Sequence record: MW218148.1
Reading direction: 5' to 3' (one strand)
DNA: 64,000 nucleotides
Shown here: positions 1 through 64,000 of the stretch, piece after piece
Position numbering within the stretch: the first letter of the stretch is position 1
Layout of the letters: the number at the start of each line of letters is the position of its first letter
Made by a program: the position numbers and the translations under genes
The notes under the pieces: model-generated
The model's input: the letters and a program-made list of their open reading frames with translations, nothing else
The model's database searches: none
Told to the model about the DNA's origin: nothing

Positions 1-1
1 A

Positions 2-445
2 GCTCAATACGTTAAATCATTGTATAATTTCTTCGTATTAAATAAAAAAGAAAATATGAATAATCTATTTATTAATTATATTGAGAAGAATATTAAACAA
101 CTAGCTAAAACTTATAAAGATAGTATTGATGGAGATGAAGTTAATTCTTTATCTTATAGTAACTTAAAGAAAACTATCAATAATGATTATACTCCTCTAG
201 TATATTCTATTCCAGATATCATAGAGAATATTCATATCAATGATAATGAGGATGTAATCGATACAATTATTTATGATGAAGAATCTGAATTAAATAATCA
301 CTTAATTGATAAAATGTTAGTAGAACAATCTGTTACAGATGTTAGATTTGATAATCATTTAATTAATGTATTTAGAGATTCATTTATTGATAATAATGTA
401 CTTTATAGAGAAGTTCAATACTACTTTATTGATACTTATAAATAA
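2..445 (+). CDS. Hypothetical protein, 5-prime truncated by the window edge
   Basis: Frame is open from base 2 to TAA at 445; no RBS visible before the TTG at 20. Confidence 0.6.
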   Translation, partial: AQYVKSLYNFFVLNKKENMNNLFINYIEKNIKQLAKTYKDSIDGDEVNSLSYSNLKKTINNDYTPLVYSIPDIIENIHINDNEDVIDTIIYDEESELNNHLIDKMLVEQSVTDVRFDNHLINVFRDSFIDNNVLYREVQYYFIDTYK

Positions 446-469
446 TTCAAAATTAAAGGAGAAAGAATA

Positions 470-1222
470 ATGAACGAAGAAAAAGAAATTAAGGATTTGA
501 CTATAGAAGAATTAGAACATGATATTGAAAAAACAAATGATGATTTTGTAAAAGAAAATGAAAAGATTGAAAAAGAAATTGAAGAAACACAAGAAGAAAT
601 TAATAAAGAAATTGCCGAGTATTATGGTAAAGATAAAATTGATATTAATGATACAATTTCAGTTGATGCCAAAGTTGCTCGATACCAAGAAAAATTGGAC
701 TTTATTAAAGGAGATCTATCTTTTGAGAATGAAGAAGACATTCCTGAAAGATTAAGACCATTTAAAAACTTTAAAATTGAAGATACTAGCGTAATTGAAA
801 ATATTATTCAACAAATTAAAGATAGTAAAGAAGCTAAACATTTAGTTGAGAATATTCGAATTAGTAAACTTCCAGTGAATGATAATAAACTTAAAAAGAT
901 TAATGAAAAATTAAATCTTAAAATATATAGATATAACAAACTTCGTGGAGAAGAAAATAATGAGCATAACTACATTGATTTAGAAGATATTTATGGAACA
1001 CTTAGAAATGCTTTAGACAATGATAGTTTCAAAGAATCAAATACATTATACAAGTTTATGTGTTCATTAGGATCATACATGTCTCAGAATTATGAAAAAT
1101 ATCCTTATTATATAAAATCTCTTTCTGAAAATGTTGATTATATTGGGAAATTTGGTAATAAATTAGATCAGAACGAAAAATTTATCCAAGTTATAAATAG
1201 TATCTTAAAAAGATACCAATAA
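470..1222 (+). CDS. Hypothetical protein with acidic coiled-coil N-terminus
   Basis: 250-aa ORF, AAAGGAG RBS. Confidence 0.75.
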   Translation: MNEEKEIKDLTIEELEHDIEKTNDDFVKENEKIEKEIEETQEEINKEIAEYYGKDKIDINDTISVDAKVARYQEKLDFIKGDLSFENEEDIPERLRPFKNFKIEDTSVIENIIQQIKDSKEAKHLVENIRISKLPVNDNKLKKINEKLNLKIYRYNKLRGEENNEHNYIDLEDIYGTLRNALDNDSFKESNTLYKFMCSLGSYMSQNYEKYPYYIKSLSENVDYIGKFGNKLDQNEKFIQVINSILKRYQ

Positions 1223-1259
1223 TAAATTAATAAAATTAAAAGAGAGAGGTTTTTGAAAG

Positions 1260-1499
1260 ATGGAAAATATTAGATTTTTTACTAAGAACAATTGTGCTAA
1301 ATGTGGTTTCAGTAAGATGTTTTTAAATAACAAAGGAATTAAATATACTGAGATTAATATCGATGAAGATGAAAGTGCTAAAGAGGAACTTATGTCTAAA
1401 GGATATCAATCTCTACCTGTAATTGATTTTGGTACAGAAGTAATTGTTGGAAACGATCCAGCTAAATTAAATCAAATTTTATCTACTGTAACAGCTTAA
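1260..1499 (+). CDS. nrdH: NrdH-like glutaredoxin/redoxin
   Basis: 79 aa, CAKC (CxxC), NID..E..GY.SLPV motif, near nrdIEF. Confidence 0.9.
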   Translation: MENIRFFTKNNCAKCGFSKMFLNNKGIKYTEINIDEDESAKEELMSKGYQSLPVIDFGTEVIVGNDPAKLNQILSTVTA

Positions 1500-1528
1500 T
1501 TATTAAATATTAGAAAGGATGTTTCATA

Positions 1529-1732
1529 ATGATTGAAACTATTTTCAATAATGCCGAAGAAGTTGACTTTAAAAAGTTATCTGAAATGGCTAAAAATAAT
1601 GATGCAGAATTAAACAATAAACCATTACATGTTGGAGCTTATGAATATAATTTCAGTATTGATGGTTGGAATTTTTCTTTTGTTTCAGATGGAAATACTT
1701 GGAAATGGGAATACGCACAAGTTAACCAGTAA
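1529..1732 (+). CDS. Hypothetical protein
   Basis: 67-aa ORF, AAAGGA RBS, followed by a terminator. Confidence 0.7.
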   Translation: MIETIFNNAEEVDFKKLSEMAKNNDAELNNKPLHVGAYEYNFSIDGWNFSFVSDGNTWKWEYAQVNQ

Positions 1733-1739
1733 TACAATT

Positions 1740-1777
1740 GATCTATCATGAGGATAACTCATGATGGATCTATTTTT
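1740..1777 (+). terminator. Intrinsic terminator
   Basis: GATCTATCATGAG-gataa-CTCATGATGGATC hairpin plus T tract. Confidence 0.7.
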
Positions 1778-1809
1778 AACGAAAAATAAATATAGGATGT
1801 GACAGCACT

Positions 1810-2553
1810 ATGGCAGATAGACAAAGATTAGCATTTAGTAAGGAAATGGAAAAAATGAGTGATACATTAGAAAAAAGAGGTAACAAAATTTCTAATGAAA
1901 TAGATACTCTTAAAAAAGGACTAAGTCAATATTATCAGGCTCTTCATAAATCAGATGAAAAAGGAAAAAATGATAATTTAGTATTAAATTCTATTATGAA
2001 GAATATTAATGTTTTAGGGTATTATATGGATAACGCTACTGAAGTGTATGGAGTGCCGGGTGGATCAGAAGATAAAGAAAATATGAATGATAAAGAATTT
2101 AAAATTCATATGAGTAAAGTTGCTAGAATAGTTGATCAAGGTATATCTGAATCTAAAAAGATAAATAACAATAAACCTGAAGAACATACTATTAGTTCTT
2201 CTGTTATTGATAAATACAATGATAAAGGTAAGCTAAAACTATTAAAAGGTAGATTGCCTAAAACAGTTGATACTTTATCTGATAAAGATAAGGCATTCTT
2301 ATCGGATCTAAAATCAGATATGAGTCTTGATAGTATAGGATTTGATTTTGATGAATTTAAAGAAAAGATTGACTCTCAATTAAATGCAGGTAATGACTAT
2401 GGAAGTAATATTAAACCTGTTTGGAAAAAAGATTATGATGTAATAATTATTAAAGTATATAAACGTTATAATGAAATACTTGACTTAGTTGAGAAAGAAA
2501 TTGTTCTTGAAAATAAAAAACGTATTTTACAAGCTATTAAAAATATAAAATAG
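1810..2553 (+). CDS. Hypothetical protein
   Basis: 247-aa ORF, AGGATG RBS. Confidence 0.7.
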   Translation: MADRQRLAFSKEMEKMSDTLEKRGNKISNEIDTLKKGLSQYYQALHKSDEKGKNDNLVLNSIMKNINVLGYYMDNATEVYGVPGGSEDKENMNDKEFKIHMSKVARIVDQGISESKKINNNKPEEHTISSSVIDKYNDKGKLKLLKGRLPKTVDTLSDKDKAFLSDLKSDMSLDSIGFDFDEFKEKIDSQLNAGNDYGSNIKPVWKKDYDVIIIKVYKRYNEILDLVEKEIVLENKKRILQAIKNIK

Positions 2554-2568
2554 AGGAAATGAGCTTAA

Positions 2569-2973
2569 ATGAAATTACTTTATTTTACTTTAACAGGTAA
2601 TAGTAAGAAATTTGCTGAGAAGTTAGATAGTAACATAATAGGAGAACCTATTGAACTTAATAGGGATAATTGTGAAAATATTGAAATGAATGAAGATTAT
2701 GTACTAGTATGTGGATCATATAATACTCCACATGCAGTATATAATCATATAGAGAAATTCTTTAATGTTAGTAATAATTTGTCATTATGTAAAGGTATAA
2801 TAGGTTCAGGGAATAGAAATCTTAATTATCAATTTTTAACTACACCTAAAAGATTATGCAGTGATTTTAATTTAGAATTAATTATGGGTGTAGAGTTATT
2901 TGGTATTAAAGATGAACATTTAGAAGTGAATAAAAAATTAGAAGAGTTATATAACTCTAGTATTATAAATTAA
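2569..2973 (+). CDS. nrdI: NrdI flavodoxin
   Basis: YFTLTGNSKKF and GIIGSGNRN motifs; directly upstream of nrdE. Confidence 0.9.
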   Translation: MKLLYFTLTGNSKKFAEKLDSNIIGEPIELNRDNCENIEMNEDYVLVCGSYNTPHAVYNHIEKFFNVSNNLSLCKGIIGSGNRNLNYQFLTTPKRLCSDFNLELIMGVELFGIKDEHLEVNKKLEELYNSSIIN

Positions 2974-2998
2974 TATATTGTAAGGAGACTTTAATAAA

Positions 2999-5200
2999 AT
3001 GCCAAAAGAAATAGACTTAAATTCAGAAAAATTTAAAGATTATTCATATAATGAATTAAACTCAAGAGGTTCACAATTAAAAGATGGTAATTTAGATTTA
3101 GAATTTGAATCAGCTTCAACTAAAAAATACTTTTTAGACAAAGTAAATAAAAATGTAAGATATTTTAAAACTTATAAAGAAAAAATTAATTATTTAGTTG
3201 ATAATGATTATATTGATAAAGATATGATAAATAATTATGATTTTGAATTTATTAAAGGATTAATGAAAGAATTAATGGCATATAAACATAGATTTACTCG
3301 TCTATTAGGTGCTAAAAAATTCTATGAACAGTATGCAATGAAAGATGATGCAGGAGAAATCTTATTAGAGCTATATGAAGATAGAATTTTATTTGTAGCT
3401 TTATATTTAGCTGACGGTGATGAAGAGTTAGCTAGAAATATTGCTAATGAAATTATTACAGGTACATTCCAACCTGCTACGCCAACATTCCTTAATGCAG
3501 GTAGAGTACGTTCTGGAGAATTAGTAAGTTGTTTCTTATTAACTATGGAAGACTCTCTTTCTTCAATTTATAGAAATATCTCTAATGTAGCTCAATTGAG
3601 TAAACGTGGTGGAGGAATTGGAGTATCTTTAAGTAATCTACGTGCTGACAATGATCCAATTAAAGGTGTTGAAGGAGCAGCTTCAGGAGTAGTTCCAGTT
3701 ATGAAAGTATTTGAAGATACATTATCATATGTAAATCAATTAGGACAACGTAATGGTGCAGGTGCACTTTACTTAAATATTTTCCATAAAGATGTAGTAA
3801 AATTCTTAGATACTAAGAAAGAAAATGCTGATGAAAAAGTAAGATTAAAAACTATTTCATTAGGCTTAACAGTTCCAGACAAATATTATCAATTAGTTAA
3901 AGAAAATAAATCATTATATACATTTAGTCCATATGATATTAAAAAATATTATGATTTAGATTTCGATAGTATTGACTTTAATACTTACTATGATATCTTC
4001 GTAGATGATAAACGTATTAGTAAAGAGAAAATGTATGCTCGTGATTTAGAAACTACTATTAGTAAATTACAACAAGAGTCTGGTTATCCTTATATCATTA
4101 ATATTGATACTGCTAATAGAGCTAATCCAATTAGTCATGGTACAATTAAAATGAGTAACTTATGTAGTGAAATTTTACAAGTACAATATCCTTCATTAGT
4201 TGATGATAATCAACAATATGTTAAAACAGGAACAGATATTTCATGTAACTTGGCTTCAACTATTGTACCCGGTTTAATGAAATCAGAAGACTTTGGTAAA
4301 TCAGTTGGAACTATGTTAAGAAGTTTAAATTCAGTAGCAGAAAAATCTAATATTGAAGCTGTACCTACAGTTAAGAAAGCTAATGATTTATTCCATACAG
4401 TTGGTTTAGGTGCAATGGGATTACACACTTATTTAGCTGAAAATCAAATTCAATATGGATCAGAAGAGTCTAAAGACTTCACTAATATCTATTTCATGTT
4501 ACTTAATTATTGGACATTAGTTGAATCTAATAAAATCGCTAAAGAAAAGAAAGAGTCATTCTTCTTATTTGAAAAAACAGAATATGCTGATGGAACTTAC
4601 TTTGATAAACGTTACATTGGTAAAGATATTCAACCTCGTACTGAAAAAGTTAAAGAATTATTTAAAGACATCTTTATCCCATCTGATTCTGATTGGGAAC
4701 AATTAAGAAATAATATTGTTATGGATGGTCTTTATAATCAAAATAGATTAGCTGTAGCTCCTAATGGTTCTATTGGTTATGTTAGAGAAGTATCACCTTC
4801 AATTCACCCTATTGTTGAATTAATTGAAGAGCGTGTAGAAGGTAAAACAGGTACTACATTCTATCCAGCGCCAGGTATCACTCCAGATAACTTTGAATAC
4901 TTTAGAAAAAATGCTTATCAAATTGATATGAGAGATATGATCGATATCTATTCAGAAGCACAATATCATGTTGATCAAGGTATCTCTATGAATATTTACC
5001 TAATGAATGAATTAGATCCAGAAATATATGAGTGGAAGAAAGAATCTTTAAATAAAGAAACTACTACTCGTGATATTAGTAGATTACGTAACTATGCTTA
5101 TAGTAAAGGTATTAAATCTATGTATTATACTCGTATCTATTCACCAGACCATGATGATAACCGTCAAGGTATTGTTGAATGTGAATCTTGTTCTATTTAA
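2999..5200 (+). CDS. nrdE: Class Ib ribonucleotide reductase alpha subunit
   Basis: FQPATPTFLNAG, VSCFL, SNLCSEI, SCNL, MYY and C-terminal CESC motifs; no intein seen. Confidence 0.95.
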   Translation: MPKEIDLNSEKFKDYSYNELNSRGSQLKDGNLDLEFESASTKKYFLDKVNKNVRYFKTYKEKINYLVDNDYIDKDMINNYDFEFIKGLMKELMAYKHRFTRLLGAKKFYEQYAMKDDAGEILLELYEDRILFVALYLADGDEELARNIANEIITGTFQPATPTFLNAGRVRSGELVSCFLLTMEDSLSSIYRNISNVAQLSKRGGGIGVSLSNLRADNDPIKGVEGAASGVVPVMKVFEDTLSYVNQLGQRNGAGALYLNIFHKDVVKFLDTKKENADEKVRLKTISLGLTVPDKYYQLVKENKSLYTFSPYDIKKYYDLDFDSIDFNTYYDIFVDDKRISKEKMYARDLETTISKLQQESGYPYIINIDTANRANPISHGTIKMSNLCSEILQVQYPSLVDDNQQYVKTGTDISCNLASTIVPGLMKSEDFGKSVGTMLRSLNSVAEKSNIEAVPTVKKANDLFHTVGLGAMGLHTYLAENQIQYGSEESKDFTNIYFMLLNYWTLVESNKIAKEKKESFFLFEKTEYADGTYFDKRYIGKDIQPRTEKVKELFKDIFIPSDSDWEQLRNNIVMDGLYNQNRLAVAPNGSIGYVREVSPSIHPIVELIEERVEGKTGTTFYPAPGITPDNFEYFRKNAYQIDMRDMIDIYSEAQYHVDQGISMNIYLMNELDPEIYEWKKESLNKETTTRDISRLRNYAYSKGIKSMYYTRIYSPDHDDNRQGIVECESCSI

Positions 5201-5214
5201 TTGGAGGAACTTAT

Positions 5215-5433
5215 ATGACGTTAAAAGAAAATTTTGAAAATAAATATAAATCTTTAGATAAAGAACCAGAAGTTTTAATTGTAGTAATTGAATTACCAAG
5301 TGGAGCTAAGGAAGTAATTTCCAATAGCTCTGACTTGGATAATAAAGTTCATTATTACTTAGAAAATTATGACGATCAATTTAGACATGTTAGAGATAGT
5401 AATGTGCAGATAATTGACTTCATATTAATTTAA
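5215..5433 (+). CDS. Small hypothetical protein between nrdE and nrdF
   Basis: GGAGGA RBS at 5203 supports ATG 5215 rather than the track start at 5188. Confidence 0.75.
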   Translation: MTLKENFENKYKSLDKEPEVLIVVIELPSGAKEVISNSSDLDNKVHYYLENYDDQFRHVRDSNVQIIDFILI

Positions 5434-5458
5434 AAATAAAGAAAAAGGATGAAGTTAA

Positions 5459-6529
5459 ATGGCTACGGAGAATTTTTTAACTAGTTATACAAAAGATAAA
5501 GGTTACTACTCACCAGTTAACTGGAATAGAGTAGATGATTATGTAGATATTATGACATATGACACTTTAGTATCTCAATTCTGGACATCAACACGTATTC
5601 CAGTATCTAATGATATTAAAGCTTGGTCTAAAACTGATGATTTGACTAAAGGAGTAGTTAATAAAGTATTTGCTGAATTAACTATTTTAGATACACTTCA
5701 ATCTCGTGAAGGATCTGATGCTTTAATGCATAGTGCATTAACTACATTAGAAGAAGATGTATTAAGAAATATTGGTTTTATGGAGTCAATTCATGCTCGT
5801 AGTTATAGTACTATTTTTACTACATTATGTACTTCAAAAGAAGTAGATGAAAACTTTGAATGGGCAGAAAATAATAAATACGTACAGAAGAAAATTAAAT
5901 TGATAAATGAAGCTTATCAATCTGGAGACATTCTTAAAGTTCAAGCAGCTTCAGTATTCTTAGAATCATTCTTATTCTATTCAGGTTTCTATACTCCTTT
6001 AAGATTAAAAGACAGCCTTAAATCAGTTCTTGAAATCATAAAATTAATCTTAAGAGATGAGTCTGTTCATGGTTCATATATTGGATATAAATTCAGTAAG
6101 AGATTTGAAAAACTTGATGAAGAAAAACAAACTGAAATCAAGATGTGGGTAACTAATTTACTATTTGAACTTTATCAAGTTGAATGTGAGTTCATTGAAG
6201 AAGTTTATACTGAAATTGGTTGGGCTGAAGATGTTAAATTATTTGCTCAATATAATGCTAATAAAGCATTATTAAATCTTAAATTAGATCCTATTTTTGA
6301 AACTACTGACGAAGATGTAAATCCTATTGTAATGGCAGGATTAAAAACTTCTACAGCTAATCATGATTTCTTCTCTCAAGAAGGAAATGGTTACTTATTA
6401 GGTAAAGCTGAAAATACTAAAGAAGAAGACTATGATTCAATCGATACTAATGAAATTAATAAAAATATTCTTGAATCATATAAAGATAAAGCGGATGACA
6501 GATTTAATCATTCATACTATATAGACTAA
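5459..6529 (+). CDS. nrdF: Class Ib ribonucleotide reductase beta subunit
   Basis: LTILDTLQ, MESIHARSYS, LESFLFYSGF, RDESVH: all metal ligands and the radical Tyr are present. Confidence 0.95.
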   Translation: MATENFLTSYTKDKGYYSPVNWNRVDDYVDIMTYDTLVSQFWTSTRIPVSNDIKAWSKTDDLTKGVVNKVFAELTILDTLQSREGSDALMHSALTTLEEDVLRNIGFMESIHARSYSTIFTTLCTSKEVDENFEWAENNKYVQKKIKLINEAYQSGDILKVQAASVFLESFLFYSGFYTPLRLKDSLKSVLEIIKLILRDESVHGSYIGYKFSKRFEKLDEEKQTEIKMWVTNLLFELYQVECEFIEEVYTEIGWAEDVKLFAQYNANKALLNLKLDPIFETTDEDVNPIVMAGLKTSTANHDFFSQEGNGYLLGKAENTKEEDYDSIDTNEINKNILESYKDKADDRFNHSYYID

Positions 6530-6538
6530 TAAAACAAT

Positions 6539-6576
6539 TCCCTAACATTCTTAATTGAGTGTTAGGGATTTTATTT
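6539..6576 (+). terminator. Intrinsic terminator after nrdF
   Basis: TCCCTAACATTC-ttaatt-GAGTGTTAGGGA plus T tract. Confidence 0.85.
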
Positions 6577-6593
6577 CGTATAAATTACTCTGT

Positions 6594-6605
6594 AACAAAG
6601 TTATA
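6594..6605 (+). promoter_or_regulatory. Putative late promoter AACA-N6-TA
   Basis: AACA AAGTTA TA; matches the AR9-type late consensus and recurs before structural genes. Confidence 0.55.
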
Positions 6606-6627
6606 TCTTATTTAATGAAAGGAGACA

Positions 6628-7383
6628 GTGGAACTCTTGAAGATAAAGGAATTCAAAAGGGATGGAAACTCTATTGTATTTACTGGTGAAATATTAGATA
6701 TCTATATCCCTAGAGAACAATTTAAAAAAGGATTATCTGAACATCGTGGTGAGTATATTAATACTTATGGGATGTTCCAATTTGAAATTAAAACTGAGAA
6801 ACAAGCTGAAGAAGGTAAACAAGGTGTTTTAAGAAAAATGAAATACCCGAACCCTATTGACTTTAACTATGTAGAGAATTTTAAGTTTGATGGAAAACTG
6901 TCAGATAACATGGATTCAATACAGTATGAAGTATTTAGATTAAGAACAGGTTGTCAATTTGTAGCTAATGTTAACATTGAACAATCTGCTGAAACAGTTA
7001 AGAATTTCTTATTCTTATTCCATGCAGGTAAATTGCCTACATTTATAAATTATAATGATATTATTAAACTACATTATGATGTATTGGATAGTAATAAAGT
7101 AAACTTAAAATCCAACTCATTAACTTATGAATTAATAATAGCTGAATTATGTAGATATAAAGAAAATGTAGAAACACCTTACAGAATAGCTTTAAATAAA
7201 AAACAAAATGTTGGTCCTTTAGATTATATTAACTATAACCTTAAGAAATTACCTAACCTTAACTCTACATTTGCTTCATTCACATTTGAAGGTATGGATG
7301 ATACTATTGTAACGTCCATAGGTAGAACTGCTAAAGGTGGTAAAGAAAAACGATCTCCTTTAGAAGATGTTATGAAATACTAA
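6628..7383 (+). CDS. Probable RNA polymerase beta-prime C-terminal fragment (possibly virion RNAP)
   Basis: GTG start with AAAGGAG. C-terminal half YELIIAELCR...NSTFASFTFE resembles beta-prime HIEVIVRQM...SFISAASFQE. Confidence 0.5.
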   Translation: MELLKIKEFKRDGNSIVFTGEILDIYIPREQFKKGLSEHRGEYINTYGMFQFEIKTEKQAEEGKQGVLRKMKYPNPIDFNYVENFKFDGKLSDNMDSIQYEVFRLRTGCQFVANVNIEQSAETVKNFLFLFHAGKLPTFINYNDIIKLHYDVLDSNKVNLKSNSLTYELIIAELCRYKENVETPYRIALNKKQNVGPLDYINYNLKKLPNLNSTFASFTFEGMDDTIVTSIGRTAKGGKEKRSPLEDVMKY

Positions 7384-7404
7384 TTTAGGAGGAATAAATT
7401 TATT

Positions 7405-7605
7405 ATGAAAATATTCTGGAAAGTTTCAAAGATATTACTTAAATTATCTAGAAGTGTATTAACATTTATTGAGTTTAACGCTAATAAAAAGAAATATCCA
7501 CCTTATTTGTCATTCTTATTATTTCATGAGATAATCACTTGGGAACAAATACCAGATGAATTTAAAGATGAAGTTTTAAGAATAATGGAAGAAAGTTTAA
7601 AATAA
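7405..7605 (+). CDS. Hypothetical protein
   Basis: 66-aa ORF, AGGAGG RBS. Confidence 0.7.
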   Translation: MKIFWKVSKILLKLSRSVLTFIEFNANKKKYPPYLSFLLFHEIITWEQIPDEFKDEVLRIMEESLK

Positions 7606-7642
7606 ATATGAAACGTATCACAGTATATAGTTTTCTAAATTA

Positions 7643-7654
7643 AACATACTATTA
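7643..7654 (+). promoter_or_regulatory. Putative late promoter AACA-N6-TA upstream of the sheath gene
   Basis: AACA TACTAT TA. Confidence 0.55.
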
Positions 7655-7733
7655 TAAAATTTAATTATAATATAAAATCTATTGAAAATTAATGAGATAG
7701 ATGTAAATATTTGAAAGGAAGGTTACAAAACAT

Positions 7734-10700
7734 ATGGCAGACTTTATGTATCTCCATCCTTCTGTACAGACTCAAATCAACTCTTATCAAAATAATTACC
7801 CTACAGCTCAAGGTGCTGTAACATTATTTGCTGCAGACACTTTTGAAAAAGGTAAAGATGGAGTAATCGATTTTGTAGGTACTGAGGAAGAATTTATTTT
7901 TAAATATGGTGAACCAAATTACACTAAATACGGTCAATCTGCGTACAACATCTTAAACTGGTTACGTTCTGGTGGACAAGCATATGTATTACGTGTATTA
8001 CCTAAAAACGCTACTTATGCTCACGCTATTTTAAACGTACAAAGTAGAGTACAAAAAGAAGGTAAAAAAGTATTAACTGAATCAAACGAAGTAGTTAAAG
8101 TTGATGACGTTAAAATTCGTCCAACAATCGCTTTTGTTAAAAAGAATAACCGTAATATCGAAGAATTAGTAAATGAAATCACTTTAGATCGTGGAAATGA
8201 GCAAACTGTAGATGGTTATAATAATAACTTCTTAATGTTAGCTTACCCAAATGGTCGTGGTGAATCTTACAATGACTTAGGTATTCGTTTAACTTTAAAT
8301 ACTTCTTATGACACTAGTGGTCGTACTGAACGTGTTTATAACTTAGAAGTACTTGAATTTGATGAATTCAGTAATGTTAATGTAATTGATGGTCCATTCT
8401 TAGTTACATTTGATCCAGATTCAATTTCAGATACTGGTGAATCAATGTTCATCGAAGAAGTGGTTAACCGTTATTCTAAATACATTAACATTAAATTTAA
8501 CTTAGATAATTTCCATAGCTTAGCTAAAGAAATTAACCCTAATGTACATCCAGCTAGTATTGATGTAATCTCTGGTAGATCTAAGATGAATCTTGATGGA
8601 TCTCCTGAAACGTTCTACTCAGAAAAAACTAAACAATCTGAAGATGTACACTTATCATTACATCGTTACAATAACAAAGGTATTCCTGTAACTATCAGTG
8701 GTAAAAACGTATTGAACAAACCTGACTTTAACGATCCTGTTGAAAATGCATTAATTTCATTAGACAATGGTATGCGTGAAAAAACATTCGTTACTGACTC
8801 AGATCGTCTTTCTTACATGAGAGATCAATACAAAACTTTACGTTCTGACAGCTTTACAGAATTCAAATCATTATTAAATAAAATAATCGTGCCTGCTGGT
8901 GGATTATTTGAAGATGATGCAGGTAGTTTACCTAAAACTATTAAAGATAATTTAGTTTCTGCTAAATTAACTAATGATGATGTAGTTGCGGATATCGAAG
9001 ATGAAGAAGCAGTAGAAGAAGAATTAGCTACTAAATATAAACCTTCAGAAATTAACTTTGGTGGTACTCCTGCTGGAGCGGTTAAACGTTTATCTGATGA
9101 TTATAAAACTTACTTTGATGATTCTAATGAAGAAAACCTTTCTGCAGTACTTTCAGGTACAGAAGAAATTGGTTCTTTATTATTAAATGAAATCTTAGAC
9201 AATGGTAATAAGCTTAATGCTGCTTACGAATTAGTTTATAAATCTAATTCAGGTATTTCTTCTAACCCTAAATATCAAGCTGATGTTAAAGAATTACGTG
9301 ATGTATTAGCTCAAAAAGACCAAATTCGTATCTTTGGAATTCAACATAAATCTAATATCTTAGATATTACAAATGATGTTGCTGAATTACGTATTGGTAT
9401 GAAATCTGTAACTAACCTAGAAGGTATGTCTAAAGTATTGAATGATACTGAAACAGAATTACGTTATGTAATTGACAACTTAATGCCTGCTGTTCGTGAA
9501 GGACTTCCAGCTGATGCAGTTGATTTCATTAATACAGTTGATACAGATGGAGACGGAGAAAAAGAATTAGTTTCTCCTGAAGCTATGTTAAATTCATTAG
9601 CTGACAAACAAATGTTAGTAGATGATATTAGTACTGGTTTAATGGAAGACAATGCAGCTAACCGTGAAGAAGTATTTGTTGCTTGTAACGAAATCGCTAA
9701 CCAATTAGTTGATTTAATTAATAGAGCTGTTTCTGTATCTTCTGTATACAAAATTGCTCGTGCGGTACGTATTGCAGCTAATACTATCTATTATGATATT
9801 GCTACTTTCCGTAAGAATATTGATGAAATGATTCAAACTCGTTCTAACTATACAGAAAGAGATATTACTTTGAATGCTCATCAAAATATTGAATTAGCTG
9901 TTGCTAACTTGAATAAAGCTAACTCTAAATACTTCAATACTAATCTTATTGATGTATCTAGTCCAGTTAAATTCTTATTCGGTTCTGATGGTGACTTCTC
10001 TTATAATGAAGATATTTCTTATAAAGACCGTAAGAATTCAGTTAACCGTGAGCTTATTAAAGCTTATAAAGGTTTAGTAGACGAAGAAATTACAAACACT
10101 AAAGCTTATCCAATTGATGTTGTTCTTGATGCTCGTTATTCTAACGAAGTTAAGTTCGCTATCTCTGAATTAGCTAAAAATGTTCGTAAAGACTTTATCT
10201 TCTTAGCTGATACTATTACTGATCGTTACCCAGTTAGTCCTGAAGATGCAATTAGATGGAGAAAAGAAGAATTCGCTGTTTCTTCTGAGTATACAGCTAT
10301 TTACACTCAAGACTTAACTTACTATGATGAGTATACTGGTAGAGATATCAGATTTACACCAACTTACCGTTTAGCTTCAATGATTCCTTATCAAGCAATT
10401 AACACTGGTTTACACTATCCTCTTGCAGGACCTAGACGTGGACTAGTTGAAGGACATAAAGCTTTATCTTGGGCTCCTAATGAACCTTATAAAGAAAAAC
10501 TTTATGCTTCTAAACTTAATTACATTGAAAAAGACGTAGATAGAACTAAATTTGGTTCACAAATGACATCAATTAAATCTGATGGTCCATTATCTAACCT
10601 TAATAACATCTTTACATTAAATCAAATTAAACGTGATGCGGAATCTCTTGTTTCTGATTACCAATTTGAACTTAATGATGATGAAACTCGTTCTATCATG

Positions 10701-10880
10701 GCAACAGAATTAAACTCTTACCTTACTCGTTACGTATCTAATCGTAGCTGTGAAAATATCCAATCTGAAGTTAGTTCTGATGAGTACGATAAATCACAAC
10801 GTATTGTACGTGTTAAAATCTCTGTTAAATTCAACAATGTTATTGAACGTATCTTCATTGACATTAACGTTGAAAAATAA
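7734..10880 (+). CDS. Contractile tail sheath protein with a large central insertion
   Basis: N-terminal HPSV...EFIFKYGEP...YVLRV and C-terminal RVKISVKFNNVIERIFIDINV sheath signatures; highly-expressed-type codon usage. Confidence 0.85.
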   Translation: MADFMYLHPSVQTQINSYQNNYPTAQGAVTLFAADTFEKGKDGVIDFVGTEEEFIFKYGEPNYTKYGQSAYNILNWLRSGGQAYVLRVLPKNATYAHAILNVQSRVQKEGKKVLTESNEVVKVDDVKIRPTIAFVKKNNRNIEELVNEITLDRGNEQTVDGYNNNFLMLAYPNGRGESYNDLGIRLTLNTSYDTSGRTERVYNLEVLEFDEFSNVNVIDGPFLVTFDPDSISDTGESMFIEEVVNRYSKYINIKFNLDNFHSLAKEINPNVHPASIDVISGRSKMNLDGSPETFYSEKTKQSEDVHLSLHRYNNKGIPVTISGKNVLNKPDFNDPVENALISLDNGMREKTFVTDSDRLSYMRDQYKTLRSDSFTEFKSLLNKIIVPAGGLFEDDAGSLPKTIKDNLVSAKLTNDDVVADIEDEEAVEEELATKYKPSEINFGGTPAGAVKRLSDDYKTYFDDSNEENLSAVLSGTEEIGSLLLNEILDNGNKLNAAYELVYKSNSGISSNPKYQADVKELRDVLAQKDQIRIFGIQHKSNILDITNDVAELRIGMKSVTNLEGMSKVLNDTETELRYVIDNLMPAVREGLPADAVDFINTVDTDGDGEKELVSPEAMLNSLADKQMLVDDISTGLMEDNAANREEVFVACNEIANQLVDLINRAVSVSSVYKIARAVRIAANTIYYDIATFRKNIDEMIQTRSNYTERDITLNAHQNIELAVANLNKANSKYFNTNLIDVSSPVKFLFGSDGDFSYNEDISYKDRKNSVNRELIKAYKGLVDEEITNTKAYPIDVVLDARYSNEVKFAISELAKNVRKDFIFLADTITDRYPVSPEDAIRWRKEEFAVSSEYTAIYTQDLTYYDEYTGRDIRFTPTYRLASMIPYQAINTGLHYPLAGPRRGLVEGHKALSWAPNEPYKEKLYASKLNYIEKDVDRTKFGSQMTSIKSDGPLSNLNNIFTLNQIKRDAESLVSDYQFELNDDETRSIMATELNSYLTRYVSNRSCENIQSEVSSDEYDKSQRIVRVKISVKFNNVIERIFIDINVEK

Positions 10881-10890
10881 TTAAACATTT

Positions 10891-10925
10891 ATGGAATGTG
10901 ATTAATTTCACATTCCATTTTATTA
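10891..10925 (+). terminator. Terminator between sheath and tube
   Basis: ATGGAATGTGA-ttaatt-TCACATTCCAT plus T tract. Confidence 0.8.
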
Positions 10926-11021
10926 TATAAATCTTTATATTAAATTATAATATATTGAATTCATGATAAACTCTATATTATACATTAGTATAAATAGATT
11001 AAGAAAAGGAGAAAATAACAT

Positions 11022-11798
11022 ATGATTTTACCAAGTAAAAAGAATCAGGCTACATTTAATGAAAAAATAGCCACTAATAAGTACTTTTATAATGGTCATA
11101 TGAATCTTCAGACTCTTGAATTTGATCCGTATGTAACGGGCTATTCATTTATTGTTTGGACTAAAGTACCTTTCTGGGTTGAAAAGAAATTCCCTGATTT
11201 CAAATTCATGACACAGAAAAACTTTAAATCATTCCAAGGTCTAGAAAATATCGAAATGACTACAAATGATTACATGCATACGTTTAACGGTAATAACTAT
11301 CGTACAGCTGCAAGTATCACTAAAGGAAACACTGGATTCCAAATAACTCACCAAGAATTCTCTGGTAGTCCAATTAAAAATATGTATCAATATTGGGTAT
11401 CTGGTATTCGTGATCCTCGTACAGGTATTGCTACTTACCCTAAAATTGAAGATGTTGAATATGCGGCTAAAAACCATACAGGTGAATTAATTTATATCCA
11501 AACACGTCCAGACGTTAACAACGTAAACAAAAATAACATTGAGTTTGCGGCTTACTATACTGCTGTAATGCCTACACGTATTTCTCTTGATCACCATAAC
11601 TATACTATGGAAACTCATGAAGAAGTACAAATTGAGCAAGACTTTGCAGGTAATATGGAAATTTCTTCTCGTGTAAATGATTATGCAAAAGTTAAACTTA
11701 GAGAAGTTTACAGCTTCATTGAACAAGGCATGTACGATCCTAAAAATCCTACAAAAGCTGGAGACAAAATAGCTGACTTTGATTACGACAAAGGATAA
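11022..11798 (+). CDS. Tail tube protein
   Basis: Follows sheath; ITHQEFSGSPI...QYWVSGI.DPRTG...YYTAVMP pattern typical of jumbo myophage tubes. Confidence 0.75.
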   Translation: MILPSKKNQATFNEKIATNKYFYNGHMNLQTLEFDPYVTGYSFIVWTKVPFWVEKKFPDFKFMTQKNFKSFQGLENIEMTTNDYMHTFNGNNYRTAASITKGNTGFQITHQEFSGSPIKNMYQYWVSGIRDPRTGIATYPKIEDVEYAAKNHTGELIYIQTRPDVNNVNKNNIEFAAYYTAVMPTRISLDHHNYTMETHEEVQIEQDFAGNMEISSRVNDYAKVKLREVYSFIEQGMYDPKNPTKAGDKIADFDYDKG

Positions 11799-11812
11799 AA
11801 AAATGTAATAAA

Positions 11813-11846
11813 ATCCCCTAATACTAAATTAATAGTATTAGGGGAT
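11813..11846. terminator. Bidirectional terminator between convergent genes
   Basis: ATCCCCTAATACTA-aattaa-TAGTATTAGGGGAT, with A tract before and T tract after. Confidence 0.85.
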
Positions 11847-11851
11847 ATATT

Positions 11852-14017
11852 TTATCTGCTTACTCTTTTATAAATATGTGCAAAAGTAATATCATCTAGA
11901 TTAACTGAATTATTTAACAGTACTTCTTTCCAATTATCTCCAAGATCATAAATCATTTCTGATAGATCTTCTTCTATATAATTTTGTAATGGTATTAATT
12001 TTGAATCATATTTACTAAATCTTTTTACATAACTTTCAAAGTTAGACTCATCAGATACATATTTAATAGATTCAAATATATAAGGTTTGAATATCATATA
12101 TCTATCAAATTGCATATCATCATGAGCCATAACTAATTTAGGTAGATAATAAGATTTAATAGGAACCATAAACTCTAAGCCTTGAATATTATTCTTATAA
12201 TGGACTTCATAAGTTAACTTCTTATCAGACCAGTCATAGTTATTAATGGCATAGTGTATAGGTTCTTCTTTGATATAGAACTCTATTCCATCATTATTAT
12301 AACTTTGTACAGAGTTGAAAGATCTAGGATCTGTATCAGAATCAATATTATCTAATTCATTGTTTGCATTAGTCATTACATAATCTTCATATATAAAGTA
12401 ATAATTATTTATATTTGGATACAATAAAGCTTTTTTATTTACATCCGAATGTTTTTTAACTATATTTGAGTTTATAATTAATGAATCAAATATGAAGTTA
12501 TTTTCGTCAGGAACAGTTATACTTATTTCATTCTCCTTCTTAAGATAAACTTCTTTAACATACTCATCTATATTTAAATCATTATAACGTTTATATACAC
12601 CTAGAGTACATAAACCATTATGATCTTCATGAACTTTACCTAAGAATAATTTATTATTTATCTTTATGATAGCTTCTTCTTGTTTAGAATATTTAATATC
12701 ATCAGAATTACTTTTTCTTCTAAATAAGATTTTAAAATCATACATACCAGATTCAATTAAACTAATATTGTTCTTAACTGTACCAGTGGTCAAAGAGAAT
12801 TTATCAGATAAACTGACTGATTCTTCTATAGTATATACTTCATCATCTATCCTAGCTGTTTCTAAAGTTTTACCTGTTCCTTCATTATAAGAATCATTAT
12901 CTATATAGAAGTCATTTATTGGAATTATAGTTCTAGTTCCTACTTTAAACTGACTTTCTTGTTTAGTGTAGAAAGGATTTTTAGCTTCTGGAACTTCTAC
13001 TTCTTTTAACAATATAGCATCTATATCATTTTCTTTAGTAGAAAATCTTTCATCATATTCAAATTTAAATACATGAGTTCCCTCTTCCAGATATACAGGT
13101 TTCTCTTCAAAGTATTCATCGGTAATATCATTATAACTCTCTAATAACGATCTAAACCATACTAGATTTCTATTAGTTGGAGTTCTAAAGTAATAACCAA
13201 CATTATCTATGAATACTTTATTTACTGTACCGTTATTAAAGTGATTACCAGCACTAAATCTTACCTCATAATATGCTGAATTAGGTATATTAATTTTCAT
13301 CTCTAATATACCATCTTCTATAGTCACGTATCCGTCACCTAAGAATCTGTCATATCCTGAGTTTCGCTTATATGCTCCATCAAACTCACTCTTTCTAGTT
13401 CTATAAACACTACCTAAATAAGCATCATAGAATATTCTTCCATCCTCTATGAGACCATTATAAATGATACCATCCTTTAACTCAGGATTTTTTAATAATT
13501 TTTTATTGAAAGCATAATCTTTAGGATAATTGTTATTATCCTTATATACTGGAGGATAAGGCTCTATTTTCACCTCACTTTCTACCAGATTATTAAAATT
13601 TACATCTTCATATTCAATATTCCCTATATAGTTTGTATCATAAATTCTTTCAGTTTTACCTAAATAATTATAATAAATAGTGAATAAATCATATTTTAAT
13701 TCACCTATTAACTCATAAGGTCTTTCCTCATATACCATAACTTCTTTAGTTAAATCACTTTGTTCTAATATAGGATTTTCGATAGCATATTCATCTTTAA
13801 AATATTCAATTGACTTGATTAAATCAACTTCATTATCTTCATTAAATGATAACTTTTTATATTCTTCTGAATTGAATTCTATCTTTAAAAGTAATTTATT
13901 TCTTTTTTTAGTTTTAGTTGTAATTAATGGTCTATTCTCATTATCTTTAATTTTAGTAATGACAATTTCTCCATTATTATTTTTATCTATTAATTCTTCT
14001 ATCCTGTATAACTTCAT
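11852..14017 (-). CDS. Putative tail/baseplate structural protein with two CBM6/35-like beta-sandwich repeats
   Basis: 721 aa. YYEVRF..VFIDN..VYLEEGTHVFKF and GMYDFKI..IKINN..VYLKKENEISI repeats; located in the tail operon. Confidence 0.5.
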   Translation of the reverse strand: MKLYRIEELIDKNNNGEIVITKIKDNENRPLITTKTKKRNKLLLKIEFNSEEYKKLSFNEDNEVDLIKSIEYFKDEYAIENPILEQSDLTKEVMVYEERPYELIGELKYDLFTIYYNYLGKTERIYDTNYIGNIEYEDVNFNNLVESEVKIEPYPPVYKDNNNYPKDYAFNKKLLKNPELKDGIIYNGLIEDGRIFYDAYLGSVYRTRKSEFDGAYKRNSGYDRFLGDGYVTIEDGILEMKINIPNSAYYEVRFSAGNHFNNGTVNKVFIDNVGYYFRTPTNRNLVWFRSLLESYNDITDEYFEEKPVYLEEGTHVFKFEYDERFSTKENDIDAILLKEVEVPEAKNPFYTKQESQFKVGTRTIIPINDFYIDNDSYNEGTGKTLETARIDDEVYTIEESVSLSDKFSLTTGTVKNNISLIESGMYDFKILFRRKSNSDDIKYSKQEEAIIKINNKLFLGKVHEDHNGLCTLGVYKRYNDLNIDEYVKEVYLKKENEISITVPDENNFIFDSLIINSNIVKKHSDVNKKALLYPNINNYYFIYEDYVMTNANNELDNIDSDTDPRSFNSVQSYNNDGIEFYIKEEPIHYAINNYDWSDKKLTYEVHYKNNIQGLEFMVPIKSYYLPKLVMAHDDMQFDRYMIFKPYIFESIKYVSDESNFESYVKRFSKYDSKLIPLQNYIEEDLSEMIYDLGDNWKEVLLNNSVNLDDITFAHIYKRVSR

Positions 14018-14052
14018 GGAATAATATCACTCTTTCTATTATTTATTTTAAT

Positions 14053-15555
14053 TTAGCTAATTGAATTTAATCCAATACTGTTAGGATGAGGATTTGCTTT
14101 GGATTTATATCCATAAATTGTATCATCAATTTGTTGTTTAAATACTCTTCCTTTTAATACTTGCATACTTCTTGAATATTGATTTTGCATATTAATTTGA
14201 GCTTTATCTATAATTGATAGTTGATCTCTTCTTATACCTGCTAAACAATCAATATAAGAAACTAATCCTGTATTAAATTTCATACGTTGGAATGATTTTG
14301 AAGCCATTAAGTTAGGATACATATCTCTTATATTCATAGATACTGAAATTTCTCTAGGGAAACCGTCTGCTGTCCAAGTAGCTTCTTCACCACGAACTAT
14401 ATTCATAGATGTTATAATTCCTGTATGACATTCAAATCTACCAGGGCAATTCGCTCTTACTAAGAAAGGTTGTTTATAAGAGAATATTGAATCTTGTAAT
14501 GGTAAAGCTAATACTAATAATGACATAAATGGTAAGTATACATTTTCAAATATAGATTGTGGATCTCCATACGCACTATAGAATTTAAATTCTAAGTTAT
14601 AAGTACGGTCAAAAGTTGAGTTCATCCAAACATCAGGATAATACATTGATGCTCCATCTAAGTTCTCCATAAAGTTACCTACTATACCGCCTAATACTGG
14701 CATGTTTGATACCATATCATTAATACTATCTTTAATAGAACGAGTAATTTTACCTAATATTGAAGCTCCACCAATACGTGCCATTTCTTTTTCTTCACGT
14801 ATTTCTTGGTTTTTATTATTAATTTGTGAGGCTATATCAGATTGATTATACTCATGCATTGCAGATTCAGATACACTAGTAGCTTTATCAGCATAATAAG
14901 CTAAACCATAGTTTTTATCATCTAAAGATCCACCTAAATCGAATGCACCTTTTAGACCCATAGAAGCATGTAATTGACTTCCCATAGTTTGTACATATTT
15001 ATAGTACTCACTCATTTTAGGTTCAAAGCTAATCATACGTCCATCTTTAGTATTACCTATACCAACTAATCCAGCTGTGGTATTTGCTAATCTATCTAAA
15101 CCTGATCCAAAGCTCCATAGTTTACCTTCTCCGGGTTTACCGAATAATTTACCATTTAATTTAGGCATACCAGGCATTATAAATACTAACGGTAAATCTA
15201 ATTCAAATGTTCTTTTATAAATACGTCTATTAGGATCATCTAAACTAGAATAATACATAGGCATACCAAATACATCTAATTCACCTTTAACACTTCTTAA
15301 TTGAGATTTATCGGAAGCCCCATATTCAGAAATATCACGAGCATTACCCATAACATCACGGAACTGCCCTAAATCTTTCTGAGTTGGATCATATTCATGA
15401 TAATCATAATCCCCTTTAGTTTCATCTGGTTGAGGTATTAAAGCTATGTCTTCATCTCTTATATTAAGCTTTTCCATTGCATCTTGTTTAGCTTTTTGTT
15501 CTGCTTTTTCTGTTTGTTCTTTTACGTCTTTTTCGTTAGGCAATTTAAATCTCAC
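14053..15555 (-). CDS. Baseplate/tail-tube initiator-like protein (T4 gp48/gp54-like C-terminal region)
   Basis: GTG start. RTYNLEFKF...PFLVR...IITSMNIVRG...WTADGFPREISVSMNIRD.YP. Confidence 0.6.
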   Translation of the reverse strand: MRFKLPNEKDVKEQTEKAEQKAKQDAMEKLNIRDEDIALIPQPDETKGDYDYHEYDPTQKDLGQFRDVMGNARDISEYGASDKSQLRSVKGELDVFGMPMYYSSLDDPNRRIYKRTFELDLPLVFIMPGMPKLNGKLFGKPGEGKLWSFGSGLDRLANTTAGLVGIGNTKDGRMISFEPKMSEYYKYVQTMGSQLHASMGLKGAFDLGGSLDDKNYGLAYYADKATSVSESAMHEYNQSDIASQINNKNQEIREEKEMARIGGASILGKITRSIKDSINDMVSNMPVLGGIVGNFMENLDGASMYYPDVWMNSTFDRTYNLEFKFYSAYGDPQSIFENVYLPFMSLLVLALPLQDSIFSYKQPFLVRANCPGRFECHTGIITSMNIVRGEEATWTADGFPREISVSMNIRDMYPNLMASKSFQRMKFNTGLVSYIDCLAGIRRDQLSIIDKAQINMQNQYSRSMQVLKGRVFKQQIDDTIYGYKSKANPHPNSIGLNSIS

Positions 15556-15582
15556 ATCCTTTTAATTTCTGAAATAATATAA

Positions 15583-15616
15583 GCGGATATGACATATAAT
15601 AAATTGTCATATCCGC
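15583..15616 (-). terminator. Hairpin (terminator or 5-prime stem-loop) upstream of the 500-aa gene
   Basis: GCGGATATGACA / TGTCATATCCGC 12-bp inverted repeat. Confidence 0.65.
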
Positions 15617-15630
15617 ATTATTTTACTATA

Positions 15631-15643
15631 TAAATGAGTTGTT
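15631..15643 (-). promoter_or_regulatory. Possible late promoter AACA-N7-TA
   Basis: AACA ACTCATT TA on the minus strand. Confidence 0.35.
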
Positions 15644-15672
15644 CTGACATTTATATATTTTATTAACTTTAA

Positions 15673-18600
15673 TTACTTACCTGAGAAGATTGGAATAGCA
15701 GAACGAACATCAATATTGAAATGATCGCCATAAGCTCTATTGATAGCTTCTTGTAAATCAGGATTTCCTGTAGAAGGAGTAAATGGATCATTAGGGTTAG
15801 TAACGCTACCATTATTTCCATTATTTCCATTAGTGCCGTCATTACCATTGCTACCATTATTACTTCCATTTCCTCCAGTTCCATTAGAACCGTTAGAACC
15901 ATTATTTCCAGTACCATTACTTCCATTAGAACCGTTAGATCCATTAGATCCATTTGAACCATTGATACCGTCCATATTTTTAAGATTTTCTTTAATAATC
16001 TTTTCAAGTTCTTTATTTATAGATTTAACAATGACATTTCCTTTAGAATCTACTAAGTCGCCGTTCTTATTGATAGTTGTGTTATTGAATATATTGTCAC
16101 CTTTATTAATATTGGTATTATTTTTACCTTTAAATGACATTTTCTTAAGTTGTTCTAACATCTTAGCTGTATTCTTATCAATATTGCTAGTGTGTTTAGT
16201 AATTTCATCTAAATCTAAACGTTTTTGTTTATCTACTTGCATAGGGCCATTTTTATAGCTTACTGTAGAATTATTATAATTATTTGTAATATTGTAAATA
16301 TTTCTTACAGTATTGTTATTACCTTGAATGATTTGTTGAGAGTTATTACCCCCATTTGTAGAAGAACTGTTATTATAATTATTATTAATTACAGAAGAAT
16401 TATTATTATTTGTATTATTATTTGAAACAGAACTACTAGATCCAGAAGGAGTATTGTTACCAACATATTCTTTTGAATCACCTGAATCTGATGAAGATGG
16501 TGAACCTGAACTTGATCCATTTCCTGAATCTCCACCTTCAGAATCTTCTCCATCTGATCCACTTCCTGAATCTGATTCAGAGGAAGATTTGCCTGCTTTA
16601 GATTTAAGTTCTTCTTGCTGTTGTTGGTCAATTTTCTTAGCTTCTTCATAATCAATACCATAAATCTGAGCGTAACGTTTCATTAAACGATCATTTAATT
16701 CTTCTTGTTCATCTTCATCCATACGAGTATCGTCTCTACCGGTAATAGAACCATACCAAGTACCATTTTTAAAACTATATTCAGAAGCACCAGGAGATCC
16801 TTCTGCTGAAGATGAGGAACCTTCAGAGTCACCATCAACTGCTTCGGATCCTCCTCCACCGTATCTCATATAACCATCTATTCCCCATTTAGGGTTTTTA
16901 TATTTATCGGCACTATTGACAACAACACCTTCAACACCATTAGCTTCGACTTGTTTACCATTACCAATGTATAATGTTACGTGACCAATGTTATCACATA
17001 AAATAATATCTCCGACTTTTAAGTCACTAGGGTCTTTAGCTTTAATCTTCTTGAAAGGAGTTTCTCCATTCCAGAAAGTGTAAGTTGTTGCATTAATATT
17101 CATTTCTAAACCGGCTTTTTTGAATGCTCTGGCAATTAAACTAGAACAGTCAAATGAATTAGCTCCTTGACGGTTAGGTTGAGAATAAGAAGCACCTTTC
17201 TGAGCAACAGCCCATTTTACAGCTTTATTAATTTTAGCGGTTTCACTACCTTTACCGCCTCCACCACCGACAAACTGTTTAATAGGAGGGTTTCCTTTTA
17301 TTAAACCATTACTGCTATACTTCTTACCACTAGTAGTTTTAGACATATTTGAAAATTGTTCTAAAGAACCATCATCAATTATATATCCAAGACCTCCTCC
17401 ACCTTTTGATTTAGTGGATTTACTTTTACTTCCAGAACCACTGAATTTTTTGATATAAGAATTACCAGAAGAAATACGAGCACCTAAAGCTGGTACCCCT
17501 GCTCTTTCATACTTACTAACCCAAGAAGCTGCAGCGTCTCCTACAGAATTAGTTGTTTTAAGATGAGCAAGTGCTGCTGATTCAGATCCTTGTAATTCTT
17601 TCCACATATAATCTAATTGTAAGTCCAAGTCAGACCATTTCTTATTCTTTTCTTCAGCGTATTTCATTAATCCTTGTCTACGAGTGTTATCCCATTGAGC
17701 AATACCAATACCATATCCTGAGATAGAACTTTTAGCTTTACTTTCATCAAAAGCAACGTCACCTTGAACTCGATCTGATTGCATACCAGATTCGTGTGCA
17801 AAGTTACCCATTACACCAGCTACTTGTTCATCTGAAAGACCTTTATCTTTTAAGAAATTCCATATCTTTTCAGCGCCTTCTCCGTCAATAGATGAAGCAT
17901 CACTGCCTGAAGAGGATGCTGAACTATCTGATGATGAACCTGAGCTACCTGCCATAAAGCCGGCCATTATATCATTCATCATTCCACCAAGTTTATCGAA
18001 CCAATCTCCGATTTTGTTTACAACTTCCCCACCTGGATTAGCTATATCCATTTCAGATTTTTTCTTTTTCTTCTTACTTAATAAAGAATAAAAAGGAGAC
18101 ATACGCATCATAGTTTCAGCTAATTTCTTAGGAGTCTTTTTAAGTTTACTCATAAGGTTTTTAGGCATTAATTTATTCATTTGATGACCAATTCTACCCA
18201 TTACAGATAATGGAGAATCTTTCATAGCTCCATCTACATCTTTCTTAATAGAGTCTCTAGTTTTTCCGGCAGAATCTTCTACTTGTTTCTTAGCATCCTT
18301 ACTAGCTTTATCTGACATTCCTTGCATTTCAGCAATTTCTTTCTTAGCACGTTCAGAAGCTTCTCCTTCAATACCTTCTTGATATGAACTCAATTCTTCC
18401 TTACTAGCTTCAACCATTTCTTTACTTACATTACCCATTTCTTCTTCATGGTTTGAGAATTTGTCTTTAAGCCAGTTCCAACCAGATTTAATTAACCCAG
18501 TTCCGCCTTGAATTAAAGTTGATGTCATTCCTACTATATTACTTATACCTTTTCCTGCTAAGGCTAAAGGTGCCATCATTAACATAGAAGCTCCACCAAC

Positions 18601-21531
18601 AACTTTCTTAATCAAACCTCCAAAACCACTAGTTTTCTCTTCCATAGCAGCATCTGTTTGATCTCCAAAGCTCTTAGCCATACCAGTAGTCTTTTGAACC
18701 ATATTCATACCTAGTCCAAAAGCAGGTTTTACTATAGATTTGTATAGACCTACTCCTGCTAATCCTAATAAAGGAGAAGCGGCAAGTAAAGGATTATCTT
18801 TAATAAATCCTCCAATTAAAGTAGATTGTTCATTTCTTCCAGTCATCTTAGTGTCTACTAAAGGATCAACTGAGAAGTTTTCTCCTCCTGGTTGAGTTGA
18901 ATCTAATTTTTCTTGTTCATTTTTCTCTTTAGACGGATGATCATTGAAACCAATGATACTACCTAAAGTCTTGATAGGATGTTTTAAAGATTCAATAGGA
19001 TGAGATATAGTTCTAATAATATCTGGAGCAGCTAATGCCAATGATGCAACCTGACCAACTACAGGAATAGCATTTACTCCAACACGAGCACCTACTTTAA
19101 CTCCTGCTTTAAGTAATCCTTTACCTATAGCTTTTTTAGCACCTTTTCCAGCAGCCATTCTAGTAGCTCTAGCTTTAAGTTTTCCTTTAAGTCTACTACC
19201 TGCACCAGCCATTAAAGCTCCACTAGCAGCAAATTTACCACCTAAAGATCCACCCATACTAGTTATTTTACTACCCATCTTAGTATTAGAAAAAGCACCG
19301 AATTTAGTTTTAGAAAAGTCTTTAACTTTATTTTTGTATTTATCAAAATGTTTCTTAACAGTTTTGTTTTTATCTGCAAATTCTTCAAATGACTCGTAAC
19401 CGTCTGCAAGTGTATCTCCGAAATTAGAATTATCTTCTTCAGAAGCTTTTGCTTGACCAGATTCACCTAAAGGTTTATCAATAATAGTTGAACCTTTGTT
19501 TTCATCAGAACTTTTATTAATTTGTTTTTCTTCAGGTTTATTATTTGATGCAGATGTATTGGACTTAGATTCTGATTGACGACTACTAGATTGATTTAAA
19601 TCTTCTCTAGGATCAATCTCTTTAGATGTATTAGGCTTATCAGAAGATACAGATTGATTAACAATATCTGATTGAGAACTATTTCCAGTATAATTATTAA
19701 AGCTTTCAGGAATTTTACTATTAATTCTAGATACAATATCTTTAATTTCACTTATATCTTTATTAATGATATTAAAGTTAATTCCATCATATACAGAATC
19801 TTTACTTCCTTTAATAATACTACTTGACGAATCATTATTGATCTTAGGAGTAATATTTCTAGAAGTTCCTTTTCTCACATTTTCATCATTAATAGCATTG
19901 ATAGTACTTCCATCAAGACCTTTTCTAATATTCTTAGATTCTTTATTAAGCATCATTCTAGTTTTAGTTAAACTAGTCATTGCTTCTTGATCTCCGAATA
20001 CTTTATCCAATAAAGTGTTTAATGGATCATTTGTATCTCCACTCTTAACTTTACCTAAGTCTTTACTGTTATTTACATTTTTAGAGATAATGTCCTTGAT
20101 AGTACTTTTAACTTTATCATCTTCAATATTGATATCCAAATCTTTAGCAGTATTACTAAATTCTTTCATGAAAGGTGAGTTATTTATAGTATCATTAATT
20201 TTCTTTTCTATATCATCTTTAATGACTTTAGAAGTTTTAAATCCACCTGAGCTATAATCATAATGAATTTCTTGACCGTCTTCAGAAGTTAAACCTACTA
20301 TTTTAGATAAATAACCGGGTATAACTGTATTTAATGTATTATGAGTTTCAACATCGAAAGCAACTTTCTGATGTTTATTATTTCTATTGGCTGTAGAAAT
20401 ACCACCAGTTACGCCTTCAAATAATTTATCTATTAATTTAGATTTACCTTTCTTAAGATCTTTAAGTAAGTCTTCTTCATTTTTCTTTCTTTTTGCTTCA
20501 GCTGCATCTACTTTACCTTGTTCTGTTGATCTGAAAGGATTAAGTTTGTTAATATGAGTACTTTTCTTAACCATTTTTTCAAGAAATGAGTCATTGTTAT
20601 TGAGAAAATCAAAAGCTTTACCTTTAGCTATATCAACTAAACCTAATTTTTTTATACCTTTTTTGCCAAAAGTATCTTTAATTAATTCTATACCTTTTTC
20701 CTTAGCAAAATCAATTGCTTTTTCTTTTAGACCTTCTCTATTAGAATCGTCAAGCAAATTTGAAAGGGTTATATTGGATAAAAATAGATCTTCTAATGAG
20801 TTACTATTTTTAATTTCAGATATATTTTTTACCTTAGTATTTTGTCTAATACTGTTACTAGTCTTAATAAGACCATTTAGGTTTTCGAATATACTTTGTC
20901 TAATCTCATCATTAGCTTCTCTCATTGTATTAAGATTAGTAATCATACTAGTAAAACCAGTTGAGTTAATTTGAGATAGGTTTGAGACTGATGAAGTTAA
21001 TAAAGCTGAAGCTCTTGCAGAAGAGGCATCACCATTAACAATTGTAGTTGAGCTAACTATTTTTGATTTATTATCTTCTTTTTCATCAAAGTCATCAAAT
21101 TCAAAGTCACCGTCACCTGAATCAAAGCTATCATCACTATCAAAGTCACCAAAGCTATCATCAAAGTCAAAATCATCACCCATATCCATGTCCATATCCA
21201 TACCCATGCTAGTAACATCTTTAATACCTTTTTTATCTTGTATCGTATTACCGGTTTTTAAGGTATTTTTAGTTGCTTTTAGGGTTTCTTTAGATAATTC
21301 TTTGGTAGAGTCAGTTATTTGTTGAAGTTGTTTTTTCTTCTTGTTTTTTAATTCTCTAACAGCTTTAAGTGGATTATTTTGATCCATAATACGTTTCATT
21401 TCATTTGATTGCATTGCATGTAAATTCTTATTGAATTCATTATCTATAAGTTTCCTAGAAGATTTAGAGGAGGAGTTATTTTTAAACTCCCTCTCCATCT
21501 TACCAGTACTAAATTTTTTATCTTTAGCCAA
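15673..21531 (-). CDS. Tape-measure-like tail protein with phage-tail lysozyme, NlpC/P60 and C-terminal Gly-Ser-Asn repeats
   Basis: TTG start with GGAGGTG. IWNFL..GLS.EQVAGVMGNFAHES...GIAQW (lysozyme, about 17450-17870); FDCSSL...GHVTLYIGNG (NlpC/P60, about 16860-17235). Confidence 0.8.
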   Translation of the reverse strand: MAKDKKFSTGKMEREFKNNSSSKSSRKLIDNEFNKNLHAMQSNEMKRIMDQNNPLKAVRELKNKKKKQLQQITDSTKELSKETLKATKNTLKTGNTIQDKKGIKDVTSMGMDMDMDMGDDFDFDDSFGDFDSDDSFDSGDGDFEFDDFDEKEDNKSKIVSSTTIVNGDASSARASALLTSSVSNLSQINSTGFTSMITNLNTMREANDEIRQSIFENLNGLIKTSNSIRQNTKVKNISEIKNSNSLEDLFLSNITLSNLLDDSNREGLKEKAIDFAKEKGIELIKDTFGKKGIKKLGLVDIAKGKAFDFLNNNDSFLEKMVKKSTHINKLNPFRSTEQGKVDAAEAKRKKNEEDLLKDLKKGKSKLIDKLFEGVTGGISTANRNNKHQKVAFDVETHNTLNTVIPGYLSKIVGLTSEDGQEIHYDYSSGGFKTSKVIKDDIEKKINDTINNSPFMKEFSNTAKDLDINIEDDKVKSTIKDIISKNVNNSKDLGKVKSGDTNDPLNTLLDKVFGDQEAMTSLTKTRMMLNKESKNIRKGLDGSTINAINDENVRKGTSRNITPKINNDSSSSIIKGSKDSVYDGINFNIINKDISEIKDIVSRINSKIPESFNNYTGNSSQSDIVNQSVSSDKPNTSKEIDPREDLNQSSSRQSESKSNTSASNNKPEEKQINKSSDENKGSTIIDKPLGESGQAKASEEDNSNFGDTLADGYESFEEFADKNKTVKKHFDKYKNKVKDFSKTKFGAFSNTKMGSKITSMGGSLGGKFAASGALMAGAGSRLKGKLKARATRMAAGKGAKKAIGKGLLKAGVKVGARVGVNAIPVVGQVASLALAAPDIIRTISHPIESLKHPIKTLGSIIGFNDHPSKEKNEQEKLDSTQPGGENFSVDPLVDTKMTGRNEQSTLIGGFIKDNPLLAASPLLGLAGVGLYKSIVKPAFGLGMNMVQKTTGMAKSFGDQTDAAMEEKTSGFGGLIKKVVGGASMLMMAPLALAGKGISNIVGMTSTLIQGGTGLIKSGWNWLKDKFSNHEEEMGNVSKEMVEASKEELSSYQEGIEGEASERAKKEIAEMQGMSDKASKDAKKQVEDSAGKTRDSIKKDVDGAMKDSPLSVMGRIGHQMNKLMPKNLMSKLKKTPKKLAETMMRMSPFYSLLSKKKKKKSEMDIANPGGEVVNKIGDWFDKLGGMMNDIMAGFMAGSSGSSSDSSASSSGSDASSIDGEGAEKIWNFLKDKGLSDEQVAGVMGNFAHESGMQSDRVQGDVAFDESKAKSSISGYGIGIAQWDNTRRQGLMKYAEEKNKKWSDLDLQLDYMWKELQGSESAALAHLKTTNSVGDAAASWVSKYERAGVPALGARISSGNSYIKKFSGSGSKSKSTKSKGGGGLGYIIDDGSLEQFSNMSKTTSGKKYSSNGLIKGNPPIKQFVGGGGGKGSETAKINKAVKWAVAQKGASYSQPNRQGANSFDCSSLIARAFKKAGLEMNINATTYTFWNGETPFKKIKAKDPSDLKVGDIILCDNIGHVTLYIGNGKQVEANGVEGVVVNSADKYKNPKWGIDGYMRYGGGGSEAVDGDSEGSSSSAEGSPGASEYSFKNGTWYGSITGRDDTRMDEDEQEELNDRLMKRYAQIYGIDYEEAKKIDQQQQEELKSKAGKSSSESDSGSGSDGEDSEGGDSGNGSSSGSPSSSDSGDSKEYVGNNTPSGSSSSVSNNNTNNNNSSVINNNYNNSSSTNGGNNSQQIIQGNNNTVRNIYNITNNYNNSTVSYKNGPMQVDKQKRLDLDEITKHTSNIDKNTAKMLEQLKKMSFKGKNNTNINKGDNIFNNTTINKNGDLVDSKGNVIVKSINKELEKIIKENLKNMDGINGSNGSNGSNGSNGSNGTGNNGSNGSNGTGGNGSNNGSNGNDGTNGNNGNNGSVTNPNDPFTPSTGNPDLQEAINRAYGDHFNIDVRSAIPIFSGK

Positions 21532-21555
21532 TTTCTAAGGTTCACCTCCTGCTAT

Positions 21556-24500
21556 TTACTTTAATTCTTCTAGTAAACGATCTAATTCTTTAGTAGAAGC
21601 AAATGTATTTCTATCTATATTAGCTAACATTTTAACTAAATCATCTGAATACCATAGTTTTTCATAGTCATAAGTATAACCTGAATTACCATTTTCTATT
21701 TTAGAATTTTTGTGATTATTTACTATCTTATTATAATGGTTAGTTACTCTATTATTTCCATTAATAAATTCTTGATTAACTGTTCCACCATTTATAACAC
21801 TACTATTGTTATTTGTAGTATTATTTTGATTATTATTTCTGTTTTGATTTGAGAATCCGCTATTATTTAATGTAGGTAAGTTAACACTACTTCCAGTTGT
21901 TGGAGAGTTACCAACGCTACTTGATGAATCGTTTTTATCTTTAGATATTTCTGCAGTAGATTTATCTCCAGAAGAATCTTTTCCTTCATCATCTCCAGAA
22001 TCAGAACCAGAACTAGAGCTTTCTTCACTTGAACCTGATTTAGATTTAAGTTTTTCTTGCTGTTCTTGGTCTATTTTCTTAGCTTCTTCATAATCAATAC
22101 CATATATTCTAGCATAACGTTTTAACAGTCTATCGTTAAGCTCTTCTTGTTCATCTTCATCCATACGAGTATCATCTCTACCTGTTATTGAACCATACCA
22201 AGTACCATTTTTAAAACTATATTCTGAAGCTCCAGCAGAACTTCCTGATGAAGATGATCCACTATCTTCAGATGATGACTCATCAGTATCTTTTTCATCT
22301 TTAGAAGAATCCTTAGATTTAGAATCATTATCCTTACTCTTACCAGTTAATTTCTCTTTTGCTTTTTCAACAATATTTTTAGCAGAACTTAGAGTATTGC
22401 CTACAACATCTTTTACTTTTCCAATTGCATTTCCTACTTTTTCTTTAAGGTCTCCTAATCCAGATCCTCCTCCAATCATAGGTGCAATATTATCTCTAAT
22501 TAATCTAACTAATTTCATTCTACCATTGTTATTTAACATATAACCAGAACCATCATCTTTAATCAATGAATCATTTGCAATAGAGTTCCAGTTTATTATA
22601 TTTCTAGCAACAGAGTTTATACTTTCATTAGTTCCATTAACTAAAAGAGTTTTATCCATTAAGCTTGATTTTCTAATTGAGAAATAACTGTTTACAAAGA
22701 ATACTTCAGCATTACTATACATAGACATGATATCTTCCACTTCACCAGTAGAAAGACCACCGTTGATACCTAATTGGACGATTACAGCTACACCATTTCT
22801 GTTATATTCATTTCTATTTTCCATTAAGGCATCTTTACCACCATTATCGTAAGATCGTTTCAATTCAGTATCAATTTTAATTCCCTTAATTAATTTAGAT
22901 AAATCTGGTGCCATATCTTTACCTATTTCATCACCTATAAATAGGACTTTTGAGAATTTGTTTGAAGATTTTACCATACCACTATTTAAAGTAGATTTTT
23001 TATCTTTTAAATAGTTTGATACTTTATTGTGAATTTTCTTAGATAACTGTTTTACTCTAAATGTATCGTCTTTGCTTTCTTGCATTATTTCTTTTTCTTC
23101 TGCTTTTATCTCTCTTTTTTGTTGTAATACTTGAGCTTTCTGGAATCTTCTTCTTTCTCTAGCTTGTTTCTCTAGATCTTTCTGGAATGAAGGAGAATTC
23201 ATAATACCTACAAGAGAAGCTCCTCCGCCTTTCTTAGGATCACTCTTCTTAGCATTACTACCTTTATCACCGTCTGAATCTTTATCCTCACTCTTTTTAC
23301 TTGATACCTTACCCCAAATAAATGGTTCAGGTCTTATTGCAGTTTCATTTGAAGGACTGCCTTTCATTACTTGGAAGTGAAGATGTGCACCTTTTGCACC
23401 AGAACCTGTTTCACCAGATAAACCAATTTTATCTCCGACCTTAATAGTGTCTCCGACTTTAACCATTTTGTTGTTGGATAAATGCATATACCAAGTATAA
23501 ATATTACCACTTTTTATTTCAACATAATTACCGCCAACAGGTTCAGAGAATATTTTACTAACTTTACCAGGAACTATTGCATAAACCGTAGTTCCGGTAG
23601 GCATACCAATATCAATACCGGCATGGGAACTACCTAATGCACCAACGAAACCAGCTTTATATTTACCATATGGTTGCCAGAATTGGTGAGATCTTAACCA
23701 AGCACCCGCTCTGTCTGAAGGTATTTTCTTCATAGCAGCCACATTATCATTTGCAGAGAATGATGGAGCACTATTATCAGGTTTAAAACCTTCACCAGTT
23801 ACAACACCGCTACCATCGTCTGAACTACCAGAATCTCCGTCAGAACCTCCAGAAGATGAATTTTTCATCCTAGACATTGCAACTACCATTTCTTCCATTT
23901 TAACTAAGAATCTAGAGAACCATTCACCAATTTCTCCTCCACCTTTTTTAGAGAAGTCTATTCCACCTTTAGCTATTTGGTATAAACTTCCTATTGGAGA
24001 ATTCATAAACATTTCTTTTTGAATATTCTCTTCTTCCTTAGGACCTGATTTCATTTTATTATCAGTGATAGTCTTAAACATATCTCCGCCAACTTTAGCT
24101 AATGGGAACATAGGAGAAGCTCTGAACATAAGTTTAGTTGTGCTTAAAATCATTCTACCTAAACCTGTTTTATCTTCAGTATGTTTCTCTTCTTTACTCT
24201 TAGCTTCATCTTCTACTTTATCACCAGGATGTTCACCGATACCAAAGAAACTACCTAGAGTTTTTATAGGATGTTTTAGTGATTCAATAGGATGTTTAAT
24301 AGTCTTGATAATATCAGGAGCCCATAAAGCTGCACCAACAATTGGTCCAACAACTGGTATGAATGGTAATGCTGTTTTAAGACCGGCTTTTAATGCAAAT
24401 TTTCCTCCAGCTTTAGCTGCACCTTTACTAAATAGTTTATTTTTAGCCTTACCTAATAAACCTAAAGCTTTTCCACCAAATCCTTTAGCTTTACTAAATA

Positions 24501-27500
24501 AACCTTTACCAATAGACTTAACGTTCTTAGTTGCTTTAGATGCAAATTTACTTAATCCTTTAGCTGCAGTACTAGCATTTTTACGATTAAATATTTTTTG
24601 GAATCCTTTAGCTGCTACTTTACCAATAGATTTACCTAATTTAACTCCACCCTTGATAATTCCAGCACCTTTACCTATGACAGCTTTACCTAAGTCTTTT
24701 GTCATACCTAAAGCTTTTCCACCAAATTTACCAACAGTTTTAAATACGTTACCTATATTCTTAGGAATTCCTTTTATACCTTTAAATAATTTACCTAAAC
24801 CTAATTTACCTGCAACATTTTTAATGCCACTACCAATAGACATTAAACCTTTAGGTAGACCTGTGAAGAATTTTCCTACAACACCTGGTAGTAATTTACT
24901 TATTAATGCAGGACCAAATTTAGCTGCAAGGAATCCACCAGCACCTAACATAGCGGCTTTACCTAAGAATCCGCCAGCAGATTTTAAGAAACCTTTCTTT
25001 TCTTCACCGTCTTTCCCAGATTTACCTTTCATCAATGAAGCTAATACAGTTGCAGAAGTTCCAGCAAATAATACTGGACCCATTTTACTGAAATCTAACA
25101 TACCATTCATCATTTTCTTAGTACCTATAGATTTTTCAGCTTCTCCACCTTTGCCAAAATTAACACTACCTCTTAGCATTTCCATTGTTTTCTGTTTGTT
25201 AGAACCAGTCATTTGAGACATTACATTCTCTCCGACTTTACCGGCTTCAGCTGTAGATAATCCTTGCTTCATTCTTTCTAAAGCTCCATCATCATTTGAT
25301 TCTTCCATATCTTTTCTAAGATTAGCATTATTGCCAAAAGCAACACCTGCAAGACCTAATATAAAGCTTTTAGCCTTCTTTTGTTTTTCTTCTTTAGAAA
25401 GATCATCTAAAGTTTTATCCGGAGCTTTATTAGGATCAATTTGTGTAGGATTTAATTTATTACTTATTTTACTTAATTGAGGTATACTATTAAATATATC
25501 CATTATAGGATTTGAATCAATGATTTGTGATTTATTTAAATTATGAGTTCCAGGAGTAACGTTACTAGGAATATCCTGACTAACATTAGGTTCTTTATTA
25601 ATTAAGTTTGAAGATACATCTTTTAAAATACTCTTAGGATCTTCTTTATACTCTTTAAATTTATTAACTGCATTTGATAATGAATTAATCTTATCTAATA
25701 TATTTCTATGATCCTGATTAGGTATATTAGCATCTTTGTTAATGATGTCTTTAGTGATTGGGAAGCTCTTACCTTTTTCAATAACGCTATTAATCTTATC
25801 GATTTTTTCATTTACAAAATCTTTATTTTGATTAATATTACTTCTACTGAAGTCATTATTTAACTTATTCTCTATTTCTAAGAATAGTTTTTTAAGTTCA
25901 TTAAGGTCATCATTTTTCCATTCAATATCACCAAAATCTTTTATTTGGTTTACATTATCATTATTATCCGATACAGAGTAAGTTGAACCTTTAGCTTTAT
26001 TAACTCCATCTATTTCAGTAAATGACATTATTCTAGAATTAACGTTTTTATCCATAGTTCTACTTACTGAATCTTTAATCTTAAATAAATCAGTATTAAA
26101 CCTAGAAGCATTCTTCTCGAATATTTCTGCTAATGATTCTGTATTCTCATCAATCCTATTATCTTTTAATATCTTTTTAAGACCTTCAGTATCTTTTATA
26201 GTTTTATTTATCTTAGTAAGATCGACTAGGACTTCTTTAGTTCTATCTTCATCACCAGAAAATTTATCAAGTAACTCTTTACCGAGGAATGTATCTTTGA
26301 AGTTAAAGATTGATTTATCTTTAATTTTTTCTCTTTCTTTTCTTCTAGCAGTTCCTCTTTCTTCCCAAGTACCTTTTTCATAGTTAAAAATACTACCTAA
26401 ATCAGCAGTATCGGCTAATCCACCAGATCTTCCTTCTCTTTGTGCTATTAAATTACCTTGAAGTCTAGATAATAAATCCGGTATAGCTTTATTAATACTT
26501 GTATGAGTTAATTGGTCAAAGTCGACTGGTGTATCTTTCTTACGTTTATTCTTTAAAGAAATTCCACCCTTACCGTCACCAATAAGTTCTCCTTTGAATT
26601 CATTTAACTTATTAGTAAGAGCTCCACCTAAACCTGAAATAATTCTATTATCACTACCACTTAAACTTTCTAGACCTCTATTAATTTTACCATCTTCATT
26701 TAAAGTTCTATTAATTAATAGTGATCCTATATTTTCAGGATCAAATCTTTTATTCAGTCTAGTGAATATATTTGTATTACTTCCTTCAGGATCATATCCA
26801 CCTATATCACCATAAAGAAGTTTATTAAAAGCAAGTTTAGCTCCTTGAGTTGCAGCGAACTCAATAGGGTTTTTAGCTACACCCATTAACATTGTCTTTA
26901 ATTGTTCACCAGACATCATACCCATCAATAAGTTTTCTGGATTTGTTTTTTCATCTAGATATTTTAATAAACTTACATTACCTTTTAATATTGAATGAAG
27001 TTTACTTTGTTTGTCTCTTTTAGTATTTTCTTCCAGTAATGTATTTTGGTATATATTATCTTGTATAGTTATTAAAGTTGATAAACCTGAATCAACTAAA
27101 GAATTAGTTGCTTGAAGTGATAAAGAGTAATTGCTTAACGCAATATTAGTCCCTGTAAAACCTCTTTGGTTTATATCAACTAAATTATTCATTGCCACTA
27201 AAGGTGAATTAGTTATCTTAGATTGTTTTTTATCTGATAAACTAATAATTTCAGACTTAGTTCCGTCAGAGTTATCAATATAATCAGTTACTGATTCATA
27301 TTCAGGTTTTTCATTAGAAAGTTTTTCATTAGAATCTGAAAATGTATCATTTTCTTTAGACTTATCTTTTAAAGTCTTAATTAAATCACTAGTAGAACCT
27401 TTAACTTCCGTGAAGTTTTTTAATCTTCTTTCTTCGTTATTAAATAACTTTAAACCAGAATCACCTATGACAGCATCTAAAGCAGGATTTGACTTTATAA

Positions 27501-27618
27501 ATGCGTTAAGTAAAATACGACCTGTATTTTTAGAAGCATTACGTATAATAACTGAATTATTATTTTTCTCTAACTGCCTAATATTCTTTTTATTTTTATT
27601 TCTGTTATTCTTAGCCAA
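21556..27618 (-). CDS. Tape-measure-like tail protein with M23 peptidase and degenerate SGNH/OatA-like domain
   Basis: TTG start with GGAGGTG. HAGID...YMHL...HLHF (M23, about 23320-23700); VLFIGDE...VIVQLGING (about 22490-22955); long Gly/Lys amphipathic repeat region. Confidence 0.8.
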   Translation of the reverse strand: MAKNNRNKNKKNIRQLEKNNNSVIIRNASKNTGRILLNAFIKSNPALDAVIGDSGLKLFNNEERRLKNFTEVKGSTSDLIKTLKDKSKENDTFSDSNEKLSNEKPEYESVTDYIDNSDGTKSEIISLSDKKQSKITNSPLVAMNNLVDINQRGFTGTNIALSNYSLSLQATNSLVDSGLSTLITIQDNIYQNTLLEENTKRDKQSKLHSILKGNVSLLKYLDEKTNPENLLMGMMSGEQLKTMLMGVAKNPIEFAATQGAKLAFNKLLYGDIGGYDPEGSNTNIFTRLNKRFDPENIGSLLINRTLNEDGKINRGLESLSGSDNRIISGLGGALTNKLNEFKGELIGDGKGGISLKNKRKKDTPVDFDQLTHTSINKAIPDLLSRLQGNLIAQREGRSGGLADTADLGSIFNYEKGTWEERGTARRKEREKIKDKSIFNFKDTFLGKELLDKFSGDEDRTKEVLVDLTKINKTIKDTEGLKKILKDNRIDENTESLAEIFEKNASRFNTDLFKIKDSVSRTMDKNVNSRIMSFTEIDGVNKAKGSTYSVSDNNDNVNQIKDFGDIEWKNDDLNELKKLFLEIENKLNNDFSRSNINQNKDFVNEKIDKINSVIEKGKSFPITKDIINKDANIPNQDHRNILDKINSLSNAVNKFKEYKEDPKSILKDVSSNLINKEPNVSQDIPSNVTPGTHNLNKSQIIDSNPIMDIFNSIPQLSKISNKLNPTQIDPNKAPDKTLDDLSKEEKQKKAKSFILGLAGVAFGNNANLRKDMEESNDDGALERMKQGLSTAEAGKVGENVMSQMTGSNKQKTMEMLRGSVNFGKGGEAEKSIGTKKMMNGMLDFSKMGPVLFAGTSATVLASLMKGKSGKDGEEKKGFLKSAGGFLGKAAMLGAGGFLAAKFGPALISKLLPGVVGKFFTGLPKGLMSIGSGIKNVAGKLGLGKLFKGIKGIPKNIGNVFKTVGKFGGKALGMTKDLGKAVIGKGAGIIKGGVKLGKSIGKVAAKGFQKIFNRKNASTAAKGLSKFASKATKNVKSIGKGLFSKAKGFGGKALGLLGKAKNKLFSKGAAKAGGKFALKAGLKTALPFIPVVGPIVGAALWAPDIIKTIKHPIESLKHPIKTLGSFFGIGEHPGDKVEDEAKSKEEKHTEDKTGLGRMILSTTKLMFRASPMFPLAKVGGDMFKTITDNKMKSGPKEEENIQKEMFMNSPIGSLYQIAKGGIDFSKKGGGEIGEWFSRFLVKMEEMVVAMSRMKNSSSGGSDGDSGSSDDGSGVVTGEGFKPDNSAPSFSANDNVAAMKKIPSDRAGAWLRSHQFWQPYGKYKAGFVGALGSSHAGIDIGMPTGTTVYAIVPGKVSKIFSEPVGGNYVEIKSGNIYTWYMHLSNNKMVKVGDTIKVGDKIGLSGETGSGAKGAHLHFQVMKGSPSNETAIRPEPFIWGKVSSKKSEDKDSDGDKGSNAKKSDPKKGGGASLVGIMNSPSFQKDLEKQARERRRFQKAQVLQQKREIKAEEKEIMQESKDDTFRVKQLSKKIHNKVSNYLKDKKSTLNSGMVKSSNKFSKVLFIGDEIGKDMAPDLSKLIKGIKIDTELKRSYDNGGKDALMENRNEYNRNGVAVIVQLGINGGLSTGEVEDIMSMYSNAEVFFVNSYFSIRKSSLMDKTLLVNGTNESINSVARNIINWNSIANDSLIKDDGSGYMLNNNGRMKLVRLIRDNIAPMIGGGSGLGDLKEKVGNAIGKVKDVVGNTLSSAKNIVEKAKEKLTGKSKDNDSKSKDSSKDEKDTDESSSEDSGSSSSGSSAGASEYSFKNGTWYGSITGRDDTRMDEDEQEELNDRLLKRYARIYGIDYEEAKKIDQEQQEKLKSKSGSSEESSSSGSDSGDDEGKDSSGDKSTAEISKDKNDSSSSVGNSPTTGSSVNLPTLNNSGFSNQNRNNNQNNTTNNNSSVINGGTVNQEFINGNNRVTNHYNKIVNNHKNSKIENGNSGYTYDYEKLWYSDDLVKMLANIDRNTFASTKELDRLLEELK

Positions 27619-27650
27619 ACTGAAATTTCACCTCCAACGATATGTTCTTA

Positions 27651-27662
27651 TACATATTTGTT
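27651..27662 (-). promoter_or_regulatory. Putative late promoter AACA-N6-TA
   Basis: AACA AATATG TA about 30 nt upstream of the 2020-aa gene. Confidence 0.55.
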
Positions 27663-27696
27663 TCGATAGTTTTCATGAAGTTAAATTAAATATTAG

Positions 27697-27764
27697 AAAA
27701 AAAAAAATAAAGAAATATCCCCAACACAAATACTCCAATTAAGGAATATAAGTGTTGGGGATAT
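27697..27764 (-). terminator. Terminator for the 28418-27768 gene
   Basis: ATATCCCCAACAC / GTGTTGGGGATAT outer stem, inner stem with ttaatt loop on the minus strand, followed by a T11 run. Confidence 0.8.
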
Positions 27765-27767
27765 GAA

Positions 27768-28418
27768 TTATTTATACTTAACTACTTCTTGAATCTTTCC
27801 TATTACTTTGTTTAAGTCTTTAGCCAATACAAATCTTCCAAATAGGATACTCATTAAAGATAGTATTGTAATGTGATTATTTTTAAATATCGCAAATACA
27901 ATACGTCTTGAATCTTCTTTGCTGATTTCTTCTTTATCTTGATGATATTTTCTATTAGGGATTAATCTTCTATTACCACCTAAAGTATCCACGACAATTT
28001 TATTAATAGCGTCTTTCGCTTTATTGTAAATGTCAATATTATACACTTCAGTTCCATCATTTAGTATGAACTGTCTAGTAAAGTTAATATCTTCTCTTTC
28101 AAGTAAATCTTTTTCATACTTTTCCATTAGTGTTGAATTAATAGAAATCAAGTATAAAATGATATCTAACAATTCTAAAGATGCTTCGGATAGAGCCTCT
28201 GGTAAATTTGCTTTATCATTATCTGCTTTATCAACGATATTAAGAATTTCATTATTAAATTCATGAATTTCTTCTACTACCTGAGGAATAAATCTATCCA
28301 TCATCTGATACAATTCTTCCTGTCCAAAATCATATTTGTTAATTACATTGACATGATTTTCATACATTGATTTTAGATCAATTGCAATACCTTCTTTTTT
28401 TCTATAGAAATGCTTCAT
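27768..28418 (-). CDS. All-alpha NTP pyrophosphatase (MazG/dimeric dUTPase-like superfamily)
   Basis: VVEEIHEF...ELLDIILY, matching the EExxE...ExxD acidic metal-binding motif. Confidence 0.6.
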   Translation of the reverse strand: MKHFYRKKEGIAIDLKSMYENHVNVINKYDFGQEELYQMMDRFIPQVVEEIHEFNNEILNIVDKADNDKANLPEALSEASLELLDIILYLISINSTLMEKYEKDLLEREDINFTRQFILNDGTEVYNIDIYNKAKDAINKIVVDTLGGNRRLIPNRKYHQDKEEISKEDSRRIVFAIFKNNHITILSLMSILFGRFVLAKDLNKVIGKIQEVVKYK

Positions 28419-28440
28419 GGTAGTTATTCCTCCTATCTAA

Positions 28441-29355
28441 TTATTTGTATTTCTTTTTAAATGCAGCTTCATAATTTTTATTAACTTCATCAAGTTTAAT
28501 TTCTTTACCATCTTTAGTTTTAAAAGTATTTTTGTCAATCTCTTCACCTTTAATAACTTCTTTATCTTCATTCTCAACCTTAGCTGTCATAACTACATGT
28601 GGAGGTACAAATGAAGCTTCTTTAATTGTATCCATTTTAGCATTATGAATACGACCTTTAATTAATTTACGAGAGAAGTTAATCTTAGTCATAGTTAATG
28701 TTTTACCTTGTACTAATGCTTTTTCTCTAAGTGTATCAATTTCATTGATAATAGCACTTAATTCTTTCTTAGTATAATCATTACCATTTTCTAAGTTGAT
28801 TAATAAATCATTGATTAGTTCTTCTTTAGTATAAGATTTCTCATTGAATTTTTTAGCTACTGTTTTCTTCTTAGTCATTTTCTTTTTACCGTCCTTTTTA
28901 GTTGTTTTAGTTTTACTTTCTTTACTAACTTTTACTGGATTTTTAACTTCCTCAAGTTTAACTTCTTCTTTTTCAACTTCTTCTTTTTTATCTTCTTCTG
29001 GTTTAACATCTTCTTGAAGTTTCTTAATCTTCTCTGGATGTGCTCCTGAAGCTGTTACTGTGACTGTGTCGTAAGTGTCTGAAGTTGGAATATCTTTTAG
29101 ATTAATTTCCACATCAGTTAAATCATCTGAATTGATGTAGATTTCTGATTTCTCATAATTAATCTTAATAACATCATCATTTTCAGGAATTAAAACTAAA
29201 TTCTTTTGCTTATCATATTTCTCAGGAATAGTTTCAATTTCAAAAGTAATTACATCACCTTTATATCCCCATTCTTCAGACAAATTAAGCTTAGCTGATT
29301 CTAATACACTTAAATCCTCTTTTTCCTTAGTTACCTTTCTTCTTGTAATAGCCAT
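28441..29355 (-). CDS. HU/TF1-like DNA-binding protein with long N-terminal extension
   Basis: AAGGA RBS supports ATG 29355. C-terminal TKEELI...TKKELSAII...ALVQGKTL...VPPHVV fits the HU fold. Confidence 0.6.
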   Translation of the reverse strand: MAITRRKVTKEKEDLSVLESAKLNLSEEWGYKGDVITFEIETIPEKYDKQKNLVLIPENDDVIKINYEKSEIYINSDDLTDVEINLKDIPTSDTYDTVTVTASGAHPEKIKKLQEDVKPEEDKKEEVEKEEVKLEEVKNPVKVSKESKTKTTKKDGKKKMTKKKTVAKKFNEKSYTKEELINDLLINLENGNDYTKKELSAIINEIDTLREKALVQGKTLTMTKINFSRKLIKGRIHNAKMDTIKEASFVPPHVVMTAKVENEDKEVIKGEEIDKNTFKTKDGKEIKLDEVNKNYEAAFKKKYK

Positions 29356-29419
29356 TATCCTTATCGTCTCCTTATATAAAAATTTTGAAGTTAATATTAA
29401 TCTTACTAACTTCAATAAA

Positions 29420-29432
29420 ATAATATATATTT
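29420..29432 (-). promoter_or_regulatory. Putative early promoter AAATATATATTAT
   Basis: One of 9 near-identical copies upstream of non-structural genes. Confidence 0.6.
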
Positions 29433-29670
29433 ATAATATTAATTAAAATTTTTAAAAAAGTTAATTATTATATTTTTCTATGATCCAGAATATTAATATT
29501 ATTTATTATTTAAATAATATATATTAAATTAATATATTTATTAATTATTAAATTTATAATTACTTAATAATATAAGTAATATATTAAATCATAATTTTAA
29601 AAAAATATGTATAAAATTTTTATAAAAACTTAATAACCAATTTATATAATTCTACAATATGACAAATATA
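29433..29670. other. Extremely AT-rich divergent intergenic region
   Basis: About 240 bp almost devoid of G/C; ATTACTTA...TAAGTAAT palindrome near 29559-29580. Confidence 0.6.
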
Positions 29671-29685
29671 TGAGGTGCTTATATA

Positions 29686-30894
29686 ATGACTTTAAACAGG
29701 AAACAAGAAGAGGGATTAAGATTAGCAAAACAATGGTATAAAAATGACAGTGGAAGACCTTTTGTACTTGCAGGAATTGCAGGTTCAGGTAAATCATTTA
29801 CAATGACAAAAATAATTGATGCACTTAATCTACATGAAACAAATGTTAGATTTATGGCATATACTGGAATGGCAGCAGGAGTATTAGTAAAAAGAGGTTT
29901 ACAAGCAACAACTATTCATAGAACTATATATAATCCTTTTGTAGATGAAAAGACAGGTAAAGTTAATTTCACTTTAAAAGATAGTCTTCCTAGTGAAGTT
30001 AAGTTACTAATAGTGGACGAAGTATCAATGGTCCCTATGGATATGATAAAAGAGATTCAAAGTTTTGGAATTCCTATATTATGTTTAGGTGATCCAGCTC
30101 AGTTGAAAAGCTTTTCAGGTAGAAATGAATTATTAGATCATCCTGATGTATTCTTAGATGAACCTGTTAGACAATCACTGGATAACCCTATATTAGTAGC
30201 TGCTAACCTAGTTCGTAATGGAAATGACTTAGAATACGGTTCATATGGTGATAATGTACATGTAATCACTTCAGATCAACTATCTTTAGATATGTATCAA
30301 AATGCGGATCAGGTATTAATGAGTTATAATAAAACAGTAGGACAGTTTAATAGATTCTATAGAGAACAGATTAAGGGTATCGATGTTGAATCTAACCCAT
30401 TTCCTAAAGAAGATGAAAAGATTATTTGCCTAAAGAACAACTGGAATCAGTCTGTAAATGAGGGTGATATAACTCAATATCTAACTAATGGATTAATTGG
30501 CACTTTAACCAGAACTGGTAAAAAGAGATCTGTAATTAAGTCAACTCAATTAGACTTTAAGCCATCAGGTTTTAGTAAGGAAAGATTTAGTAAAATATAT
30601 TATGATGATTTAATCTTTGAAGGAGTTATAAGAGATCAACAAGAATTATTTGACTTAAGATTTAAAGATGAAGAAATAAATAAAATATTCAAGAAACGTT
30701 ATATAACTGTAAAATCTGATTTTGGTATGACAATAAACCCATTCAATTTTGCATACGGTATTACTATTCATAAATCACAAGGTTCAGAGTTCGACAATGT
30801 AATTGTTTTTGCTGAGGATATGAGTAGGGATAGATTCACATCATTATATACTGCGATAACAAGAGCTAAAAAGAACTTAATAGTGGTTCAATAA
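29686..30894 (+). CDS. RecD/Dda-like SF1B helicase
   Basis: GIAGSGKS, IVDEVSM, LGDPAQL, EPVRQ, ITIHKSQGSEF, YTAITRAK. Confidence 0.9.
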   Translation: MTLNRKQEEGLRLAKQWYKNDSGRPFVLAGIAGSGKSFTMTKIIDALNLHETNVRFMAYTGMAAGVLVKRGLQATTIHRTIYNPFVDEKTGKVNFTLKDSLPSEVKLLIVDEVSMVPMDMIKEIQSFGIPILCLGDPAQLKSFSGRNELLDHPDVFLDEPVRQSLDNPILVAANLVRNGNDLEYGSYGDNVHVITSDQLSLDMYQNADQVLMSYNKTVGQFNRFYREQIKGIDVESNPFPKEDEKIICLKNNWNQSVNEGDITQYLTNGLIGTLTRTGKKRSVIKSTQLDFKPSGFSKERFSKIYYDDLIFEGVIRDQQELFDLRFKDEEINKIFKKRYITVKSDFGMTINPFNFAYGITIHKSQGSEFDNVIVFAEDMSRDRFTSLYTAITRAKKNLIVVQ

Positions 30895-30904
30895 TTATAG
30901 GAGT

Positions 30905-31168
30905 GTGATCGAAATGAATAATAAAAATAAAATAGACTCAAAAATAGATATGGACGCTTTTAAAAATGCTATGACACAGGCTAAATCAAATCTTAATAAT
31001 CTTATCAAAATTGCAGATGTAGATGGCCATAATGAAGAGATTAATAGACTTAAGAAAGAAAACGAAGAAATGCATCGTTTTCTTTTTAAGTTATATCAAG
31101 AAGATGAATATGATAAAGATGAATTAAAAAAGATACTTTATAAAGACGTAGTTAAAAAATTCATATAG
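30905..31168 (+). CDS. Small coiled-coil accessory protein (C-terminal tag)
   Basis: 87 aa, GGAG RBS, ends DVVKKFI. Confidence 0.7.
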   Translation: MIEMNNKNKIDSKIDMDAFKNAMTQAKSNLNNLIKIADVDGHNEEINRLKKENEEMHRFLFKLYQEDEYDKDELKKILYKDVVKKFI

Positions 31169-31170
31169 GA

Positions 31171-31359
31171 GTGATAACAATGCCTTCAAGAGTAGAAATT
31201 AATAGTTCTGGAATGATTATAAGTACAGTTGGCGTTAAAATGGATGATCAAAATAAAAAAATGAGAGAATTTATTTTAGATATCAAAAGAACTGGAAATT
31301 ATAATCAAAAAGATTTAGATGAATTAGTAAAAGAAATTGTTAAAGATAATTTTAAATAA
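31171..31359 (+). CDS. Small accessory protein (C-terminal tag)
   Basis: Ends EIVKDNFK; AGGAG RBS (start could be ATG 31180). Confidence 0.7.
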   Translation: MITMPSRVEINSSGMIISTVGVKMDDQNKKMREFILDIKRTGNYNQKDLDELVKEIVKDNFK

Positions 31360-31361
31360 GG

Positions 31362-31829
31362 ATGATAAATAATATGTCAAATGAAAAAGTAATTGCTAAA
31401 GAGTTAACGTTAGATCAGAAGATTAGACTATTTGAACCTAAAGTAGATGAGGAAACTTATTTAAGACCACTTAGTCAAGTTGATGAATCATTTTATAATG
31501 AAGTTATTAAAGATGATTTAATTGAAAGAATTAATAATGAAGACCATAAGTTTGAAGATAATTTTGATTACCATATATTTAAGAACGGTCCAATACAGTT
31601 AATTGGTTTTATTTATAAGTTCGAATTTAGTGATGAAGCATCTAATGTTAAAAAAGAGAAAGTTAATGAAGGTAATATATACTTTGGAAGTTTTATACTA
31701 AATAATAAAAATAAGAAAGATGATTCATTATATTATCTTCAAGTTGATAGTAGTTTAGTTGACTTTAAGTTAGTGGAAAACAAGAAGTATAAAGAATTTG
31801 GTAGAAGTCTATTCAAATTAGTTAAGTAG
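31362..31829 (+). CDS. Hypothetical protein
   Basis: 155-aa ORF in a tightly packed array. Confidence 0.7.
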   Translation: MINNMSNEKVIAKELTLDQKIRLFEPKVDEETYLRPLSQVDESFYNEVIKDDLIERINNEDHKFEDNFDYHIFKNGPIQLIGFIYKFEFSDEASNVKKEKVNEGNIYFGSFILNNKNKKDDSLYYLQVDSSLVDFKLVENKKYKEFGRSLFKLVK

Positions 31830-31831
31830 GA

Positions 31832-32119
31832 GTGATAATAATGGGTGAAGAAATCAAAGATTTAATAAGTAAAATAAATAGCATGAAACTTGAGTTTAAA
31901 CAGATGGATTACAAATTATCTAGTGATACACAAGTTAATTATTTTGAAATAGAAAAAATTAATGAATATATTAAACTTCTACATGAAGATAATCAAAGTA
32001 TCAAAAAAGAAAATATATTGTTAAAAGAAGCCATTGTATCTATTGCTAAGCATGTTGATTTTAAAAGTGAAAGTATTAAGAAATTAACTAATGAAATTAT
32101 TGATAATAATTTCAAATAA
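31832..32119 (+). CDS. Small coiled-coil accessory protein (C-terminal tag)
   Basis: Ends EIIDNNFK. Confidence 0.7.
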   Translation: MIIMGEEIKDLISKINSMKLEFKQMDYKLSSDTQVNYFEIEKINEYIKLLHEDNQSIKKENILLKEAIVSIAKHVDFKSESIKKLTNEIIDNNFK

Positions 32120-32138
32120 CAAAGTGAAGTGATTCTAT

Positions 32139-32414
32139 TTGGATAATGAAAAAAGTTTAATTAAGCGTATGGACGAATTAGAAGAACGTACTAGAATGAA
32201 TGAAATTAAATTAAATACTATGAGAGATAATTACCATTATTTAAATGATATTATAGGTACATTAATAAATAGAATAGAGAATTCTAATCAAACTAATGAA
32301 AAGAAATTGGATGAGGTTAGATTAGAATTAGTTCGTCTTTCTAATGAATTAAATTCACATTCTAAGGTAACTAAAAAGTATTTAAAGAGTTTCATTAAAG
32401 ATAATCTTAACTAA
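32139..32414 (+). CDS. Small coiled-coil accessory protein (tag variant)
   Basis: TTG start; ends SFIKDNLN. Confidence 0.65.
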   Translation: MDNEKSLIKRMDELEERTRMNEIKLNTMRDNYHYLNDIIGTLINRIENSNQTNEKKLDEVRLELVRLSNELNSHSKVTKKYLKSFIKDNLN

Positions 32415-32418
32415 AGGA

Positions 32419-32700
32419 ATGAATTTTATGAATGTCATTAAAAGAATAATTGGTTCAGAAGAATTTATTAACACTGTAAAGAAAACTATAGCTAGAACTA
32501 AGAAAGCAGAAGAGAAATTTTACGATTTAAATAATAGAGTTGATAAAGCTCTGTCTTTAGCTAATAAAGTTGTTGAAGATAATAAAGAAAAAGAAAGGCA
32601 AATTAAAGAATTAAAAGAAGCTTTGTCTAAAGAGAAAATTAATAACAGAAGTATAAAATCCCGATATAATAACCTATTATATAAAAATGGAGGGAAATAA
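32419..32700 (+). CDS. Small coiled-coil protein
   Basis: 93-aa ORF. Confidence 0.65.
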   Translation: MNFMNVIKRIIGSEEFINTVKKTIARTKKAEEKFYDLNNRVDKALSLANKVVEDNKEKERQIKELKEALSKEKINNRSIKSRYNNLLYKNGGK

Positions 32701-32702
32701 TT

Positions 32703-32930
32703 ATGAATCCAGATATTAATTTTAATGATTATGGTTCATCTATGGATGAACTATATTCAAGAATACAACTTAGAGCAGCTCAACAGGTAGAAAAAGACAT
32801 AGTGGGAGATACTGAAAAAGACTCTCTTGAAAAAGAAGTGAAAGAACTTAGAGAACTTCTTTTTGAAGTAGCTAAAAAGTATGATGTTAAAGAAATAAAA
32901 GAATATTTAGTTAGAAAGAATATGAAATAA
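32703..32930 (+). CDS. Small coiled-coil accessory protein (tag variant)
   Basis: Ends KEIKEYLVRKNMK. Confidence 0.7.
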   Translation: MNPDINFNDYGSSMDELYSRIQLRAAQQVEKDIVGDTEKDSLEKEVKELRELLFEVAKKYDVKEIKEYLVRKNMK

Positions 32931-32956
32931 GGATTTAAGAAAAGAGTTGAATAAAA

Positions 32957-33148
32957 TTGACTGATGAAGATTTAGATTTTTTTGAAGCAATTGGAAAGAC
33001 AACCAATGAAATTCTAGATGAAAATAAAAAATTAAAAAATGATAACTTGAGACTTAAAGAATTGATATTAGATATTTCTAAAGATCATAATATAGTAGAC
33101 AAACGAATAACTGAAATAAAAGTCGATCTAGCAAAAAATAAGAGGTAA
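32957..33148 (+). CDS. Small coiled-coil protein
   Basis: 63 aa, TTG start; shares LKxxNxxLKELI with its neighbours. Confidence 0.6.
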   Translation: MTDEDLDFFEAIGKTTNEILDENKKLKNDNLRLKELILDISKDHNIVDKRITEIKVDLAKNKR

Positions 33149-33170
33149 TGACATTAATTGTCATTACCTC
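33142..33170. terminator. Hairpin terminator between convergent genes
   Basis: GAGGTAATGACA-ttaat-TGTCATTACCTC perfect inverted repeat. Confidence 0.75.
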
Positions 33171-33183
33171 AATTATACTGCTT

Positions 33184-35430
33184 TTAGTCATCATATTTAT
33201 CTTTATATTCATAATAACTATCAAATTGAACTTCTAAACCTGAGAAAGCTGAAATGAATCCCATTCTGCCTTCCATGTTAATATTCTCTATATCTTTAAT
33301 ATCAACATCCGGTTCTCTATAATTAAAATCTTTATTCTTATCTATAAATATTCTAATTCTATTTTCATTCTTAATAATTTTAATGTACTTGTTATTAACA
33401 TCTAATGGTACATGATTAGTTAAAAATAATTGTTTTTCTGATTCATCTTGGAATATTTCTTTAGGTTTTCCAAATACTTTATCAATTTCATAGAAACCAG
33501 TTTTCATTATACGATCAGGATCTGTCATTACATCTTCATCATTAAGATCAAAGTAAGGAACATCCCAGTTTTCTTGTTGAGATGCTATCCAAAGCATATA
33601 CCCGGAATTGAGTTGAGTATTATAATCAAATATAATGCCAGCTCCTCCAGTTTTATTTTTATTGATTAGCTTAAATGTCATAATGTAATTTTTAGGGAAT
33701 TTAAAGTTCTGACTATATACATAATTAAGTGAATTGTCATCAAACTTTCTAGTTCCGTCTAAGAAACTTATATATCCGTAATTACCTAATGATTGTTTAG
33801 TTATAGTCTTATCATAAAATCCAGTGTATGTTTGAGTTTCTACAGGAAATGTACCATATGATCTTAATGCAACTATCATAGGATTAAAGTAAATTCCTGA
33901 TCTACTCTCATCGAAATAAAAATCAGAACCATCAGGATTTTTAAGTGAATAATTATACTCCAACTCAACGTTATACCAATCCTCTTTAGTCACTATAAAT
34001 GTGTTTTTAAATTCTTCATGACTAATTCCTGCAATTTCAAATTCATCCAAACTAACTTTAATTATCTCATTTGGATCAACATTATCCGCAAAGTCTGTTA
34101 ATTTAACTTCTATTTCCATCTTTTTAATGTTCTTCATATTGTACATCATATATTTAAGATAAGATTTTTGACCTTGAGTATTATAGTTTCTATTACCTGA
34201 AGTGAAAATATTCTCTACTTTTTTGACTTTTCCAGTAGTTGATGTCAAAGTTATATCATATACTAATTTAGCTGTAGGGTTATTATTATCTTTAAAATCA
34301 GTTGAATATCCCATATTGAAAGCAAAGAAGTCATAATTCAATAATCTATTGATATTCATTCTAGGATTTTCATTTTCATCATCTAAAGTTATTTTAACAA
34401 ATGATGCTGAGTTACCGTCTGTTTTATCTGATTTACTTAAGATATCTGCCTTAACTTCATAAAGACCTGTGTCTTTATTAAAACTTACTGAAGATAATCT
34501 TGTGGATTCTAAATTGGAGTGACTTACATCACTGTCATTAGCTTTTCTCAAGTCAAATATTGCAGTAGGTGCTTTAAATTGATAATTCTCTGTAGCATTA
34601 ATTACATTGAAACCTTTTCGATCAGTTATTTTTAATTTAGATGTGCCATTTTGTAAAGGAGCAAATAAATATTTTTCTCCCGGTTTAAAATACATTTTAC
34701 CTTGAAACTTACGAGAGAAACCTTTTTTATAGAATAAATGAGGTAGAGTTTTTAATCCATCATTATTAAGTGTAAATGGTTCTACTAATTCTTTGTTATC
34801 AGTATCAGGTCTATAGAATTTATGCTCATTAACTCTATATCTTTCTCTTAAATATCTATCTGAAGTAATATTCTCTAATTTATTCTCGAATTCTGTTTCT
34901 GGTACAAAAGGTATTATTTTACCATCATTATAGCTTGGAACGATTCTATCTGATTTTTCTTCAGTACTCTTAATCATGTGTTTGAATATAGCCTTTGGAT
35001 TATTCTCAGTACCCAATATTTCTTTTTCAGTGTTAATTATTTTATTTAAATTATTAATAACTGTCTCTGGGAATATAAGTACTGTATCTGTATTGAATTG
35101 ATCAACTGTCTGCATATCGTTTACAAATAGTAATAAATACCATAAATCAGTAGTACCATATAATTCGTTAGATAAGTATTCGGGTCTGTAATGGTATGAC
35201 TTAGACAAAGTAAATTCTATTAAATCACTCTTAAGTACATTTTCATATTTCTTTAACATTGGTAAACTGAACACTGCTTGTTTTTCAAATAAATACCATT
35301 CAGATATATTGTTTAATAATATTTTATTATTCTTGGAATATTCTATCTCAGAAGACATCTCAGGGATATTTTCTTTACCCATATTGTTATTTCCTACGTC
35401 ACGAATAAGCAATTTATATTTCACTTCCAT
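33184..35430 (-). CDS. Baseplate wedge-like protein (T4 gp53/LysM-like N-domain) with PA14-like and lectin-like C-terminal domains
   Basis: YRPEYLSNELYGTTDLWYLLLFVN; FQGKMYF..G.KYLF; C-terminal concanavalin-like GAGIIF...IRIFID...GRMGF. Exact start uncertain. Confidence 0.6.
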   Translation of the reverse strand: MEVKYKLLIRDVGNNNMGKENIPEMSSEIEYSKNNKILLNNISEWYLFEKQAVFSLPMLKKYENVLKSDLIEFTLSKSYHYRPEYLSNELYGTTDLWYLLLFVNDMQTVDQFNTDTVLIFPETVINNLNKIINTEKEILGTENNPKAIFKHMIKSTEEKSDRIVPSYNDGKIIPFVPETEFENKLENITSDRYLRERYRVNEHKFYRPDTDNKELVEPFTLNNDGLKTLPHLFYKKGFSRKFQGKMYFKPGEKYLFAPLQNGTSKLKITDRKGFNVINATENYQFKAPTAIFDLRKANDSDVSHSNLESTRLSSVSFNKDTGLYEVKADILSKSDKTDGNSASFVKITLDDENENPRMNINRLLNYDFFAFNMGYSTDFKDNNNPTAKLVYDITLTSTTGKVKKVENIFTSGNRNYNTQGQKSYLKYMMYNMKNIKKMEIEVKLTDFADNVDPNEIIKVSLDEFEIAGISHEEFKNTFIVTKEDWYNVELEYNYSLKNPDGSDFYFDESRSGIYFNPMIVALRSYGTFPVETQTYTGFYDKTITKQSLGNYGYISFLDGTRKFDDNSLNYVYSQNFKFPKNYIMTFKLINKNKTGGAGIIFDYNTQLNSGYMLWIASQQENWDVPYFDLNDEDVMTDPDRIMKTGFYEIDKVFGKPKEIFQDESEKQLFLTNHVPLDVNNKYIKIIKNENRIRIFIDKNKDFNYREPDVDIKDIENINMEGRMGFISAFSGLEVQFDSYYEYKDKYDD

Positions 35431-35446
35431 TCATATTTTGTTATAA

Positions 35447-35458
35447 TAAATGGATGTT
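35447..35458 (-). promoter_or_regulatory. Putative late promoter AACA-N6-TA
   Basis: AACA TCCATT TA on the minus strand. Confidence 0.5.
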
Positions 35459-35510
35459 ATGATACTTAATTTGTAGTTAATAAAAAATTAAAAAACTCAA
35501 CTAATATTTT

Positions 35511-35523
35511 AAATATATATTAT
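35511..35523 (+). promoter_or_regulatory. Putative early promoter
   Basis: AAATATATATTAT. Confidence 0.6.
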
Positions 35524-35590
35524 TTTAATGAGATTGAGATTAATTATCTTGATACTCAAAAATTTTTTAATTACAAGGAGAGATTTGGAT

Positions 35591-37135
35591 ATGGCAAAAG
35601 TAAAATACTCACAAACAAAATTATTGGTAAGAGCAGCATTTAGAGCGGATGAAATCATCAACGTAGTTGGTGACGGTGGGATCGGTAAAACACAAATGAT
35701 GAGAGATATTGCTGAAGAAGATAATATGAATTTCATCACTATCGCTGCAAACAACCTTAAAGAAGGGGAATTATCTTTACCAATGTTATCACAAAAAGAT
35801 AATGAAGTTATCTATGCTCCAATGGACAAAATTAAATTAGCTAACACATTATTTGAGAAATACAAAGAATATCAAAAAGAAGGTGGAAAACAATATTCAC
35901 GTAAAGATCTTTCTTTAAAATCTGTTGATGAGTTAAAAGAAATTTATGTTAAATTAACTGGTAAAGATGTTCTTGATTACTATGAGGATACTCATGAAAA
36001 CTACGTTAGTAAAGTATTTAACAAAGCTAGAGTTAAAAATGTTAAATACAATAAGAATGATTTAATGAAAAAATCATTTGATGAGTTAAATGAAATCTTT
36101 GTAGAATTAACAGGTAATGAATTAAGAGATAAAATTGGTAAAGGTTTCTATATTAAAGAAATTTTAGAAGCAGTTCCAAGACCTTATACTCTATTATTCA
36201 TTGATGAAATTGGACGTACTGATCAACAAGTACAATCAGAATTAATGAACTTCTTATTAGAACGTCAAGTAAATGGTTATCATTTACCACCTAATGTTAA
36301 GATTGCATTAGCACAAAACCCATCTTCAGATATGCCTGGTTTTGCTGATACAGATTATGCTGCTACATCTATGGATAACGCAGTAAGTTCTCGTATTACA
36401 TTTGTACACATGGTTCCTGACATTGAAAGTTGGGTAGACTTTGCTACTAGATATAAAGGTGATACAGATAAACAAAATATTCATCCATCTATCGTTGAGT
36501 TTGTAACTGAAAAAGAAAGTACTGAATATTTATTCAGACCTCAAAAAGAAGTTAATAAAGACTTTAATGATACTAATCCACGTTCATGGGAAATGATTTC
36601 TAATATGTTATATGTATTAGAAGAGGATGATTTATTCAAATTCTCTAATAGAGAAGAAGAAAGAAAGAAAAAGAAAGACACTTTACAGTTCTTTACTGAA
36701 GGTAAAATTAATAGTGATTTAGCAAACTTATTTGTTAAATTCTATATTGAGAAACAAGCTAAATTACCTCGTCCAAGTGATATTTTATTTGAATATGATA
36801 AAGGTAAAATGGTTCCTCGTAAAGAATTATCTAAACAACATATTGAAGTTATTGAAAGTCAATCAACTATTAGACAGTTAACACTTAAAACTTCAATGAT
36901 TAACTACTTAAAAAATAATCCTGATTTAGCAAATGAAAAAGTTATTCAAATTGCTGTAGAGGCTTTATTATTAGGTAAAACAGAAACAAATGCTACACCA
37001 ATTCGTTTAATTTCTAGATTATCAGAATCAAACGAAGAAACAGATCAAGATTTATACAACAAATTCACTGATAATGAATTATATAGTGATAGAGCATTTG
37101 CTTTATACGAGCAAATGGTAGGAAGTTTAGGTTAA
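35591..37135 (+). CDS. MoxR-family AAA+ ATPase
   Basis: GDGGIGKT Walker A, LLFIDEIGR Walker B, SSRITF, NPRSWE; AAGGAG RBS supports ATG 35591. Confidence 0.85.
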   Translation: MAKVKYSQTKLLVRAAFRADEIINVVGDGGIGKTQMMRDIAEEDNMNFITIAANNLKEGELSLPMLSQKDNEVIYAPMDKIKLANTLFEKYKEYQKEGGKQYSRKDLSLKSVDELKEIYVKLTGKDVLDYYEDTHENYVSKVFNKARVKNVKYNKNDLMKKSFDELNEIFVELTGNELRDKIGKGFYIKEILEAVPRPYTLLFIDEIGRTDQQVQSELMNFLLERQVNGYHLPPNVKIALAQNPSSDMPGFADTDYAATSMDNAVSSRITFVHMVPDIESWVDFATRYKGDTDKQNIHPSIVEFVTEKESTEYLFRPQKEVNKDFNDTNPRSWEMISNMLYVLEEDDLFKFSNREEERKKKKDTLQFFTEGKINSDLANLFVKFYIEKQAKLPRPSDILFEYDKGKMVPRKELSKQHIEVIESQSTIRQLTLKTSMINYLKNNPDLANEKVIQIAVEALLLGKTETNATPIRLISRLSESNEETDQDLYNKFTDNELYSDRAFALYEQMVGSLG

Positions 37136-37146
37136 TAAGTTTTAAT

Positions 37147-37190
37147 AGATAATGGAGTCTATGTGCTCCATTATCTTATTTATTTTTTTA
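37147..37190 (+). terminator. Intrinsic terminator
   Basis: AGATAATGGAGT-ctatgt-GCTCCATTATCT plus T tract. Confidence 0.75.
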
Positions 37191-37211
37191 TAACTAGGAG
37201 ATGAAAATGAT

Positions 37212-39137
37212 ATGAACGATAACAGAACTATTAAAGTAATTAGAAAAGAAATACTTGATGAAGTACAGGATTCAATCGTAAATGAAAGAAGTTTGGATAA
37301 AAAGAAATTAACTAAATTGGGTGAGGAATTAATTGAAAATAGTATTTTTGTGTTGTATACTTCTGATGTTGATATTTATGGAGTAATGTTAATGACAGTT
37401 GAAAAGATTATTGATATTGATGTACCTGAACCAACTTTCTCTGTTTTTGATGAGGATAAAGGATATAAAATTGGTATTAACCCAGTGTTAATGGCTACAA
37501 TGGTAGATAAAGATGAAGAAATAGTTTCTATGTTCCTGCATGAAGTTATCCATGTAGCTCATTCACATTTAATTGAATTTAGACTTTTAAGAAATAAAGA
37601 AGATTCTCAATTAAAAATGTTAAGTCATTTAGGTATGGATTTATCTATATTTGAAATTGAAGAAGATTTTAGATTAGGTAAAAGAGATGCAAATACTAGT
37701 AAACAAGTTTTACCTGAAATTGCACCTAACGTAGATAAAGTTGAAAAGTATATTCGAGACAAATTTAAAAAAGATGAATTTAGATTAGCTCATGACGAAG
37801 GTTCACATTATTATATTAAGAAATTAGTTGACATCTACAAAGAAAATAACCAAGAAGACTTATTTGACTCTATGGGTGAACAAATACAACAAATGATTCA
37901 AGAGTCTTCTGATAAACAGAATCAACGTGATGAAGATTCTTTAAATGATGAAAATGAAAAGCTAAAAGAAATGTTAAATCAATTAAAGGAAATTGAAGAT
38001 AAAAATGAATTATCTGAAAAGTTAGAAGATAATAAAATTGAAAAAGAAGAAATTGATAGTTTCGAAGAGAAAGCACAAGACTATATTAATAAACTTGATG
38101 AATACAATCAAAATGATGAAGAAACTAGTAATGACACTGAAAATCAACAAAAGATAGAAGAGAAGATGAATGACTTACTAGAGTCAATGAAAGATAATTC
38201 TTCTGATAATGATTTTGATAAAGGTAATAATAGTGAACTATCAGACAAAATTCAAGAAATGAAATCTGATATACTAAATCAAATGATTCAAAATAACATG
38301 CAACAAGGTTCTGAAGGTATGCAAGGTGATGGCGGTGGAATGCAAGGAGGACAAAATGTATCTGACATGGGTAGTAATATGACTATGTCTTCTTCATTAG
38401 AAGGAAGTTCTAAATATGCAGATAAGTTTGACTCTAATCCACTTGAAGGTGATGCGACTGAAGAAAGAATGAAAGATCAATTATTTGACTTATTAGAATC
38501 AGCTAGTAGTAATAGTCGTGGCGATACTCCTGCTCATATTAAAGAACAAATTGAAATTCTTAAGCGTAAACCAAAAATCAAATGGCAAGATTATCTTAAA
38601 GCTAAAGTTGGTAAAAAGCGTTCTTCTAGTAGAAAGACTATATTAAGAAGAAATAGAAGACAACCTTATCGTAGTGATGTAAGAGGTTCTTTACCGGGTA
38701 GAAAATTAGGTAAAGTGTTTGCAGCTATTGATACTTCAGGATCAATGAGTAGAACTGAGATTGAAGAAATTATTGCTGAATTATATTATATCAGTAGTGA
38801 TATGAAAATTGATTTAGTATTAATGTTCTTCTCAACAGATGTTGAAGAAGTTGTAGAAGTAAATAGACCTAATCAATTTAACGACTATGTAATGGGTCGT
38901 GGAGGAACTTACTTCACTTCAGTATTTGAATTCTTAAATGACGATGAAAATAAGAGAAAATATGAAGTTAATAAAGATGATATACTTCTATTCTTCTCAG
39001 ATGGTTTTGGTGAAAGAGAAGTTGATTATGGTGTATTAAATGACGTTATCTGGGTAATCACTGAGGATGAAAATAATCTTTCAGTTGTTGAACCAAAAGG
39101 TAAAGTATTAAAACTAGAAATTGATCATAAAAGATAA
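37212..39137 (+). CDS. vWA-domain protein with N-terminal HExxH metallopeptidase-like domain (MoxR partner, DUF2201-like)
   Basis: LHEVIH; MIDAS DTSGS, GGT, FSDG; acidic linker; adjacent to the AAA+ gene. Confidence 0.85.
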   Translation: MNDNRTIKVIRKEILDEVQDSIVNERSLDKKKLTKLGEELIENSIFVLYTSDVDIYGVMLMTVEKIIDIDVPEPTFSVFDEDKGYKIGINPVLMATMVDKDEEIVSMFLHEVIHVAHSHLIEFRLLRNKEDSQLKMLSHLGMDLSIFEIEEDFRLGKRDANTSKQVLPEIAPNVDKVEKYIRDKFKKDEFRLAHDEGSHYYIKKLVDIYKENNQEDLFDSMGEQIQQMIQESSDKQNQRDEDSLNDENEKLKEMLNQLKEIEDKNELSEKLEDNKIEKEEIDSFEEKAQDYINKLDEYNQNDEETSNDTENQQKIEEKMNDLLESMKDNSSDNDFDKGNNSELSDKIQEMKSDILNQMIQNNMQQGSEGMQGDGGGMQGGQNVSDMGSNMTMSSSLEGSSKYADKFDSNPLEGDATEERMKDQLFDLLESASSNSRGDTPAHIKEQIEILKRKPKIKWQDYLKAKVGKKRSSSRKTILRRNRRQPYRSDVRGSLPGRKLGKVFAAIDTSGSMSRTEIEEIIAELYYISSDMKIDLVLMFFSTDVEEVVEVNRPNQFNDYVMGRGGTYFTSVFEFLNDDENKRKYEVNKDDILLFFSDGFGEREVDYGVLNDVIWVITEDENNLSVVEPKGKVLKLEIDHKR

Positions 39138-39150
39138 TTAAATATAAATT

Positions 39151-39186
39151 ACGTCAATGGATATTAATTTATCCATTGGCGTTTAT
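39151..39186 (+). terminator. Hairpin terminator
   Basis: ACGTCAATGGATA-ttaatt-TATCCATTGGCGT. Confidence 0.75.
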
Positions 39187-39220
39187 AAATTAAATTTTTT
39201 ACTAAAGGAGTTAAAAAATA

Positions 39221-41332
39221 ATGTTAGAACAATTTGTATTAGATGAACTTGATAAACTATTTAATGTAACCATTTATAATAAAGAATTTTGTAATTTAAA
39301 ACCTATGTACAATAGAAAAGATACTAAAAGTAGATCTAGACTAAATGATAATCAAGAAACTAGAGTTTACGAGAATTTGTACAATTTCTTAAATTATTCC
39401 AAAGTGGAAATGAAAAATATGGTTATGGTTAGAGATAATTATTATAAAGATAATTATTTGAAATTTCTAAAACGGGCTTTATCTAACGAAAAATTTAATG
39501 AATTATACGAAAAATACGAAGATGAAAAACTAGATTCATTTGGAAATTCATATTTAAATTCTACATTAGAGGTATGTGATAGACCTAAATATGATAAATT
39601 TAATGGTTTAGAAAATGACACTATAATGGACGATTCATTTATATTAAGAAATGCTAATGACAGTTACCACCGATTCATGAATTATGATCATGGTTTAGGT
39701 ATAACATTCTTTTCAAAAAATGCCAAAAAAGATGTTCCAAATAAAATTATACAAGTCAATTTTGAATCTATATTAGCTCTTGACGTAATGGTTTCTGATT
39801 CTTTAACAAAACAATGGCATAAAAGTATTGCACATGAAGATATACCTGATATGAATATTATCTTTGAGAATATTCCAGAAGTTATGTTTTTAATGTGTAG
39901 AATAGTATATAGAAATAATAATTTTGGATTCTTTAATAATTTAAAATCAATATATCCAAACTTTATTAAAAATAATGATGTTATAGAATATGATTTTGAA
40001 TTATGGAAATTATTGGAGAAATCAAACTTATTAACAAGTATATTGAATTTTAAAGAAATATTAGATCGTATGGATGACAGTGAAATAAAAATTGATGAAT
40101 CTATATATAAATTATTTAAGTATAATGATATTGGATTTATTGCTGATAGAAATTCAGATTTTAATATTTTAGACTATACCAGAAGAGGATTAGAAAGTAC
40201 CATTGGCGTATTAAATAGCATAATTGATAAATTTGACTCACTAAAAAGTTTAGATGATGTTTTTAAATTAACACTTAGTGATGTTAAAGTTTTAAGATAT
40301 CATGAGTTTGTTACTAAACTTTCTAATAGAGCATTAACTTCATTGAAAAAACATGTTTCTACCGATTTAGATAAATTAAATGACGAAATTTATCGTAAAA
40401 TGTTAGGAGAAAAACTGTTTGAAGTATACAAAAATATGGATGTATTGGAATATAATTTAATAAATAATTTAAAATATGATGAAAGAGTTTCTATTAAAAA
40501 TATTGAGGAAATGGGATTAGACAAAATAGTTGATAAAGCATGCAGTTTATTCGAAGAAGGACAAATAAGATTTAAAATAAATATATCTAACTTAGATGTG
40601 AGAAAACTTAAAGATTCTTCGTTTAAATTCTTAAACTCCATAGTCGAAAAAGGAGATCTGAAAAGTATCGTTATGGCTCCAAATAAAGATAGTATGGAGT
40701 ATTTCTCTAAGATATCATTAAATGAGGATTTAAATATGGATATATTTAAATCAAATTTAGAAAAAATAGAAAAAACGTTATTATCGGAATTTGATTTTGA
40801 CATAAAAGAAAATTACAGTTTTTGTATAGTTGAGTTTGATAATTTTAATTTAAGATTTAGACACAATTTTAATAATAACTATTCATATACTACAAAAAAT
40901 GCATACTTGGAATCATTCAATATTAAAAATAAAGAATTATCAAATGAAGATATTGCAACCATCTTTTTATTTTATATAAGATTTATTAATTTTGAAGATA
41001 AAAATAATCTTAGATATGAGGAAGTTGATGAAGATGGTTCAGTTAGAAAATTAAGAATCTTAAATTCTTTTTATCAAATGGATAGTGAAAGTTTATCTAA
41101 ATTCTTGTCATTAATTTTTGATAGTGTAAATCTATCTGGTGGAAGTGAAAAAATTATTAGTGAATTTTTCATCGGATTTTATTACTCGAAATTTGAATAT
41201 ATGAGTAAAGAAGGTAAAATAGAAGTTGATAAGTTCATAAATTTATTTAGTAAAATTGACTTCACCGAAGATTTTAAAAGAAGATTTAAAAAGGCTAGAT
41301 CAAAACATGTAGTAAGTAGTATATTTATTTAA
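39221..41332 (+). CDS. Large hypothetical protein (C-terminal tag variant VVSSIFI)
   Basis: 703-aa ORF, AAAGGAG RBS. Confidence 0.75.
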   Translation: MLEQFVLDELDKLFNVTIYNKEFCNLKPMYNRKDTKSRSRLNDNQETRVYENLYNFLNYSKVEMKNMVMVRDNYYKDNYLKFLKRALSNEKFNELYEKYEDEKLDSFGNSYLNSTLEVCDRPKYDKFNGLENDTIMDDSFILRNANDSYHRFMNYDHGLGITFFSKNAKKDVPNKIIQVNFESILALDVMVSDSLTKQWHKSIAHEDIPDMNIIFENIPEVMFLMCRIVYRNNNFGFFNNLKSIYPNFIKNNDVIEYDFELWKLLEKSNLLTSILNFKEILDRMDDSEIKIDESIYKLFKYNDIGFIADRNSDFNILDYTRRGLESTIGVLNSIIDKFDSLKSLDDVFKLTLSDVKVLRYHEFVTKLSNRALTSLKKHVSTDLDKLNDEIYRKMLGEKLFEVYKNMDVLEYNLINNLKYDERVSIKNIEEMGLDKIVDKACSLFEEGQIRFKINISNLDVRKLKDSSFKFLNSIVEKGDLKSIVMAPNKDSMEYFSKISLNEDLNMDIFKSNLEKIEKTLLSEFDFDIKENYSFCIVEFDNFNLRFRHNFNNNYSYTTKNAYLESFNIKNKELSNEDIATIFLFYIRFINFEDKNNLRYEEVDEDGSVRKLRILNSFYQMDSESLSKFLSLIFDSVNLSGGSEKIISEFFIGFYYSKFEYMSKEGKIEVDKFINLFSKIDFTEDFKRRFKKARSKHVVSSIFI

Positions 41333-41341
41333 ATTATAAAT

Positions 41342-41354
41342 AAGTATATATTAT
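41342..41354 (+). promoter_or_regulatory. Putative early promoter
   Basis: AAGTATATATTAT followed by a 14-bp hairpin. Confidence 0.6.
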
Positions 41355-41418
41355 ATAAGTGGATCATGTTAATATGATTCACTTATATTTAAATTTTATA
41401 ATAGGAGATGAAAATGAT

Positions 41419-42615
41419 ATGAAGAAATTAGATTTATCAGATTTTGAAAATAATAATCTATTAAGATTTGAAATCGATAAAAATTATGTAATAACAGAAA
41501 GTGAGAAAAATCAGTTTAAACAATTATTTCTGATAAATATGTCTTTTGACGATAATTATTTTGAAGATATTAGTATAGGTAATTTTAAGATTAAGCAGAT
41601 GACATATGACAAAAGTTTTATTAAATATTGTATATTGAATCATTTCTATGTAGAAAATGAATCTCTTAAAGAGTTACTAAGAGAAACTATAATCGAAGGT
41701 TTAGATTTTGTTGATACATTCGAATTTGATTTAATGGATATGCCTATGATTTACTATATTGATAGATTTTTAAGAGAAAATAATATTGATAAAAAACTTA
41801 AAATACACTTTACAAGTATGCACAGGGAACAAATATTTGATCTTTTTGATGAAAGTCTGTTAGAAGATTTCATAAAAAATGTAGAAAGTATTATGAAACA
41901 TGACATTAAAGGACTAACAAGTTCAATTCATGGATATGGAATTTATTTTGATGCTAGAGAAATAGGTAAAAGAAAAAGCATGTTGAAGTTAATGTCACTT
42001 CTTATGGATAAAGATTTTAAATACATGAGAAATAGTGATAGACTTCGTTACTTATCTTCATTCTATAGAAGATTTGAAAATGCTATTCTTAATGAGAAAG
42101 GTTTAGAGTATGTTGATAATTTATTAGAAAGTAAAATTAAATCTTTAAAATATAAAGACTTTGATAAAAAATATATACCAAGTAGACATACATTTTGTGT
42201 AATGAGAGGGATAGGTGATGGTAATCCTGAAATGGAATTTCAAGATTTAAAATCAGATTATATTAATAAAATTGGAGAAGAAATAACTGATGAAAATGAA
42301 ATTATTGATCTTGCAAGACTGAATTTCTATTATTTAGCTGAAGATGATGAACTTCATAAAATGCCTAGAAAAATGACTATAGCTGAAGAACAAAATGAGT
42401 ATTTTGATTTATTTATTAAAGAGACATTAAACTTAATAGAAAGTAATTTGACTTTAAATGAGAAGAAATCATTCATTGAGGATTATATAAATGCTAGTAC
42501 ATCACGTTTTGGAGGGGTAAGTGAATATAAAAATCTAAATGTAATAGTTAAATTATCTAAAGGTAGACTTAAAAAATTAATAATGAATGAAACTGTTAAA
42601 AAGACATTCATATAG
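41419..42615 (+). CDS. Hypothetical protein (C-terminal tag variant TVKKTFI)
   Basis: AGGAG RBS at 41403 supports ATG 41419 rather than GTG 41359. Confidence 0.7.
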   Translation: MKKLDLSDFENNNLLRFEIDKNYVITESEKNQFKQLFLINMSFDDNYFEDISIGNFKIKQMTYDKSFIKYCILNHFYVENESLKELLRETIIEGLDFVDTFEFDLMDMPMIYYIDRFLRENNIDKKLKIHFTSMHREQIFDLFDESLLEDFIKNVESIMKHDIKGLTSSIHGYGIYFDAREIGKRKSMLKLMSLLMDKDFKYMRNSDRLRYLSSFYRRFENAILNEKGLEYVDNLLESKIKSLKYKDFDKKYIPSRHTFCVMRGIGDGNPEMEFQDLKSDYINKIGEEITDENEIIDLARLNFYYLAEDDELHKMPRKMTIAEEQNEYFDLFIKETLNLIESNLTLNEKKSFIEDYINASTSRFGGVSEYKNLNVIVKLSKGRLKKLIMNETVKKTFI

Positions 42616-42631
42616 GAAGTAGGTAAAAGAA

Positions 42632-43345
42632 ATGTTAGTTAAAGAAAAGAAACTTAAAAATAGAAATGACGTTAGAATAGATCATCTAATGTCTATTAAC
42701 TTAAATGATCCTTCGGCAACAAATATAGTTAAATTTCAATTGCTAATGGAAAGTAATATTCTGGGCTGCTATATAAATAGTAGTCTAGATACTACTTTAT
42801 TTACTAAGAAAGAATTAAATAAGTATGACGAGTTTATCAACTTTGTAATTGATAAATATGAAAACGATGGTCTTACTATTAATTCTAAGTCAGATGAACA
42901 GTTAACAGGTCTAATTAGAAAAGCTTCCGTAACTAGATTATTTAAGATGATAAATCCTATAGATTTAACTATAGATAATGAAAATCTATTTATAACCAGA
43001 CTAAAAAATGTTAAATCTAATCTTAAAGAGAATGATAGTAAAGACTTAGCTTATTACATTTATACTAATTTTAGAGAGGATACTCCATTAGATAGATTAA
43101 GAGGATTAATCAATAATCCACATTTAACTTCGGTATTTGAGTATTTAATGAATGGTAATTTACTTAGAGAAATTGATGAGGAATTACTGTATAAATGGAT
43201 CATGTTTATTGATTTTGAAATAGACAATATTAAAGGTCCAAACCATTACAGACTTAAACATAGTTTAGTCAATGTCATTAATAAATACAATAATATACAA
43301 GAGGCTAAGGGTTATTTAGGTTATGATAGATTAGAACTAGAATAA
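42632..43345 (+). CDS. Hypothetical protein
   Basis: 237-aa ORF. Confidence 0.7.
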   Translation: MLVKEKKLKNRNDVRIDHLMSINLNDPSATNIVKFQLLMESNILGCYINSSLDTTLFTKKELNKYDEFINFVIDKYENDGLTINSKSDEQLTGLIRKASVTRLFKMINPIDLTIDNENLFITRLKNVKSNLKENDSKDLAYYIYTNFREDTPLDRLRGLINNPHLTSVFEYLMNGNLLREIDEELLYKWIMFIDFEIDNIKGPNHYRLKHSLVNVINKYNNIQEAKGYLGYDRLELE

Positions 43346-43350
43346 TTAAT

Positions 43351-43382
43351 TCCCAATACCTATTATATAATGGGTATTGGGA
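43351..43382. terminator. Bidirectional terminator
   Basis: TCCCAATACC / GGTATTGGGA between convergent genes. Confidence 0.75.
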
Positions 43383-43400
43383 TATTTTATAATTATTTTT

Positions 43401-43676
43401 TTACTTCATGCTGTCTAATTCTGCTAATTTTAATTTAGCTTTAGTCGCATATTTTTGACGGATCATGTCACGCCATTTTTTACGAGCACGAGCAGCTTTT
43501 TGATATTTAAAGTAGATTGGGTCTTGAGCCTCTTTAGCTGCAACCAATGCTAATTGGTTTAATCTACGTTTACGTTTAGTTCTATCATCTAAACGCATGA
43601 TATTTTGTTCACGTAAAAGAGCTTCATCTGTAGCTTTCATGATAGACTCTTCAAGTGGAGTAATATTATTTTTCAT
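43401..43676 (-). CDS. Small, very basic protein, probably late/virion
   Basis: AAAGGAAG RBS, Arg/Lys-rich C-terminal helix, CGT-rich codons, AACA-N7-TA upstream. Confidence 0.7.
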   Translation of the reverse strand: MKNNITPLEESIMKATDEALLREQNIMRLDDRTKRKRRLNQLALVAAKEAQDPIYFKYQKAARARKKWRDMIRQKYATKAKLKLAELDSMK

Positions 43677-43719
43677 AATGGAAGATCTTCCTTTCTTTTA
43701 TTATTCATTATAATGATTA

Positions 43720-43732
43720 TAAGAATTATGTT
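43720..43732 (-). promoter_or_regulatory. Possible late promoter AACA-N7-TA
   Basis: AACA TAATTCT TA on the minus strand. Confidence 0.35.
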
Positions 43733-43775
43733 TCAATTAATAGCGAAGAAAAAATTATTAGGCTACAATAACTTA

Positions 43776-43788
43776 ATTTATATATTAT
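43776..43788 (+). promoter_or_regulatory. Putative early promoter
   Basis: ATTTATATATTAT. Confidence 0.5.
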
Positions 43789-43796
43789 GATGGGAG

Positions 43797-45764
43797 TTGT
43801 CGAATTTTATTATGGTTAATCAAACGGATAAATATAAAAGAAAAAGAGTAATAAAAAGAAAAAGAGCAATAACTGGATATGTTGAAAAACTAATTGAAGC
43901 AGTAAAAATTAAAAGACCTGATGCTGATAGAGAAACTATTATTAAGATATGTAGAGAATATATAAAGAAAAATGTAGATCCAGCTTTGCTAGAAATATCA
44001 GGACAGAAGATGAATGTTGATACAACACTTAGAAATGTAATTGATAATAATTTAATTGTAACGGGTTCAGGTTCTATTTATCAACCTCAATCTCAAAGAA
44101 AAAATTTAAATGCAGATATGTTAAAAGACTTTATTGATTCACGTAAAGTTGCTAAACATAACATGTTTTTAAATAAAGGTAAAGATCAAGTAGCTCATGA
44201 TAAATACATGAATGAACAGAAAACGATTAAGATCTTAGCTAACAGTTACTATGGTGCAATGATACAGAAAAATAGTATCTTCTTTGATGCTAACTCTGGA
44301 CCAGCAATTACTTATAGTGGTGTTGATATAGTAACTACTTCTGCAATAGCTTTAGAAAGATTTGTAGGTGGAAATATATTCTTTATGAATATATCTGAAA
44401 TCACTAACTATATTTTAAGAATTATTTCTGAAGATTATAAAGATCATGATATTAAAGTTAAAACAATTCCAACGGATAAGGAAATACTTAAGGGATTAGT
44501 TGATAATGTAGAAAATGAATATACTGAAGATGAATATAATAAACTAGATGATTTCTTCAGTTTACTTTCTCAAGAAGATAAAAGTAAGGTATATTTTAAA
44601 AATAACTTAGTTGGTTTAATTGATCATACTGATATATTTGAGAATAAAATTGGTAAAATGACTGGTAGAAAAGATTTCTTAGACCCAAATGAACCTCCTG
44701 AAGACATGAAAGCGCAATTGGATGAGTTATTTAGTATATTAGAGGATTGGGTTATCTATAATTATCAAGATTATAATAGAATGTATAGAATGAACTATAA
44801 GAAACGTAGAAGTGTATTGACTGTGGACACAGATTCCAATTTCGTGCACTTAGATCCATTATATGAGAAATTTAAATCATTAAAACCAGAAGACTTTCCA
44901 ATTGCAGAAAATGGTTTAGAAGATAAATTAGAAGAACGTGTATCTAATATATCTATTATCAACTATCAATTAACTAAATTATTAGAATTAACTTATTATA
45001 GATTCTGTAAGGACTTAGGATTAGAAGAAGAACACTTAGGTGTTATATCAATGAAAAATGAGTTCCTTTTAGATAAACAATTAACAACGGATAAAAAGAA
45101 AACTTATGCTTCATCAGTAATTCAACAAGAGGGTAATTTAGTTCAACCACCAGACTTAGATGTTAAAGGTATGGCTATACGTAAAGTAAATACAAATAAA
45201 CGTATCAGAGAATTATTTACTGAGATATTACAAAAAGATATCTTGGAAAGTAAAACTGGTGTTGATCGTATTAAAATAATACGTAAATTTAAATCTATTG
45301 AAGAGATGATTAAGAAGTCATTAGATAATGGTGAAATAGAATTCTTAAAACCATTTAAAGCAAATAATGCTGAAGTTTATAAAGATCCATATTCACAAAT
45401 GGCATATAGAGCGGCTTTAGCTTGGAATATAATGTATCCAGAGAAAGAGATATCTCTTCCAGCTAATATCTTGGCAGTTAAACTGAATATTACATCATTT
45501 GGAGATATTAAAAATAAAATATCTGACGAGGATACAATTGATAGATTTAGAGAAGTATTTAAAAATGAAAAACTAGTTAAGAATGGTTTAAATGTAATAG
45601 CAGTAGAAGGAAATACTATTCCAGAAGAGTTTAGACCATTTATTGATTATGATAGTATGATAGAAGATCATATTAAACCGGGTAAAGATATTATTGAATC
45701 TATTGGTGTTAAAGTATTAGCTTCTTCAAATAGTTCATTCGTATCTAATATGATAAAATTCTAA
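43797..45764 (+). CDS. Family B DNA polymerase, C-terminal (motif B/C) subunit
   Basis: KILANSYYG (motif B), VDTDS (motif C), KKTYA, DVKG; lacks motif A and exonuclease. Confidence 0.85.
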   Translation: MSNFIMVNQTDKYKRKRVIKRKRAITGYVEKLIEAVKIKRPDADRETIIKICREYIKKNVDPALLEISGQKMNVDTTLRNVIDNNLIVTGSGSIYQPQSQRKNLNADMLKDFIDSRKVAKHNMFLNKGKDQVAHDKYMNEQKTIKILANSYYGAMIQKNSIFFDANSGPAITYSGVDIVTTSAIALERFVGGNIFFMNISEITNYILRIISEDYKDHDIKVKTIPTDKEILKGLVDNVENEYTEDEYNKLDDFFSLLSQEDKSKVYFKNNLVGLIDHTDIFENKIGKMTGRKDFLDPNEPPEDMKAQLDELFSILEDWVIYNYQDYNRMYRMNYKKRRSVLTVDTDSNFVHLDPLYEKFKSLKPEDFPIAENGLEDKLEERVSNISIINYQLTKLLELTYYRFCKDLGLEEEHLGVISMKNEFLLDKQLTTDKKKTYASSVIQQEGNLVQPPDLDVKGMAIRKVNTNKRIRELFTEILQKDILESKTGVDRIKIIRKFKSIEEMIKKSLDNGEIEFLKPFKANNAEVYKDPYSQMAYRAALAWNIMYPEKEISLPANILAVKLNITSFGDIKNKISDEDTIDRFREVFKNEKLVKNGLNVIAVEGNTIPEEFRPFIDYDSMIEDHIKPGKDIIESIGVKVLASSNSSFVSNMIKF

Positions 45765-45791
45765 TGTGATAGAAATAATTAATAGATTTAA

Positions 45792-45804
45792 AAATATATA
45801 TTAT
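45792..45804 (+). promoter_or_regulatory. Putative early promoter
   Basis: AAATATATATTAT followed by a hairpin. Confidence 0.6.
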
Positions 45805-45879
45805 AAAAATGTAAATATAAAGTCGGTTTAATTAAACTGACTTTATAATTTAATACTACATCAATGGAGGATATCAATA

Positions 45880-46587
45880 ATGTATAAAGAAGAAGAGATG
45901 AATACAGGTCATATAGTTGCAGATTGTGATGAGGTTTTAGTTAATATATCACCTAAGATAGTACAACTAATGCATGAGGATTTTGATTATTATAATCAAT
46001 TCTTCAGATTATCTCAAGATTTTGATTATTCAAAACACTATAACACTGTACTTAACCGACCTGAGTACTATATAGATCAATGGTTAGTTAGAAAAGATGT
46101 ATATGATAAATTCTCAGAAAAAGAAGTCAATGAAGCTAGGTCAAGACTTCAGAATGAAATTATATTTAAGAAAGACTTATACGAATATTTAGAACCAACT
46201 AATTTAGGTAAGAGTTTATCATATACAATTAATACACCTTTAATGAATAGACTATCTATAGTTACTAAAACTTCTGATAACAATCTAAAATCTAAAGAGA
46301 AATTCTTAAAAACATTATTTAAAGGTAGTATGGAAAAAGTTGATATCTATTATCTTGAATCAGATGAGAAAAAGTCTGATGTAGTTAATACTCTTGGTTA
46401 TGTTACTAGAATATATGAGGATGAAACTAGTAATATTAAAGACATTATTATGAATTGTGATAATGTATCTCAAACTGGAATAGATATTCCTTCTTTAGGT
46501 TACAATCAAAATATAGATGAGTCAACTATAATGAAAGCTAAAGAAAAGAAAGTAGATCTAAATTACTTTAGTTATTTAGGTAATTAA
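45880..46587 (+). CDS. HAD-family phosphatase, 5-prime-deoxyribonucleotidase-like
   Basis: IVADCDEVL (DxD motif I), IVTK (II), K..FL (III), IYEDE (IV). Confidence 0.65.
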   Translation: MYKEEEMNTGHIVADCDEVLVNISPKIVQLMHEDFDYYNQFFRLSQDFDYSKHYNTVLNRPEYYIDQWLVRKDVYDKFSEKEVNEARSRLQNEIIFKKDLYEYLEPTNLGKSLSYTINTPLMNRLSIVTKTSDNNLKSKEKFLKTLFKGSMEKVDIYYLESDEKKSDVVNTLGYVTRIYEDETSNIKDIIMNCDNVSQTGIDIPSLGYNQNIDESTIMKAKEKKVDLNYFSYLGN

Positions 46588-46595
46588 AACAAATT

Positions 46596-46650
46596 AGTCA
46601 TGTTGAGCTTATAGCTTAACATGGCTTTTATATAGTTATTTTTTTTTTTA
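46596..46650 (+). terminator. Hairpin terminator
   Basis: AGTCATGTTGAGC-ttata-GCTTAACATGGCT plus T tracts. Confidence 0.65.
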
Positions 46651-46678
46651 TAAAATAAGATTGGAAGTGAATTAATAA

Positions 46679-48190
46679 ATGAAAATAGATATGGTCAATG
46701 TAGACCAAGTCATAACAGCATATAGTGCTAAAGAAGTTACTAATCCTATTTTCTTTGATTCAGGAACTTTACCTAAAGAAGACGGTTTATTCTCATATGA
46801 AATATTTGGTCTAATAGGTACTGATGAAAGAAAGAATAATATAGGATGGATAAACTTGGGAGGAAAATACCTAAATCCTGTAGCATATAAAGCTATGAAA
46901 GAATTAGATAAAAATATAGATTTATGTATTCAAGGATCTGATTACTTTAAAATTGAGAAAGGTCAATTAGTTCCAGATGAGAATGGTGAAACAGGTTTAA
47001 ACTTCTTATATGATAATTTTGAAGAACTTAAATTTAGAAAAAACGATTCTCGTATTAGAAGTGAAAAGATAGATATGATTAAAAATACTCCTAAAGATAG
47101 AATATTTACTGATAAATGGTTAGTTATTCCTTCTTTCTATCGTGACTTTAACCCTAATGAAACTTCAGGTGAAATTCAGGATACTGAAGAAATAAATGAT
47201 ATGTATGCATCAATTTTAAGATCAGTTGATTCTATTAGTTTTAACTCATTTGATTTCGTAGCTAATACGACTAAATATAATATTCAAAATAAATTATTTG
47301 AAATATACGTTAAATTAACTTCAGGAGAATTATCAGGTAAAACTGGTATGATGCAAAGAAATATTTTAGGTAAGACAGTAGATAATAGTACTCGTTCAGT
47401 TATTTCATCACCTAAAATCAATTCAAATAAATGGAATGAAATGCAGATTGAGTTTGGTCAGTTAGGCGTTCCATTAACTCAATTAGTAACATTATTCTTA
47501 CCTTTCTTTAATAAATATATTATTGACTTTATTGAGATTCATAAGGATGCTTTCCAAACAGCTACTGGAACTGATGAAAAGGAATTATCATTAGAAGAAG
47601 TATATGAACAATTTGATGATAAAGCTATTAAGAATATGTTGGAATACTTTATTAAAGATCCTAATGAAAGATTTAGTCCTATATATGTAAATGATAGACA
47701 AGGTAAAAAACATAAAGTTAAACTATTTGAAAACACTTTAGGTAGAGACTTTACTGTAATTGATTTACTTTATATAGCTGCTACAGAGATATGTGAAGAT
47801 AAGCATGTTATGTACAGTCGATACCCTATAGAAAATTTCCTAAATGTCGCACCTGCTAAAATTAAGATTTTAACTACAGTTGATACAATTCCTGAAATTA
47901 CTTTAGACGATATTGTACTTAAAGATTATCCTAAAGTTGTTCATGAATATCCTGTTGATGAAGATGTATTTATAGATACTGCTATTATACACAATTCATA
48001 CGCTGGAGCACTTGGCGCAGATTTTGATGGAGACATGATATCCATAAGATCTCTCTGGACTGTAGAAGCTAATAAAGAAGCTAATAAACTTCTTAATAAG
48101 AAAACTAACTATCTAAACTACACTGGTAATTCAGTACGTAACTTGGGTAACGAAAGTATTCAAGCTTTACACTCATTAACTAAAGAATAG
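46679..48190 (+). CDS. Multisubunit RNA polymerase beta-prime N-terminal/catalytic subunit
   Basis: DGLFSYEIFG, VIP..YRD, GKTG.MQRNILGK.VD.S.RSVI, RYP, GADFDGD catalytic loop. Confidence 0.92.
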   Translation: MKIDMVNVDQVITAYSAKEVTNPIFFDSGTLPKEDGLFSYEIFGLIGTDERKNNIGWINLGGKYLNPVAYKAMKELDKNIDLCIQGSDYFKIEKGQLVPDENGETGLNFLYDNFEELKFRKNDSRIRSEKIDMIKNTPKDRIFTDKWLVIPSFYRDFNPNETSGEIQDTEEINDMYASILRSVDSISFNSFDFVANTTKYNIQNKLFEIYVKLTSGELSGKTGMMQRNILGKTVDNSTRSVISSPKINSNKWNEMQIEFGQLGVPLTQLVTLFLPFFNKYIIDFIEIHKDAFQTATGTDEKELSLEEVYEQFDDKAIKNMLEYFIKDPNERFSPIYVNDRQGKKHKVKLFENTLGRDFTVIDLLYIAATEICEDKHVMYSRYPIENFLNVAPAKIKILTTVDTIPEITLDDIVLKDYPKVVHEYPVDEDVFIDTAIIHNSYAGALGADFDGDMISIRSLWTVEANKEANKLLNKKTNYLNYTGNSVRNLGNESIQALHSLTKE

Positions 48191-48201
48191 GATGAAGACT
48201 A

Positions 48202-48756
48202 ATGTCTAAAGAAAAATATTTAATAGATGATATTGTTATCTATATAGATAAAGATGAAAAGAATAAAGAAAAGAAAATTAATGAAGAATATCATATTCAA
48301 AATCTAAAAACTGGGTTCTATCATAAGTACATCTCAAATATTCCTAAAGAAGATTTAATGATCCCTGTAGGAATTAAAGATGAAAATTTTAATAATAAAC
48401 ATTATATGAATGGTAAAGAGCTAAATGATATAGTTCTTTCAGGTTTCACTATATATTATATAAAAGATGAAGATAGACTTTCTATTGTATTCTTTATGTA
48501 TGAAGATGATGAAAGAAAAAATTTAGCTTATGAAAAACAATTGGATAAAGATTTTAAAAATAATTTCCAATTAGATTTCTATAAAGATAAAGATTTTGAA
48601 TTAAATGAAAATGGTTTAATTGATTTAGATAAAACTATTTATTTTATAAGTAAAGTTTTAGAAGAAGCCAATAATAGAAATATTTCTATTTATAAAGAAG
48701 ACGGGTTTAATATGATAAATCCATATGAAAATTCTAAGTTAATTATGAAAGAATAA
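48202..48756 (+). CDS. Hypothetical protein
   Basis: 184-aa ORF. Confidence 0.7.
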   Translation: MSKEKYLIDDIVIYIDKDEKNKEKKINEEYHIQNLKTGFYHKYISNIPKEDLMIPVGIKDENFNNKHYMNGKELNDIVLSGFTIYYIKDEDRLSIVFFMYEDDERKNLAYEKQLDKDFKNNFQLDFYKDKDFELNENGLIDLDKTIYFISKVLEEANNRNISIYKEDGFNMINPYENSKLIMKE

Positions 48757-48767
48757 ATTTAAAAAAT

Positions 48768-48803
48768 GGGGTAACGGACAATTATAGTTCGTTACCTCTA
48801 TTA
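48768..48803 (+). terminator. Hairpin terminator
   Basis: GGGGTAACGGAC / GTTCGTTACCTC. Confidence 0.65.
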
Positions 48804-48832
48804 TATTGCAAAAATGAATCCAATAATATTTT

Positions 48833-48845
48833 AAATATATATTAT
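48833..48845 (+). promoter_or_regulatory. Putative early promoter
   Basis: AAATATATATTAT. Confidence 0.6.
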
Positions 48846-48900
48846 AATTATGAAGAAGTTAAAATAATACTTCTAATACAATATAAAAGGATGATAAATT

Positions 48901-49197
48901 ATGACAATAAAAATTATTAAAAATGAAATACTACAAGAGGCTGTAGAAGGAAAACAACATAACGGTGGAGGTTACGAGCATACTCGTACAACTTTCGAAT
49001 TCCAAGGGAAACAAGGAATTTTCGAAGACACTTCTTGTGGTGATTTCGGTAGCAGATTCTTCATGGAATTCGATGGAAAAATGGCTATGTGGGGAAGTAT
49101 GATTGATGAGGAACTCGAATACAGTGAATTCGATGAACAAGAACAATCAGAACTTCTAGAGCATTTTAGAGTTCCTGTTTTTGAAGAAACAATCTAG
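48901..49197 (+). CDS. Small acidic hypothetical protein of atypical composition
   Basis: 98 aa, AAAAGGA RBS, visibly more GC-rich than neighbours, TTC/GAA codons. Confidence 0.75.
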   Translation: MTIKIIKNEILQEAVEGKQHNGGGYEHTRTTFEFQGKQGIFEDTSCGDFGSRFFMEFDGKMAMWGSMIDEELEYSEFDEQEQSELLEHFRVPVFEETI

Positions 49198-49235
49198 GAC
49201 ACTAATGTCCTAGATTTCTCTTTATTTTTTTTTCT
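49191..49235 (+). terminator. Intrinsic terminator
   Basis: AATCTAGGACA-ctaa-TGTCCTAGATT plus long T tract. Confidence 0.8.
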
Positions 49236-49259
49236 AAAAAAATATTCTATTTTATATGT

Positions 49260-49272
49260 AAATATATATTAT
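49260..49272 (+). promoter_or_regulatory. Putative early promoter
   Basis: AAATATATATTAT. Confidence 0.6.
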
Positions 49273-49315
49273 AAAAATAGATGTAATTAAATATATTGAA
49301 AGATGGTGTTTTTAT

Positions 49316-50011
49316 ATGGAAAATATTAAATTGTATAGAAATTTAGAGAATGATGAGAAATTTGTATTACCTAAAGGTGATAACGATAATGGAAGATTTC
49401 TTTTTGAAGTTATAGAGCAGATAAATAATAATACTTATCCTTTTTATGAAAATCATCCTATTAAATTAAGTCAATATTATGGAGTATTAGAAGAGAAAAT
49501 AATGAATTTCCATTGTTATACGTATTCTGATATTATTATAAATTTAAAAAATTTAATTGGAATAGATGAAGATGTATTAATTAAAAGTGTTAAAGATGAG
49601 GATTCCAAAACTTCATCAATTGTTTGTTTTACTGATCCCAATACACTTGATGAAGGTATCTATGAAAGTATGTTTAATATTGTGTTAAATACAAAACAAG
49701 ATAAGGAAATAATTGAGATATTAAATAATTATGAGAATGATATGTTTTTTATAAGAGCATATGAAATGCTTAAAGATCAAGTTGTTGTTAAAGTAGAATT
49801 TAAACAAGATTATTTGTCTGATACAGAAAAAGGTATATATGAATCATTAGATAAATTAATATATTATATATTGGGAGATTTAAAAATCAAAGTACATGAT
49901 ACATATATGTACTTTATGGATTTCTTAAGATGGAATTTGAAATTTATTGCTGAAGAAATTACTGATGAAAAAGAAATTAAAGATTATTTAACTAGAGAAA
50001 GTTTTAAATAA
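49316..50011 (+). CDS. Accessory paralog-family protein (C-terminal tag)
   Basis: Ends EEITDEKEIKDYLTRESFK. Confidence 0.75.
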   Translation: MENIKLYRNLENDEKFVLPKGDNDNGRFLFEVIEQINNNTYPFYENHPIKLSQYYGVLEEKIMNFHCYTYSDIIINLKNLIGIDEDVLIKSVKDEDSKTSSIVCFTDPNTLDEGIYESMFNIVLNTKQDKEIIEILNNYENDMFFIRAYEMLKDQVVVKVEFKQDYLSDTEKGIYESLDKLIYYILGDLKIKVHDTYMYFMDFLRWNLKFIAEEITDEKEIKDYLTRESFK

Positions 50012-50035
50012 GCGAGTTAAAAGGAGGAATTATTA

Positions 50036-50710
50036 ATGGAAGGTTATGATTTTGACTTATATATAATAAACAAAGATTTGAAAAATAATCATTTTATGAA
50101 AATAAATAGAGAAAAATATATTAATGATAGAGATTATATTGAAAAAGTAAATACCATTAATATAATAAAATTATTAAATCATGATGCTGATACTGATTAT
50201 GAAAATATAATATCGTTTAAGGTTAATTGTAAATTAAAACTAAGAGGTTTTGATAATTATAAAGATATTACATTACGTTACTATCAGAATATGAATGACC
50301 ACCAAACTAATTTTGCTGGTATAATATTTACTTCCACTGAGTTAAATATTATAACTAAAGAGAAAGATAATAGTTATTTAGAAGATGAGATATTTTATGA
50401 GTTTAATATGATGAAAAGAAAAAATTTAGGTATGAATAACAAAAAGAATACGCTTAGGGTTAAAACAAGTGAATCAATAACCTTATCGGACATTGATGAA
50501 AAATATCCTATAACTTATTTATCGATTAATAAATTTACAAAAGAATTCTTGAAGATGATAACTGAATTAAATAAATATGAAGACATACAGTTTTTAATTG
50601 ATGAAAAATATTATAGTGTAAAAGATATAAATTTATGCAATGAAAATTTATTTAGAACTGCAACTGATAAGGAATTCAAGAATTATCTAGTTAAAAAAGG
50701 TTTTAGGTGA
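50036..50710 (+). CDS. Accessory paralog-family protein (C-terminal tag)
   Basis: Ends FRTATDKEFKNYLVKKGFR. Confidence 0.75.
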   Translation: MEGYDFDLYIINKDLKNNHFMKINREKYINDRDYIEKVNTINIIKLLNHDADTDYENIISFKVNCKLKLRGFDNYKDITLRYYQNMNDHQTNFAGIIFTSTELNIITKEKDNSYLEDEIFYEFNMMKRKNLGMNNKKNTLRVKTSESITLSDIDEKYPITYLSINKFTKEFLKMITELNKYEDIQFLIDEKYYSVKDINLCNENLFRTATDKEFKNYLVKKGFR

Positions 50711-50720
50711 AAATTGTATT

Positions 50721-50733
50721 AAGTATATATTAT
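50721..50733 (+). promoter_or_regulatory. Putative early promoter
   Basis: AAGTATATATTAT followed by a hairpin at 50740-50770. Confidence 0.6.
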
Positions 50734-50802
50734 AAAAATGAGATAATGAATTAATATAATTCATTATCTCTATATTAATTTAATTAGGAGAGTGAAAAGG
50801 AT

Positions 50803-51417
50803 ATGATTTTAGAAAAAAATAAGTTTTATTATAATAAAAATATCGATGAGCTTTTTATAATTGGTAAAGATGAAAGTGATATTAATGATAAGATAAATAA
50901 GCTATATTATAAAAAATTAATAGAAACAAATTTAAATTACTATAGCTTACATGATGACCTTTATTATAACATGAATTTACGTTTTGATTTAATTGATAAT
51001 GAAGATATACATTTTAGTAATATGTATAATGGAGTTAGAAAGAATATTTCAGTAGATACCTTAGAATTTTCATATACAAAAGTTAAAACTAATGAAGTAA
51101 TTCTACAATTAGAAACTTTTATTAGTAGACTTAATGATCCACAATTTTTAGAAGTTGATAAGGATTCAAATTCACAAGGTGTTAGTATAACAATGGTAAA
51201 AAGATTTTATGAAAAAGATATTAAAGGTTATGATCAGCACGAAAATGATTTATACAAATTATCTGATTTGATGGACAAAATGATTAAAGAAGAGAATGAT
51301 GGAAATATTAAAATCTTCATAAAAGGTATTGATATATTTGAACCTCATGCATATTTTAGAGAATTAGAAGATGAAAGAGAAATTAAAAATATTTTGGTTG
51401 AGAAGAACTTTAAATAA
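50803..51417 (+). CDS. Accessory paralog-family protein (C-terminal tag)
   Basis: Ends YFRELEDEREIKNILVEKNFK. Confidence 0.75.
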   Translation: MILEKNKFYYNKNIDELFIIGKDESDINDKINKLYYKKLIETNLNYYSLHDDLYYNMNLRFDLIDNEDIHFSNMYNGVRKNISVDTLEFSYTKVKTNEVILQLETFISRLNDPQFLEVDKDSNSQGVSITMVKRFYEKDIKGYDQHENDLYKLSDLMDKMIKEENDGNIKIFIKGIDIFEPHAYFRELEDEREIKNILVEKNFK

Positions 51418-51437
51418 ATACTTAATAGGAGGTCAAT

Positions 51438-52085
51438 ATGAAAGATATTAAACTTTATAAAAATAAGTCAACTGGAGTTAAGTTTTTATTAGATAAAAAT
51501 GAGAAAGGTAAATTTCTTGGTAGAGCTTTAACTGAAATAAATAATTCTGCAAGAGATAAGGAATTCATAATAGAAAAACTTTATAAAAGTTATATGTTTA
51601 CGGATAAACTAAGATTATTCTTCTTTGTATATTCAGATATTAAAATAAACTTAAAGAAACTTATAGGTAGAGATGAAATCATCGATATTGAATATAAGCA
51701 ATTAAATAATTCATTTGAAATTAATAGTGTCTATAACTTTATGTATTTTCATTTAGCTTTATATCCAGAAAATCCTAAAACTTTAAATAAACTATTGAGA
51801 TACAATAATGAAGATTATAGTGTTGGTAGCTGTATAAATGCAGATAAATTATTAGATATAAAAATTATATTCAAAGATGACTATTATAATAGAAATGGAG
51901 AAATCGATCCTTTTCACGCATTGGATCTTTTTATAGAATATATACTGGATCAAACAGAAGTTAAGTATGAAGGAAAATTTATACCCTTTATGGAATTAGT
52001 TGATATTCTGTTTGATTTATCTGTAGAAGAAGTTAAAGATAAAAAGGAATTTAGAGAATACGTAGTTAGAAAAAATTTTAAATAA
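51438..52085 (+). CDS. Accessory paralog-family protein (C-terminal tag)
   Basis: Ends VEEVKDKKEFREYVVRKNFK. Confidence 0.75.
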   Translation: MKDIKLYKNKSTGVKFLLDKNEKGKFLGRALTEINNSARDKEFIIEKLYKSYMFTDKLRLFFFVYSDIKINLKKLIGRDEIIDIEYKQLNNSFEINSVYNFMYFHLALYPENPKTLNKLLRYNNEDYSVGSCINADKLLDIKIIFKDDYYNRNGEIDPFHALDLFIEYILDQTEVKYEGKFIPFMELVDILFDLSVEEVKDKKEFREYVVRKNFK

Positions 52086-52094
52086 AGGATAGGA

Positions 52095-52730
52095 GTGATG
52101 TTTATGGATAAAGAGAATATGTATAAGGTTAAAGGTAAACAAGAATTAGTTGAATTTAATAAAGATAAGTACATTAATGAAGATGAATATAGATTTAAAA
52201 TGATTGCAGATGTCTTAAAAAGATTTTATGTAAAAGATACAAGACTAAACGTACCTTTCACAAAAATTTTAAATTTACCAAAAAGTATTTTAAAATTAAA
52301 ATTATCTTATATAGAAATGGAATATAAACAGACGACAATTTATAAATCACCAAATCTAATGCAGACTTGGTCAGAAATTATCTTTTATTTCAATGAAAGA
52401 AATAATGACCATTATATTGATATATTATACAATTATTATGATAAAAATAATAATGAAATAGAAATAATTGACAATGGTAATAAATTACGTATTATGTATT
52501 TGCATGAAGAACCAAAAGATAATATGAAAGTTTCAGAAATAATCATTAGTAATTTCCTAAATAAATTTCTTCTCAATTTAAAAAGATTTGATGATTATGT
52601 AGATTTGGAAGTTTTATTAAATAACAAATTTCATAGCATAGACGATGTTAATATGCTTAATGAAGATTTATTTGCTCCAGCTACAGATAAAGATATTAAA
52701 AATTACTTAATAAACAAGAATTTTAGTTAA
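52095..52730 (+). CDS. Accessory paralog-family protein (C-terminal tag)
   Basis: Ends FAPATDKDIKNYLINKNFS. Confidence 0.75.
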   Translation: MMFMDKENMYKVKGKQELVEFNKDKYINEDEYRFKMIADVLKRFYVKDTRLNVPFTKILNLPKSILKLKLSYIEMEYKQTTIYKSPNLMQTWSEIIFYFNERNNDHYIDILYNYYDKNNNEIEIIDNGNKLRIMYLHEEPKDNMKVSEIIISNFLNKFLLNLKRFDDYVDLEVLLNNKFHSIDDVNMLNEDLFAPATDKDIKNYLINKNFS

Positions 52731-52785
52731 ATCAATTAACTTTCTTTTATATTAATTAATATGATGGAAGTGAGTTGAAAAATAA

Positions 52786-53565
52786 ATGTCTGATAATATT
52801 GAAATTGATTTGATATCACAAATTAATGATATGATGGAAGAATATAAAATGTTAGTAAAATTTAAGGATAAAATGGAAAAGAAAGAGGTTCAGTTAGAAC
52901 ATCGTATAATGGACTTAACTAAAAATCTAAAATATCCTAAGCATACATTTGTATCTAACATGGAGGCTAATATCATATCTGTAGAGAAAGAAATTAAGGA
53001 CACTATTATGCAAATGAAAAATGTTAAGAAAGATATTATAGACTTAACTATGAAAGCACAGAAAATGTCTATTGATGATGAATCAGAAGATAATTACAAA
53101 GAGCTTGCTAAAAATGTTCTTAATCAACTTAATACAATGTCTAATAAAGACATCTTAAATAGTATGATAGAACCAGAAGATGATACTAATGAAGATGATG
53201 ATTTTATTGGAGAATTAGATAGTAAGTTAGCTGAATTGGATGAAGAAGATAAAATGATTAATAAAGACTTAGATCGTAAAGAAGAGTTAAGTCAAGAAGT
53301 TAATGATCTTGATCAACAAGATTTATCATCTATACTGAAAGTTTATAAAGGTACTTTACAATTCTTCGTCATGGGAGATGAAGCGGACGAGTATGAATTA
53401 TTAGTCGCTGATATGGATATGAATATTATAGAAGAAGATGATCTTCAAGATGAATATCCAGAATTATTCACTATGACTAGAGATCTAGTATTTGAAGATG
53501 TTGAAGGTAGAGATGATATAGTTAAAGATGAATTCGGAAACTTATATCAAAAAGCTGAATTTTAA
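52786..53565 (+). CDS. Acidic hypothetical protein with N-terminal coiled coil
   Basis: 259-aa ORF, GGAAGTG RBS. Confidence 0.75.
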   Translation: MSDNIEIDLISQINDMMEEYKMLVKFKDKMEKKEVQLEHRIMDLTKNLKYPKHTFVSNMEANIISVEKEIKDTIMQMKNVKKDIIDLTMKAQKMSIDDESEDNYKELAKNVLNQLNTMSNKDILNSMIEPEDDTNEDDDFIGELDSKLAELDEEDKMINKDLDRKEELSQEVNDLDQQDLSSILKVYKGTLQFFVMGDEADEYELLVADMDMNIIEEDDLQDEYPELFTMTRDLVFEDVEGRDDIVKDEFGNLYQKAEF

Positions 53566-53573
53566 TTAAATTT

Positions 53574-53608
53574 TACCCATAATATATTATTATAATGTAT
53601 TATGGGTA
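53574..53608 (+). terminator. Hairpin (terminator or regulatory)
   Basis: TACCCATAATA / TATTATGGGTA. Confidence 0.55.
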
Positions 53609-53629
53609 TTTATTATAGGAGGAAAGAAA

Positions 53630-53977
53630 ATGGGATTTGAATTAAGTATATATGGAATTAATAAAAGTAAACAAAGAGAATTACAATGGTATCTTGATTA
53701 TGGTAGGTATGAAAGAGAAAAACACCATGTTTTTGAATTGTATTTAAATAGACCTAATGAACTTTATAAAGTATTTTCTTCTAAATCAAAAAAGAATCAA
53801 AAGGATGATGAAATCATTGTTATTTCTAACGAAGATTTAAGAGAGTTAATGATTAGTGATTTAAGAGAAGATAATTTCTATTATGATTTATCTGATTATT
53901 ATAAACTAATGTCAGAAATAACTAAAATTGATAGAGTTAAAAATGACTTCTATCTTATATTAGATCCATCATTTTAA
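53630..53977 (+). CDS. Hypothetical protein
   Basis: 115-aa ORF, AGGAGG RBS. Confidence 0.7.
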   Translation: MGFELSIYGINKSKQRELQWYLDYGRYEREKHHVFELYLNRPNELYKVFSSKSKKNQKDDEIIVISNEDLRELMISDLREDNFYYDLSDYYKLMSEITKIDRVKNDFYLILDPSF

Positions 53978-53994
53978 TAAAGAGGAGAATTATT

Positions 53995-54129
53995 ATGTTG
54001 AAAAGATTATATGAATTATTATCTAAAAAGAGATATGAAAGTAAATTAAAAGAATTTATGTTTACTTATCATGACCATGAACATCTTAATGAAGTTCATG
54101 AATACAATAAAAAGGAGAATGATAAATAA
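53995..54129 (+). CDS. 44-aa hypothetical protein missed by the ORF track
   Basis: AGAGGAG RBS; MLKRLYELLSKKRYESKLKEFMFTYHDHEHLNEVHEYNKKENDK; its stop overlaps the next ATG (TAATG). Confidence 0.65.
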   Translation: MLKRLYELLSKKRYESKLKEFMFTYHDHEHLNEVHEYNKKENDK

Positions 54130-54539
54130 TGCTATCAGAATACAAATTAAACTCAAGTAAAGAAGATATCAAACAAGAATTAAGAAATTATGGATTCAGA
54201 AAAGATTCTTATACTAAAGCACTGATATACAGAAAGAGAGTAACTAATCCTAATGATGTTTTATTTATAGAAGCTGAAATTGTTATTGAAACTAATTCAA
54301 ATTTAGTTAAGTTAAACTACTATGACAATAAGCATAATAGATTTAATCCATCCAATGAATCTGATGAAGTTAAAAAAGGTTTATCTATATTGGATGACAT
54401 GAAGGAAAAAGGACTTTTAGTTGAACCTGAATTGATTCAAAATGAAGAAGAAAAAGAAGTATTAGATAGATTAGCTCAACAACGTGAAGAAATGGAAAAT
54501 GGACAAGTTGCACCAAATCCAGATAATGATGAAAATTAG
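54129..54539 (+). CDS. Hypothetical protein
   Basis: 136-aa ORF, AAGGAG RBS. Confidence 0.7.
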   Translation: MLSEYKLNSSKEDIKQELRNYGFRKDSYTKALIYRKRVTNPNDVLFIEAEIVIETNSNLVKLNYYDNKHNRFNPSNESDEVKKGLSILDDMKEKGLLVEPELIQNEEEKEVLDRLAQQREEMENGQVAPNPDNDEN

Positions 54540-54542
54540 AAT

Positions 54543-54555
54543 AAATATATATTAT
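54543..54555 (+). promoter_or_regulatory. Putative early promoter
   Basis: AAATATATATTAT followed by a hairpin at 54565-54594. Confidence 0.6.
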
Positions 54556-54623
54556 AAAAATGATATCTCAATACTATTAATTTAGTATTGAGATTATTAT
54601 GTCGGGTTAGGAGATGAAAAATA

Positions 54624-55418
54624 ATGGGAAAAGAAACATTTTTAATTAAAGAAGATGACAGGTTAATTGATAATGATATAGACTTTGTAAGTAGATGCCA
54701 ATATACTTCATATATTTTATCAAATATCTTTTTCGAAAAATTTAAAAAAGATATATACTACACTCGTCTAACACAATTTTTTGATGATATGTATCTATCT
54801 AGTAAATTTGGTTTTTATGATGAGGATCGTGAATTAAATATATTCAGTCAGCATATATTTGAACAATTCTTATTCAAAACTTCCAATAGTGATAATCAAT
54901 TTGGACAATTTAGAGTGGATATAAACTTTCAACCTGTTGAAGAAACTTTTATGTTAAAGATTTATTTTGAAAGTGACACAGAAGAAGAATTATTTGATAA
55001 ATTCACAGATGGATATTTAGGGAAATATAACGTTTTAAATCAAGGTAAAAGTCCTAATATTTATTATAAGGATAAGGAACGTCTAATTCAAGAATTAAAA
55101 GAATTAAATGAATACACAAAACAAATAGGACATTATGATCCTAAAATTGATCATACGAAAATAGTAGATTATCTGATAGAGGAAAAAGAATATATCATAA
55201 TGAATTTGATATACCAAATTCATTATATACCATTAATGACTCTTTATGAATTATCTTCAATGCATGATATTGAATTCTTTATAGAATTCAATAATGGATG
55301 GTCAATAGAATTAATAAATATAAAAGACATTATTGAAAAAGATGTTAATAAACTATTTATGAGATTTAAAACAGAAAAAGATGCAAGAAACTATAAAGTT
55401 AAAAAGGGGTTTTCTTAA
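54624..55418 (+). CDS. Accessory paralog-family protein (C-terminal tag)
   Basis: Ends KTEKDARNYKVKKGFS. Confidence 0.75.
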   Translation: MGKETFLIKEDDRLIDNDIDFVSRCQYTSYILSNIFFEKFKKDIYYTRLTQFFDDMYLSSKFGFYDEDRELNIFSQHIFEQFLFKTSNSDNQFGQFRVDINFQPVEETFMLKIYFESDTEEELFDKFTDGYLGKYNVLNQGKSPNIYYKDKERLIQELKELNEYTKQIGHYDPKIDHTKIVDYLIEEKEYIIMNLIYQIHYIPLMTLYELSSMHDIEFFIEFNNGWSIELINIKDIIEKDVNKLFMRFKTEKDARNYKVKKGFS

Positions 55419-56200
55419 TGGGAAAAATTAATAAATACTACACTAGTAAAGCTGAAGAAGGATTTATGGAATTGACTTTTGATGAAGAAGAAACAAAATA
55501 CTTTGACTTTAAGTGGAAAGTCTTAAGCGAATTATTCGCTGAAATGCAGTTAAAACATAATAAAAGATTTTTCATAACTCAAGAAGAGTATGATGATGAT
55601 GATGGTTTATTTGGTATTAGTTTAGACTTTGATGCTTTTCCTACAGTGAAATACAAATACAAGGGTAAAACAAACAAAATGGAAATTCTCCTATACGCTA
55701 CAATACGTTTTAGCCTAAAAGAAGAAGACGATAACTATATCAAGTTTAAGGTTATCCCTGTATATAATAATAGTGTGATAGGTAATCGATTATTTAATAA
55801 GAGATCTGGTATATTTGGTGAAAAGAGTGGAGAATTAAATTTACCGCATAGCTTTAATAAAGAAATTATCTCTCGATTTTTAAAATATTATAAAAGTCAT
55901 ATAAGAAAAGGGAAAAGACCTGTAGAAATCAAAGATGATTTACACAAGATATTTAAAGATACAAATAAAACAATCTTTGAATTACTAGATCAAATACAAG
56001 ACCATTCGGATATTGAATTTCTTATATCACCAGATTGGAATTTTAGTGATAAAGAAAAAACAAAAGAAGAAGGCTTTAGTTTTGAAGAAGAATATGAAAA
56101 GTATATCAGTTTAGATGAATTTGATGCTGATGCATATTTTAGAGAAATAACTGATGAGAAAGAAATTAGAAATTTAAAAATTAATAGACATTTTAAATAA
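55418..56200 (+). CDS. Accessory paralog-family protein (C-terminal tag)
   Basis: Ends YFREITDEKEIRNLKINRHFK. Confidence 0.75.
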   Translation: MGKINKYYTSKAEEGFMELTFDEEETKYFDFKWKVLSELFAEMQLKHNKRFFITQEEYDDDDGLFGISLDFDAFPTVKYKYKGKTNKMEILLYATIRFSLKEEDDNYIKFKVIPVYNNSVIGNRLFNKRSGIFGEKSGELNLPHSFNKEIISRFLKYYKSHIRKGKRPVEIKDDLHKIFKDTNKTIFELLDQIQDHSDIEFLISPDWNFSDKEKTKEEGFSFEEEYEKYISLDEFDADAYFREITDEKEIRNLKINRHFK

Positions 56201-56216
56201 AAGGAGAAATAATATA

Positions 56217-56975
56217 ATGGATATAAATAAAAGTGGTAAAAAATATTTTTTATGTAAAGTAACAGATGAATTAATTACAGTTAATGATTTATCCATATAT
56301 GGTGTAGATAAAGATTATTTATATCTTCCACAATTAATTTCTAATTTACAAGTAAAAAATAATGAAGAAATAAGTATAACTTCTGAAGAAATTGTTGGTA
56401 CAGATGATGGAGGAACGAATTTATGGTCAGGGGTTATGTCATCTAATAGTACTTTCCCAACTATGGGATATAGATTTAATAATGAAAAGTCAATGGATAT
56501 ACTTATCTTTGACTTTGATATTATTTTCAACGAAGTAATAGAAAATGAAAACTATTTAAAAATTAAAATTGATCATGCTTATAATATAGGTGTAAATGCA
56601 AAGCTTTTTAATAAAGCAATTAGTGGTATATTAGATGAAGATAAATCTTTAAAACTACCTTTCAAAACTCCTATATCTCATATGGACAGTTTAATATCAA
56701 ATTCTGAAAATAATGAAGTTTTGCAACAAATATTAACTGAAGTAAATAGATCTATATTAGAAGTTTTATCACAGATTAGGGATCAATTCAACATAGAATT
56801 CTATATATCGGATGGATGTTTCTCACATATAACGTACGTTGATAAAAGAGATCATAGTAGTATAAATAAAAATTACTATAATCTATTTGATGAATACGAA
56901 ATGTCTGGAACATTTAAAGAAATTACTAATGAGAAAGACATTAAATCATATTTAGTGAAGCATAATTTTAAATAA
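56217..56975 (+). CDS. Accessory paralog-family protein, tandem duplicate A
   Basis: Clearly alignable with 56989-57738; ends YLVKHNFK. Confidence 0.8.
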   Translation: MDINKSGKKYFLCKVTDELITVNDLSIYGVDKDYLYLPQLISNLQVKNNEEISITSEEIVGTDDGGTNLWSGVMSSNSTFPTMGYRFNNEKSMDILIFDFDIIFNEVIENENYLKIKIDHAYNIGVNAKLFNKAISGILDEDKSLKLPFKTPISHMDSLISNSENNEVLQQILTEVNRSILEVLSQIRDQFNIEFYISDGCFSHITYVDKRDHSSINKNYYNLFDEYEMSGTFKEITNEKDIKSYLVKHNFK

Positions 56976-56988
56976 AAGGAGAATTATA

Positions 56989-57738
56989 ATGGCTATAGAT
57001 AAAAAATATTTTTTAAGTAAAATAACAGATGAATTAATTGAAGTTATTGACCTTTCCAAATATGGTGGAGTCGAAGATATTGCATATCTCCCACATTTAA
57101 TAACTTCATTACAAATAAAAAATAATGAAGAAATAAAAATAACTTCTGAAGAAATTGTTGGTACAGATGAAAATGGAAAAGAGTTATGTTCAGGTGTTAT
57201 GTCAGCTAGTAATATTTTTCCAGTTATAGCATATAGTGTTAATAATAAAAAGGCAGCGAATATACTTATCATTGACTTTGATATAATTTTTAACGAAGTA
57301 ATAGAAAATGAAAACTTCCTAAAAATTAAAATTAACAATGCTTATGATATGGGCATAAATACAATGCTCTTTAATAAAGTAATCGGAGACATATTAGATG
57401 AAGAAAATTCTTTAAAAATACCTTTTAGTTTACCTGCAGTTCATATGAGAGATCTAATACCAAATTCTAAAAATAATAAATTTTTACGAAGAATATTAGT
57501 TGAAGTAAATAGAGAAATATTACGATCTTTATCACAAATAAGAGATCATTTCAATATAGAATTCTTGGTATCGGACGCATGTTTCTCACATATAGTTTAT
57601 GATGACAGAAGAGATAGTGATGATATAGATGAGGATTACTATAATCTATTTGATGATTATGAAATATCTAGAGTATTTGAAACGATTACTGATGAAAAAG
57701 TCATTAAGGAATACTTAGTGAGGGATAATTTTAAATAA
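56989..57738 (+). CDS. Accessory paralog-family protein, tandem duplicate B
   Basis: Shares ITSEEIVGTD, DFDIIFNEVIENEN, CFSHI with A; ends YLVRDNFK. Confidence 0.8.
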   Translation: MAIDKKYFLSKITDELIEVIDLSKYGGVEDIAYLPHLITSLQIKNNEEIKITSEEIVGTDENGKELCSGVMSASNIFPVIAYSVNNKKAANILIIDFDIIFNEVIENENFLKIKINNAYDMGINTMLFNKVIGDILDEENSLKIPFSLPAVHMRDLIPNSKNNKFLRRILVEVNREILRSLSQIRDHFNIEFLVSDACFSHIVYDDRRDSDDIDEDYYNLFDDYEISRVFETITDEKVIKEYLVRDNFK

Positions 57739-57794
57739 AATTAAGAAATTATATTAACGGAAATATATCTATCAATAGGAGTTGAAAATGGATA

Positions 57795-60530
57795 ATGAAA
57801 ATTAAAAGATTAAAGTTGACAAATTTTATAGGCATCTATGCAGGAATGGGTTTAAAAGAAGTTGAGATTGATTTTAGCAAGAGTAAAAATAATATGATTG
57901 TGCTTCTTGGCGACAATGCTTCAGGCAAGACAACAGTTATGTCTAACCTAAACCCATATAGAGAAACTAATGATCAAAGAAAAACTATTATATTGGAAGA
58001 TGAAAAAGGTATAAAAGAGATTGATTATATTAAGGGTAATGATCTCTATGAAATTAAACATCATTATGGTAAAAACAGTTCACAAAACAAATCATTCATC
58101 AAGAAGAATGGTGAAGAACTCAATGAAAATGGTGGTATTAAATTATTCAATGAGATAGTCGATAAAGAGTTAGGTGTGTCTAAGGATTACTTTACGGTTG
58201 GTCGTCTAGGAGATAATGTAAGTAACTTTATTGACTATACTACAGGTGATAGAAAGTCATATATTAATAAATTTGTACCTAACATCGATAGATACTTAGA
58301 AGCTTATAAAGTTGCTAATGAAAAATTAAGAGTTATTACTAAGGATTTAAAATCACTTAGATTTGACTTAGATAAATATAAAGAATTTGATGAGATTAAG
58401 AAAGAGAAAGAAAACTTAGAAACTCTTATTGAACAGTTACAATCTGATCTTGATGAAGCTAATAAATATAAAACAACTAATGAAACTAAGATGAATTCTA
58501 TTATGGAAGAGAAGTATAAAGATATTCATCCTACTGATTATAAAAATAAATTGACTTCTGAGATTAATGAACTTAATCAAGAATTGCAAAGAGAAAAGAA
58601 ACTTAAAGAAGAAAATGAAAATTTAAGTAAATATACTATTGAGTCAGCTAATGAAAAGAAAGATAAAATTGATTCTATATTAAATAATACTAATAATGAA
58701 TTAACAATGGCTAAAAAGGATAAAGAATCAAATCAAGATAAATTAGATGACTTAATTAGTAGAAAATCTAAAATAGAGTCTCGTATGAATGCTATTAAGT
58801 TCAATGAAGATTATGACGCTTCAGATGAAATTGATTCTATTCTTCAGGGTTATAAAGATGATTTGGAAGGTATTAAAGAAGAATTAGATATTTCCAGAGG
58901 ATCTTTTGTAAGTGAGTTTGGATTACAGATTAACGATAATGTTAAAGAAGACTCATTAAAGCTATACGTAAATAGTTTCATTAATAAAATTGATGCATTT
59001 AAAGAATTTATTAATGATAATAAATTTAAATATAGCGATATCGATGGTGAATTTGAATCTGAGATTAAAGAAAATATTGACAAAATTTCTATGAACCAAG
59101 AAGAACTTAAAGGGTTAAGTGATAAACTCAATCAAATTAAAGGCAAATCTTCATTATTAAATATCTTAGAGAAAGAAGATCATGAACACTATAATGAATG
59201 TGTATTTGTACCTTTAGTGGCTGACTTTAAAGAAAATGAATTTGATTCAATCTCAGATTTAGAAGACAAATCTAAAAATCTATATAGTGAAAATCAAAAA
59301 TTAGAAGAAGAAAATAAACTATTATATAATCATATAACTCTACTAAATAAATATAAAGATTTATTGTCAAGTAGATTAGAGATGATAGAGTATATTGGTT
59401 TTGAAATTATTGACATTGACAGCATTCACGACATATTCAGTAATGGAAGTACATTCTCTAATGAAATTAATACACTTGAATCATTATTAAGAAAAACAAA
59501 TGAAATAAGAACTAACGAATACAATAGAGACAAATTAACTATTGATCTTGAAAGAAAAGAAAACGGTCTTAAAGAAGATTATTCTAACAAAAAGATCTTA
59601 TCTCAATATAAAGAAGATAAAGATGAATTAGTTAAAGAAATAGATAAAGTTAACATCAAGATAGGTGAAGTAAGTAATAATCTTAATTATCTTAATGAGC
59701 GTAAAGAAAAAGCATTAACTAACTTAGGTATTATTAATGAATTTATTAACTTAACTGAAAAATCAGAAGAGATTAAAAATAACATCAATGAGAAACAAAA
59801 ATCAATTGATGAGGTTAATGAAGATTTAATTAAATTAAGTGATTTATATAATCTTAACCAGCAGTCAGATAATAAAATTCAGTCTATCAGAGATAATTTA
59901 ACTATGAAGAAAAATGATTTAGAGTCAACTAAAGAAAAATTCTTTGCAGTTAATTCTATCATTACTAAAATTGATGAGATTGAATCTGTTTTATGGAAAT
60001 ATACTATGGTAGTAGATTCACTTAACCCTAAGAAAGACTCTATACCATTAATATTCATCACTAATTATCTTAAAGATATTGCTGTAAGTACTAATGAATT
60101 ACTTTCAGTAGCTTATAATAATTCATTTAAAATTGACTTTGACTTAACGGATAAAGATTTCTTTATTAATGTTTATAAAGGTAATGGAACTGAGTTGAAA
60201 GATATTAAAGAAGCTTCTCAAGGAGAAACAGCTTTAACTAATATTAGTTTATCTTTATCATTATTAAACAAAGTTTCTCAAGAATATAATATACTTTATC
60301 TTGATGAAATGGATAGCACTTTAGACTCTAATAACAGAAGAAGATTTGTTGATGTTATTGATAGACAGATTGATTTAATGGGATTAGAACAAGTATTCTT
60401 AATCAGTCATAATGATGAATTCTATAGTGCTAATATTGATTTAATCTTACTTAAAGGTTATGAAAGTAAAATTGATATCAATAATAAAGAAATGATGAAA
60501 GACAAAAATGTATTATTTAAAGTAAACTAA
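57795..60530 (+). CDS. SbcC/Rad50-like SMC ATPase
   Basis: LGDNASGKT, long coiled coil, ASQGE signature, YLDEMDSTLD, LISH. Confidence 0.9.
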   Translation: MKIKRLKLTNFIGIYAGMGLKEVEIDFSKSKNNMIVLLGDNASGKTTVMSNLNPYRETNDQRKTIILEDEKGIKEIDYIKGNDLYEIKHHYGKNSSQNKSFIKKNGEELNENGGIKLFNEIVDKELGVSKDYFTVGRLGDNVSNFIDYTTGDRKSYINKFVPNIDRYLEAYKVANEKLRVITKDLKSLRFDLDKYKEFDEIKKEKENLETLIEQLQSDLDEANKYKTTNETKMNSIMEEKYKDIHPTDYKNKLTSEINELNQELQREKKLKEENENLSKYTIESANEKKDKIDSILNNTNNELTMAKKDKESNQDKLDDLISRKSKIESRMNAIKFNEDYDASDEIDSILQGYKDDLEGIKEELDISRGSFVSEFGLQINDNVKEDSLKLYVNSFINKIDAFKEFINDNKFKYSDIDGEFESEIKENIDKISMNQEELKGLSDKLNQIKGKSSLLNILEKEDHEHYNECVFVPLVADFKENEFDSISDLEDKSKNLYSENQKLEEENKLLYNHITLLNKYKDLLSSRLEMIEYIGFEIIDIDSIHDIFSNGSTFSNEINTLESLLRKTNEIRTNEYNRDKLTIDLERKENGLKEDYSNKKILSQYKEDKDELVKEIDKVNIKIGEVSNNLNYLNERKEKALTNLGIINEFINLTEKSEEIKNNINEKQKSIDEVNEDLIKLSDLYNLNQQSDNKIQSIRDNLTMKKNDLESTKEKFFAVNSIITKIDEIESVLWKYTMVVDSLNPKKDSIPLIFITNYLKDIAVSTNELLSVAYNNSFKIDFDLTDKDFFINVYKGNGTELKDIKEASQGETALTNISLSLSLLNKVSQEYNILYLDEMDSTLDSNNRRRFVDVIDRQIDLMGLEQVFLISHNDEFYSANIDLILLKGYESKIDINNKEMMKDKNVLFKVN

Positions 60531-60543
60531 AGAAGGTGATTAC

Positions 60544-60741
60544 ATGTTAAATAATACAAATAAACTAAGTGAGATGGAGATAGTGCAGAAATTCAATAAA
60601 ATGCACTATCAGCTCACTATAAATAACGGTGAAGTATATACTGAAGGTCCTGATATTGATTTATTAAATGAAATAAAGAAAGACATAGGAATAATGGACA
60701 AAAGAATAAAGAATAAAAAAATAGTGGAGAGTTTTAATTAA
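60544..60741 (+). CDS. Hypothetical protein (tag variant IVESFN)
   Basis: 65 aa, GAAGGTG RBS. Confidence 0.65.
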   Translation: MLNNTNKLSEMEIVQKFNKMHYQLTINNGEVYTEGPDIDLLNEIKKDIGIMDKRIKNKKIVESFN

Positions 60742-60752
60742 ACATAATTGAG

Positions 60753-61064
60753 GTGATTCCCATGTTTAATAATCGAGAAGACATGTTTAAATACTTTGAG
60801 GTATACTTATTGGAAAGAAAATTAAATGATCGTATGAGAAGTGAGCATTATTTAGATTTTTTATTTGAACTTTGTGACGAATATGAAGTTAATATGGGTA
60901 ATTATATTAACACTCAAGGCATTATTAATGGTTTTGTGGCTTCAGGTGTTAAGGCTGACGTTCTTCATGGAATAGTTAAACTATATGATGATTTGGAATT
61001 AACAAAAGATAAATTATATAAAAGAACTAAATCGGACTTAATTAAATATACGATGGGAGGTTAA
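60753..61064 (+). CDS. Hypothetical protein
   Basis: 103 aa; GAGGTG RBS favours the ATG at 60761. Confidence 0.65.
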   Translation: MIPMFNNREDMFKYFEVYLLERKLNDRMRSEHYLDFLFELCDEYEVNMGNYINTQGIINGFVASGVKADVLHGIVKLYDDLELTKDKLYKRTKSDLIKYTMGG

Positions 61065-61069
61065 ATTAT

Positions 61070-61381
61070 ATGAATGAAGAAATAGTAGATAAAATGGATA
61101 ACTATAATAACAAGATTAAAGAGTTTAATATAATGCAGAATTACTTAAAAAGTTTACCCAAAGAAAATAAAGTATCTGAATATTTTCAGAATGATGTCTC
61201 ACTTAAAGAGATGACTTGGGCTAATGATGACTTAGGTGATTTATTTAAAGCTATTTTCCATCCTGAGTTCTATAAGGTTATGTGTCATATTATTAAAGAC
61301 TATGATATTGAACCTCCTGACTATATAAATAAATTAATTAAAAATGTTAAATTAAGAACGGTTACAAATACTTTTATGTAA
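61070..61381 (+). CDS. Hypothetical protein (tag variant VTNTFM)
   Basis: 103 aa, GGGAGG RBS. Confidence 0.7.
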   Translation: MNEEIVDKMDNYNNKIKEFNIMQNYLKSLPKENKVSEYFQNDVSLKEMTWANDDLGDLFKAIFHPEFYKVMCHIIKDYDIEPPDYINKLIKNVKLRTVTNTFM

Positions 61382-61396
61382 AGGAGAAATTGATAT

Positions 61397-61534
61397 ATGA
61401 AATTTTCATTAATAAGTTTTTCAATCTTATCTTTGTGTACAATATTAGCTGTAATATTATTTAAAAATACTACCAAACAAGATCAAGTTGATACATCTGA
61501 AGACCCTTTTGAGGGTAAAGAGATGTTCATTTAA
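61397..61534 (+). CDS. 45-aa single-TM membrane protein missed by the ORF track
   Basis: AAGGAG RBS; MKFSLISFSILSLCTILAVILFK hydrophobic N-terminus. Confidence 0.65.
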   Translation: MKFSLISFSILSLCTILAVILFKNTTKQDQVDTSEDPFEGKEMFI

Positions 61535-61550
61535 TTGTAAATATAAAATT

Positions 61551-61590
61551 TACCAAACATCCTAAAAAATGGGTGTTTGGTATTTTATCT
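61551..61590 (+). terminator. Intrinsic terminator
   Basis: TACCAAACATCC / GGGTGTTTGGTA plus T tract. Confidence 0.8.
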
Positions 61591-61661
61591 TTAATTTTTT
61601 ATGTGTTTTAAGTAACGTTTAAATTATCAGATTAGTATTTGAATTAGGGAGTGAATAAAGG

Positions 61662-63380
61662 ATGAGTCGTTTTATTAAATCAACTTATTTAGGTAAAAAA
61701 GAAACATCTTCGGGTAAAGAGAAAGTAGTAATGGTAGTTAAAGAAGAAGATGGCACTAAGAAACACATGGAAATAACTGATCCTATGATGCATTATTATG
61801 TAACTAAAGATGAACATTGGTTGCCTCCTAATCAGATTGTAGGTTCTATTGAAAAAGAAAAAGTGAGAACTGTAACATGTAAACATAAAGACATTATTAA
61901 ATCAGTAGTTAAAGAAGCAGGTAATGCTCAAGATAAAGCTGAACTTGACAGAATTATGCAATCAGGTAATCGTGATGAGTTTAGAAAATTAAAAGATTTT
62001 CATCTGCTAAACAATGCTCATGGATCTGATATTAATATTGAAGATTATAATATTAATGAGTATATTAAAAAGAATCCTGAAACTAAAGTCGGTATTGATA
62101 TTTGTTTCTTTGATATTGAGGTTGATGGATCTGAAGTTGTAGGTTTCCCAGTAGCAGGTTCAGCTGAGATCAATATTATAACAGTCGTTGATTGGAGTAA
62201 ACGTAAATGTTTAACGTTTGCACTTAAATATGATACAGATAATTATAATGAAGTAATGAGTAAACAAGAAAAGATTAAAGAAGATCTTAATAATATTTAC
62301 AATAATAAAGATAGTGAAATTGGTAAAGATTTAGGATTGGAATTTGAGATATATGAATTAGATACAGAAATGAAAGTTATTAAATCATTCTTATACTATA
62401 TTAATGAAATTAGTAAGCCGGATATATGTACCGCATGGAATCTAGATTTTGACTTCGCAACTATATTTGAACGTATCAAAGTTAATGGAGAAGATCCAGC
62501 AGATTATTTCTGTTCAAGAGATTTAGAAGACAAAAAAGCTTATTATAAACTAGATTTGAAAGCTACAGATATGGCTAATAGATCTTCAACTTTTGAAGCT
62601 AATTCATATACTAACTGGATTGACCAATTAGCTTTATATGCAAATATTAATAAACCTAATGGTGCTCTTGAATCTGTTAAATTAAATGACATAGGTGAAA
62701 AAGAAGCTGGAGTTAAGAAAGATGTTTATGAAGGTTCTATCTCAGATTTACACTTTAGAGATTATTATACATTTATATTGTATAACATTAAAGATACAGT
62801 CTTAACTGCTTTAATTGAATATAACACTAATATGTTTGATTTATTATTCTCAATTGTAGATATGACAAGAACTAGACCGACTAAGGCGCTTAAGAAAACT
62901 ATTTGTTTAAGAAATCGTAGTTCAGTATTCTTTGAAAATCAAGGGTACGTATTAAGTAACAATCACTCTAAATTATTGTCAGATCCAAATGCTGGTAAAA
63001 TTCGTGGTGGATTTGTAGCAGATATGAAATTAATTGAACGTAATGGCGATATATTAGTTAAAGGTAAAGATATTAGGTCTAATAGACTATTCACAAATGT
63101 ATGTGACTTTGACTTAAGTTCTCTATATCCATCTATTATTAGAGGATTTAATATAACACCTGAAGGTCATATTGGTAAGATGAATCTAATAGATATAAAT
63201 AGAATGGTTGCACCTAAACAAGAATTGGACAAAGAAAATTATGACTTTAACACTGAATTTGTAAGTAAGTTTAATAGTCAAGATTCTGTAGCATTTGCTC
63301 AAGAGTTTCATGGTTTACCACCTATTCTTGATGCAGTAGATGCTATAGTTGATGAGCTTGATAAAATTGATGTAGGATAA
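61662..63380 (+). CDS. Family B DNA polymerase, N-terminal subunit (3-prime-5-prime exonuclease plus motif A)
   Basis: FFDIEVD (ExoI), AWNLDFDF (ExoII), YNIKD (ExoIII), DFDLSSLYPSII (motif A); ORF ends before motif B. Confidence 0.88.
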   Translation: MSRFIKSTYLGKKETSSGKEKVVMVVKEEDGTKKHMEITDPMMHYYVTKDEHWLPPNQIVGSIEKEKVRTVTCKHKDIIKSVVKEAGNAQDKAELDRIMQSGNRDEFRKLKDFHLLNNAHGSDINIEDYNINEYIKKNPETKVGIDICFFDIEVDGSEVVGFPVAGSAEINIITVVDWSKRKCLTFALKYDTDNYNEVMSKQEKIKEDLNNIYNNKDSEIGKDLGLEFEIYELDTEMKVIKSFLYYINEISKPDICTAWNLDFDFATIFERIKVNGEDPADYFCSRDLEDKKAYYKLDLKATDMANRSSTFEANSYTNWIDQLALYANINKPNGALESVKLNDIGEKEAGVKKDVYEGSISDLHFRDYYTFILYNIKDTVLTALIEYNTNMFDLLFSIVDMTRTRPTKALKKTICLRNRSSVFFENQGYVLSNNHSKLLSDPNAGKIRGGFVADMKLIERNGDILVKGKDIRSNRLFTNVCDFDLSSLYPSIIRGFNITPEGHIGKMNLIDINRMVAPKQELDKENYDFNTEFVSKFNSQDSVAFAQEFHGLPPILDAVDAIVDELDKIDVG

Positions 63381-63391
63381 GGAAGTGTATT

Positions 63392-64000
63392 ATGGGTATC
63401 ATTATTGAAGAATCAAAAATAGTAAATAAATTAGTTATGACTCTTGAAGAGATATCTAAACTATTTAACAGCTTAGAAGAAGGAAATAAATATATTAAAC
63501 TAGAAAATAATAGAATTGAAAACTATTCTAATCCAAATGATAATCCTAATACAGTTGAGGTTGAAATAAGAGAAGATAATCCTATCTATGATTATCTTCT
63601 TGAAGTAAACCATTGTGTATTTAATGTAGAAGACTTTATAGATGTTAGGAAAAATAAAGCGGATAAGATTGTTAAAATAGAATTCTTTAATGAAGAGAAT
63701 AATAAAGGTATTAAAATAACTAGAGAATCTGACTTAGAGACTATTATAGATGATAGTGAGTTTTATGTAAATGAAGTTGATGAAGTTAATTATGCTTTTG
63801 AAGCTGTTAAATATTTTAGTTCTTTTGAACCATCTATCAATTATTCATTGGAAGAAGAACATTTACTTGGTATTAAAGAGAGAAAACCTTCTGAATTCTT
63901 TAAGTTTATATTTACTGAAGATAAAGTTCTAGTTGAAGATCCTTATTATATTTATGATGAAGAAGATTATTTAATTGATTTTAGAACTTCTAAGAAATAT
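63392..64000 (+). CDS. Acidic hypothetical protein, 3-prime truncated
   Basis: AAGGAAG RBS, ATG 63392, frame open to the window end (MGIIIEESKIVNKLVMTLEEISKLF...). Confidence 0.7.
   Translation, partial: MGIIIEESKIVNKLVMTLEEISKLFNSLEEGNKYIKLENNRIENYSNPNDNPNTVEVEIREDNPIYDYLLEVNHCVFNVEDFIDVRKNKADKIVKIEFFNEENNKGIKITRESDLETIIDDSEFYVNEVDEVNYAFEAVKYFSSFEPSINYSLEEEHLLGIKERKPSEFFKFIFTEDKVLVEDPYYIYDEEDYLIDFRTSKKY

Follow-up and report, generated by a model that had tools for sequence, protein, structure and literature searches.

[quoted passage not shown] Every member of the SGNH family depends on the Ser of Block I, and in SaOatA the Block I Asp, four residues past this nucleophile, holds an active-site water (PMC9487903). 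SGNH domains in phage tails are already known, as are hydrolase domains in tape-measure proteins. The Tal protein (gp59) of staphylococcal phage 80alpha and its phi11 counterpart have a C-terminal SGNH domain, which is thought to aid wall penetration and whose activity is putative (PMC7048315). Here we describe an OatA-C-type SGNH domain with degenerate catalytic residues in the tape-measure protein of a jumbo Staphylococcus phage. Like 80alpha Tal, this is a staphylococcal phage tail protein with an SGNH-fold domain. However, Tal is a baseplate hub protein and not a tape-measure protein, its domain is a member of the general GDSL/SGNH esterase-lipase group, outside the OatA-C subfamily, and loss of its catalytic residues has not been reported.

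The analyzed window, 64,000 nucleotides of record MW218148.1, is a 100% match to Staphylococcus jumbo phage vB_StaM_SA1 (SA1). The domain is encoded in ORF155, and the orthologs of ORF155 in six related genomes are also annotated as tape measure proteins. PHROG tape-measure families match the protein at its M23 region, and genes for tail sheath, tube and baseplate wedge lie nearby. With a peptidoglycan hydrolase domain toward the C-terminal part of its 2020 residues, ORF155 is a long tail-module protein, for which the label ‘tail lytic protein’, used in an earlier note on this DNA, is reasonable by annotation. Two shallow virion surveys were consulted: the published LC-MS table of SA1 contains no peptide values for ORF154 or ORF155, and the 15-protein proteome of UFV_DC4 does not list the ORF155 ortholog. 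ORF155 is thus assigned to the virion from its annotation and the place of its gene.

Peptidase_M23 is the sole Pfam match in the full-length protein. The M23 domain is intact, with both metal-binding motifs present, and sits upstream of the SGNH domain, as the earlier note had placed it. A Lys/Gly-rich region is common to ORF155 and its paralog ORF154 (37% identity), and the stretch that closes it (aa 1080–1104) is the sole strongly hydrophobic 19-mer window of ORF155. A 67-aa segment downstream of the SGNH domain is 83–100% identical between any pair among ten phages. The lysozyme that had been attributed to the paralog was found in ORF154 as a Phage_lysozyme2 domain. The coordinates of all features are collected in Table 1.

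Table 1. Features of the tape-measure gene of SA1 and of its paralog; positions refer to the window, residue numbers to the protein named.
Feature	Position	Strand	Basis
Paralog ORF154, 1952-aa tail protein, ‘tail lysin’ in relatives	15673..21531	-	annotations
NlpC/P60, ORF154 aa 1457-1542	16906-17163	-	Pfam
Phage_lysozyme2, ORF154 aa 1220-1363	17443-17874	-	Pfam
ORF155, 2020 aa, annotated tail tape measure protein QPI17074.1	21556..27618	-	ORF list, annotation, PHROG tape-measure hits
67-aa segment, ORF155 aa 1796-1862	22033..22233	-	93% identical to paralog aa 1581-1647
OatA-C-type SGNH domain with degenerate catalytic residues, ORF155 aa 1555-1712	22483..22956	-	PDB profile, AF2 model, Foldseek
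MKLVRLI, ORF155 aa 1701-1707	22498-22518	-	
Block V loop, Asp1689 kept, Met1694 at catalytic His position	22537..22554	-	His in 23/23 relatives
Block III Ile1618-Asn1619, Thr replaced by Ile, oxyanion-hole Asn kept	22762..22767	-	Thr in 20/23, Asn in 23/23 relatives
Glu1564 at Block I nucleophile position	22927..22929	-	Ser in 23/23 relatives
KVLFIGDE, ORF155 aa 1557-1564	22927-22950	-	
Peptidase M23 domain, ORF155 aa 1331-1420	23359..23628	-	Pfam 3.9e-23; NCBIfam MepM/ShyA-type hits
Lys/Gly-rich region, ORF155 about aa 880-1104	24307..24981	-	

All motifs quoted in the earlier note lie in ORF155; between KVLFIGDE and MKLVRLI the protein reads IKID, VIVQLGINGG, EVFFVN, INWNSIA and DDGSGYMLNNNG. 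Searched against the PDB as a single sequence, the SA1 domain matches 6wn9/6vjp, the S. aureus OatA C-domain, with an E-value of 1.8e-4. A profile built from four phage copies reaches the same entries with an E-value of 1.4e-14, covering residues 6–152 of the 159-residue chain, and in this search only SaOatA-C passes E 0.01. The AlphaFold (AF2) model based on the alignment has a pLDDT of 85, with the core above 90, and was used in place of the single-sequence prediction (pLDDT 47, unusable). Its strands and helices follow the SGNH order in a three-layer α/β/α arrangement around a parallel sheet of five strands, and its boundaries, taken here as the domain bounds, agree almost exactly with the 22490–22955 proposed from the letters of the DNA. 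Foldseek ranks SaOatA-C first (E 3.3e-10, TM 0.78) among 52 PDB matches with E<=1e-3, and the best 50 of the 52 are SGNH/GDSL-type entries or designed scaffolds that match the fold. By profile comparison and predicted model, then, residues 1555–1712 fold as an SGNH domain whose nearest solved relative, in sequence as well as in fold, is SaOatA-C. The likeness to OatA, as measured by these searches, is far beyond chance, and the assignment made in the earlier note is borne out.

Other searches added little. Pfam returned no match for the isolated 201-aa SGNH piece even at E 10; its family models miss the compact OatA-C-type subfamily. Word-indexed protein searches recovered only the query itself, whether run with the SGNH piece or with the whole protein limited to that region. 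The NCBIfam hits to macrolide esterases were weak and below threshold (E 3e-4; 20 bits, cut-off 450) and were taken as noise.

The SA1 domain and SaOatA-C share a compact fold of ~155 residues with Blocks I, II, III and V in the same order, and both have the Block I Asp four residues past the nucleophile position. They differ in that the SA1 domain is embedded in a 2020-aa tail protein, carries phage-specific insertions in the loops of Blocks II and V and is only ~20–25% identical to SaOatA-C. ORF155 also does without the AT3 membrane domain of the SGNH-AT3 family. A recent capture of host oatA was considered and rejected, given this low identity and the closer relatives present in other mobile elements.

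Pronounced differences are found at the catalytic residues. For the comparison we used 23 relatives from outside the jumbo phages (24 were tabulated and one, cut short, was excluded). Ser, His and Asn are kept in all 23 of them, and Thr in 20. The SA1 domain departs from the SGNH pattern in three places: Block I reads Gly-Asp-Glu instead of Gly-Asp-Ser, the Block II Gly is lost, and the Asp-x-x-His of Block V is not intact. The replacement of the nucleophile by Glu (Glu1564) and the absence of the His (Met1694), both claimed in the earlier note, are confirmed. At the Block II position whose backbone amide belongs to the oxyanion hole, Gly or Ser precedes an Arg in the relatives; SA1 has Lys there and keeps the Arg. 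Also kept are the Gly-Asp of Block I, the Leu-Gly-x-Asn-Gly of Block III, a conserved Trp, and the Asp and Gly of Block V. Asn1619 of Block III is invariant across all alleles and relatives. The two-residue insertion of SA1 between Asp1689 and Met1694 occurs in the S6-type allele described below and in a lysozyme-fused relative (P0024) as well. O-acetyltransferase activity on the C6 position of MurNAc is unlikely for a domain with this sequence, because it lacks a nucleophile, a base and a partner domain to donate acetyl.

The relatives outside the jumbo Staphylococcus phages belong to the same SGNH subfamily as the SA1 domain and, unlike it, all keep Ser, Asn and His. Some occur in phage-like proteins with an intact triad, in which the SGNH domain is fused to Phage_lysozyme2 (P0024), CHAP (P0018) or VanY (P0026), or is present in two copies next to SLT (P0019). 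Other intact relatives are large proteins of conjugative elements (P0003/P0006 type), encoded beside relaxase and coupling protein genes. Three relatives of ~600 aa (P0007, P0008 and P0010) combine PF01757 (AT3) with a C-terminal domain and are OatA-type members of the same family.

Among jumbo Staphylococcus phages, the domain was found in ten genomes as four distinct alleles. The sample stays at ten, because scans of IMG/VR and JGI metagenome contigs with the four-phage alignment gave no additional relatives. S6, Madawaska, MarsHill, PALS_2 and UFV_DC4 carry a sister allele with an amino-acid sequence identical in all five. It lies downstream of M23 at the same place of the orthologous tape-measure protein and is only 37% identical to the SA1 domain. 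In contrast to SA1, it retains every catalytic residue (Ser, Thr, Asn and His) and looks catalytically competent by sequence; four residues past the Ser it has Gly where SA1 has Asp. In the SA1, Machias-type and LY01 alleles, the Ser is replaced by Glu, Glu and Asp, the His by Met, Met and Thr, and the Thr by Ile, Leu and Met, respectively, while the Block III Asn and the Block V Asp are unchanged. In neighbor-joining trees these three alleles group together in 200/200 bootstrap replicates, on a long branch, with Machias and LY01 as closest relatives in 192/200. As reconstructed from these alignments, the dead form has a single origin, in an ancestor shared by the three alleles.

An acidic residue occupies the nucleophile position in each of the three dead alleles, which makes a different chemistry, rather than none, conceivable. 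Such a carboxylate could support another hydrolytic or a metal-dependent reaction on a wall polymer; the Asn and both Asp residues are kept, and the title of the 6wn9 entry indicates that SaOatA-C can hold a Zn ion. We consider a surviving enzyme of this kind highly improbable. The general base is gone and its replacements are inconsistent, the Block III Thr has become three different hydrophobic residues, and the Block I Ser is required throughout the SGNH family (PMC9487903). We looked for another conserved nucleophile or base confined to the dead clade and saw nothing convincing. The shared acidity may merely reflect shared descent, because Glu and Asp codons are one base apart.

The dead domain is nevertheless conserved. 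Between Machias and AH12, the SGNH domain has accumulated nine synonymous and no nonsynonymous changes, at 97 synonymous and 380 nonsynonymous sites (P = 6e-7 under neutrality; Fisher P = 0.004 in comparison with the first 1200 aa of the protein). Judged by these counts, the dead domain is under purifying selection, as measured in the Machias lineage. SA1 is without a close relative, and constraint on its own allele is therefore deduced from the intact frame and the confidently predicted fold. We class the domain as a pseudoenzyme on its residues and on this selection, which for SA1 is extended from the sister lineage.

At deeper divergence, between Machias and LY01, dN/dS is 0.35 for the SGNH domain and 0.10 for M23, so that the dead domain evolves ~3x faster. 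Such a rate is compatible with relaxed constraint, and the needs of folding or assembly, rather than ligand binding, could underlie the conservation. Tape-measure proteins tolerate and accumulate inserted domains, and the domain might be a structural relic without a ligand, kept for its folded mass or length in tail assembly or because the M23 cassette has to be spared. The long branch of the dead clade and the additional loss of the Block II Gly in SA1 are in line with such a relic. We regard it as rather unlikely, since the count of nine synonymous to zero nonsynonymous changes speaks against it, as does the invariance, in all three dead alleles, of active-site loop residues beyond the needs of the fold alone (Block III Asn and Block V Asp). 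Moreover, the SGNH domain is conserved better than either flanking linker; the linkers vary freely in sequence and length, and tape-measure length is therefore not tightly fixed.

The LY01 protein provides a view of how the domain is inherited. On an S6-like backbone, it carries an M23 domain that is 87% and an SGNH domain that is 56% identical to those of Machias; from this pattern, M23 and SGNH are inherited together as one recombining cassette. Pseudoenzymes commonly regulate active neighbor domains, and joint inheritance would be expected if the dead domain docked on the adjacent M23 and kept it inactive in the tail until ejection. Nothing specific favors such an intramolecular regulator, which we deem very unlikely: the S6-type allele with its intact triad occupies the same place beside M23, and the M23-SGNH linker of about 135 residues is poorly conserved.

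S. lentus served as the host for both isolating and propagating SA1. In the passage of the review PMC3492699 that cites Bera et al. 2006, S. lentus is listed as hypersensitive to lysozyme, among species whose muramic acid is not O-acetylated. The phage plates on S. aureus and S. epidermidis as well, and the same source counts both among the O-acetylated species. Loss of catalysis driven by the host, with the dead allele confined to hosts without O-acetylation, finds no support: Machias, AH12, PB50 and LY01, which carry dead alleles, were all isolated on S. aureus. Because the dead family extends to S. aureus phages, there is no simple link between the dead allele and host acetylation.

These observations bear on the function proposed in the earlier note, by which the dead domain would recognize 6-O-acetyl-MurNAc in the manner of a lectin and steer M23 and the lysozyme of the paralog to O-acetylated, lysozyme-resistant wall. 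The parent fold acts in acetyl chemistry at the C6 position of MurNAc (PMC9487903), SA1 retains the oxyanion-hole Asn as well as the two Asp residues, of Blocks I and V, by which the acetyl pocket is framed, and the plating range of SA1 includes O-acetylated species. Several points make this function unlikely. It fits poorly with S. lentus as the host of isolation and propagation, reported without O-acetylation in the cited passage of PMC3492699; the host does not separate dead from intact alleles, both being found in phages isolated on S. aureus; and the nucleophile side chain has become a longer, charged Glu, which would project into the acetyl pocket. Furthermore, steering a lysozyme without removing the acetyl groups has no obvious benefit, because O-acetylated MurNAc is a poor muramidase substrate.

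The catalytic residues are lost, yet close relatives of the SA1 domain are under purifying selection, and the domain is therefore probably a non-catalytic helper in wall crossing. We hypothesize that it is a dead OatA-type pseudoenzyme, kept by selection, that serves as a putative wall-binding or positioning module, and we give this reading a probability of roughly one half. In its likeliest role, the domain would hold or position the ejected C-terminal cassette (M23 and SGNH) on the glycan strand, like a cell-wall-targeting module. Lysostaphin likewise combines an M23 endopeptidase with a separate cell-wall-targeting module, an SH3b domain of unrelated fold. The analogy lies in the order of parts, M23 followed by a non-catalytic module that would anchor the peptidase to staphylococcal wall, and for the SA1 domain the binding role is inferred.

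The ancestral SGNH domain may have been a de-O-acetylase of wall polymers; it could not have acted as a transferase, because it had no AT3 partner to supply acetyl groups. Its companions would have been peptidoglycan-cutting domains, in machines that drive DNA across Gram-positive walls. On the way to SA1, the domain would then have turned into a pseudoenzyme that no longer removes acetyl groups and has taken on a non-catalytic role. We speculate, as a tentative extension that is doubtful at present, that jumbo Staphylococcus phages exchange two cassettes, one of M23 with a working OatA-type de-O-acetylase and one of M23 with a dead copy that has become a new peptidoglycan-binding module. If true, wall-targeting modules would have a source that had so far gone unrecognised, the fold of the OatA C-domain, and phages with one or the other allele would differ in how they handle acetylated walls.

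The genome papers of SA1, of MarsHill, Madawaska and Machias, and of DC4 make no mention of a tape-measure protein with an OatA-C-type domain, and neither do the papers retrieved by text search. The annotation of the ten genomes should list the SGNH domain, with the S6-type copy as a candidate virion-associated esterase. As an accessory domain for peptidoglycan crossing, it links phage tails with the conjugation proteins of Gram-positive bacteria. The intact-looking allele of the S6 group and the selected dead group form a natural pair at the same place, and thus a clean comparative system, which bears on what a virion-borne wall esterase does and on why a pseudo-esterase is kept.

The earlier note had placed a catalytically dead OatA-like SGNH domain downstream of an M23 peptidase in a 2020-aa tail lytic protein, here ORF155, the annotated tape-measure protein of phage SA1; the motifs it quoted are all present and in order (minus strand, aa 1557-1707, window 22498-22950). 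The M23 peptidase lies upstream of the SGNH domain as described (aa 1331-1420, Pfam E 3.9e-23) and has both metal-binding motifs; the piece downstream of it has no Pfam match. Searched alone as a single sequence against the PDB, the SGNH piece matched only two chains, 6wn9 and 6vjp, of the C-terminal domain of S. aureus OatA (SaOatA-C; E 1.8e-4), and a profile combining the SA1 copy with three related phage copies matched the SaOatA-C chain with an E value of 1.4e-14, covering residues 6-152 of 159. An AlphaFold model of a 201-aa piece, built with a 25-sequence alignment, has a mean pLDDT of 85, with values exceeding 90 over most of aa 28-182 and a dip to ~87 near aa 121-130 (piece numbering). 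When this model was compared with the PDB using Foldseek, the best four matches were SaOatA-C chains (E 3e-10, TM 0.75-0.79 on the target), followed by Campylobacter Cj0610c and PatB and then by general GDSL esterases, with the S. pneumoniae OatA domain in 20th place. The profile match, the structural match and the confident model together confirm the OatA-like SGNH domain, and its likeness to SaOatA-C is far beyond chance. The lysozyme ascribed to the paralog is likewise recognized by Pfam, as Phage_lysozyme2 in ORF154.

Features of the SA1 window, and intact-triad relatives from outside the jumbo phages (P-numbers)
Feature	Window position	Strand	Description
ORF155	21556..27618	-	2020 aa; annotated tail tape measure protein
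ORF154 (paralog)	15673..21531	-	1952 aa, directly downstream of ORF155; Phage_lysozyme2 and NlpC/P60 (Pfam)
SGNH domain	22483-22956	-	aa 1555-1712 of ORF155; bounds from AlphaFold model
67-residue segment	22033-22233	-	aa 1796-1862 of ORF155
383-aa ORF	24065-25216	+	antisense, wholly within Lys/Gly-rich part of ORF155
Small ORF	27768-28418	-	directly upstream of tape-measure gene
Small ORF	28441-29415	-	directly upstream of tape-measure gene
P0024			SGNH and Phage_lysozyme2 muramidase; intact triad
P0018			SGNH and CHAP; intact triad
P0026			SGNH and VanY; matches tape-measure PHROG; intact triad
P0019			two SGNH copies and SLT transglycosylase; intact triad

SA1 is a 260.7-kb jumbo myovirus from pig-farm sewage, isolated on S. 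lentus, and the 64-kb window has a G+C content of 27%. The stretch used as query, 21556-27618, matches Staphylococcus phage vB_StaM_SA1 (MW218148.1) at 100% identity. Around ORF155 lie ribonucleotide reductase genes and genes for the tail sheath, the tail tube, a Dda-like helicase and a baseplate wedge protein; the counterpart of ORF154 is annotated as 'tail lysin' in related genomes. TTG is the start codon of both giant ORFs as annotated in the published record. Structural genes are assigned to the late class in the SA1 transcriptome paper, which does not name ORF155 (PMC9414953). The published LC-MS table of the SA1 virion, a shallow survey, gives no values for ORF154 or ORF155, with sheath and capsid proteins well covered, and the similarly shallow DC4 virion list of 15 proteins does not include the ORF155 ortholog. 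The antisense ORF is most likely a by-product of local biased composition and not a gene. The two small ORFs occupy the same place in every related phage; neither is assigned to a family, and the sole match is a weak one, to a PHROG of unknown function. Tail assembly chaperones would fit this location.

Relatives of the domain were sought by exhaustive HMMER searching of 1.84 billion representative proteins, which returned 26 at E<=1e-3. They fall into several groups: proteins of OatA architecture (about 600 aa; AT3 domain N-terminal, SGNH domain C-terminal), short stand-alone proteins and large multidomain proteins. The domain of 24 relatives from outside the jumbo phages was aligned with the phage copies and 23 were scored, as one ends before Block V. 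The Block I Ser, the Block III Asn and the Block V Asp and His of the conserved SGNH-family motifs are each present in 23/23, the Thr preceding the Block III Asn in 20/23 and the Arg following Block II in 22/23. At the positions of the nucleophile Ser and the Block V His, both reported as lost, SA1 indeed has Glu1564 and Met1694; the Block III Thr is also replaced, by Ile1618, and the Block II Gly by Lys. Retained are the Block I Gly-Asp, the Block II Arg, the Block III Leu-Gly-x-Asn-Gly, a conserved Trp and the Block V Asp and Gly. The Block I Ser is needed for catalysis in every SGNH family member, and SaOatA-C loses its activity when the Block III Asn is replaced (review, PMC9487903). Because the chemical positions are replaced and the Block I Ser is required family-wide, the SA1 domain cannot, judged from sequence, use the canonical mechanism of an esterase or transferase. 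A changed chemistry using the carboxylate is the least probable explanation of this copy that we consider.

The intact-triad relatives are repeatedly fused with wall-cutting domains (Table). The closest of them outside the jumbo phages, P0003, P0006 and their cluster members, are proteins of 1500-1660 aa in which the SGNH domain is N-terminal; their genes adjoin those for an AAA ATPase, a MobL relaxase and a VirD4/TraG coupling protein. This conjugative-element context suggests that the SGNH domain also serves Gram-positive conjugation machines. The proteins encoded at loci L014 (10001-14989) and L015 (3277-7833), which are among these closest relatives, have 1518 and 1662 aa. Neither these proteins nor the fusions carry AT3, so acetyl groups cannot be supplied to them, and lysozymes are blocked by 6-O-acetylation of MurNAc (PMC9487903; PMC3492699). 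From the fusions, the lack of AT3 and this block we reasonably infer that the ancestral role would have been de-O-acetylation of wall glycan, in support of a partner muramidase or transglycosylase.

Many phage tail proteins carry SGNH domains, as BFVD matches show; like ORF155, Tal of the staphylococcal siphophage 80alpha is a tail protein with such a domain, of putative activity (PMC7048315). Hydrolase domains in tape-measure proteins are already routine. For this tape-measure protein, the genome papers of SA1, MarsHill/Madawaska/Machias and DC4 report M23 only, or no domain, and literature text searches brought up no account of a tape-measure protein with an OatA-type domain.

In ten jumbo Staphylococcus phages, the orthologous protein has the SGNH domain in the equivalent position, and four alleles of it occur among them. 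The S6-type allele (S6, Madawaska, MarsHill, PALS_2 and UFV_DC4) is identical in amino-acid sequence in all five phages and keeps Ser, Thr, Asn and His; by these residues it looks like a working enzyme, and is a candidate virion-associated wall esterase. None of those genome annotations (L004, L006-L009) mentions the domain. In the dead alleles Ser, Thr and His are replaced by Glu, Leu and Met (Machias, AH12 and PB50), by Asp, Met and Thr (LY01) or by Glu, Ile and Met (SA1). A neighbour-joining tree that includes outside relatives clusters the three dead alleles on a long branch (200/200 bootstraps) and pairs Machias with LY01 (192/200). A two-residue Block V insertion is common to SA1, the S6 type and P0024, and is absent from Machias and LY01. 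The tree grouping and the insertion pattern fit a history in which inactivation would have occurred once, and the Machias and LY01 alleles would later have lost the insertion.

All nine differences that separate Machias from AH12 in the SGNH domain are synonymous, and none is nonsynonymous (97 synonymous and 380 nonsynonymous sites compared); if neutral, all nine changes would be synonymous with a chance of 6e-7. In the N-terminal 1200 residues of this pair, 104 differences are synonymous and 102 nonsynonymous (Fisher P = 0.004 versus the SGNH domain). Judged from these counts, the dead copy is not decaying and is under selection in the Machias lineage. Both flanking linkers are less conserved than the domain in every phage comparison (SA1 versus Machias: 50% identity in the domain, 42% and 28% in the linkers). 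At depth, the domain diverges faster than M23 (dN/dS 0.35 versus 0.10, Machias versus LY01), which indicates that constraint was partly relaxed on loss of catalysis. No close relative of SA1's own allele was found in any collection searched, and the case for SA1 therefore rests on its intact frame, its confident fold and a clade under selection. Replaced chemistry residues, retained cleft loops and selection are, in combination, what is usually seen in pseudoenzymes with a preserved ligand site. We consider it unlikely that the dead domain is a purely structural relic.

The first 1200 residues of LY01 are 91% identical to the S6 group. Its M23 is 87% identical to Machias and 56% to S6, and its SGNH domain 56% and 35%, respectively. 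SA1 is intermediate: its backbone is 72% S6-like, and its cassette is nearer Machias. The enzyme-bearing part (about aa 1200-1800; window 22000-24000, minus strand) has a history unlike the rest of ORF155 (loci L002-L004, L006-L011). These discordant identities indicate that M23 and the SGNH domain behave as an exchangeable cassette, and point to an exchange of modules within the tape-measure gene, probably of M23, linker and SGNH as a unit. That the dead domain acts on its neighbour as an intramolecular regulator of M23 is highly improbable.

The 67-residue segment is 93% identical to aa 1581-1647 of ORF154; outside it, the two proteins are only 25-37% alike. It is the best-kept long stretch in the C-terminal half (83-100% identity among the ten phages), with dN/dS of 0.05-0.11 in divergent pairs and synonymous changes alone in close pairs, and only the final ~20 residues of ORF155 are conserved as well. 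It has no PDB or Pfam match; the two proteins may share it as a docking or assembly motif, or gene conversion may act there.

We hypothesize, with a probability of about 0.5, that the SA1 SGNH domain has no catalytic role and serves as a wall-binding or positioning module of the ejected C-terminal cassette, in which M23 and the dead domain would be bound or positioned on the wall by the latter. In lysostaphin-type enzymes, M23 is accompanied by a targeting module, of which the dead domain would be the analog in SA1. The earlier note had proposed a putative acetyl-specific reader that steers M23 and the lysozyme of the paralog to lysozyme-resistant wall with O-acetylated MurNAc, and SA1 also plates on S. 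aureus and S. epidermidis strains. However, the isolation host S. lentus is lysozyme-hypersensitive and grouped with species without O-acetylated muramic acid, according to the summary of Bera et al. (2006) in PMC3492699; phages isolated on S. aureus include both dead and intact alleles; and a muramidase sent to acetylated MurNAc with the acetyl left on would gain no evident benefit. We regard this specific reader as quite unlikely, and prefer wall binding or positioning. The main value of the finding lies in the natural pair of intact and dead alleles, and in the link to conjugation proteins.

Follow-up and report, generated by a model that had tools for sequence, protein, structure and literature searches.

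Do the many proteins of one phage region that end in almost the same residues carry an address label that can be moved between proteins, or do they end alike as members of one family? The region is a window of 64,000 nucleotides, bases 124001-188000 of Staphylococcus phage vB_StaM_SA1 (MW218148.1; SA1 below), an AR9/PBS1-like jumbo phage; coordinates are those of the window unless a record position is given. The initial annotation had described a short C-terminal motif on about 18 accessory proteins and read it as a label on unrelated bodies. The heptads quoted there for 13 ORFs are indeed found at the ends of these ORFs (31359, 32119, 32414, 32930, 50011, 50710, 51417, 52085, 52730, 55418, 56200, 56975 and 57738). 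The shared tail exceeds that motif: it is 18-24 residues long, has a T/S-x-x-E helix cap, and approximates the consensus h-[TS]-x-K-E-[YFI]-[KR]-x-x-h-V-[KR]-x-[NSG]-F-K-COOH. Tails are basic (mean charge +1.5 in the last 18 residues) and the bodies are acidic (mean -3.5 per 100 residues). None of the SA1 proteins with an annotated function was found to carry the tail, which agrees with the earlier remark that no RNR, polymerase, RNAP, helicase, SbcC or phage tail protein has the motif.

Chance or composition as the origin of the tail is excluded. Using a leave-one-out 18-residue matrix with a cut-off set at the 0.05% tail of internal windows, we found 26 matches among the 283 SA1 ORF ends (11 inside the window) as compared to 0.14 expected; the motif is no artefact of composition. 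The same matrix matches no end in AR9, Listeria phage LPJP1 or the discarded ORFs. Across the entire phage, a strict 7-residue pattern occurs at the ends of 15 real genes as compared to 0.06 expected from its internal frequency (17/76,928 positions), and at none of the 435 discarded SA1 ORFs. Phe occupies position -2 in 47 of the 283 ORFs (14 expected; z 8.8). When the last 16 residues are compared by BLOSUM score, without any model of the motif, 34 proteins fall into a single component, with 171 pairs scoring at least 25 as compared to 5.3 for internal windows.

Arrays of tail genes are located at 60-63 kb, 82-86 kb and 173-182 kb of the record, and carriers outside the window are found at record positions 22679, 51357-54927, 60011-63290 and 80604-86284. 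The array genes inside the window are all on the plus strand and fall into several BLAST clusters. Cluster c2 includes 49316..50011 (231 aa; tail 49955-50008, leave-one-out score 29.0 bits) and its full-length paralogue 51438..52085 (215 aa; tail 52029-52082, 31.8 bits); orthologues of the former in four relatives retain the tail. Cluster c3 includes 50036..50710 (224 aa; tail 50654-50707, 28.1 bits) and 52095..52730 (211 aa by ORF call, with an annotated start at 52104; tail 52674-52727, 22.4 bits). The gene at 50803..51417 (204 aa; tail 51361-51414, 20.7 bits) belongs to cluster c5, and the gene at 54624..55418 (264 aa; tail 55362-55415, 22.1 bits) to cluster c4. Cluster c0 contains 55418..56200 (260 aa; tail 56144-56197, 26.3 bits) and its paralogues 56217..56975 (252 aa; tail 56919-56972, 26.9 bits) and 56989..57738 (249 aa; tail 57682-57735, 26.0 bits), the latter two sharing 64% identity. 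Paralogues are thus present within arrays, and the number of tail genes varies in the one array for which it was counted in five phages, the array adjacent to SbcC (9 in SA1, 13 in PB50, 13 in PALS_2, 14 in MarsHill and 12 in Machias).

Most carriers lie behind predicted early promoters. The pattern TATATTAT-N5-[TG]GA, which follows the AR9 early promoter consensus (PMC5312081), has 7 sites in the window as compared to 0.89 expected. On the plus strand, such motifs are found at 48838..48853 (ahead of the genes at 48901, 49316 and 50036), 50726..50741 (ahead of 50803-52730) and 54548..54563 (ahead of 54624-57738), and TATATTAT-N6-G promoters precede all but one of the 26 carriers. The carriers are predicted to be early-expressed, a class assigned here from promoter motifs. 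Another motif (35516..35531, plus strand) precedes a MoxR-like AAA+ gene (35528-37135, plus strand; Pfam AAA), a vWA-like gene (37212-39137, plus strand; Pfam DUF2201) and the genes at 39221 and 41359; the SA1 RNA-seq paper assigns the ATPase (its ORF169) to the early class. The AAA+/vWA pair had been proposed as the reader of the tail. This proposal is unsupported: AR9 has the equivalent pair (g028/g029) and lacks the tail, and there is therefore no evidence that links the pair to it. The relative UFV_DC4 has a shallow virion proteome (PMC10638138), and the few proteins in it include no tail carrier.

How the carriers are related to each other was examined with the tails removed. The carriers fall into 13 BLAST clusters, and between most of them neither BLAST nor hhalign finds similarity; only c0 and c4 (hhalign 78%, E 1.9e-5, 191 collinear columns) and c6 and c8 (37% over 169 columns) are linked, and the weak hhalign matches overall show no excess of collinearity over controls. 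A second common element is seen at the other terminus. Best alignments run from N-terminus to N-terminus in 11 of 91 pairs of tail clusters as compared to 0 of 45 controls, and an N-terminal aromatic doublet is found in 11 of 24 longer carriers as compared to 21 of 193 other proteins. The weak motif of this N-terminal hairpin is approximately (K)-Y-[YF]-K-x3-4-G, and an N-terminal profile retrieved nothing beyond orthologues of its seeds.

The tail was found only in the Staphylococcus jumbo-phage clade among 1.84 billion representative proteins scanned. The tail profile retrieved 12 matches, all at the extreme C-terminus; 8 were traced to genome records of the clade and 4 come from short Logan contigs only. 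The same profile had no match in IMG/VR, and a word-based search with the tail region alone gave 2 candidates. None of 35 carriers has a homologue in AR9 or LPJP1, as compared to 86 of 283 ORFs overall, and no known family was found for the carriers in Pfam, PHROGs, NCBIfam, PADLOC, PDB sequence profiles or PDB folds. AR9 (g030, g031 and g034-g036) and LPJP1 (record 32769-36976) do have tandem families of their own whose members resemble each other in the last ~16 residues and terminate in strict register, as in SA1; those families have five members and alignable bodies, whereas the SA1 component has 34 proteins with bodies that are mostly unalignable. Since ordinary paralogues in AR9 and LPJP1 end in register, constant spacing from the stop codon is by itself no argument for a signal at the free terminus. 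A proteome-wide C-terminal code in LPJP1 (where Ile is the last residue in 46 of 251 ORFs) was also considered and rejected, as the model-free test reduced it to one five-member paralogue family.

We obtained AlphaFold models for two carriers from clusters without a sequence link, 56217 (c0) and 50803 (c5). The 50803 model (pLDDT 77.8, pTM 0.79) has a hairpin at residues 6-21, a beta-meander at 58-136, a last strand at 186-188 and a helix at 191-200, with pLDDT 85-93 over residues 181-200. The 56217 model (pLDDT 75.6, pTM 0.79; the one good model of five) has a hairpin at 8-23, a beta-meander at 52-120, a last strand at 233-236 and a helix at 239-251. The order of elements is identical, and each model ends with a strand and a helix. 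In these predictions the tail is structured (pLDDT 78-93; the last 2-4 residues, including the Phe, are of low confidence) rather than a flexible peptide outside the folded domain. Foldseek searches of BFVD (E<1e-2) returned only proteins of the carrier group, where a match was placed in the clade if its sequence identity with the query showed this or if its length equalled that of a known member. The c0 model cross-matches a c5 orthologue (E 1.5e-4), and the c5 model matches a 206-aa protein (17% identity, TM 0.62); cross-cluster matches mostly have TM 0.25-0.47, a score to which the common tail contributes. The description of the bodies as different holds at the sequence level but probably not for the predicted structures. 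The picture suggested by the arrays, the N-terminal motif, the two models and Foldseek is the last helix of one folded domain, an outcome that the initial annotation had named as refuting its label.

On balance we consider it probable, by a modest measure, that the carriers form one lineage-specific, expanded family of early accessory proteins, of which the strand and helix at the end are the constant part. The family would have at least 26 members in SA1 (~10% of its genes). Its genes would have arisen via tandem duplication, in blocks headed by early promoters, and the bodies would have diverged past sequence recognition (dN/dS ~0.55) while both ends were retained: the weak N-terminal beta-hairpin and, above all, the last 18-24 residues, which would comprise a short strand, the T/S-x-x-E cap and a helix of 10-13 residues that stops one residue past the almost invariant Phe. 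Since the ends are kept as strand, cap and helix within the family, the tail would be the constant end piece of an alpha/beta fold that the members share rather than a label moved between unrelated proteins; the tandem arrays, the changing gene number of the one compared, the N-terminal motif, the matching models and the Foldseek matches confined to the group argue against the label on unrelated bodies. The conserved ends may serve as a constant 'handle' that closes the fold, and probably also as a common contact surface on one face of the helix, where Lys(-13), Lys/Arg(-10), Val(-6) and Phe(-2) fall together. The fast-changing middle would make the members specific for different host targets in early infection. 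Besides the mostly unalignable bodies and the low TM values, two observations speak against the one-fold reading: a helix face on which Lys/Arg, Val and Phe are conserved points to a binding partner more than to the core, and a single domain cannot account for all the carriers described below, which include lengths of 62-95 aa as well as 418-703 aa. The 62-95 aa carriers would represent either free-standing C-terminal fragments or remote proteins that borrowed the element.

An alternative that we regard as unlikely is a portable address tag or degron, i.e. an F-K-COOH helix that is read by one phage or host factor and that was acquired by proteins whose bodies arose separately; the factor could be, for example, a Clp-type unfoldase clearing early proteins on schedule, or a gathering hub. 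The tail is the sole element common to more than 13 sequence-unrelated clusters, purifying selection is stronger on tails than on bodies, a protein of 75 aa has the full tail and proteins of 418-703 aa have tail-like ends (these may differ in fold from the array proteins, which share a topology), basic and hydrophobic residues share one helix face, and the low confidence of the last residues is as in an exposed ligand. However, most carriers behave like a single family that grew by tandem duplication and that shares a predicted topology and an N-terminal motif, the AAA+/vWA pair exists in AR9 without the tail, and the paralogue pair at record 59569/62149 shows a shortened, shifted ending in one member. 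Known ClpX degrons at C-termini include C-motif-1 (ssrA) and C-motif-2 (MuA) (PMC12723719), in which position at the free C-terminus defines the signal, as it would in the SA1 tail. The run of basic residues, a small residue and then a hydrophobic terminal residue resembles C-motif-2 in character, as C-motif-2 and the last six residues of the SA1 tail both form a basic, hydrophobic end; yet the ClpX degrons of that study are short, unstructured and usable on any protein, whereas the SA1 tail has 18-24 residues, is predicted to be structured and apparently belongs to one family.

It is also improbable, in our estimate, that the tail is an assembly element, in which the tails (with the N-terminal hairpins) pair paralogues into homo- or hetero-oligomers whose interface is constant and whose outer surfaces vary. 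Many co-expressed paralogues with one conserved terminal helix and a conserved surface face, and the opposite charges of bodies and tails given above, would fit such pairing; the tail has an ordinary hydrophobic moment, and the data fit an intramolecular role equally well. The exposed helix end may have a docking or degron role. We find it doubtful that the F-K-COOH helix is a true docking signal by which one phage or host factor reads ~30 early proteins, with the common fold as the carrier. If it were, a clade-specific code would address about one-tenth of the proteome of the phage jointly, and the early set could be cleared on schedule or gathered at one site; a common reader would make this a rare proteome-wide C-terminal code in a phage.

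A cause at the DNA level, be it a nucleotide element (promoter, terminator, ribosome site or recombination linker), recent gene conversion or AT-rich codons near stops, is barely credible, since the uniform gene ending TTT-AAA-TAA and the use of TTT for Phe(-2) in 23 of 24 cases (69% TTT genome-wide) are outweighed by conservative swaps at the protein level (K/R, I/V/L, Y/F and T/S) with codons otherwise free, by dS that is alike in tail and body, by the use of the same codon for identical tail residues in 0.68 of pairs as compared to 0.61 expected, by the 40 bases downstream of carriers, which are unrelated in sequence and not conserved, and by the lack of matches at the 435 non-coding ORF ends and at the ends of AR9 and LPJP1, genomes that are equally AT-rich. 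The codon, flank and dS data contradict a DNA element and gene conversion alike. Selection acts on the tail peptide rather than on the DNA, as had been proposed: dN/dS is 0.26-0.31 for tails, 0.55 for bodies and 0.21-0.31 for untagged neighbours. The synonymous variation cited in favor of that proposal is seen at most positions and fails at Phe(-2).

Some known systems share single features with the SA1 tail. MinD and FtsA have C-terminal amphipathic membrane-targeting helices, and both this type of helix and the SA1 tail are lysine-rich at the extreme C-terminus. A membrane-targeting amphipathic helix is not supported, however: the mean hydrophobic moment of the last 11-14 residues is 0.19-0.24, no higher than that of internal segments (0.26-0.30), and the hydrophobic residues of the tail helix lie on two faces. 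Encapsulin cargo-loading peptides and the capsid targeting sequence of phage T4 are terminal targeting peptides of capsid-like compartments; like the SA1 tail, they are short terminal peptides on several otherwise different proteins, whereas the SA1 carriers are predicted early genes. As a family, the carriers are similar to the zinc-ribbon family of Bacillus phage G, which has ~35 copies (Iyer et al. 2021, PMC7824862): both consist of dozens of paralogues in one lineage with a supposed role in host interaction. The SA1 family differs in having another fold (with no relative in Pfam, PHROG, NCBIfam or PDB), in its extreme divergence with only the two termini retained, and in its arrays, which are led by early promoters and of which the one compared varies in gene number.

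The carriers make up ~10% of the genes in Staphylococcus jumbo phages that are considered for therapy, and the same phages perform generalized transduction. A family that is wholly unannotated, predicted to be expressed first and evolving about twice as fast as its neighbors is what one would expect an arsenal for host takeover or counter-defence to look like. Dozens of 'hypothetical proteins' become one object of study with constant and variable parts, and the tail is a simple sequence marker for members that homology search does not link.

Other proposed carriers in the window, all on the plus strand, are either short or weakly supported (p values below are from an 8-residue matrix built from other members). 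Of the 18 carriers listed originally, the array members and the 75-aa protein at 32703..32930 hold. The latter has the full tail with Met for Phe at -2 (tail 32874-32927; 18.5 bits) and is conserved in MarsHill and Machias, and its PALS_2 orthologue was retrieved by the tail profile from the 1.84 billion proteins. The small ORFs at 31171..31359 (62 aa; p 1.3e-5, 18-residue score -2.9), 31832..32119 (95 aa; p 1.7e-4) and 32139..32414 (91 aa; borderline tail with Leu at -2, p 2.4e-3, with 0.67 ends this good expected among 283) have only the last 7-8 residues in common with the tail (the last ~8 for the first two). The MarsHill orthologue of 31171 has Leu at -2, the end of 31832 is retained in MarsHill and Machias, and orthologues of 32139 keep its end. 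In the set credited with a minimal version of the motif, the tail is statistically unsupported at 30905..31168 (p 1.1e-2, with 3.2 such ends expected by chance), where orthologues retain a K-F-[IK] end, and the resemblance at 61070..61381 is at chance level (p 0.09; 18-residue score -3.7). The remaining three have weak support, yet their ends are conserved in orthologues. These include a 65-aa carrier with a divergent tail at 60544..60741 (12.3 bits leave-one-out, p 9e-4), which has no counterpart after SbcC in PB50; a 418-aa protein at 41359..42615 (p 3.6e-4; 1.7 bits leave-one-out, slightly below the cut-off), originally given as starting at 41419 (41359 by ORF call, 41374 as annotated), whose orthologues have almost identical ends; and a 703-aa protein without a Pfam match in the AAA+/vWA operon at 39221..41332 (p 1.4e-3; 18-residue score -5.0), whose orthologues of 689-740 aa end in K-[YH]-[LV]-[VA]-x-x-I-F-[IL].

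By megablast, the window is bases 124001-188000 of Staphylococcus phage vB_StaM_SA1 (MW218148.1, 260,727 bp; host S. lentus). The phage shares about 80% DNA identity with nine S. aureus jumbo phages (S6, PALS_2, MarsHill, Madawaska, Machias, PB50, LY01, UFV_DC4 and AH12); when major capsid proteins are compared, it is closest after these to Listeria phage LPJP1 (50% identity), then to Bacillus phages AR9/PBS1 (40%) and to Yersinia phage phiR1-37 (31%). Comparisons drew on the complete SA1 record, LPJP1, AR9 up to 246 kb, and the syntenic arrays from four Staphylococcus relatives. The initial annotation proposed a shared C-terminal tag on about 18 proteins; the ends of its thirteen strong ORFs match the sequences it quoted, and four independent counts rule chance out. 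The strict heptad pattern closes 15 real genes in the whole SA1 genome versus 0.06 expected from its internal frequency, and none of 435 discarded ORFs. Phe is found at position -2 in 47 of 283 SA1 ORFs (14 expected), the sole strong positional anomaly at SA1 C-termini aside from a general excess of terminal Lys, which is present in AR9 and LPJP1 too. The C-terminal matrix scan suggested in the same annotation was positive in SA1 and zero in LPJP1 and AR9: using a C-terminus-anchored 18-residue matrix, scored leave-one-out with the 0.05% tail of internal windows as cut-off, 26 SA1 ends scored above the cut-off (0.14 expected), compared to 0 of 251 LPJP1 and 0 of 310 AR9 ends. When the last 16 residues were compared by BLOSUM score, without any model, 34 SA1 proteins joined into one connected component, and LPJP1 and AR9 had only ordinary 5-member paralogue families.

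The motif is longer than first described (hereafter the tail), with a consensus of approximately h-[TS]-x-K-E-[YFI]-[KR]-x-x-h-V-[KR]-x-[NSG]-F-K-COOH, often with [YF]-F-x-E just before it. Internal matches are weak (best 15 bits, others <10), as compared to eighteen terminal matches at 12-32 bits. Over half of the carriers are found beyond the window (record positions 22679, 51357-54927, 60011-63290 and 80604-86284). Among the 18 proteins originally listed, named here by ORF start in the window, 11 pass the 18-residue test (32703, 49316, 50036, 50803, 51438, 52095, 54624, 55418, 56217, 56989 and 60544), and the rest are partial, weak or at chance level. The small ORFs 31171, 31832 and 32139 have only the last eight residues in common with the tail; a matrix made from the remaining members places 31171 and 31832 clearly above chance level and leaves 32139 borderline. 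The likeness is weak in 41359 and 39221, whose ends are nonetheless conserved in orthologues of 395-740 aa, and in 30905 and 61070 the resemblance is at chance level.

Selection on the peptide rather than the DNA, as originally suggested, is borne out by codon sharing near expectation (the same residue in two tails uses the same codon in 0.68 of cases vs 0.61 expected from genome codon usage), by substitutions that are conservative at the protein level, and by unrelated downstream DNA (no relatedness among tail genes in the 40 bases 3' of the stop codon). In orthologue pairs (MarsHill-Machias and PALS_2-PB50), dN/dS is 0.26-0.31 for the last 20 codons, 0.55 for the bodies and 0.21-0.31 for untagged neighbouring genes; tails and bodies have similar dS, so the likeness of the tails is not maintained by gene conversion. 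At the DNA level a single feature stands out, the Phe(-2) codon, which is TTT in 23 of 24 tails (window 49955-57735 and record-wide) although 31% of all Phe codons in the genome are TTC. The tail end TTT-AAA-TAA is nearly uniform.

We scored a 30-column tail profile (alignment A1) against 1.84 billion representative proteins, and obtained 12 matches at E<=1e-3, each at the extreme C-terminus of a protein of 75-264 aa. The traceable matches are on genome records of the clade (SA1, PB50, Machias, MarsHill and PALS_2); the four remaining, from short Logan contigs only, probably belong to the same clade. The 35 carriers, counting weak ones, are all without a homologue in AR9 or LPJP1, whereas 86 of the 283 SA1 ORFs have one. 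The relatives retain the tail: tail genes in the array flanked by RNA polymerase beta' and SbcC number 9 in SA1, 13 in PB50, 13 in PALS_2, 14 in MarsHill and 12 in Machias. Whole genes have been gained or lost in this array since the phages diverged. One cluster of array proteins (c1; 160-163 aa, tail end [LH]-F-[KR]; positions 5339-7040 of the MarsHill array, with counterparts in PB50, PALS_2 and Machias) is duplicated in three relatives and has no SA1 counterpart, nor do clusters c6-c12. Three tail-less genes (259, 115 and 136 aa; window 52786-54539) also lie within the array; they are kept in all four relatives examined, and their dN/dS is below that of the tail genes.

The tagged proteins had been described as having different bodies, which is true by sequence. 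With the last 22 residues cut, the 52 proteins from the arrays of four relatives and the SA1 members fell into 13 clusters and about 20 singletons (BLAST E<1e-4), and profile-profile comparison gave full-length links for two pairs only, c0-c4 (78%, E 1.9e-5) and c6-c8 (37%), so the bodies look unrelated. Several lines nevertheless favour common descent. The carrier genes are in tandem, with similar lengths within an array and numbers that differ from one relative to another. Eleven of 24 carriers have an N-terminal aromatic doublet with a Gly turn after it, vs 21 of 193 other proteins, and for 11 of the 91 tail-tail pairs of clusters the best hhalign matches run N-terminus to N-terminus, vs 0 of 45 controls. 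AlphaFold models of 56217 (c0; pLDDT 75.6, pTM 0.79, only one of the five models good) and 50803 (c5; pLDDT 77.8, pTM 0.79, 4 of 5 models consistent) have the same element order: a beta-hairpin at the N-terminus, a helix, a beta-meander of five to six strands, a long helix, one or two strands, a short strand and a C-terminal helix. The tail forms the last strand and the C-terminal helix in both, and is the most confident part of the c5 model (pLDDT 85-93 at residues 181-200), with uncertainty limited to the final two to four residues. Foldseek found no relative of either model in PDB (best E 0.2); in BFVD (E<1e-2), both match only clade members (by query identity) or proteins of known-member lengths, including 215-aa and 264-aa proteins matched by both (the lengths of SA1 51438 and 54624). 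Across clusters, the c0 model matches a c5 orthologue (E 1.5e-4), and the c5 model matches a 206-aa protein at 17% identity (TM 0.62); cross-cluster TM is mostly low (0.25-0.47), and the common tail contributes to the score. We consider common ancestry of the array proteins fairly likely. The argument for a free C-terminus is tempered by ordinary AR9 and LPJP1 paralogue families, which likewise end in strict register, and by an SA1 paralogue pair (record 59569-59997 and 62149-62574; positions 10569-10997 and 13149-13574 of segment L003; 44% identity over 130 residues), of which one has the standard tail and the other a shorter ending shifted by two residues, its F-K lying two residues short of the end.

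Early promoters of AR9 have the consensus AAATATATATTAT-(6N)-G (PMC5312081), and a nearly identical motif was reported 5' of 29 MarsHill genes (bioRxiv 10.1101/2020.12.14.422802). SA1 has 26 sites with the pattern TATATTAT-N5-[TG]GA, most of them between genes and on the + strand (7 in the window vs 0.89 expected), and 25 of 26 carriers are in + strand blocks behind such a site, 32703 being the exception. Judging from these promoter motifs, the carriers would belong to the early class; the accessible part of the SA1 RNA-seq paper (PMC9414953) lists no per-gene expression classes. Two perfect early-promoter matches are on the minus strand inside + strand genes (window 56573-56588 and 60278-60293).

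Helix geometry of the consensus would place -11, -8 and -7 (aromatic/aliphatic) on one face, and -13 (Lys), -10 (Lys/Arg), -6 (Val/Ile) and -2 (Phe) on the opposite face. One face presumably packs on the body, and the other would either lie under the N-terminal hairpin or form a conserved contact surface. Tails are basic and bodies acidic. We favour an early-made family whose two termini form a constant handle around a middle that evolves fast, as would be expected of host-takeover or counter-defence proteins. The handle may serve in docking or as a degron. In character, the final six residues of the tail are like the basic C-motif-2 ClpX degrons (PMC12723719); the tail is however long, predicted to be structured, and without an identifiable reader. 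The MoxR-like AAA+ ATPase (35528-37135) and vWA-like DUF2201 protein (37212-39137) that were put forward as reader are not specifically implicated, because AR9 has equivalents (g028/g029) and no tail. A membrane anchor is unlikely given the ordinary hydrophobic moment of the tail. The papers examined on SA1, PALS2, MarsHill and UFV_DC4 and a jumbo-phage comparative survey make no mention of the family or its ending, and no relative was found in PDB or any family library searched. Lineage-specific expansions are known in jumbo phages, e.g. the ~35 zinc ribbons of phage G (PMC7824862), to which the SA1 family adds a new example that is large and unusually divergent.

Other paralogue families were seen in these genomes. 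In AR9, g030, g031 and g034-g036 (24579-30840, + strand; 226-415 aa) are paralogues with a common C-terminal 16-mer, directly 3' of the AAA+ (g028) and vWA-zincin (g029) genes; SA1 39221 and 41359 have the same position after the AAA+/vWA pair. LPJP1 has five tandem paralogues (32769-36976, minus strand; 210-348 aa) with their own common ending, L-S-x-E-x-h-x-K-L-x-x-I-x-x-h-x-x-I, and terminal Ile is found in 46 of 251 LPJP1 ORFs vs an 11% background. Two giant neighbouring ORFs on the minus strand of the window, 15673-21531 (1952 aa) and 21556-27618 (2020 aa), each carry the annotation tape measure protein and are paralogous, with 50% identity across their final ~220 residues and weaker similarity in other parts.

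Follow-up and report, generated by a model that had tools for sequence, protein, structure and literature searches.

Why a jumbo phage should carry, in a single stretch, nine genes of similar size whose products resemble one another mainly at their two ends is the question raised by this locus. The window analyzed here, 64,000 nucleotides in all, is 100% identical to the corresponding part of MW218148.1, the genome of Staphylococcus phage vB_StaM_SA1 (SA1; 260,727 bp, ~25% G+C), an AR9/PBS1-like Staphylococcus jumbo phage; adding 124,000 to a window position gives the record position. The nine open reading frames, p1–p9, are all on the plus strand, encode 204–264 aa and lie where the first-pass annotation had placed them (Table 1). 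The SA1 record lists their products as hypothetical proteins (QPI17098-102 and QPI17107-110). On one side the array borders a virion RNA polymerase subunit gene, and on the other an SbcC-like gene that is annotated as 'virion associated' in phages MarsHill and Machias. The three genes that split the array (x1–x3) end without the family tail, as a check of their C-termini showed, and x1 resembles AR9 g142 at both protein ends. The array proteins are soluble and mostly acidic, with a pI of 4.6–5.7 in seven of the nine, p2 and p4 being near neutral. None of the nine has a significant match in Pfam, PHROGs, NCBIfam or PADLOC, a sequence profile search of the PDB gave no match, and word-indexed protein searches returned family members only. 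The genome papers of MarsHill/Madawaska/Machias, DC4, PALS2 and SA1 make no mention of the family. All nine genes prove real and expressed, and they represent highly diverged copies within one previously undescribed protein family.

Table 1. Array genes, promoter matches and further tail-bearing loci of SA1 (window positions unless given as record positions)
Feature	Position	Strand	Description
Early promoter match before p1-p2	49260..49280	+	AR9-type consensus
p1	49316..50011	+	231 aa, subfamily C2, pairs with p4; AlphaFold2 pLDDT 78, pTM 0.77
p2	50036..50710	+	224 aa, subfamily C5, pairs with p5
Early promoter match before p3-p4-p5	50721..50740	+	AR9-type consensus; position conserved in related phages
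p3	50803..51417	+	204 aa, subfamily C4; opens the second early unit
p4	51438..52085	+	215 aa, old duplicate of p1 (28% identity)
p5	52095..52730	+	211 aa, annotated start 52104; old duplicate of p2
x1, x2, x3	52786..54539	+	Three conserved non-family genes splitting the array; x1 acidic, 259 aa
Early promoter match before p6-p9	54543..54562	+	AR9-type consensus; position conserved in related phages
p6	54624..55418	+	264 aa, subfamily C3; distant relative of p7-p9 (hhalign 92-97%)
p7	55418..56200	+	260 aa, subfamily C0
p8	56217..56975	+	252 aa, subfamily C0
p9	56989..57738	+	249 aa, subfamily C0; AlphaFold2 pLDDT 82, pTM 0.86
Small tail proteins of 62, 95 and 75 aa	31171..32930	+	Tail PSSM scores 7.7, 0.5 and 25.8
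418-aa protein, weak tail match (3.9)	41359..42615	+	Directly behind an early promoter match
Further tail array	record 51.4-54.9 kb	+	Tail PSSM
Further tail array	record 60.0-62.6 kb	+	Five genes of ~150 aa
Further tail array	record 80.6-86.3 kb	+	Tail PSSM

How far the resemblance reaches depends on the pair. Compared with p1, the array proteins align poorly, at 11–31% identity overall. By BLASTP, p1 and p4 match over their full length (E 2e-16), p2 and p5 over the C-terminal half (E 1e-12), and p7, p8 and p9 over their full length (p8/p9, E 3e-99), whereas all remaining links within the array cover the last 13–33 residues only. The three pairs proposed by the first-pass annotation (49316/51438, 50036/52095 and 56217/56989) are those recovered by this search. 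To this set, the syntenic loci of seven relatives were added, which together with SA1 gave 95 proteins carrying the tail at the very C-terminus. Stripped of the tail, the 95 sequences form 14 sequence clusters. With the last 24 aa removed, hhalign connects only p2 with p5 (96.7%), p6 with p7–p9 (92.4%) and C7 with C8 (46%), two clusters absent from SA1, and the alignable groups left in the array are only p1/p4, p2/p5 and p6–p9. With the tail retained, most pairs exceed 80% probability, over just 19–32 columns; a minority reach 60–100 columns through the 'IEF' strand, and few span the full length. The picture of conserved ends around a variable middle, with centers that barely align, therefore holds. 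For most cross-group pairs the similarity is nearly confined to the last 20 aa as judged by sequence, but not as judged by predicted structure.

The strongest element is the tail itself. All nine similar-sized proteins end in one block, as had been noticed from the letters, with the consensus F-x-E-[IV]-T-D-E-K-E-I-K-x-Y-L-V-K-x-N-F-K. Among the 95 members from the eight related phages (SA1 included), Phe is invariant at -2 (95/95) and Lys occupies -10 in 95% of tails. Each of the last 18 positions carries 2.3–4.3 bits of cluster-weighted information, compared with ~1 bit further upstream, with peaks at F-2, K-10, K-13, I-11, L-7, V-6 and D-15; the charged residues K-10, K-13, E-14 and D-15 are as strongly conserved as the hydrophobic positions of the tail. 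In SA1, 276 tail pairs have identical residues, and 191 of them also agree in codon, against 181 expected from codon usage. Since synonymous codon identity equals this expectation, the constraint on the tail acts on the protein and not on the DNA. None of p1–p9 has gained or lost a terminal residue, although for seven of them reading on to the next in-frame stop would add only 1–8 codons. Membrane targeting of the MinD/FtsA type relies on a strongly amphipathic terminal helix; this role was rejected for the consensus tail helix, which is insufficiently amphipathic (hydrophobic moment 0.47, mean hydropathy -1.4).

A common N-terminal strand motif had also been proposed, and it is present in weaker form than the tail. 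It reads aromatic-aromatic-x-x-K/N-x-x-D/N/G-G/E-x-hydrophobic. When an N-terminal HMM was built with one superfamily left out at a time, the 11 held-out groups were compared with 75 control N-termini: four groups scored above every control, and seven were reached by at most five of the controls.

AlphaFold2 was run on p9 (17-sequence alignment) and p1 (7 sequences), two members that cannot be aligned by sequence. Each is modeled as a compact single alpha/beta chain (scores in Table 1), and the order of elements is common to both: an N-terminal hairpin, a helix, an antiparallel meander of 5–7 strands, a helix, one or two strands, a long helix leading into the short 'IEF' strand and, as the tail, a short strand (F-x-E) followed by the C-terminal helix. 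In both models the tail, a strand plus a capped and packed helix, has pLDDT 84–92. Judged by the usual rules for helix ends, the conserved D..E of the tail would make an N-terminal capping box and its [N/G]-F a Schellman C-cap. The first-pass annotation had pictured the two ends as one small discontinuous scaffold displaying a hypervariable insert. The equal order of elements in p1 and p9 lends partial support to the single scaffold; for the same reason, the middle looks like one very diverged fold and not like a freely swapped insert.

A Foldseek search of the PDB with the p9 model gave no match at E <=0.001. The p1 and p9 models have weak PDB neighbors in common (1s28, 3kxy, 4g6t, 4h5b, 7a0h and 4akr), over equivalent ranges. 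These matches recall type III secretion chaperone-like and START/Bet v 1-like folds in their succession of helix, antiparallel sheet and long helix. Class I chaperones of type III secretion have a compact alpha-beta3-alpha-beta2-alpha fold of ~130 aa, and in the START/Bet v 1 helix-grip a sheet wraps round a long C-terminal helix to form a ligand cavity. In BFVD, the Foldseek rows with E <=0.01 for either model bear no UniProt name, and their lengths fit members of several clusters. The cross-cluster matches have E values of 1e-3 to 4e-6, but TM-scores of only 0.25–0.48, so low across subfamilies that one common fold for the family is at best probable. The ESM Atlas search gave no usable match, and the Atlas's own p9 model is poor. 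As far as the models go, a single alpha+beta arrangement is probably common to the family bodies, and no known fold can be assigned to it.

The family is narrowly distributed. Relatives were found in 10 of 50,697 phage records, all of them Staphylococcus jumbo phages; when 1.84 billion representatives were searched with a profile, the 17 proteins obtained all belonged to the array family, and a profile of p1–p9 run against the whole SA1 record recovers exactly those nine. The syntenic site of AR9 and of Listeria phage LPJP1 holds no family members. Scanning IMG/VR with the flanking ATPase yielded no family relatives. Nor did the back-translated tail pattern, as its 25 IMG/VR contigs proved to be one unrelated tail from a small protein family (22 contigs) or out-of-frame chance matches (3 contigs). 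Copy number varies in the accordion-like manner that had been suggested, from 7 to 14 across the eight phages compared: LY01 has 7, SA1 9, Machias 12, PALS2, PB50 and Madawaska 13 each, and S6 and MarsHill 14 each. In the related phages the arrays flank the conserved x1–x3 block, and p4 has no DNA counterpart in the other phages compared. Between close orthologues, dN/dS is 0.31 in the N-terminus, 0.39 in the middle and 0.29 in the tail; among flanking genes it is 0.13–0.17 in four conserved ones and 0.41 in the small gene u2. The array is under relaxed purifying selection, with no sign of positive selection at the resolution of this comparison.

The early (virion RNA polymerase) promoter of AR9 has the consensus AAATATATATTAT-N6-G (PMC5312081; also the MarsHill preprint). 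Scanning with this consensus, allowing at most one mismatch, divides the array into three units, each behind a match, and a further match lies at 48833, before a 98-aa gene. The suggestion that the array is under early promoters is supported by the matches before p1, p3 and p6 and by their recurrence in relatives: the three sites occupy equivalent places in nearly all eight phages, and in MarsHill a match before the p3-type gene was not found. Contigs from four RNA-seq runs of one study cover the array, with breaks that fit the promoter units. Their depth is 40–760 over the array and 10^4–10^5 over the neighboring 98-aa gene, more than 100-fold apart, and depth so uneven between neighbors argues that the array contigs represent RNA and not carried-over DNA. 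Contigs start at 49298–49307 and 50777–50796, just after post-promoter hairpins; we do not take these positions as transcription starts, since inverted repeats break assemblies. The array is classed as putatively early on promoter motifs and on contigs, which carry no timing. The array ORFs are not listed in the available text of the SA1 transcriptome paper, the supplement of which gives no per-ORF classes.

We then asked how far the tail extends beyond the family. The SA1 genome was rebuilt from its annotated pieces, and all C-termini were scored with a 12-residue PSSM derived from the 95 family tails. While p1–p9 score 16.5–31.6, 19 non-family SA1 proteins score >=0 (0.54 expected from 74,986 internal windows) and 10 score >=6 (0.07 expected). 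No match was obtained among 450 shadow ORFs or among 59 genes of the AR9 and LPJP1 loci, and moving the window 1–7 residues inward left 0–1 matches. New here is therefore the array tail at the exact C-terminus of 19 more SA1 proteins, which brings the number of tail-bearing proteins to ~28, of 44–622 aa and ~10% of genes. The 19 genes are all on the plus strand, most of them in other tandem arrays, and in the orthologous arrays of S6 the tail is kept with still better scores (3–28). Against the 14 clusters, hhalign finds no core homology in the 19 proteins (<=10%), and many of the best local alignments run C-terminus to C-terminus. The N-terminal HMM gives a weak enrichment (Mann-Whitney p 0.008), with one of the 19 above the 95th percentile. 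In the record 60.0-62.6 kb array, four of the five proteins start M-(x)-K/R-Y-Y-x-x-N/T-x-x-G; membership of the extra proteins in the family by their N-terminus would rest on inspection of these ~150-aa arrays only.

Taken together, the safest reading is one fast-diverging, clade-specific early superfamily with the strongest constraint on both ends. Going further, we give an even chance to the view that p1–p9 form the largest gene block of a superfamily of early phage proteins specific to this clade, and that its members are probably host-directed binders. Each member would keep the N-terminal beta-hairpin together with the C-terminal strand and capped helix ending exactly in ...N-F-K, and the alpha/beta body between them would have diverged past sequence alignability. 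The conserved ends could then serve one fold either as the core on which it folds or as a handle common to all members, and the fast-changing body could be its binding surface, with each paralog acting early on a different host factor in takeover or counter-defense. What points to such a role is the early promoters, the acidity, the flux in copy number and the restriction to one clade, and these only.

The tail can be read in two ways. It may form, with the N-terminus, the structural core of one fold, which the models and the capping motifs favor, or it may act as a signal that is recognized at the free C-terminus, which its exact anchoring across very different proteins and its conserved charges favor. 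In the latter case the tail could be an autonomous docking peptide, degron or address on otherwise unrelated proteins, with one phage or host reader. Its exact terminal position on 28 SA1 proteins, 19 of them non-family and without core homology to the family, agrees with this, as do the four charges conserved like hydrophobic positions and the unchanged length despite nearby stops. Yet the tail is a confident packed helix in the monomer models, its D..E and [NG]-F would suit the structural task of capping a helix, the ~150-aa arrays combine it with the N-terminal hairpin, and its amphipathicity falls short of a membrane anchor; we regard an autonomous signal as rather unlikely. More specifically, ...K-x-x-F-K might be a phage-wide C-terminal address by which one phage or host reader docks, localizes or clears ~28 early proteins on schedule, a proposal we consider doubtful. 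That the copies are decaying or neutral duplicates, or that their common 3' ends are a DNA-level recombination or regulatory repeat, seems very unlikely: dN/dS is well below 1 in all three protein regions, none of the frames is interrupted in the eight phages compared at these loci, and synonymous codons in the tail agree with codon usage. The latter idea draws on inter-phage homology blocks, which often begin at the tail of a non-orthologous gene lying upstream, 45–71 nt ahead of its stop codon. Because of these block starts, recombination within tails is possible, although the SA1 codon statistics lend it no support. Lastly, the position of the array between a virion RNA polymerase subunit gene and a 'virion associated' gene would suit internal proteins of the T4 kind, packaged and injected, with the tail as capsid-targeting signal. 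Early promoter motifs precede each unit, however, the signal is C-terminal with no evident protease site, and none of the 15 proteins in the shallow mass-spectrometric virion proteome of phage DC4, where the p9 homologue is UFVDC4_00040, is a family member, which makes packaging most improbable.

Comparison with known systems sets the superfamily reading in context. In T4, internal proteins are late and packaged, and carry an N-terminal capsid targeting sequence that is cleaved by the prohead protease; at least one of them is an anti-restriction factor. The SA1 family is similar in being a variable protein set with a common short conserved terminal peptide, but differs in that its genes lie behind early promoters and its products are unseen in virions, as far as the shallow DC4 proteome reaches. 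A cleaved targeting peptide of the T4 type was set aside, the conserved peptide of SA1 being at the extreme C-terminus. The takeover module of SPO1 and the terminal-repeat genes of Twort-like phages are orphan gene clusters behind strong early promoters that vary between relatives. The SA1 array is like them in these respects, except that they consist of unrelated small genes and not of one superfamily with a common signature. Other jumbo phages have large early families of paralogs marked by a motif, such as the ~35-copy zinc-ribbon expansion of Bacillus phage G (PMC7824862). These and the SA1 family are lineage-specific orphan expansions in tandem arrays with one short conserved element, but there is no sequence relation, the phage G-type proteins are small whereas SA1 bodies measure ~60–620 aa, and the SA1 element is fixed at the exact C-terminus and paired with an N-terminal hairpin.

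For the biology of these phages, which are therapeutic candidates, the finding means that about one gene in 10 would belong to one undescribed early family. Under either reading of the tail, its signature lets orphan genes be annotated as one family. A tail that acts as a signal would give dozens of phage proteins a common C-terminal code, simple and testable, and should the address reading be true, this code would sort or time proteins in a way not described for phages. Host-directed binders, if that is what the members are, would amount to a natural collection of inhibitors, ready for use, against staphylococcal functions or defenses, and in that case the differences in copy number may explain host range.

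The family arrays, including that of the nine diverged early paralogs p1–p9, are inserted around a conserved core gene, x1, which encodes a very acidic protein (net charge −39) whose N- and C-termini are similar to AR9 g142 and to one LPJP1 protein. Within p1–p9, the p1–p2 and p4–p5 pairs (window 49316–52730) seem to have arisen from one two-gene unit by an ancient segmental duplication; p4–p5 has no DNA counterpart in any of the other phages compared (absent in 7/7).

Features in and beyond the array (window positions unless marked)
Feature	Position	Size	Strand	Remark
98-aa protein gene	48901-49197	98 aa	+	early promoter match 48833; terminator-like hairpin 49191-49216
Perfect hairpin	50740-50770	12-14 bp stem		at early promoter
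x1	52786-53565	259 aa	+	
Perfect hairpin	54565-54594	12-14 bp stem		at early promoter
Small protein	60544-60741			downstream of SbcC-like ATPase gene
Small protein	61070-61381			downstream of SbcC-like ATPase gene
Further tandem arrays (L012, L016, L017)	record 60011-62574, 80604-86284	140-260 aa		same C-terminal end as family; outside window

The two perfect hairpins start at, or no more than 3 nt from, the predicted +1 of their early promoters, and could either terminate the upstream units or form stem-loops at the 5′ ends of the early transcripts. Breaks in the RNA-seq contigs coincide with both, which is possibly an assembly effect only.

The family's C-terminal end recurs in further tandem arrays, each of which comprises seven copies in phage S6; M-K-Y-Y-K-x-N-x-x-G is also found at the start of most of the ~150-aa array proteins. 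Two small proteins in the window carry weaker forms of the C-terminal pattern (...V-x-N-x-F-x).

The gene for an acidic 98-aa protein (pI 4.4) is flanked by its own early promoter, identified by motif match, and its own terminator, a terminator-like hairpin. Its depth in the RNA-seq contigs reaches 10^4-10^5, >100x that of neighbouring genes, and the protein is found in 6/10 related phages. These uracil-DNA phages have no known uracil-DNA glycosylase inhibitor (PMC10303552); since the protein is small, very abundant, early and acidic, it may be a candidate for this inhibitor.
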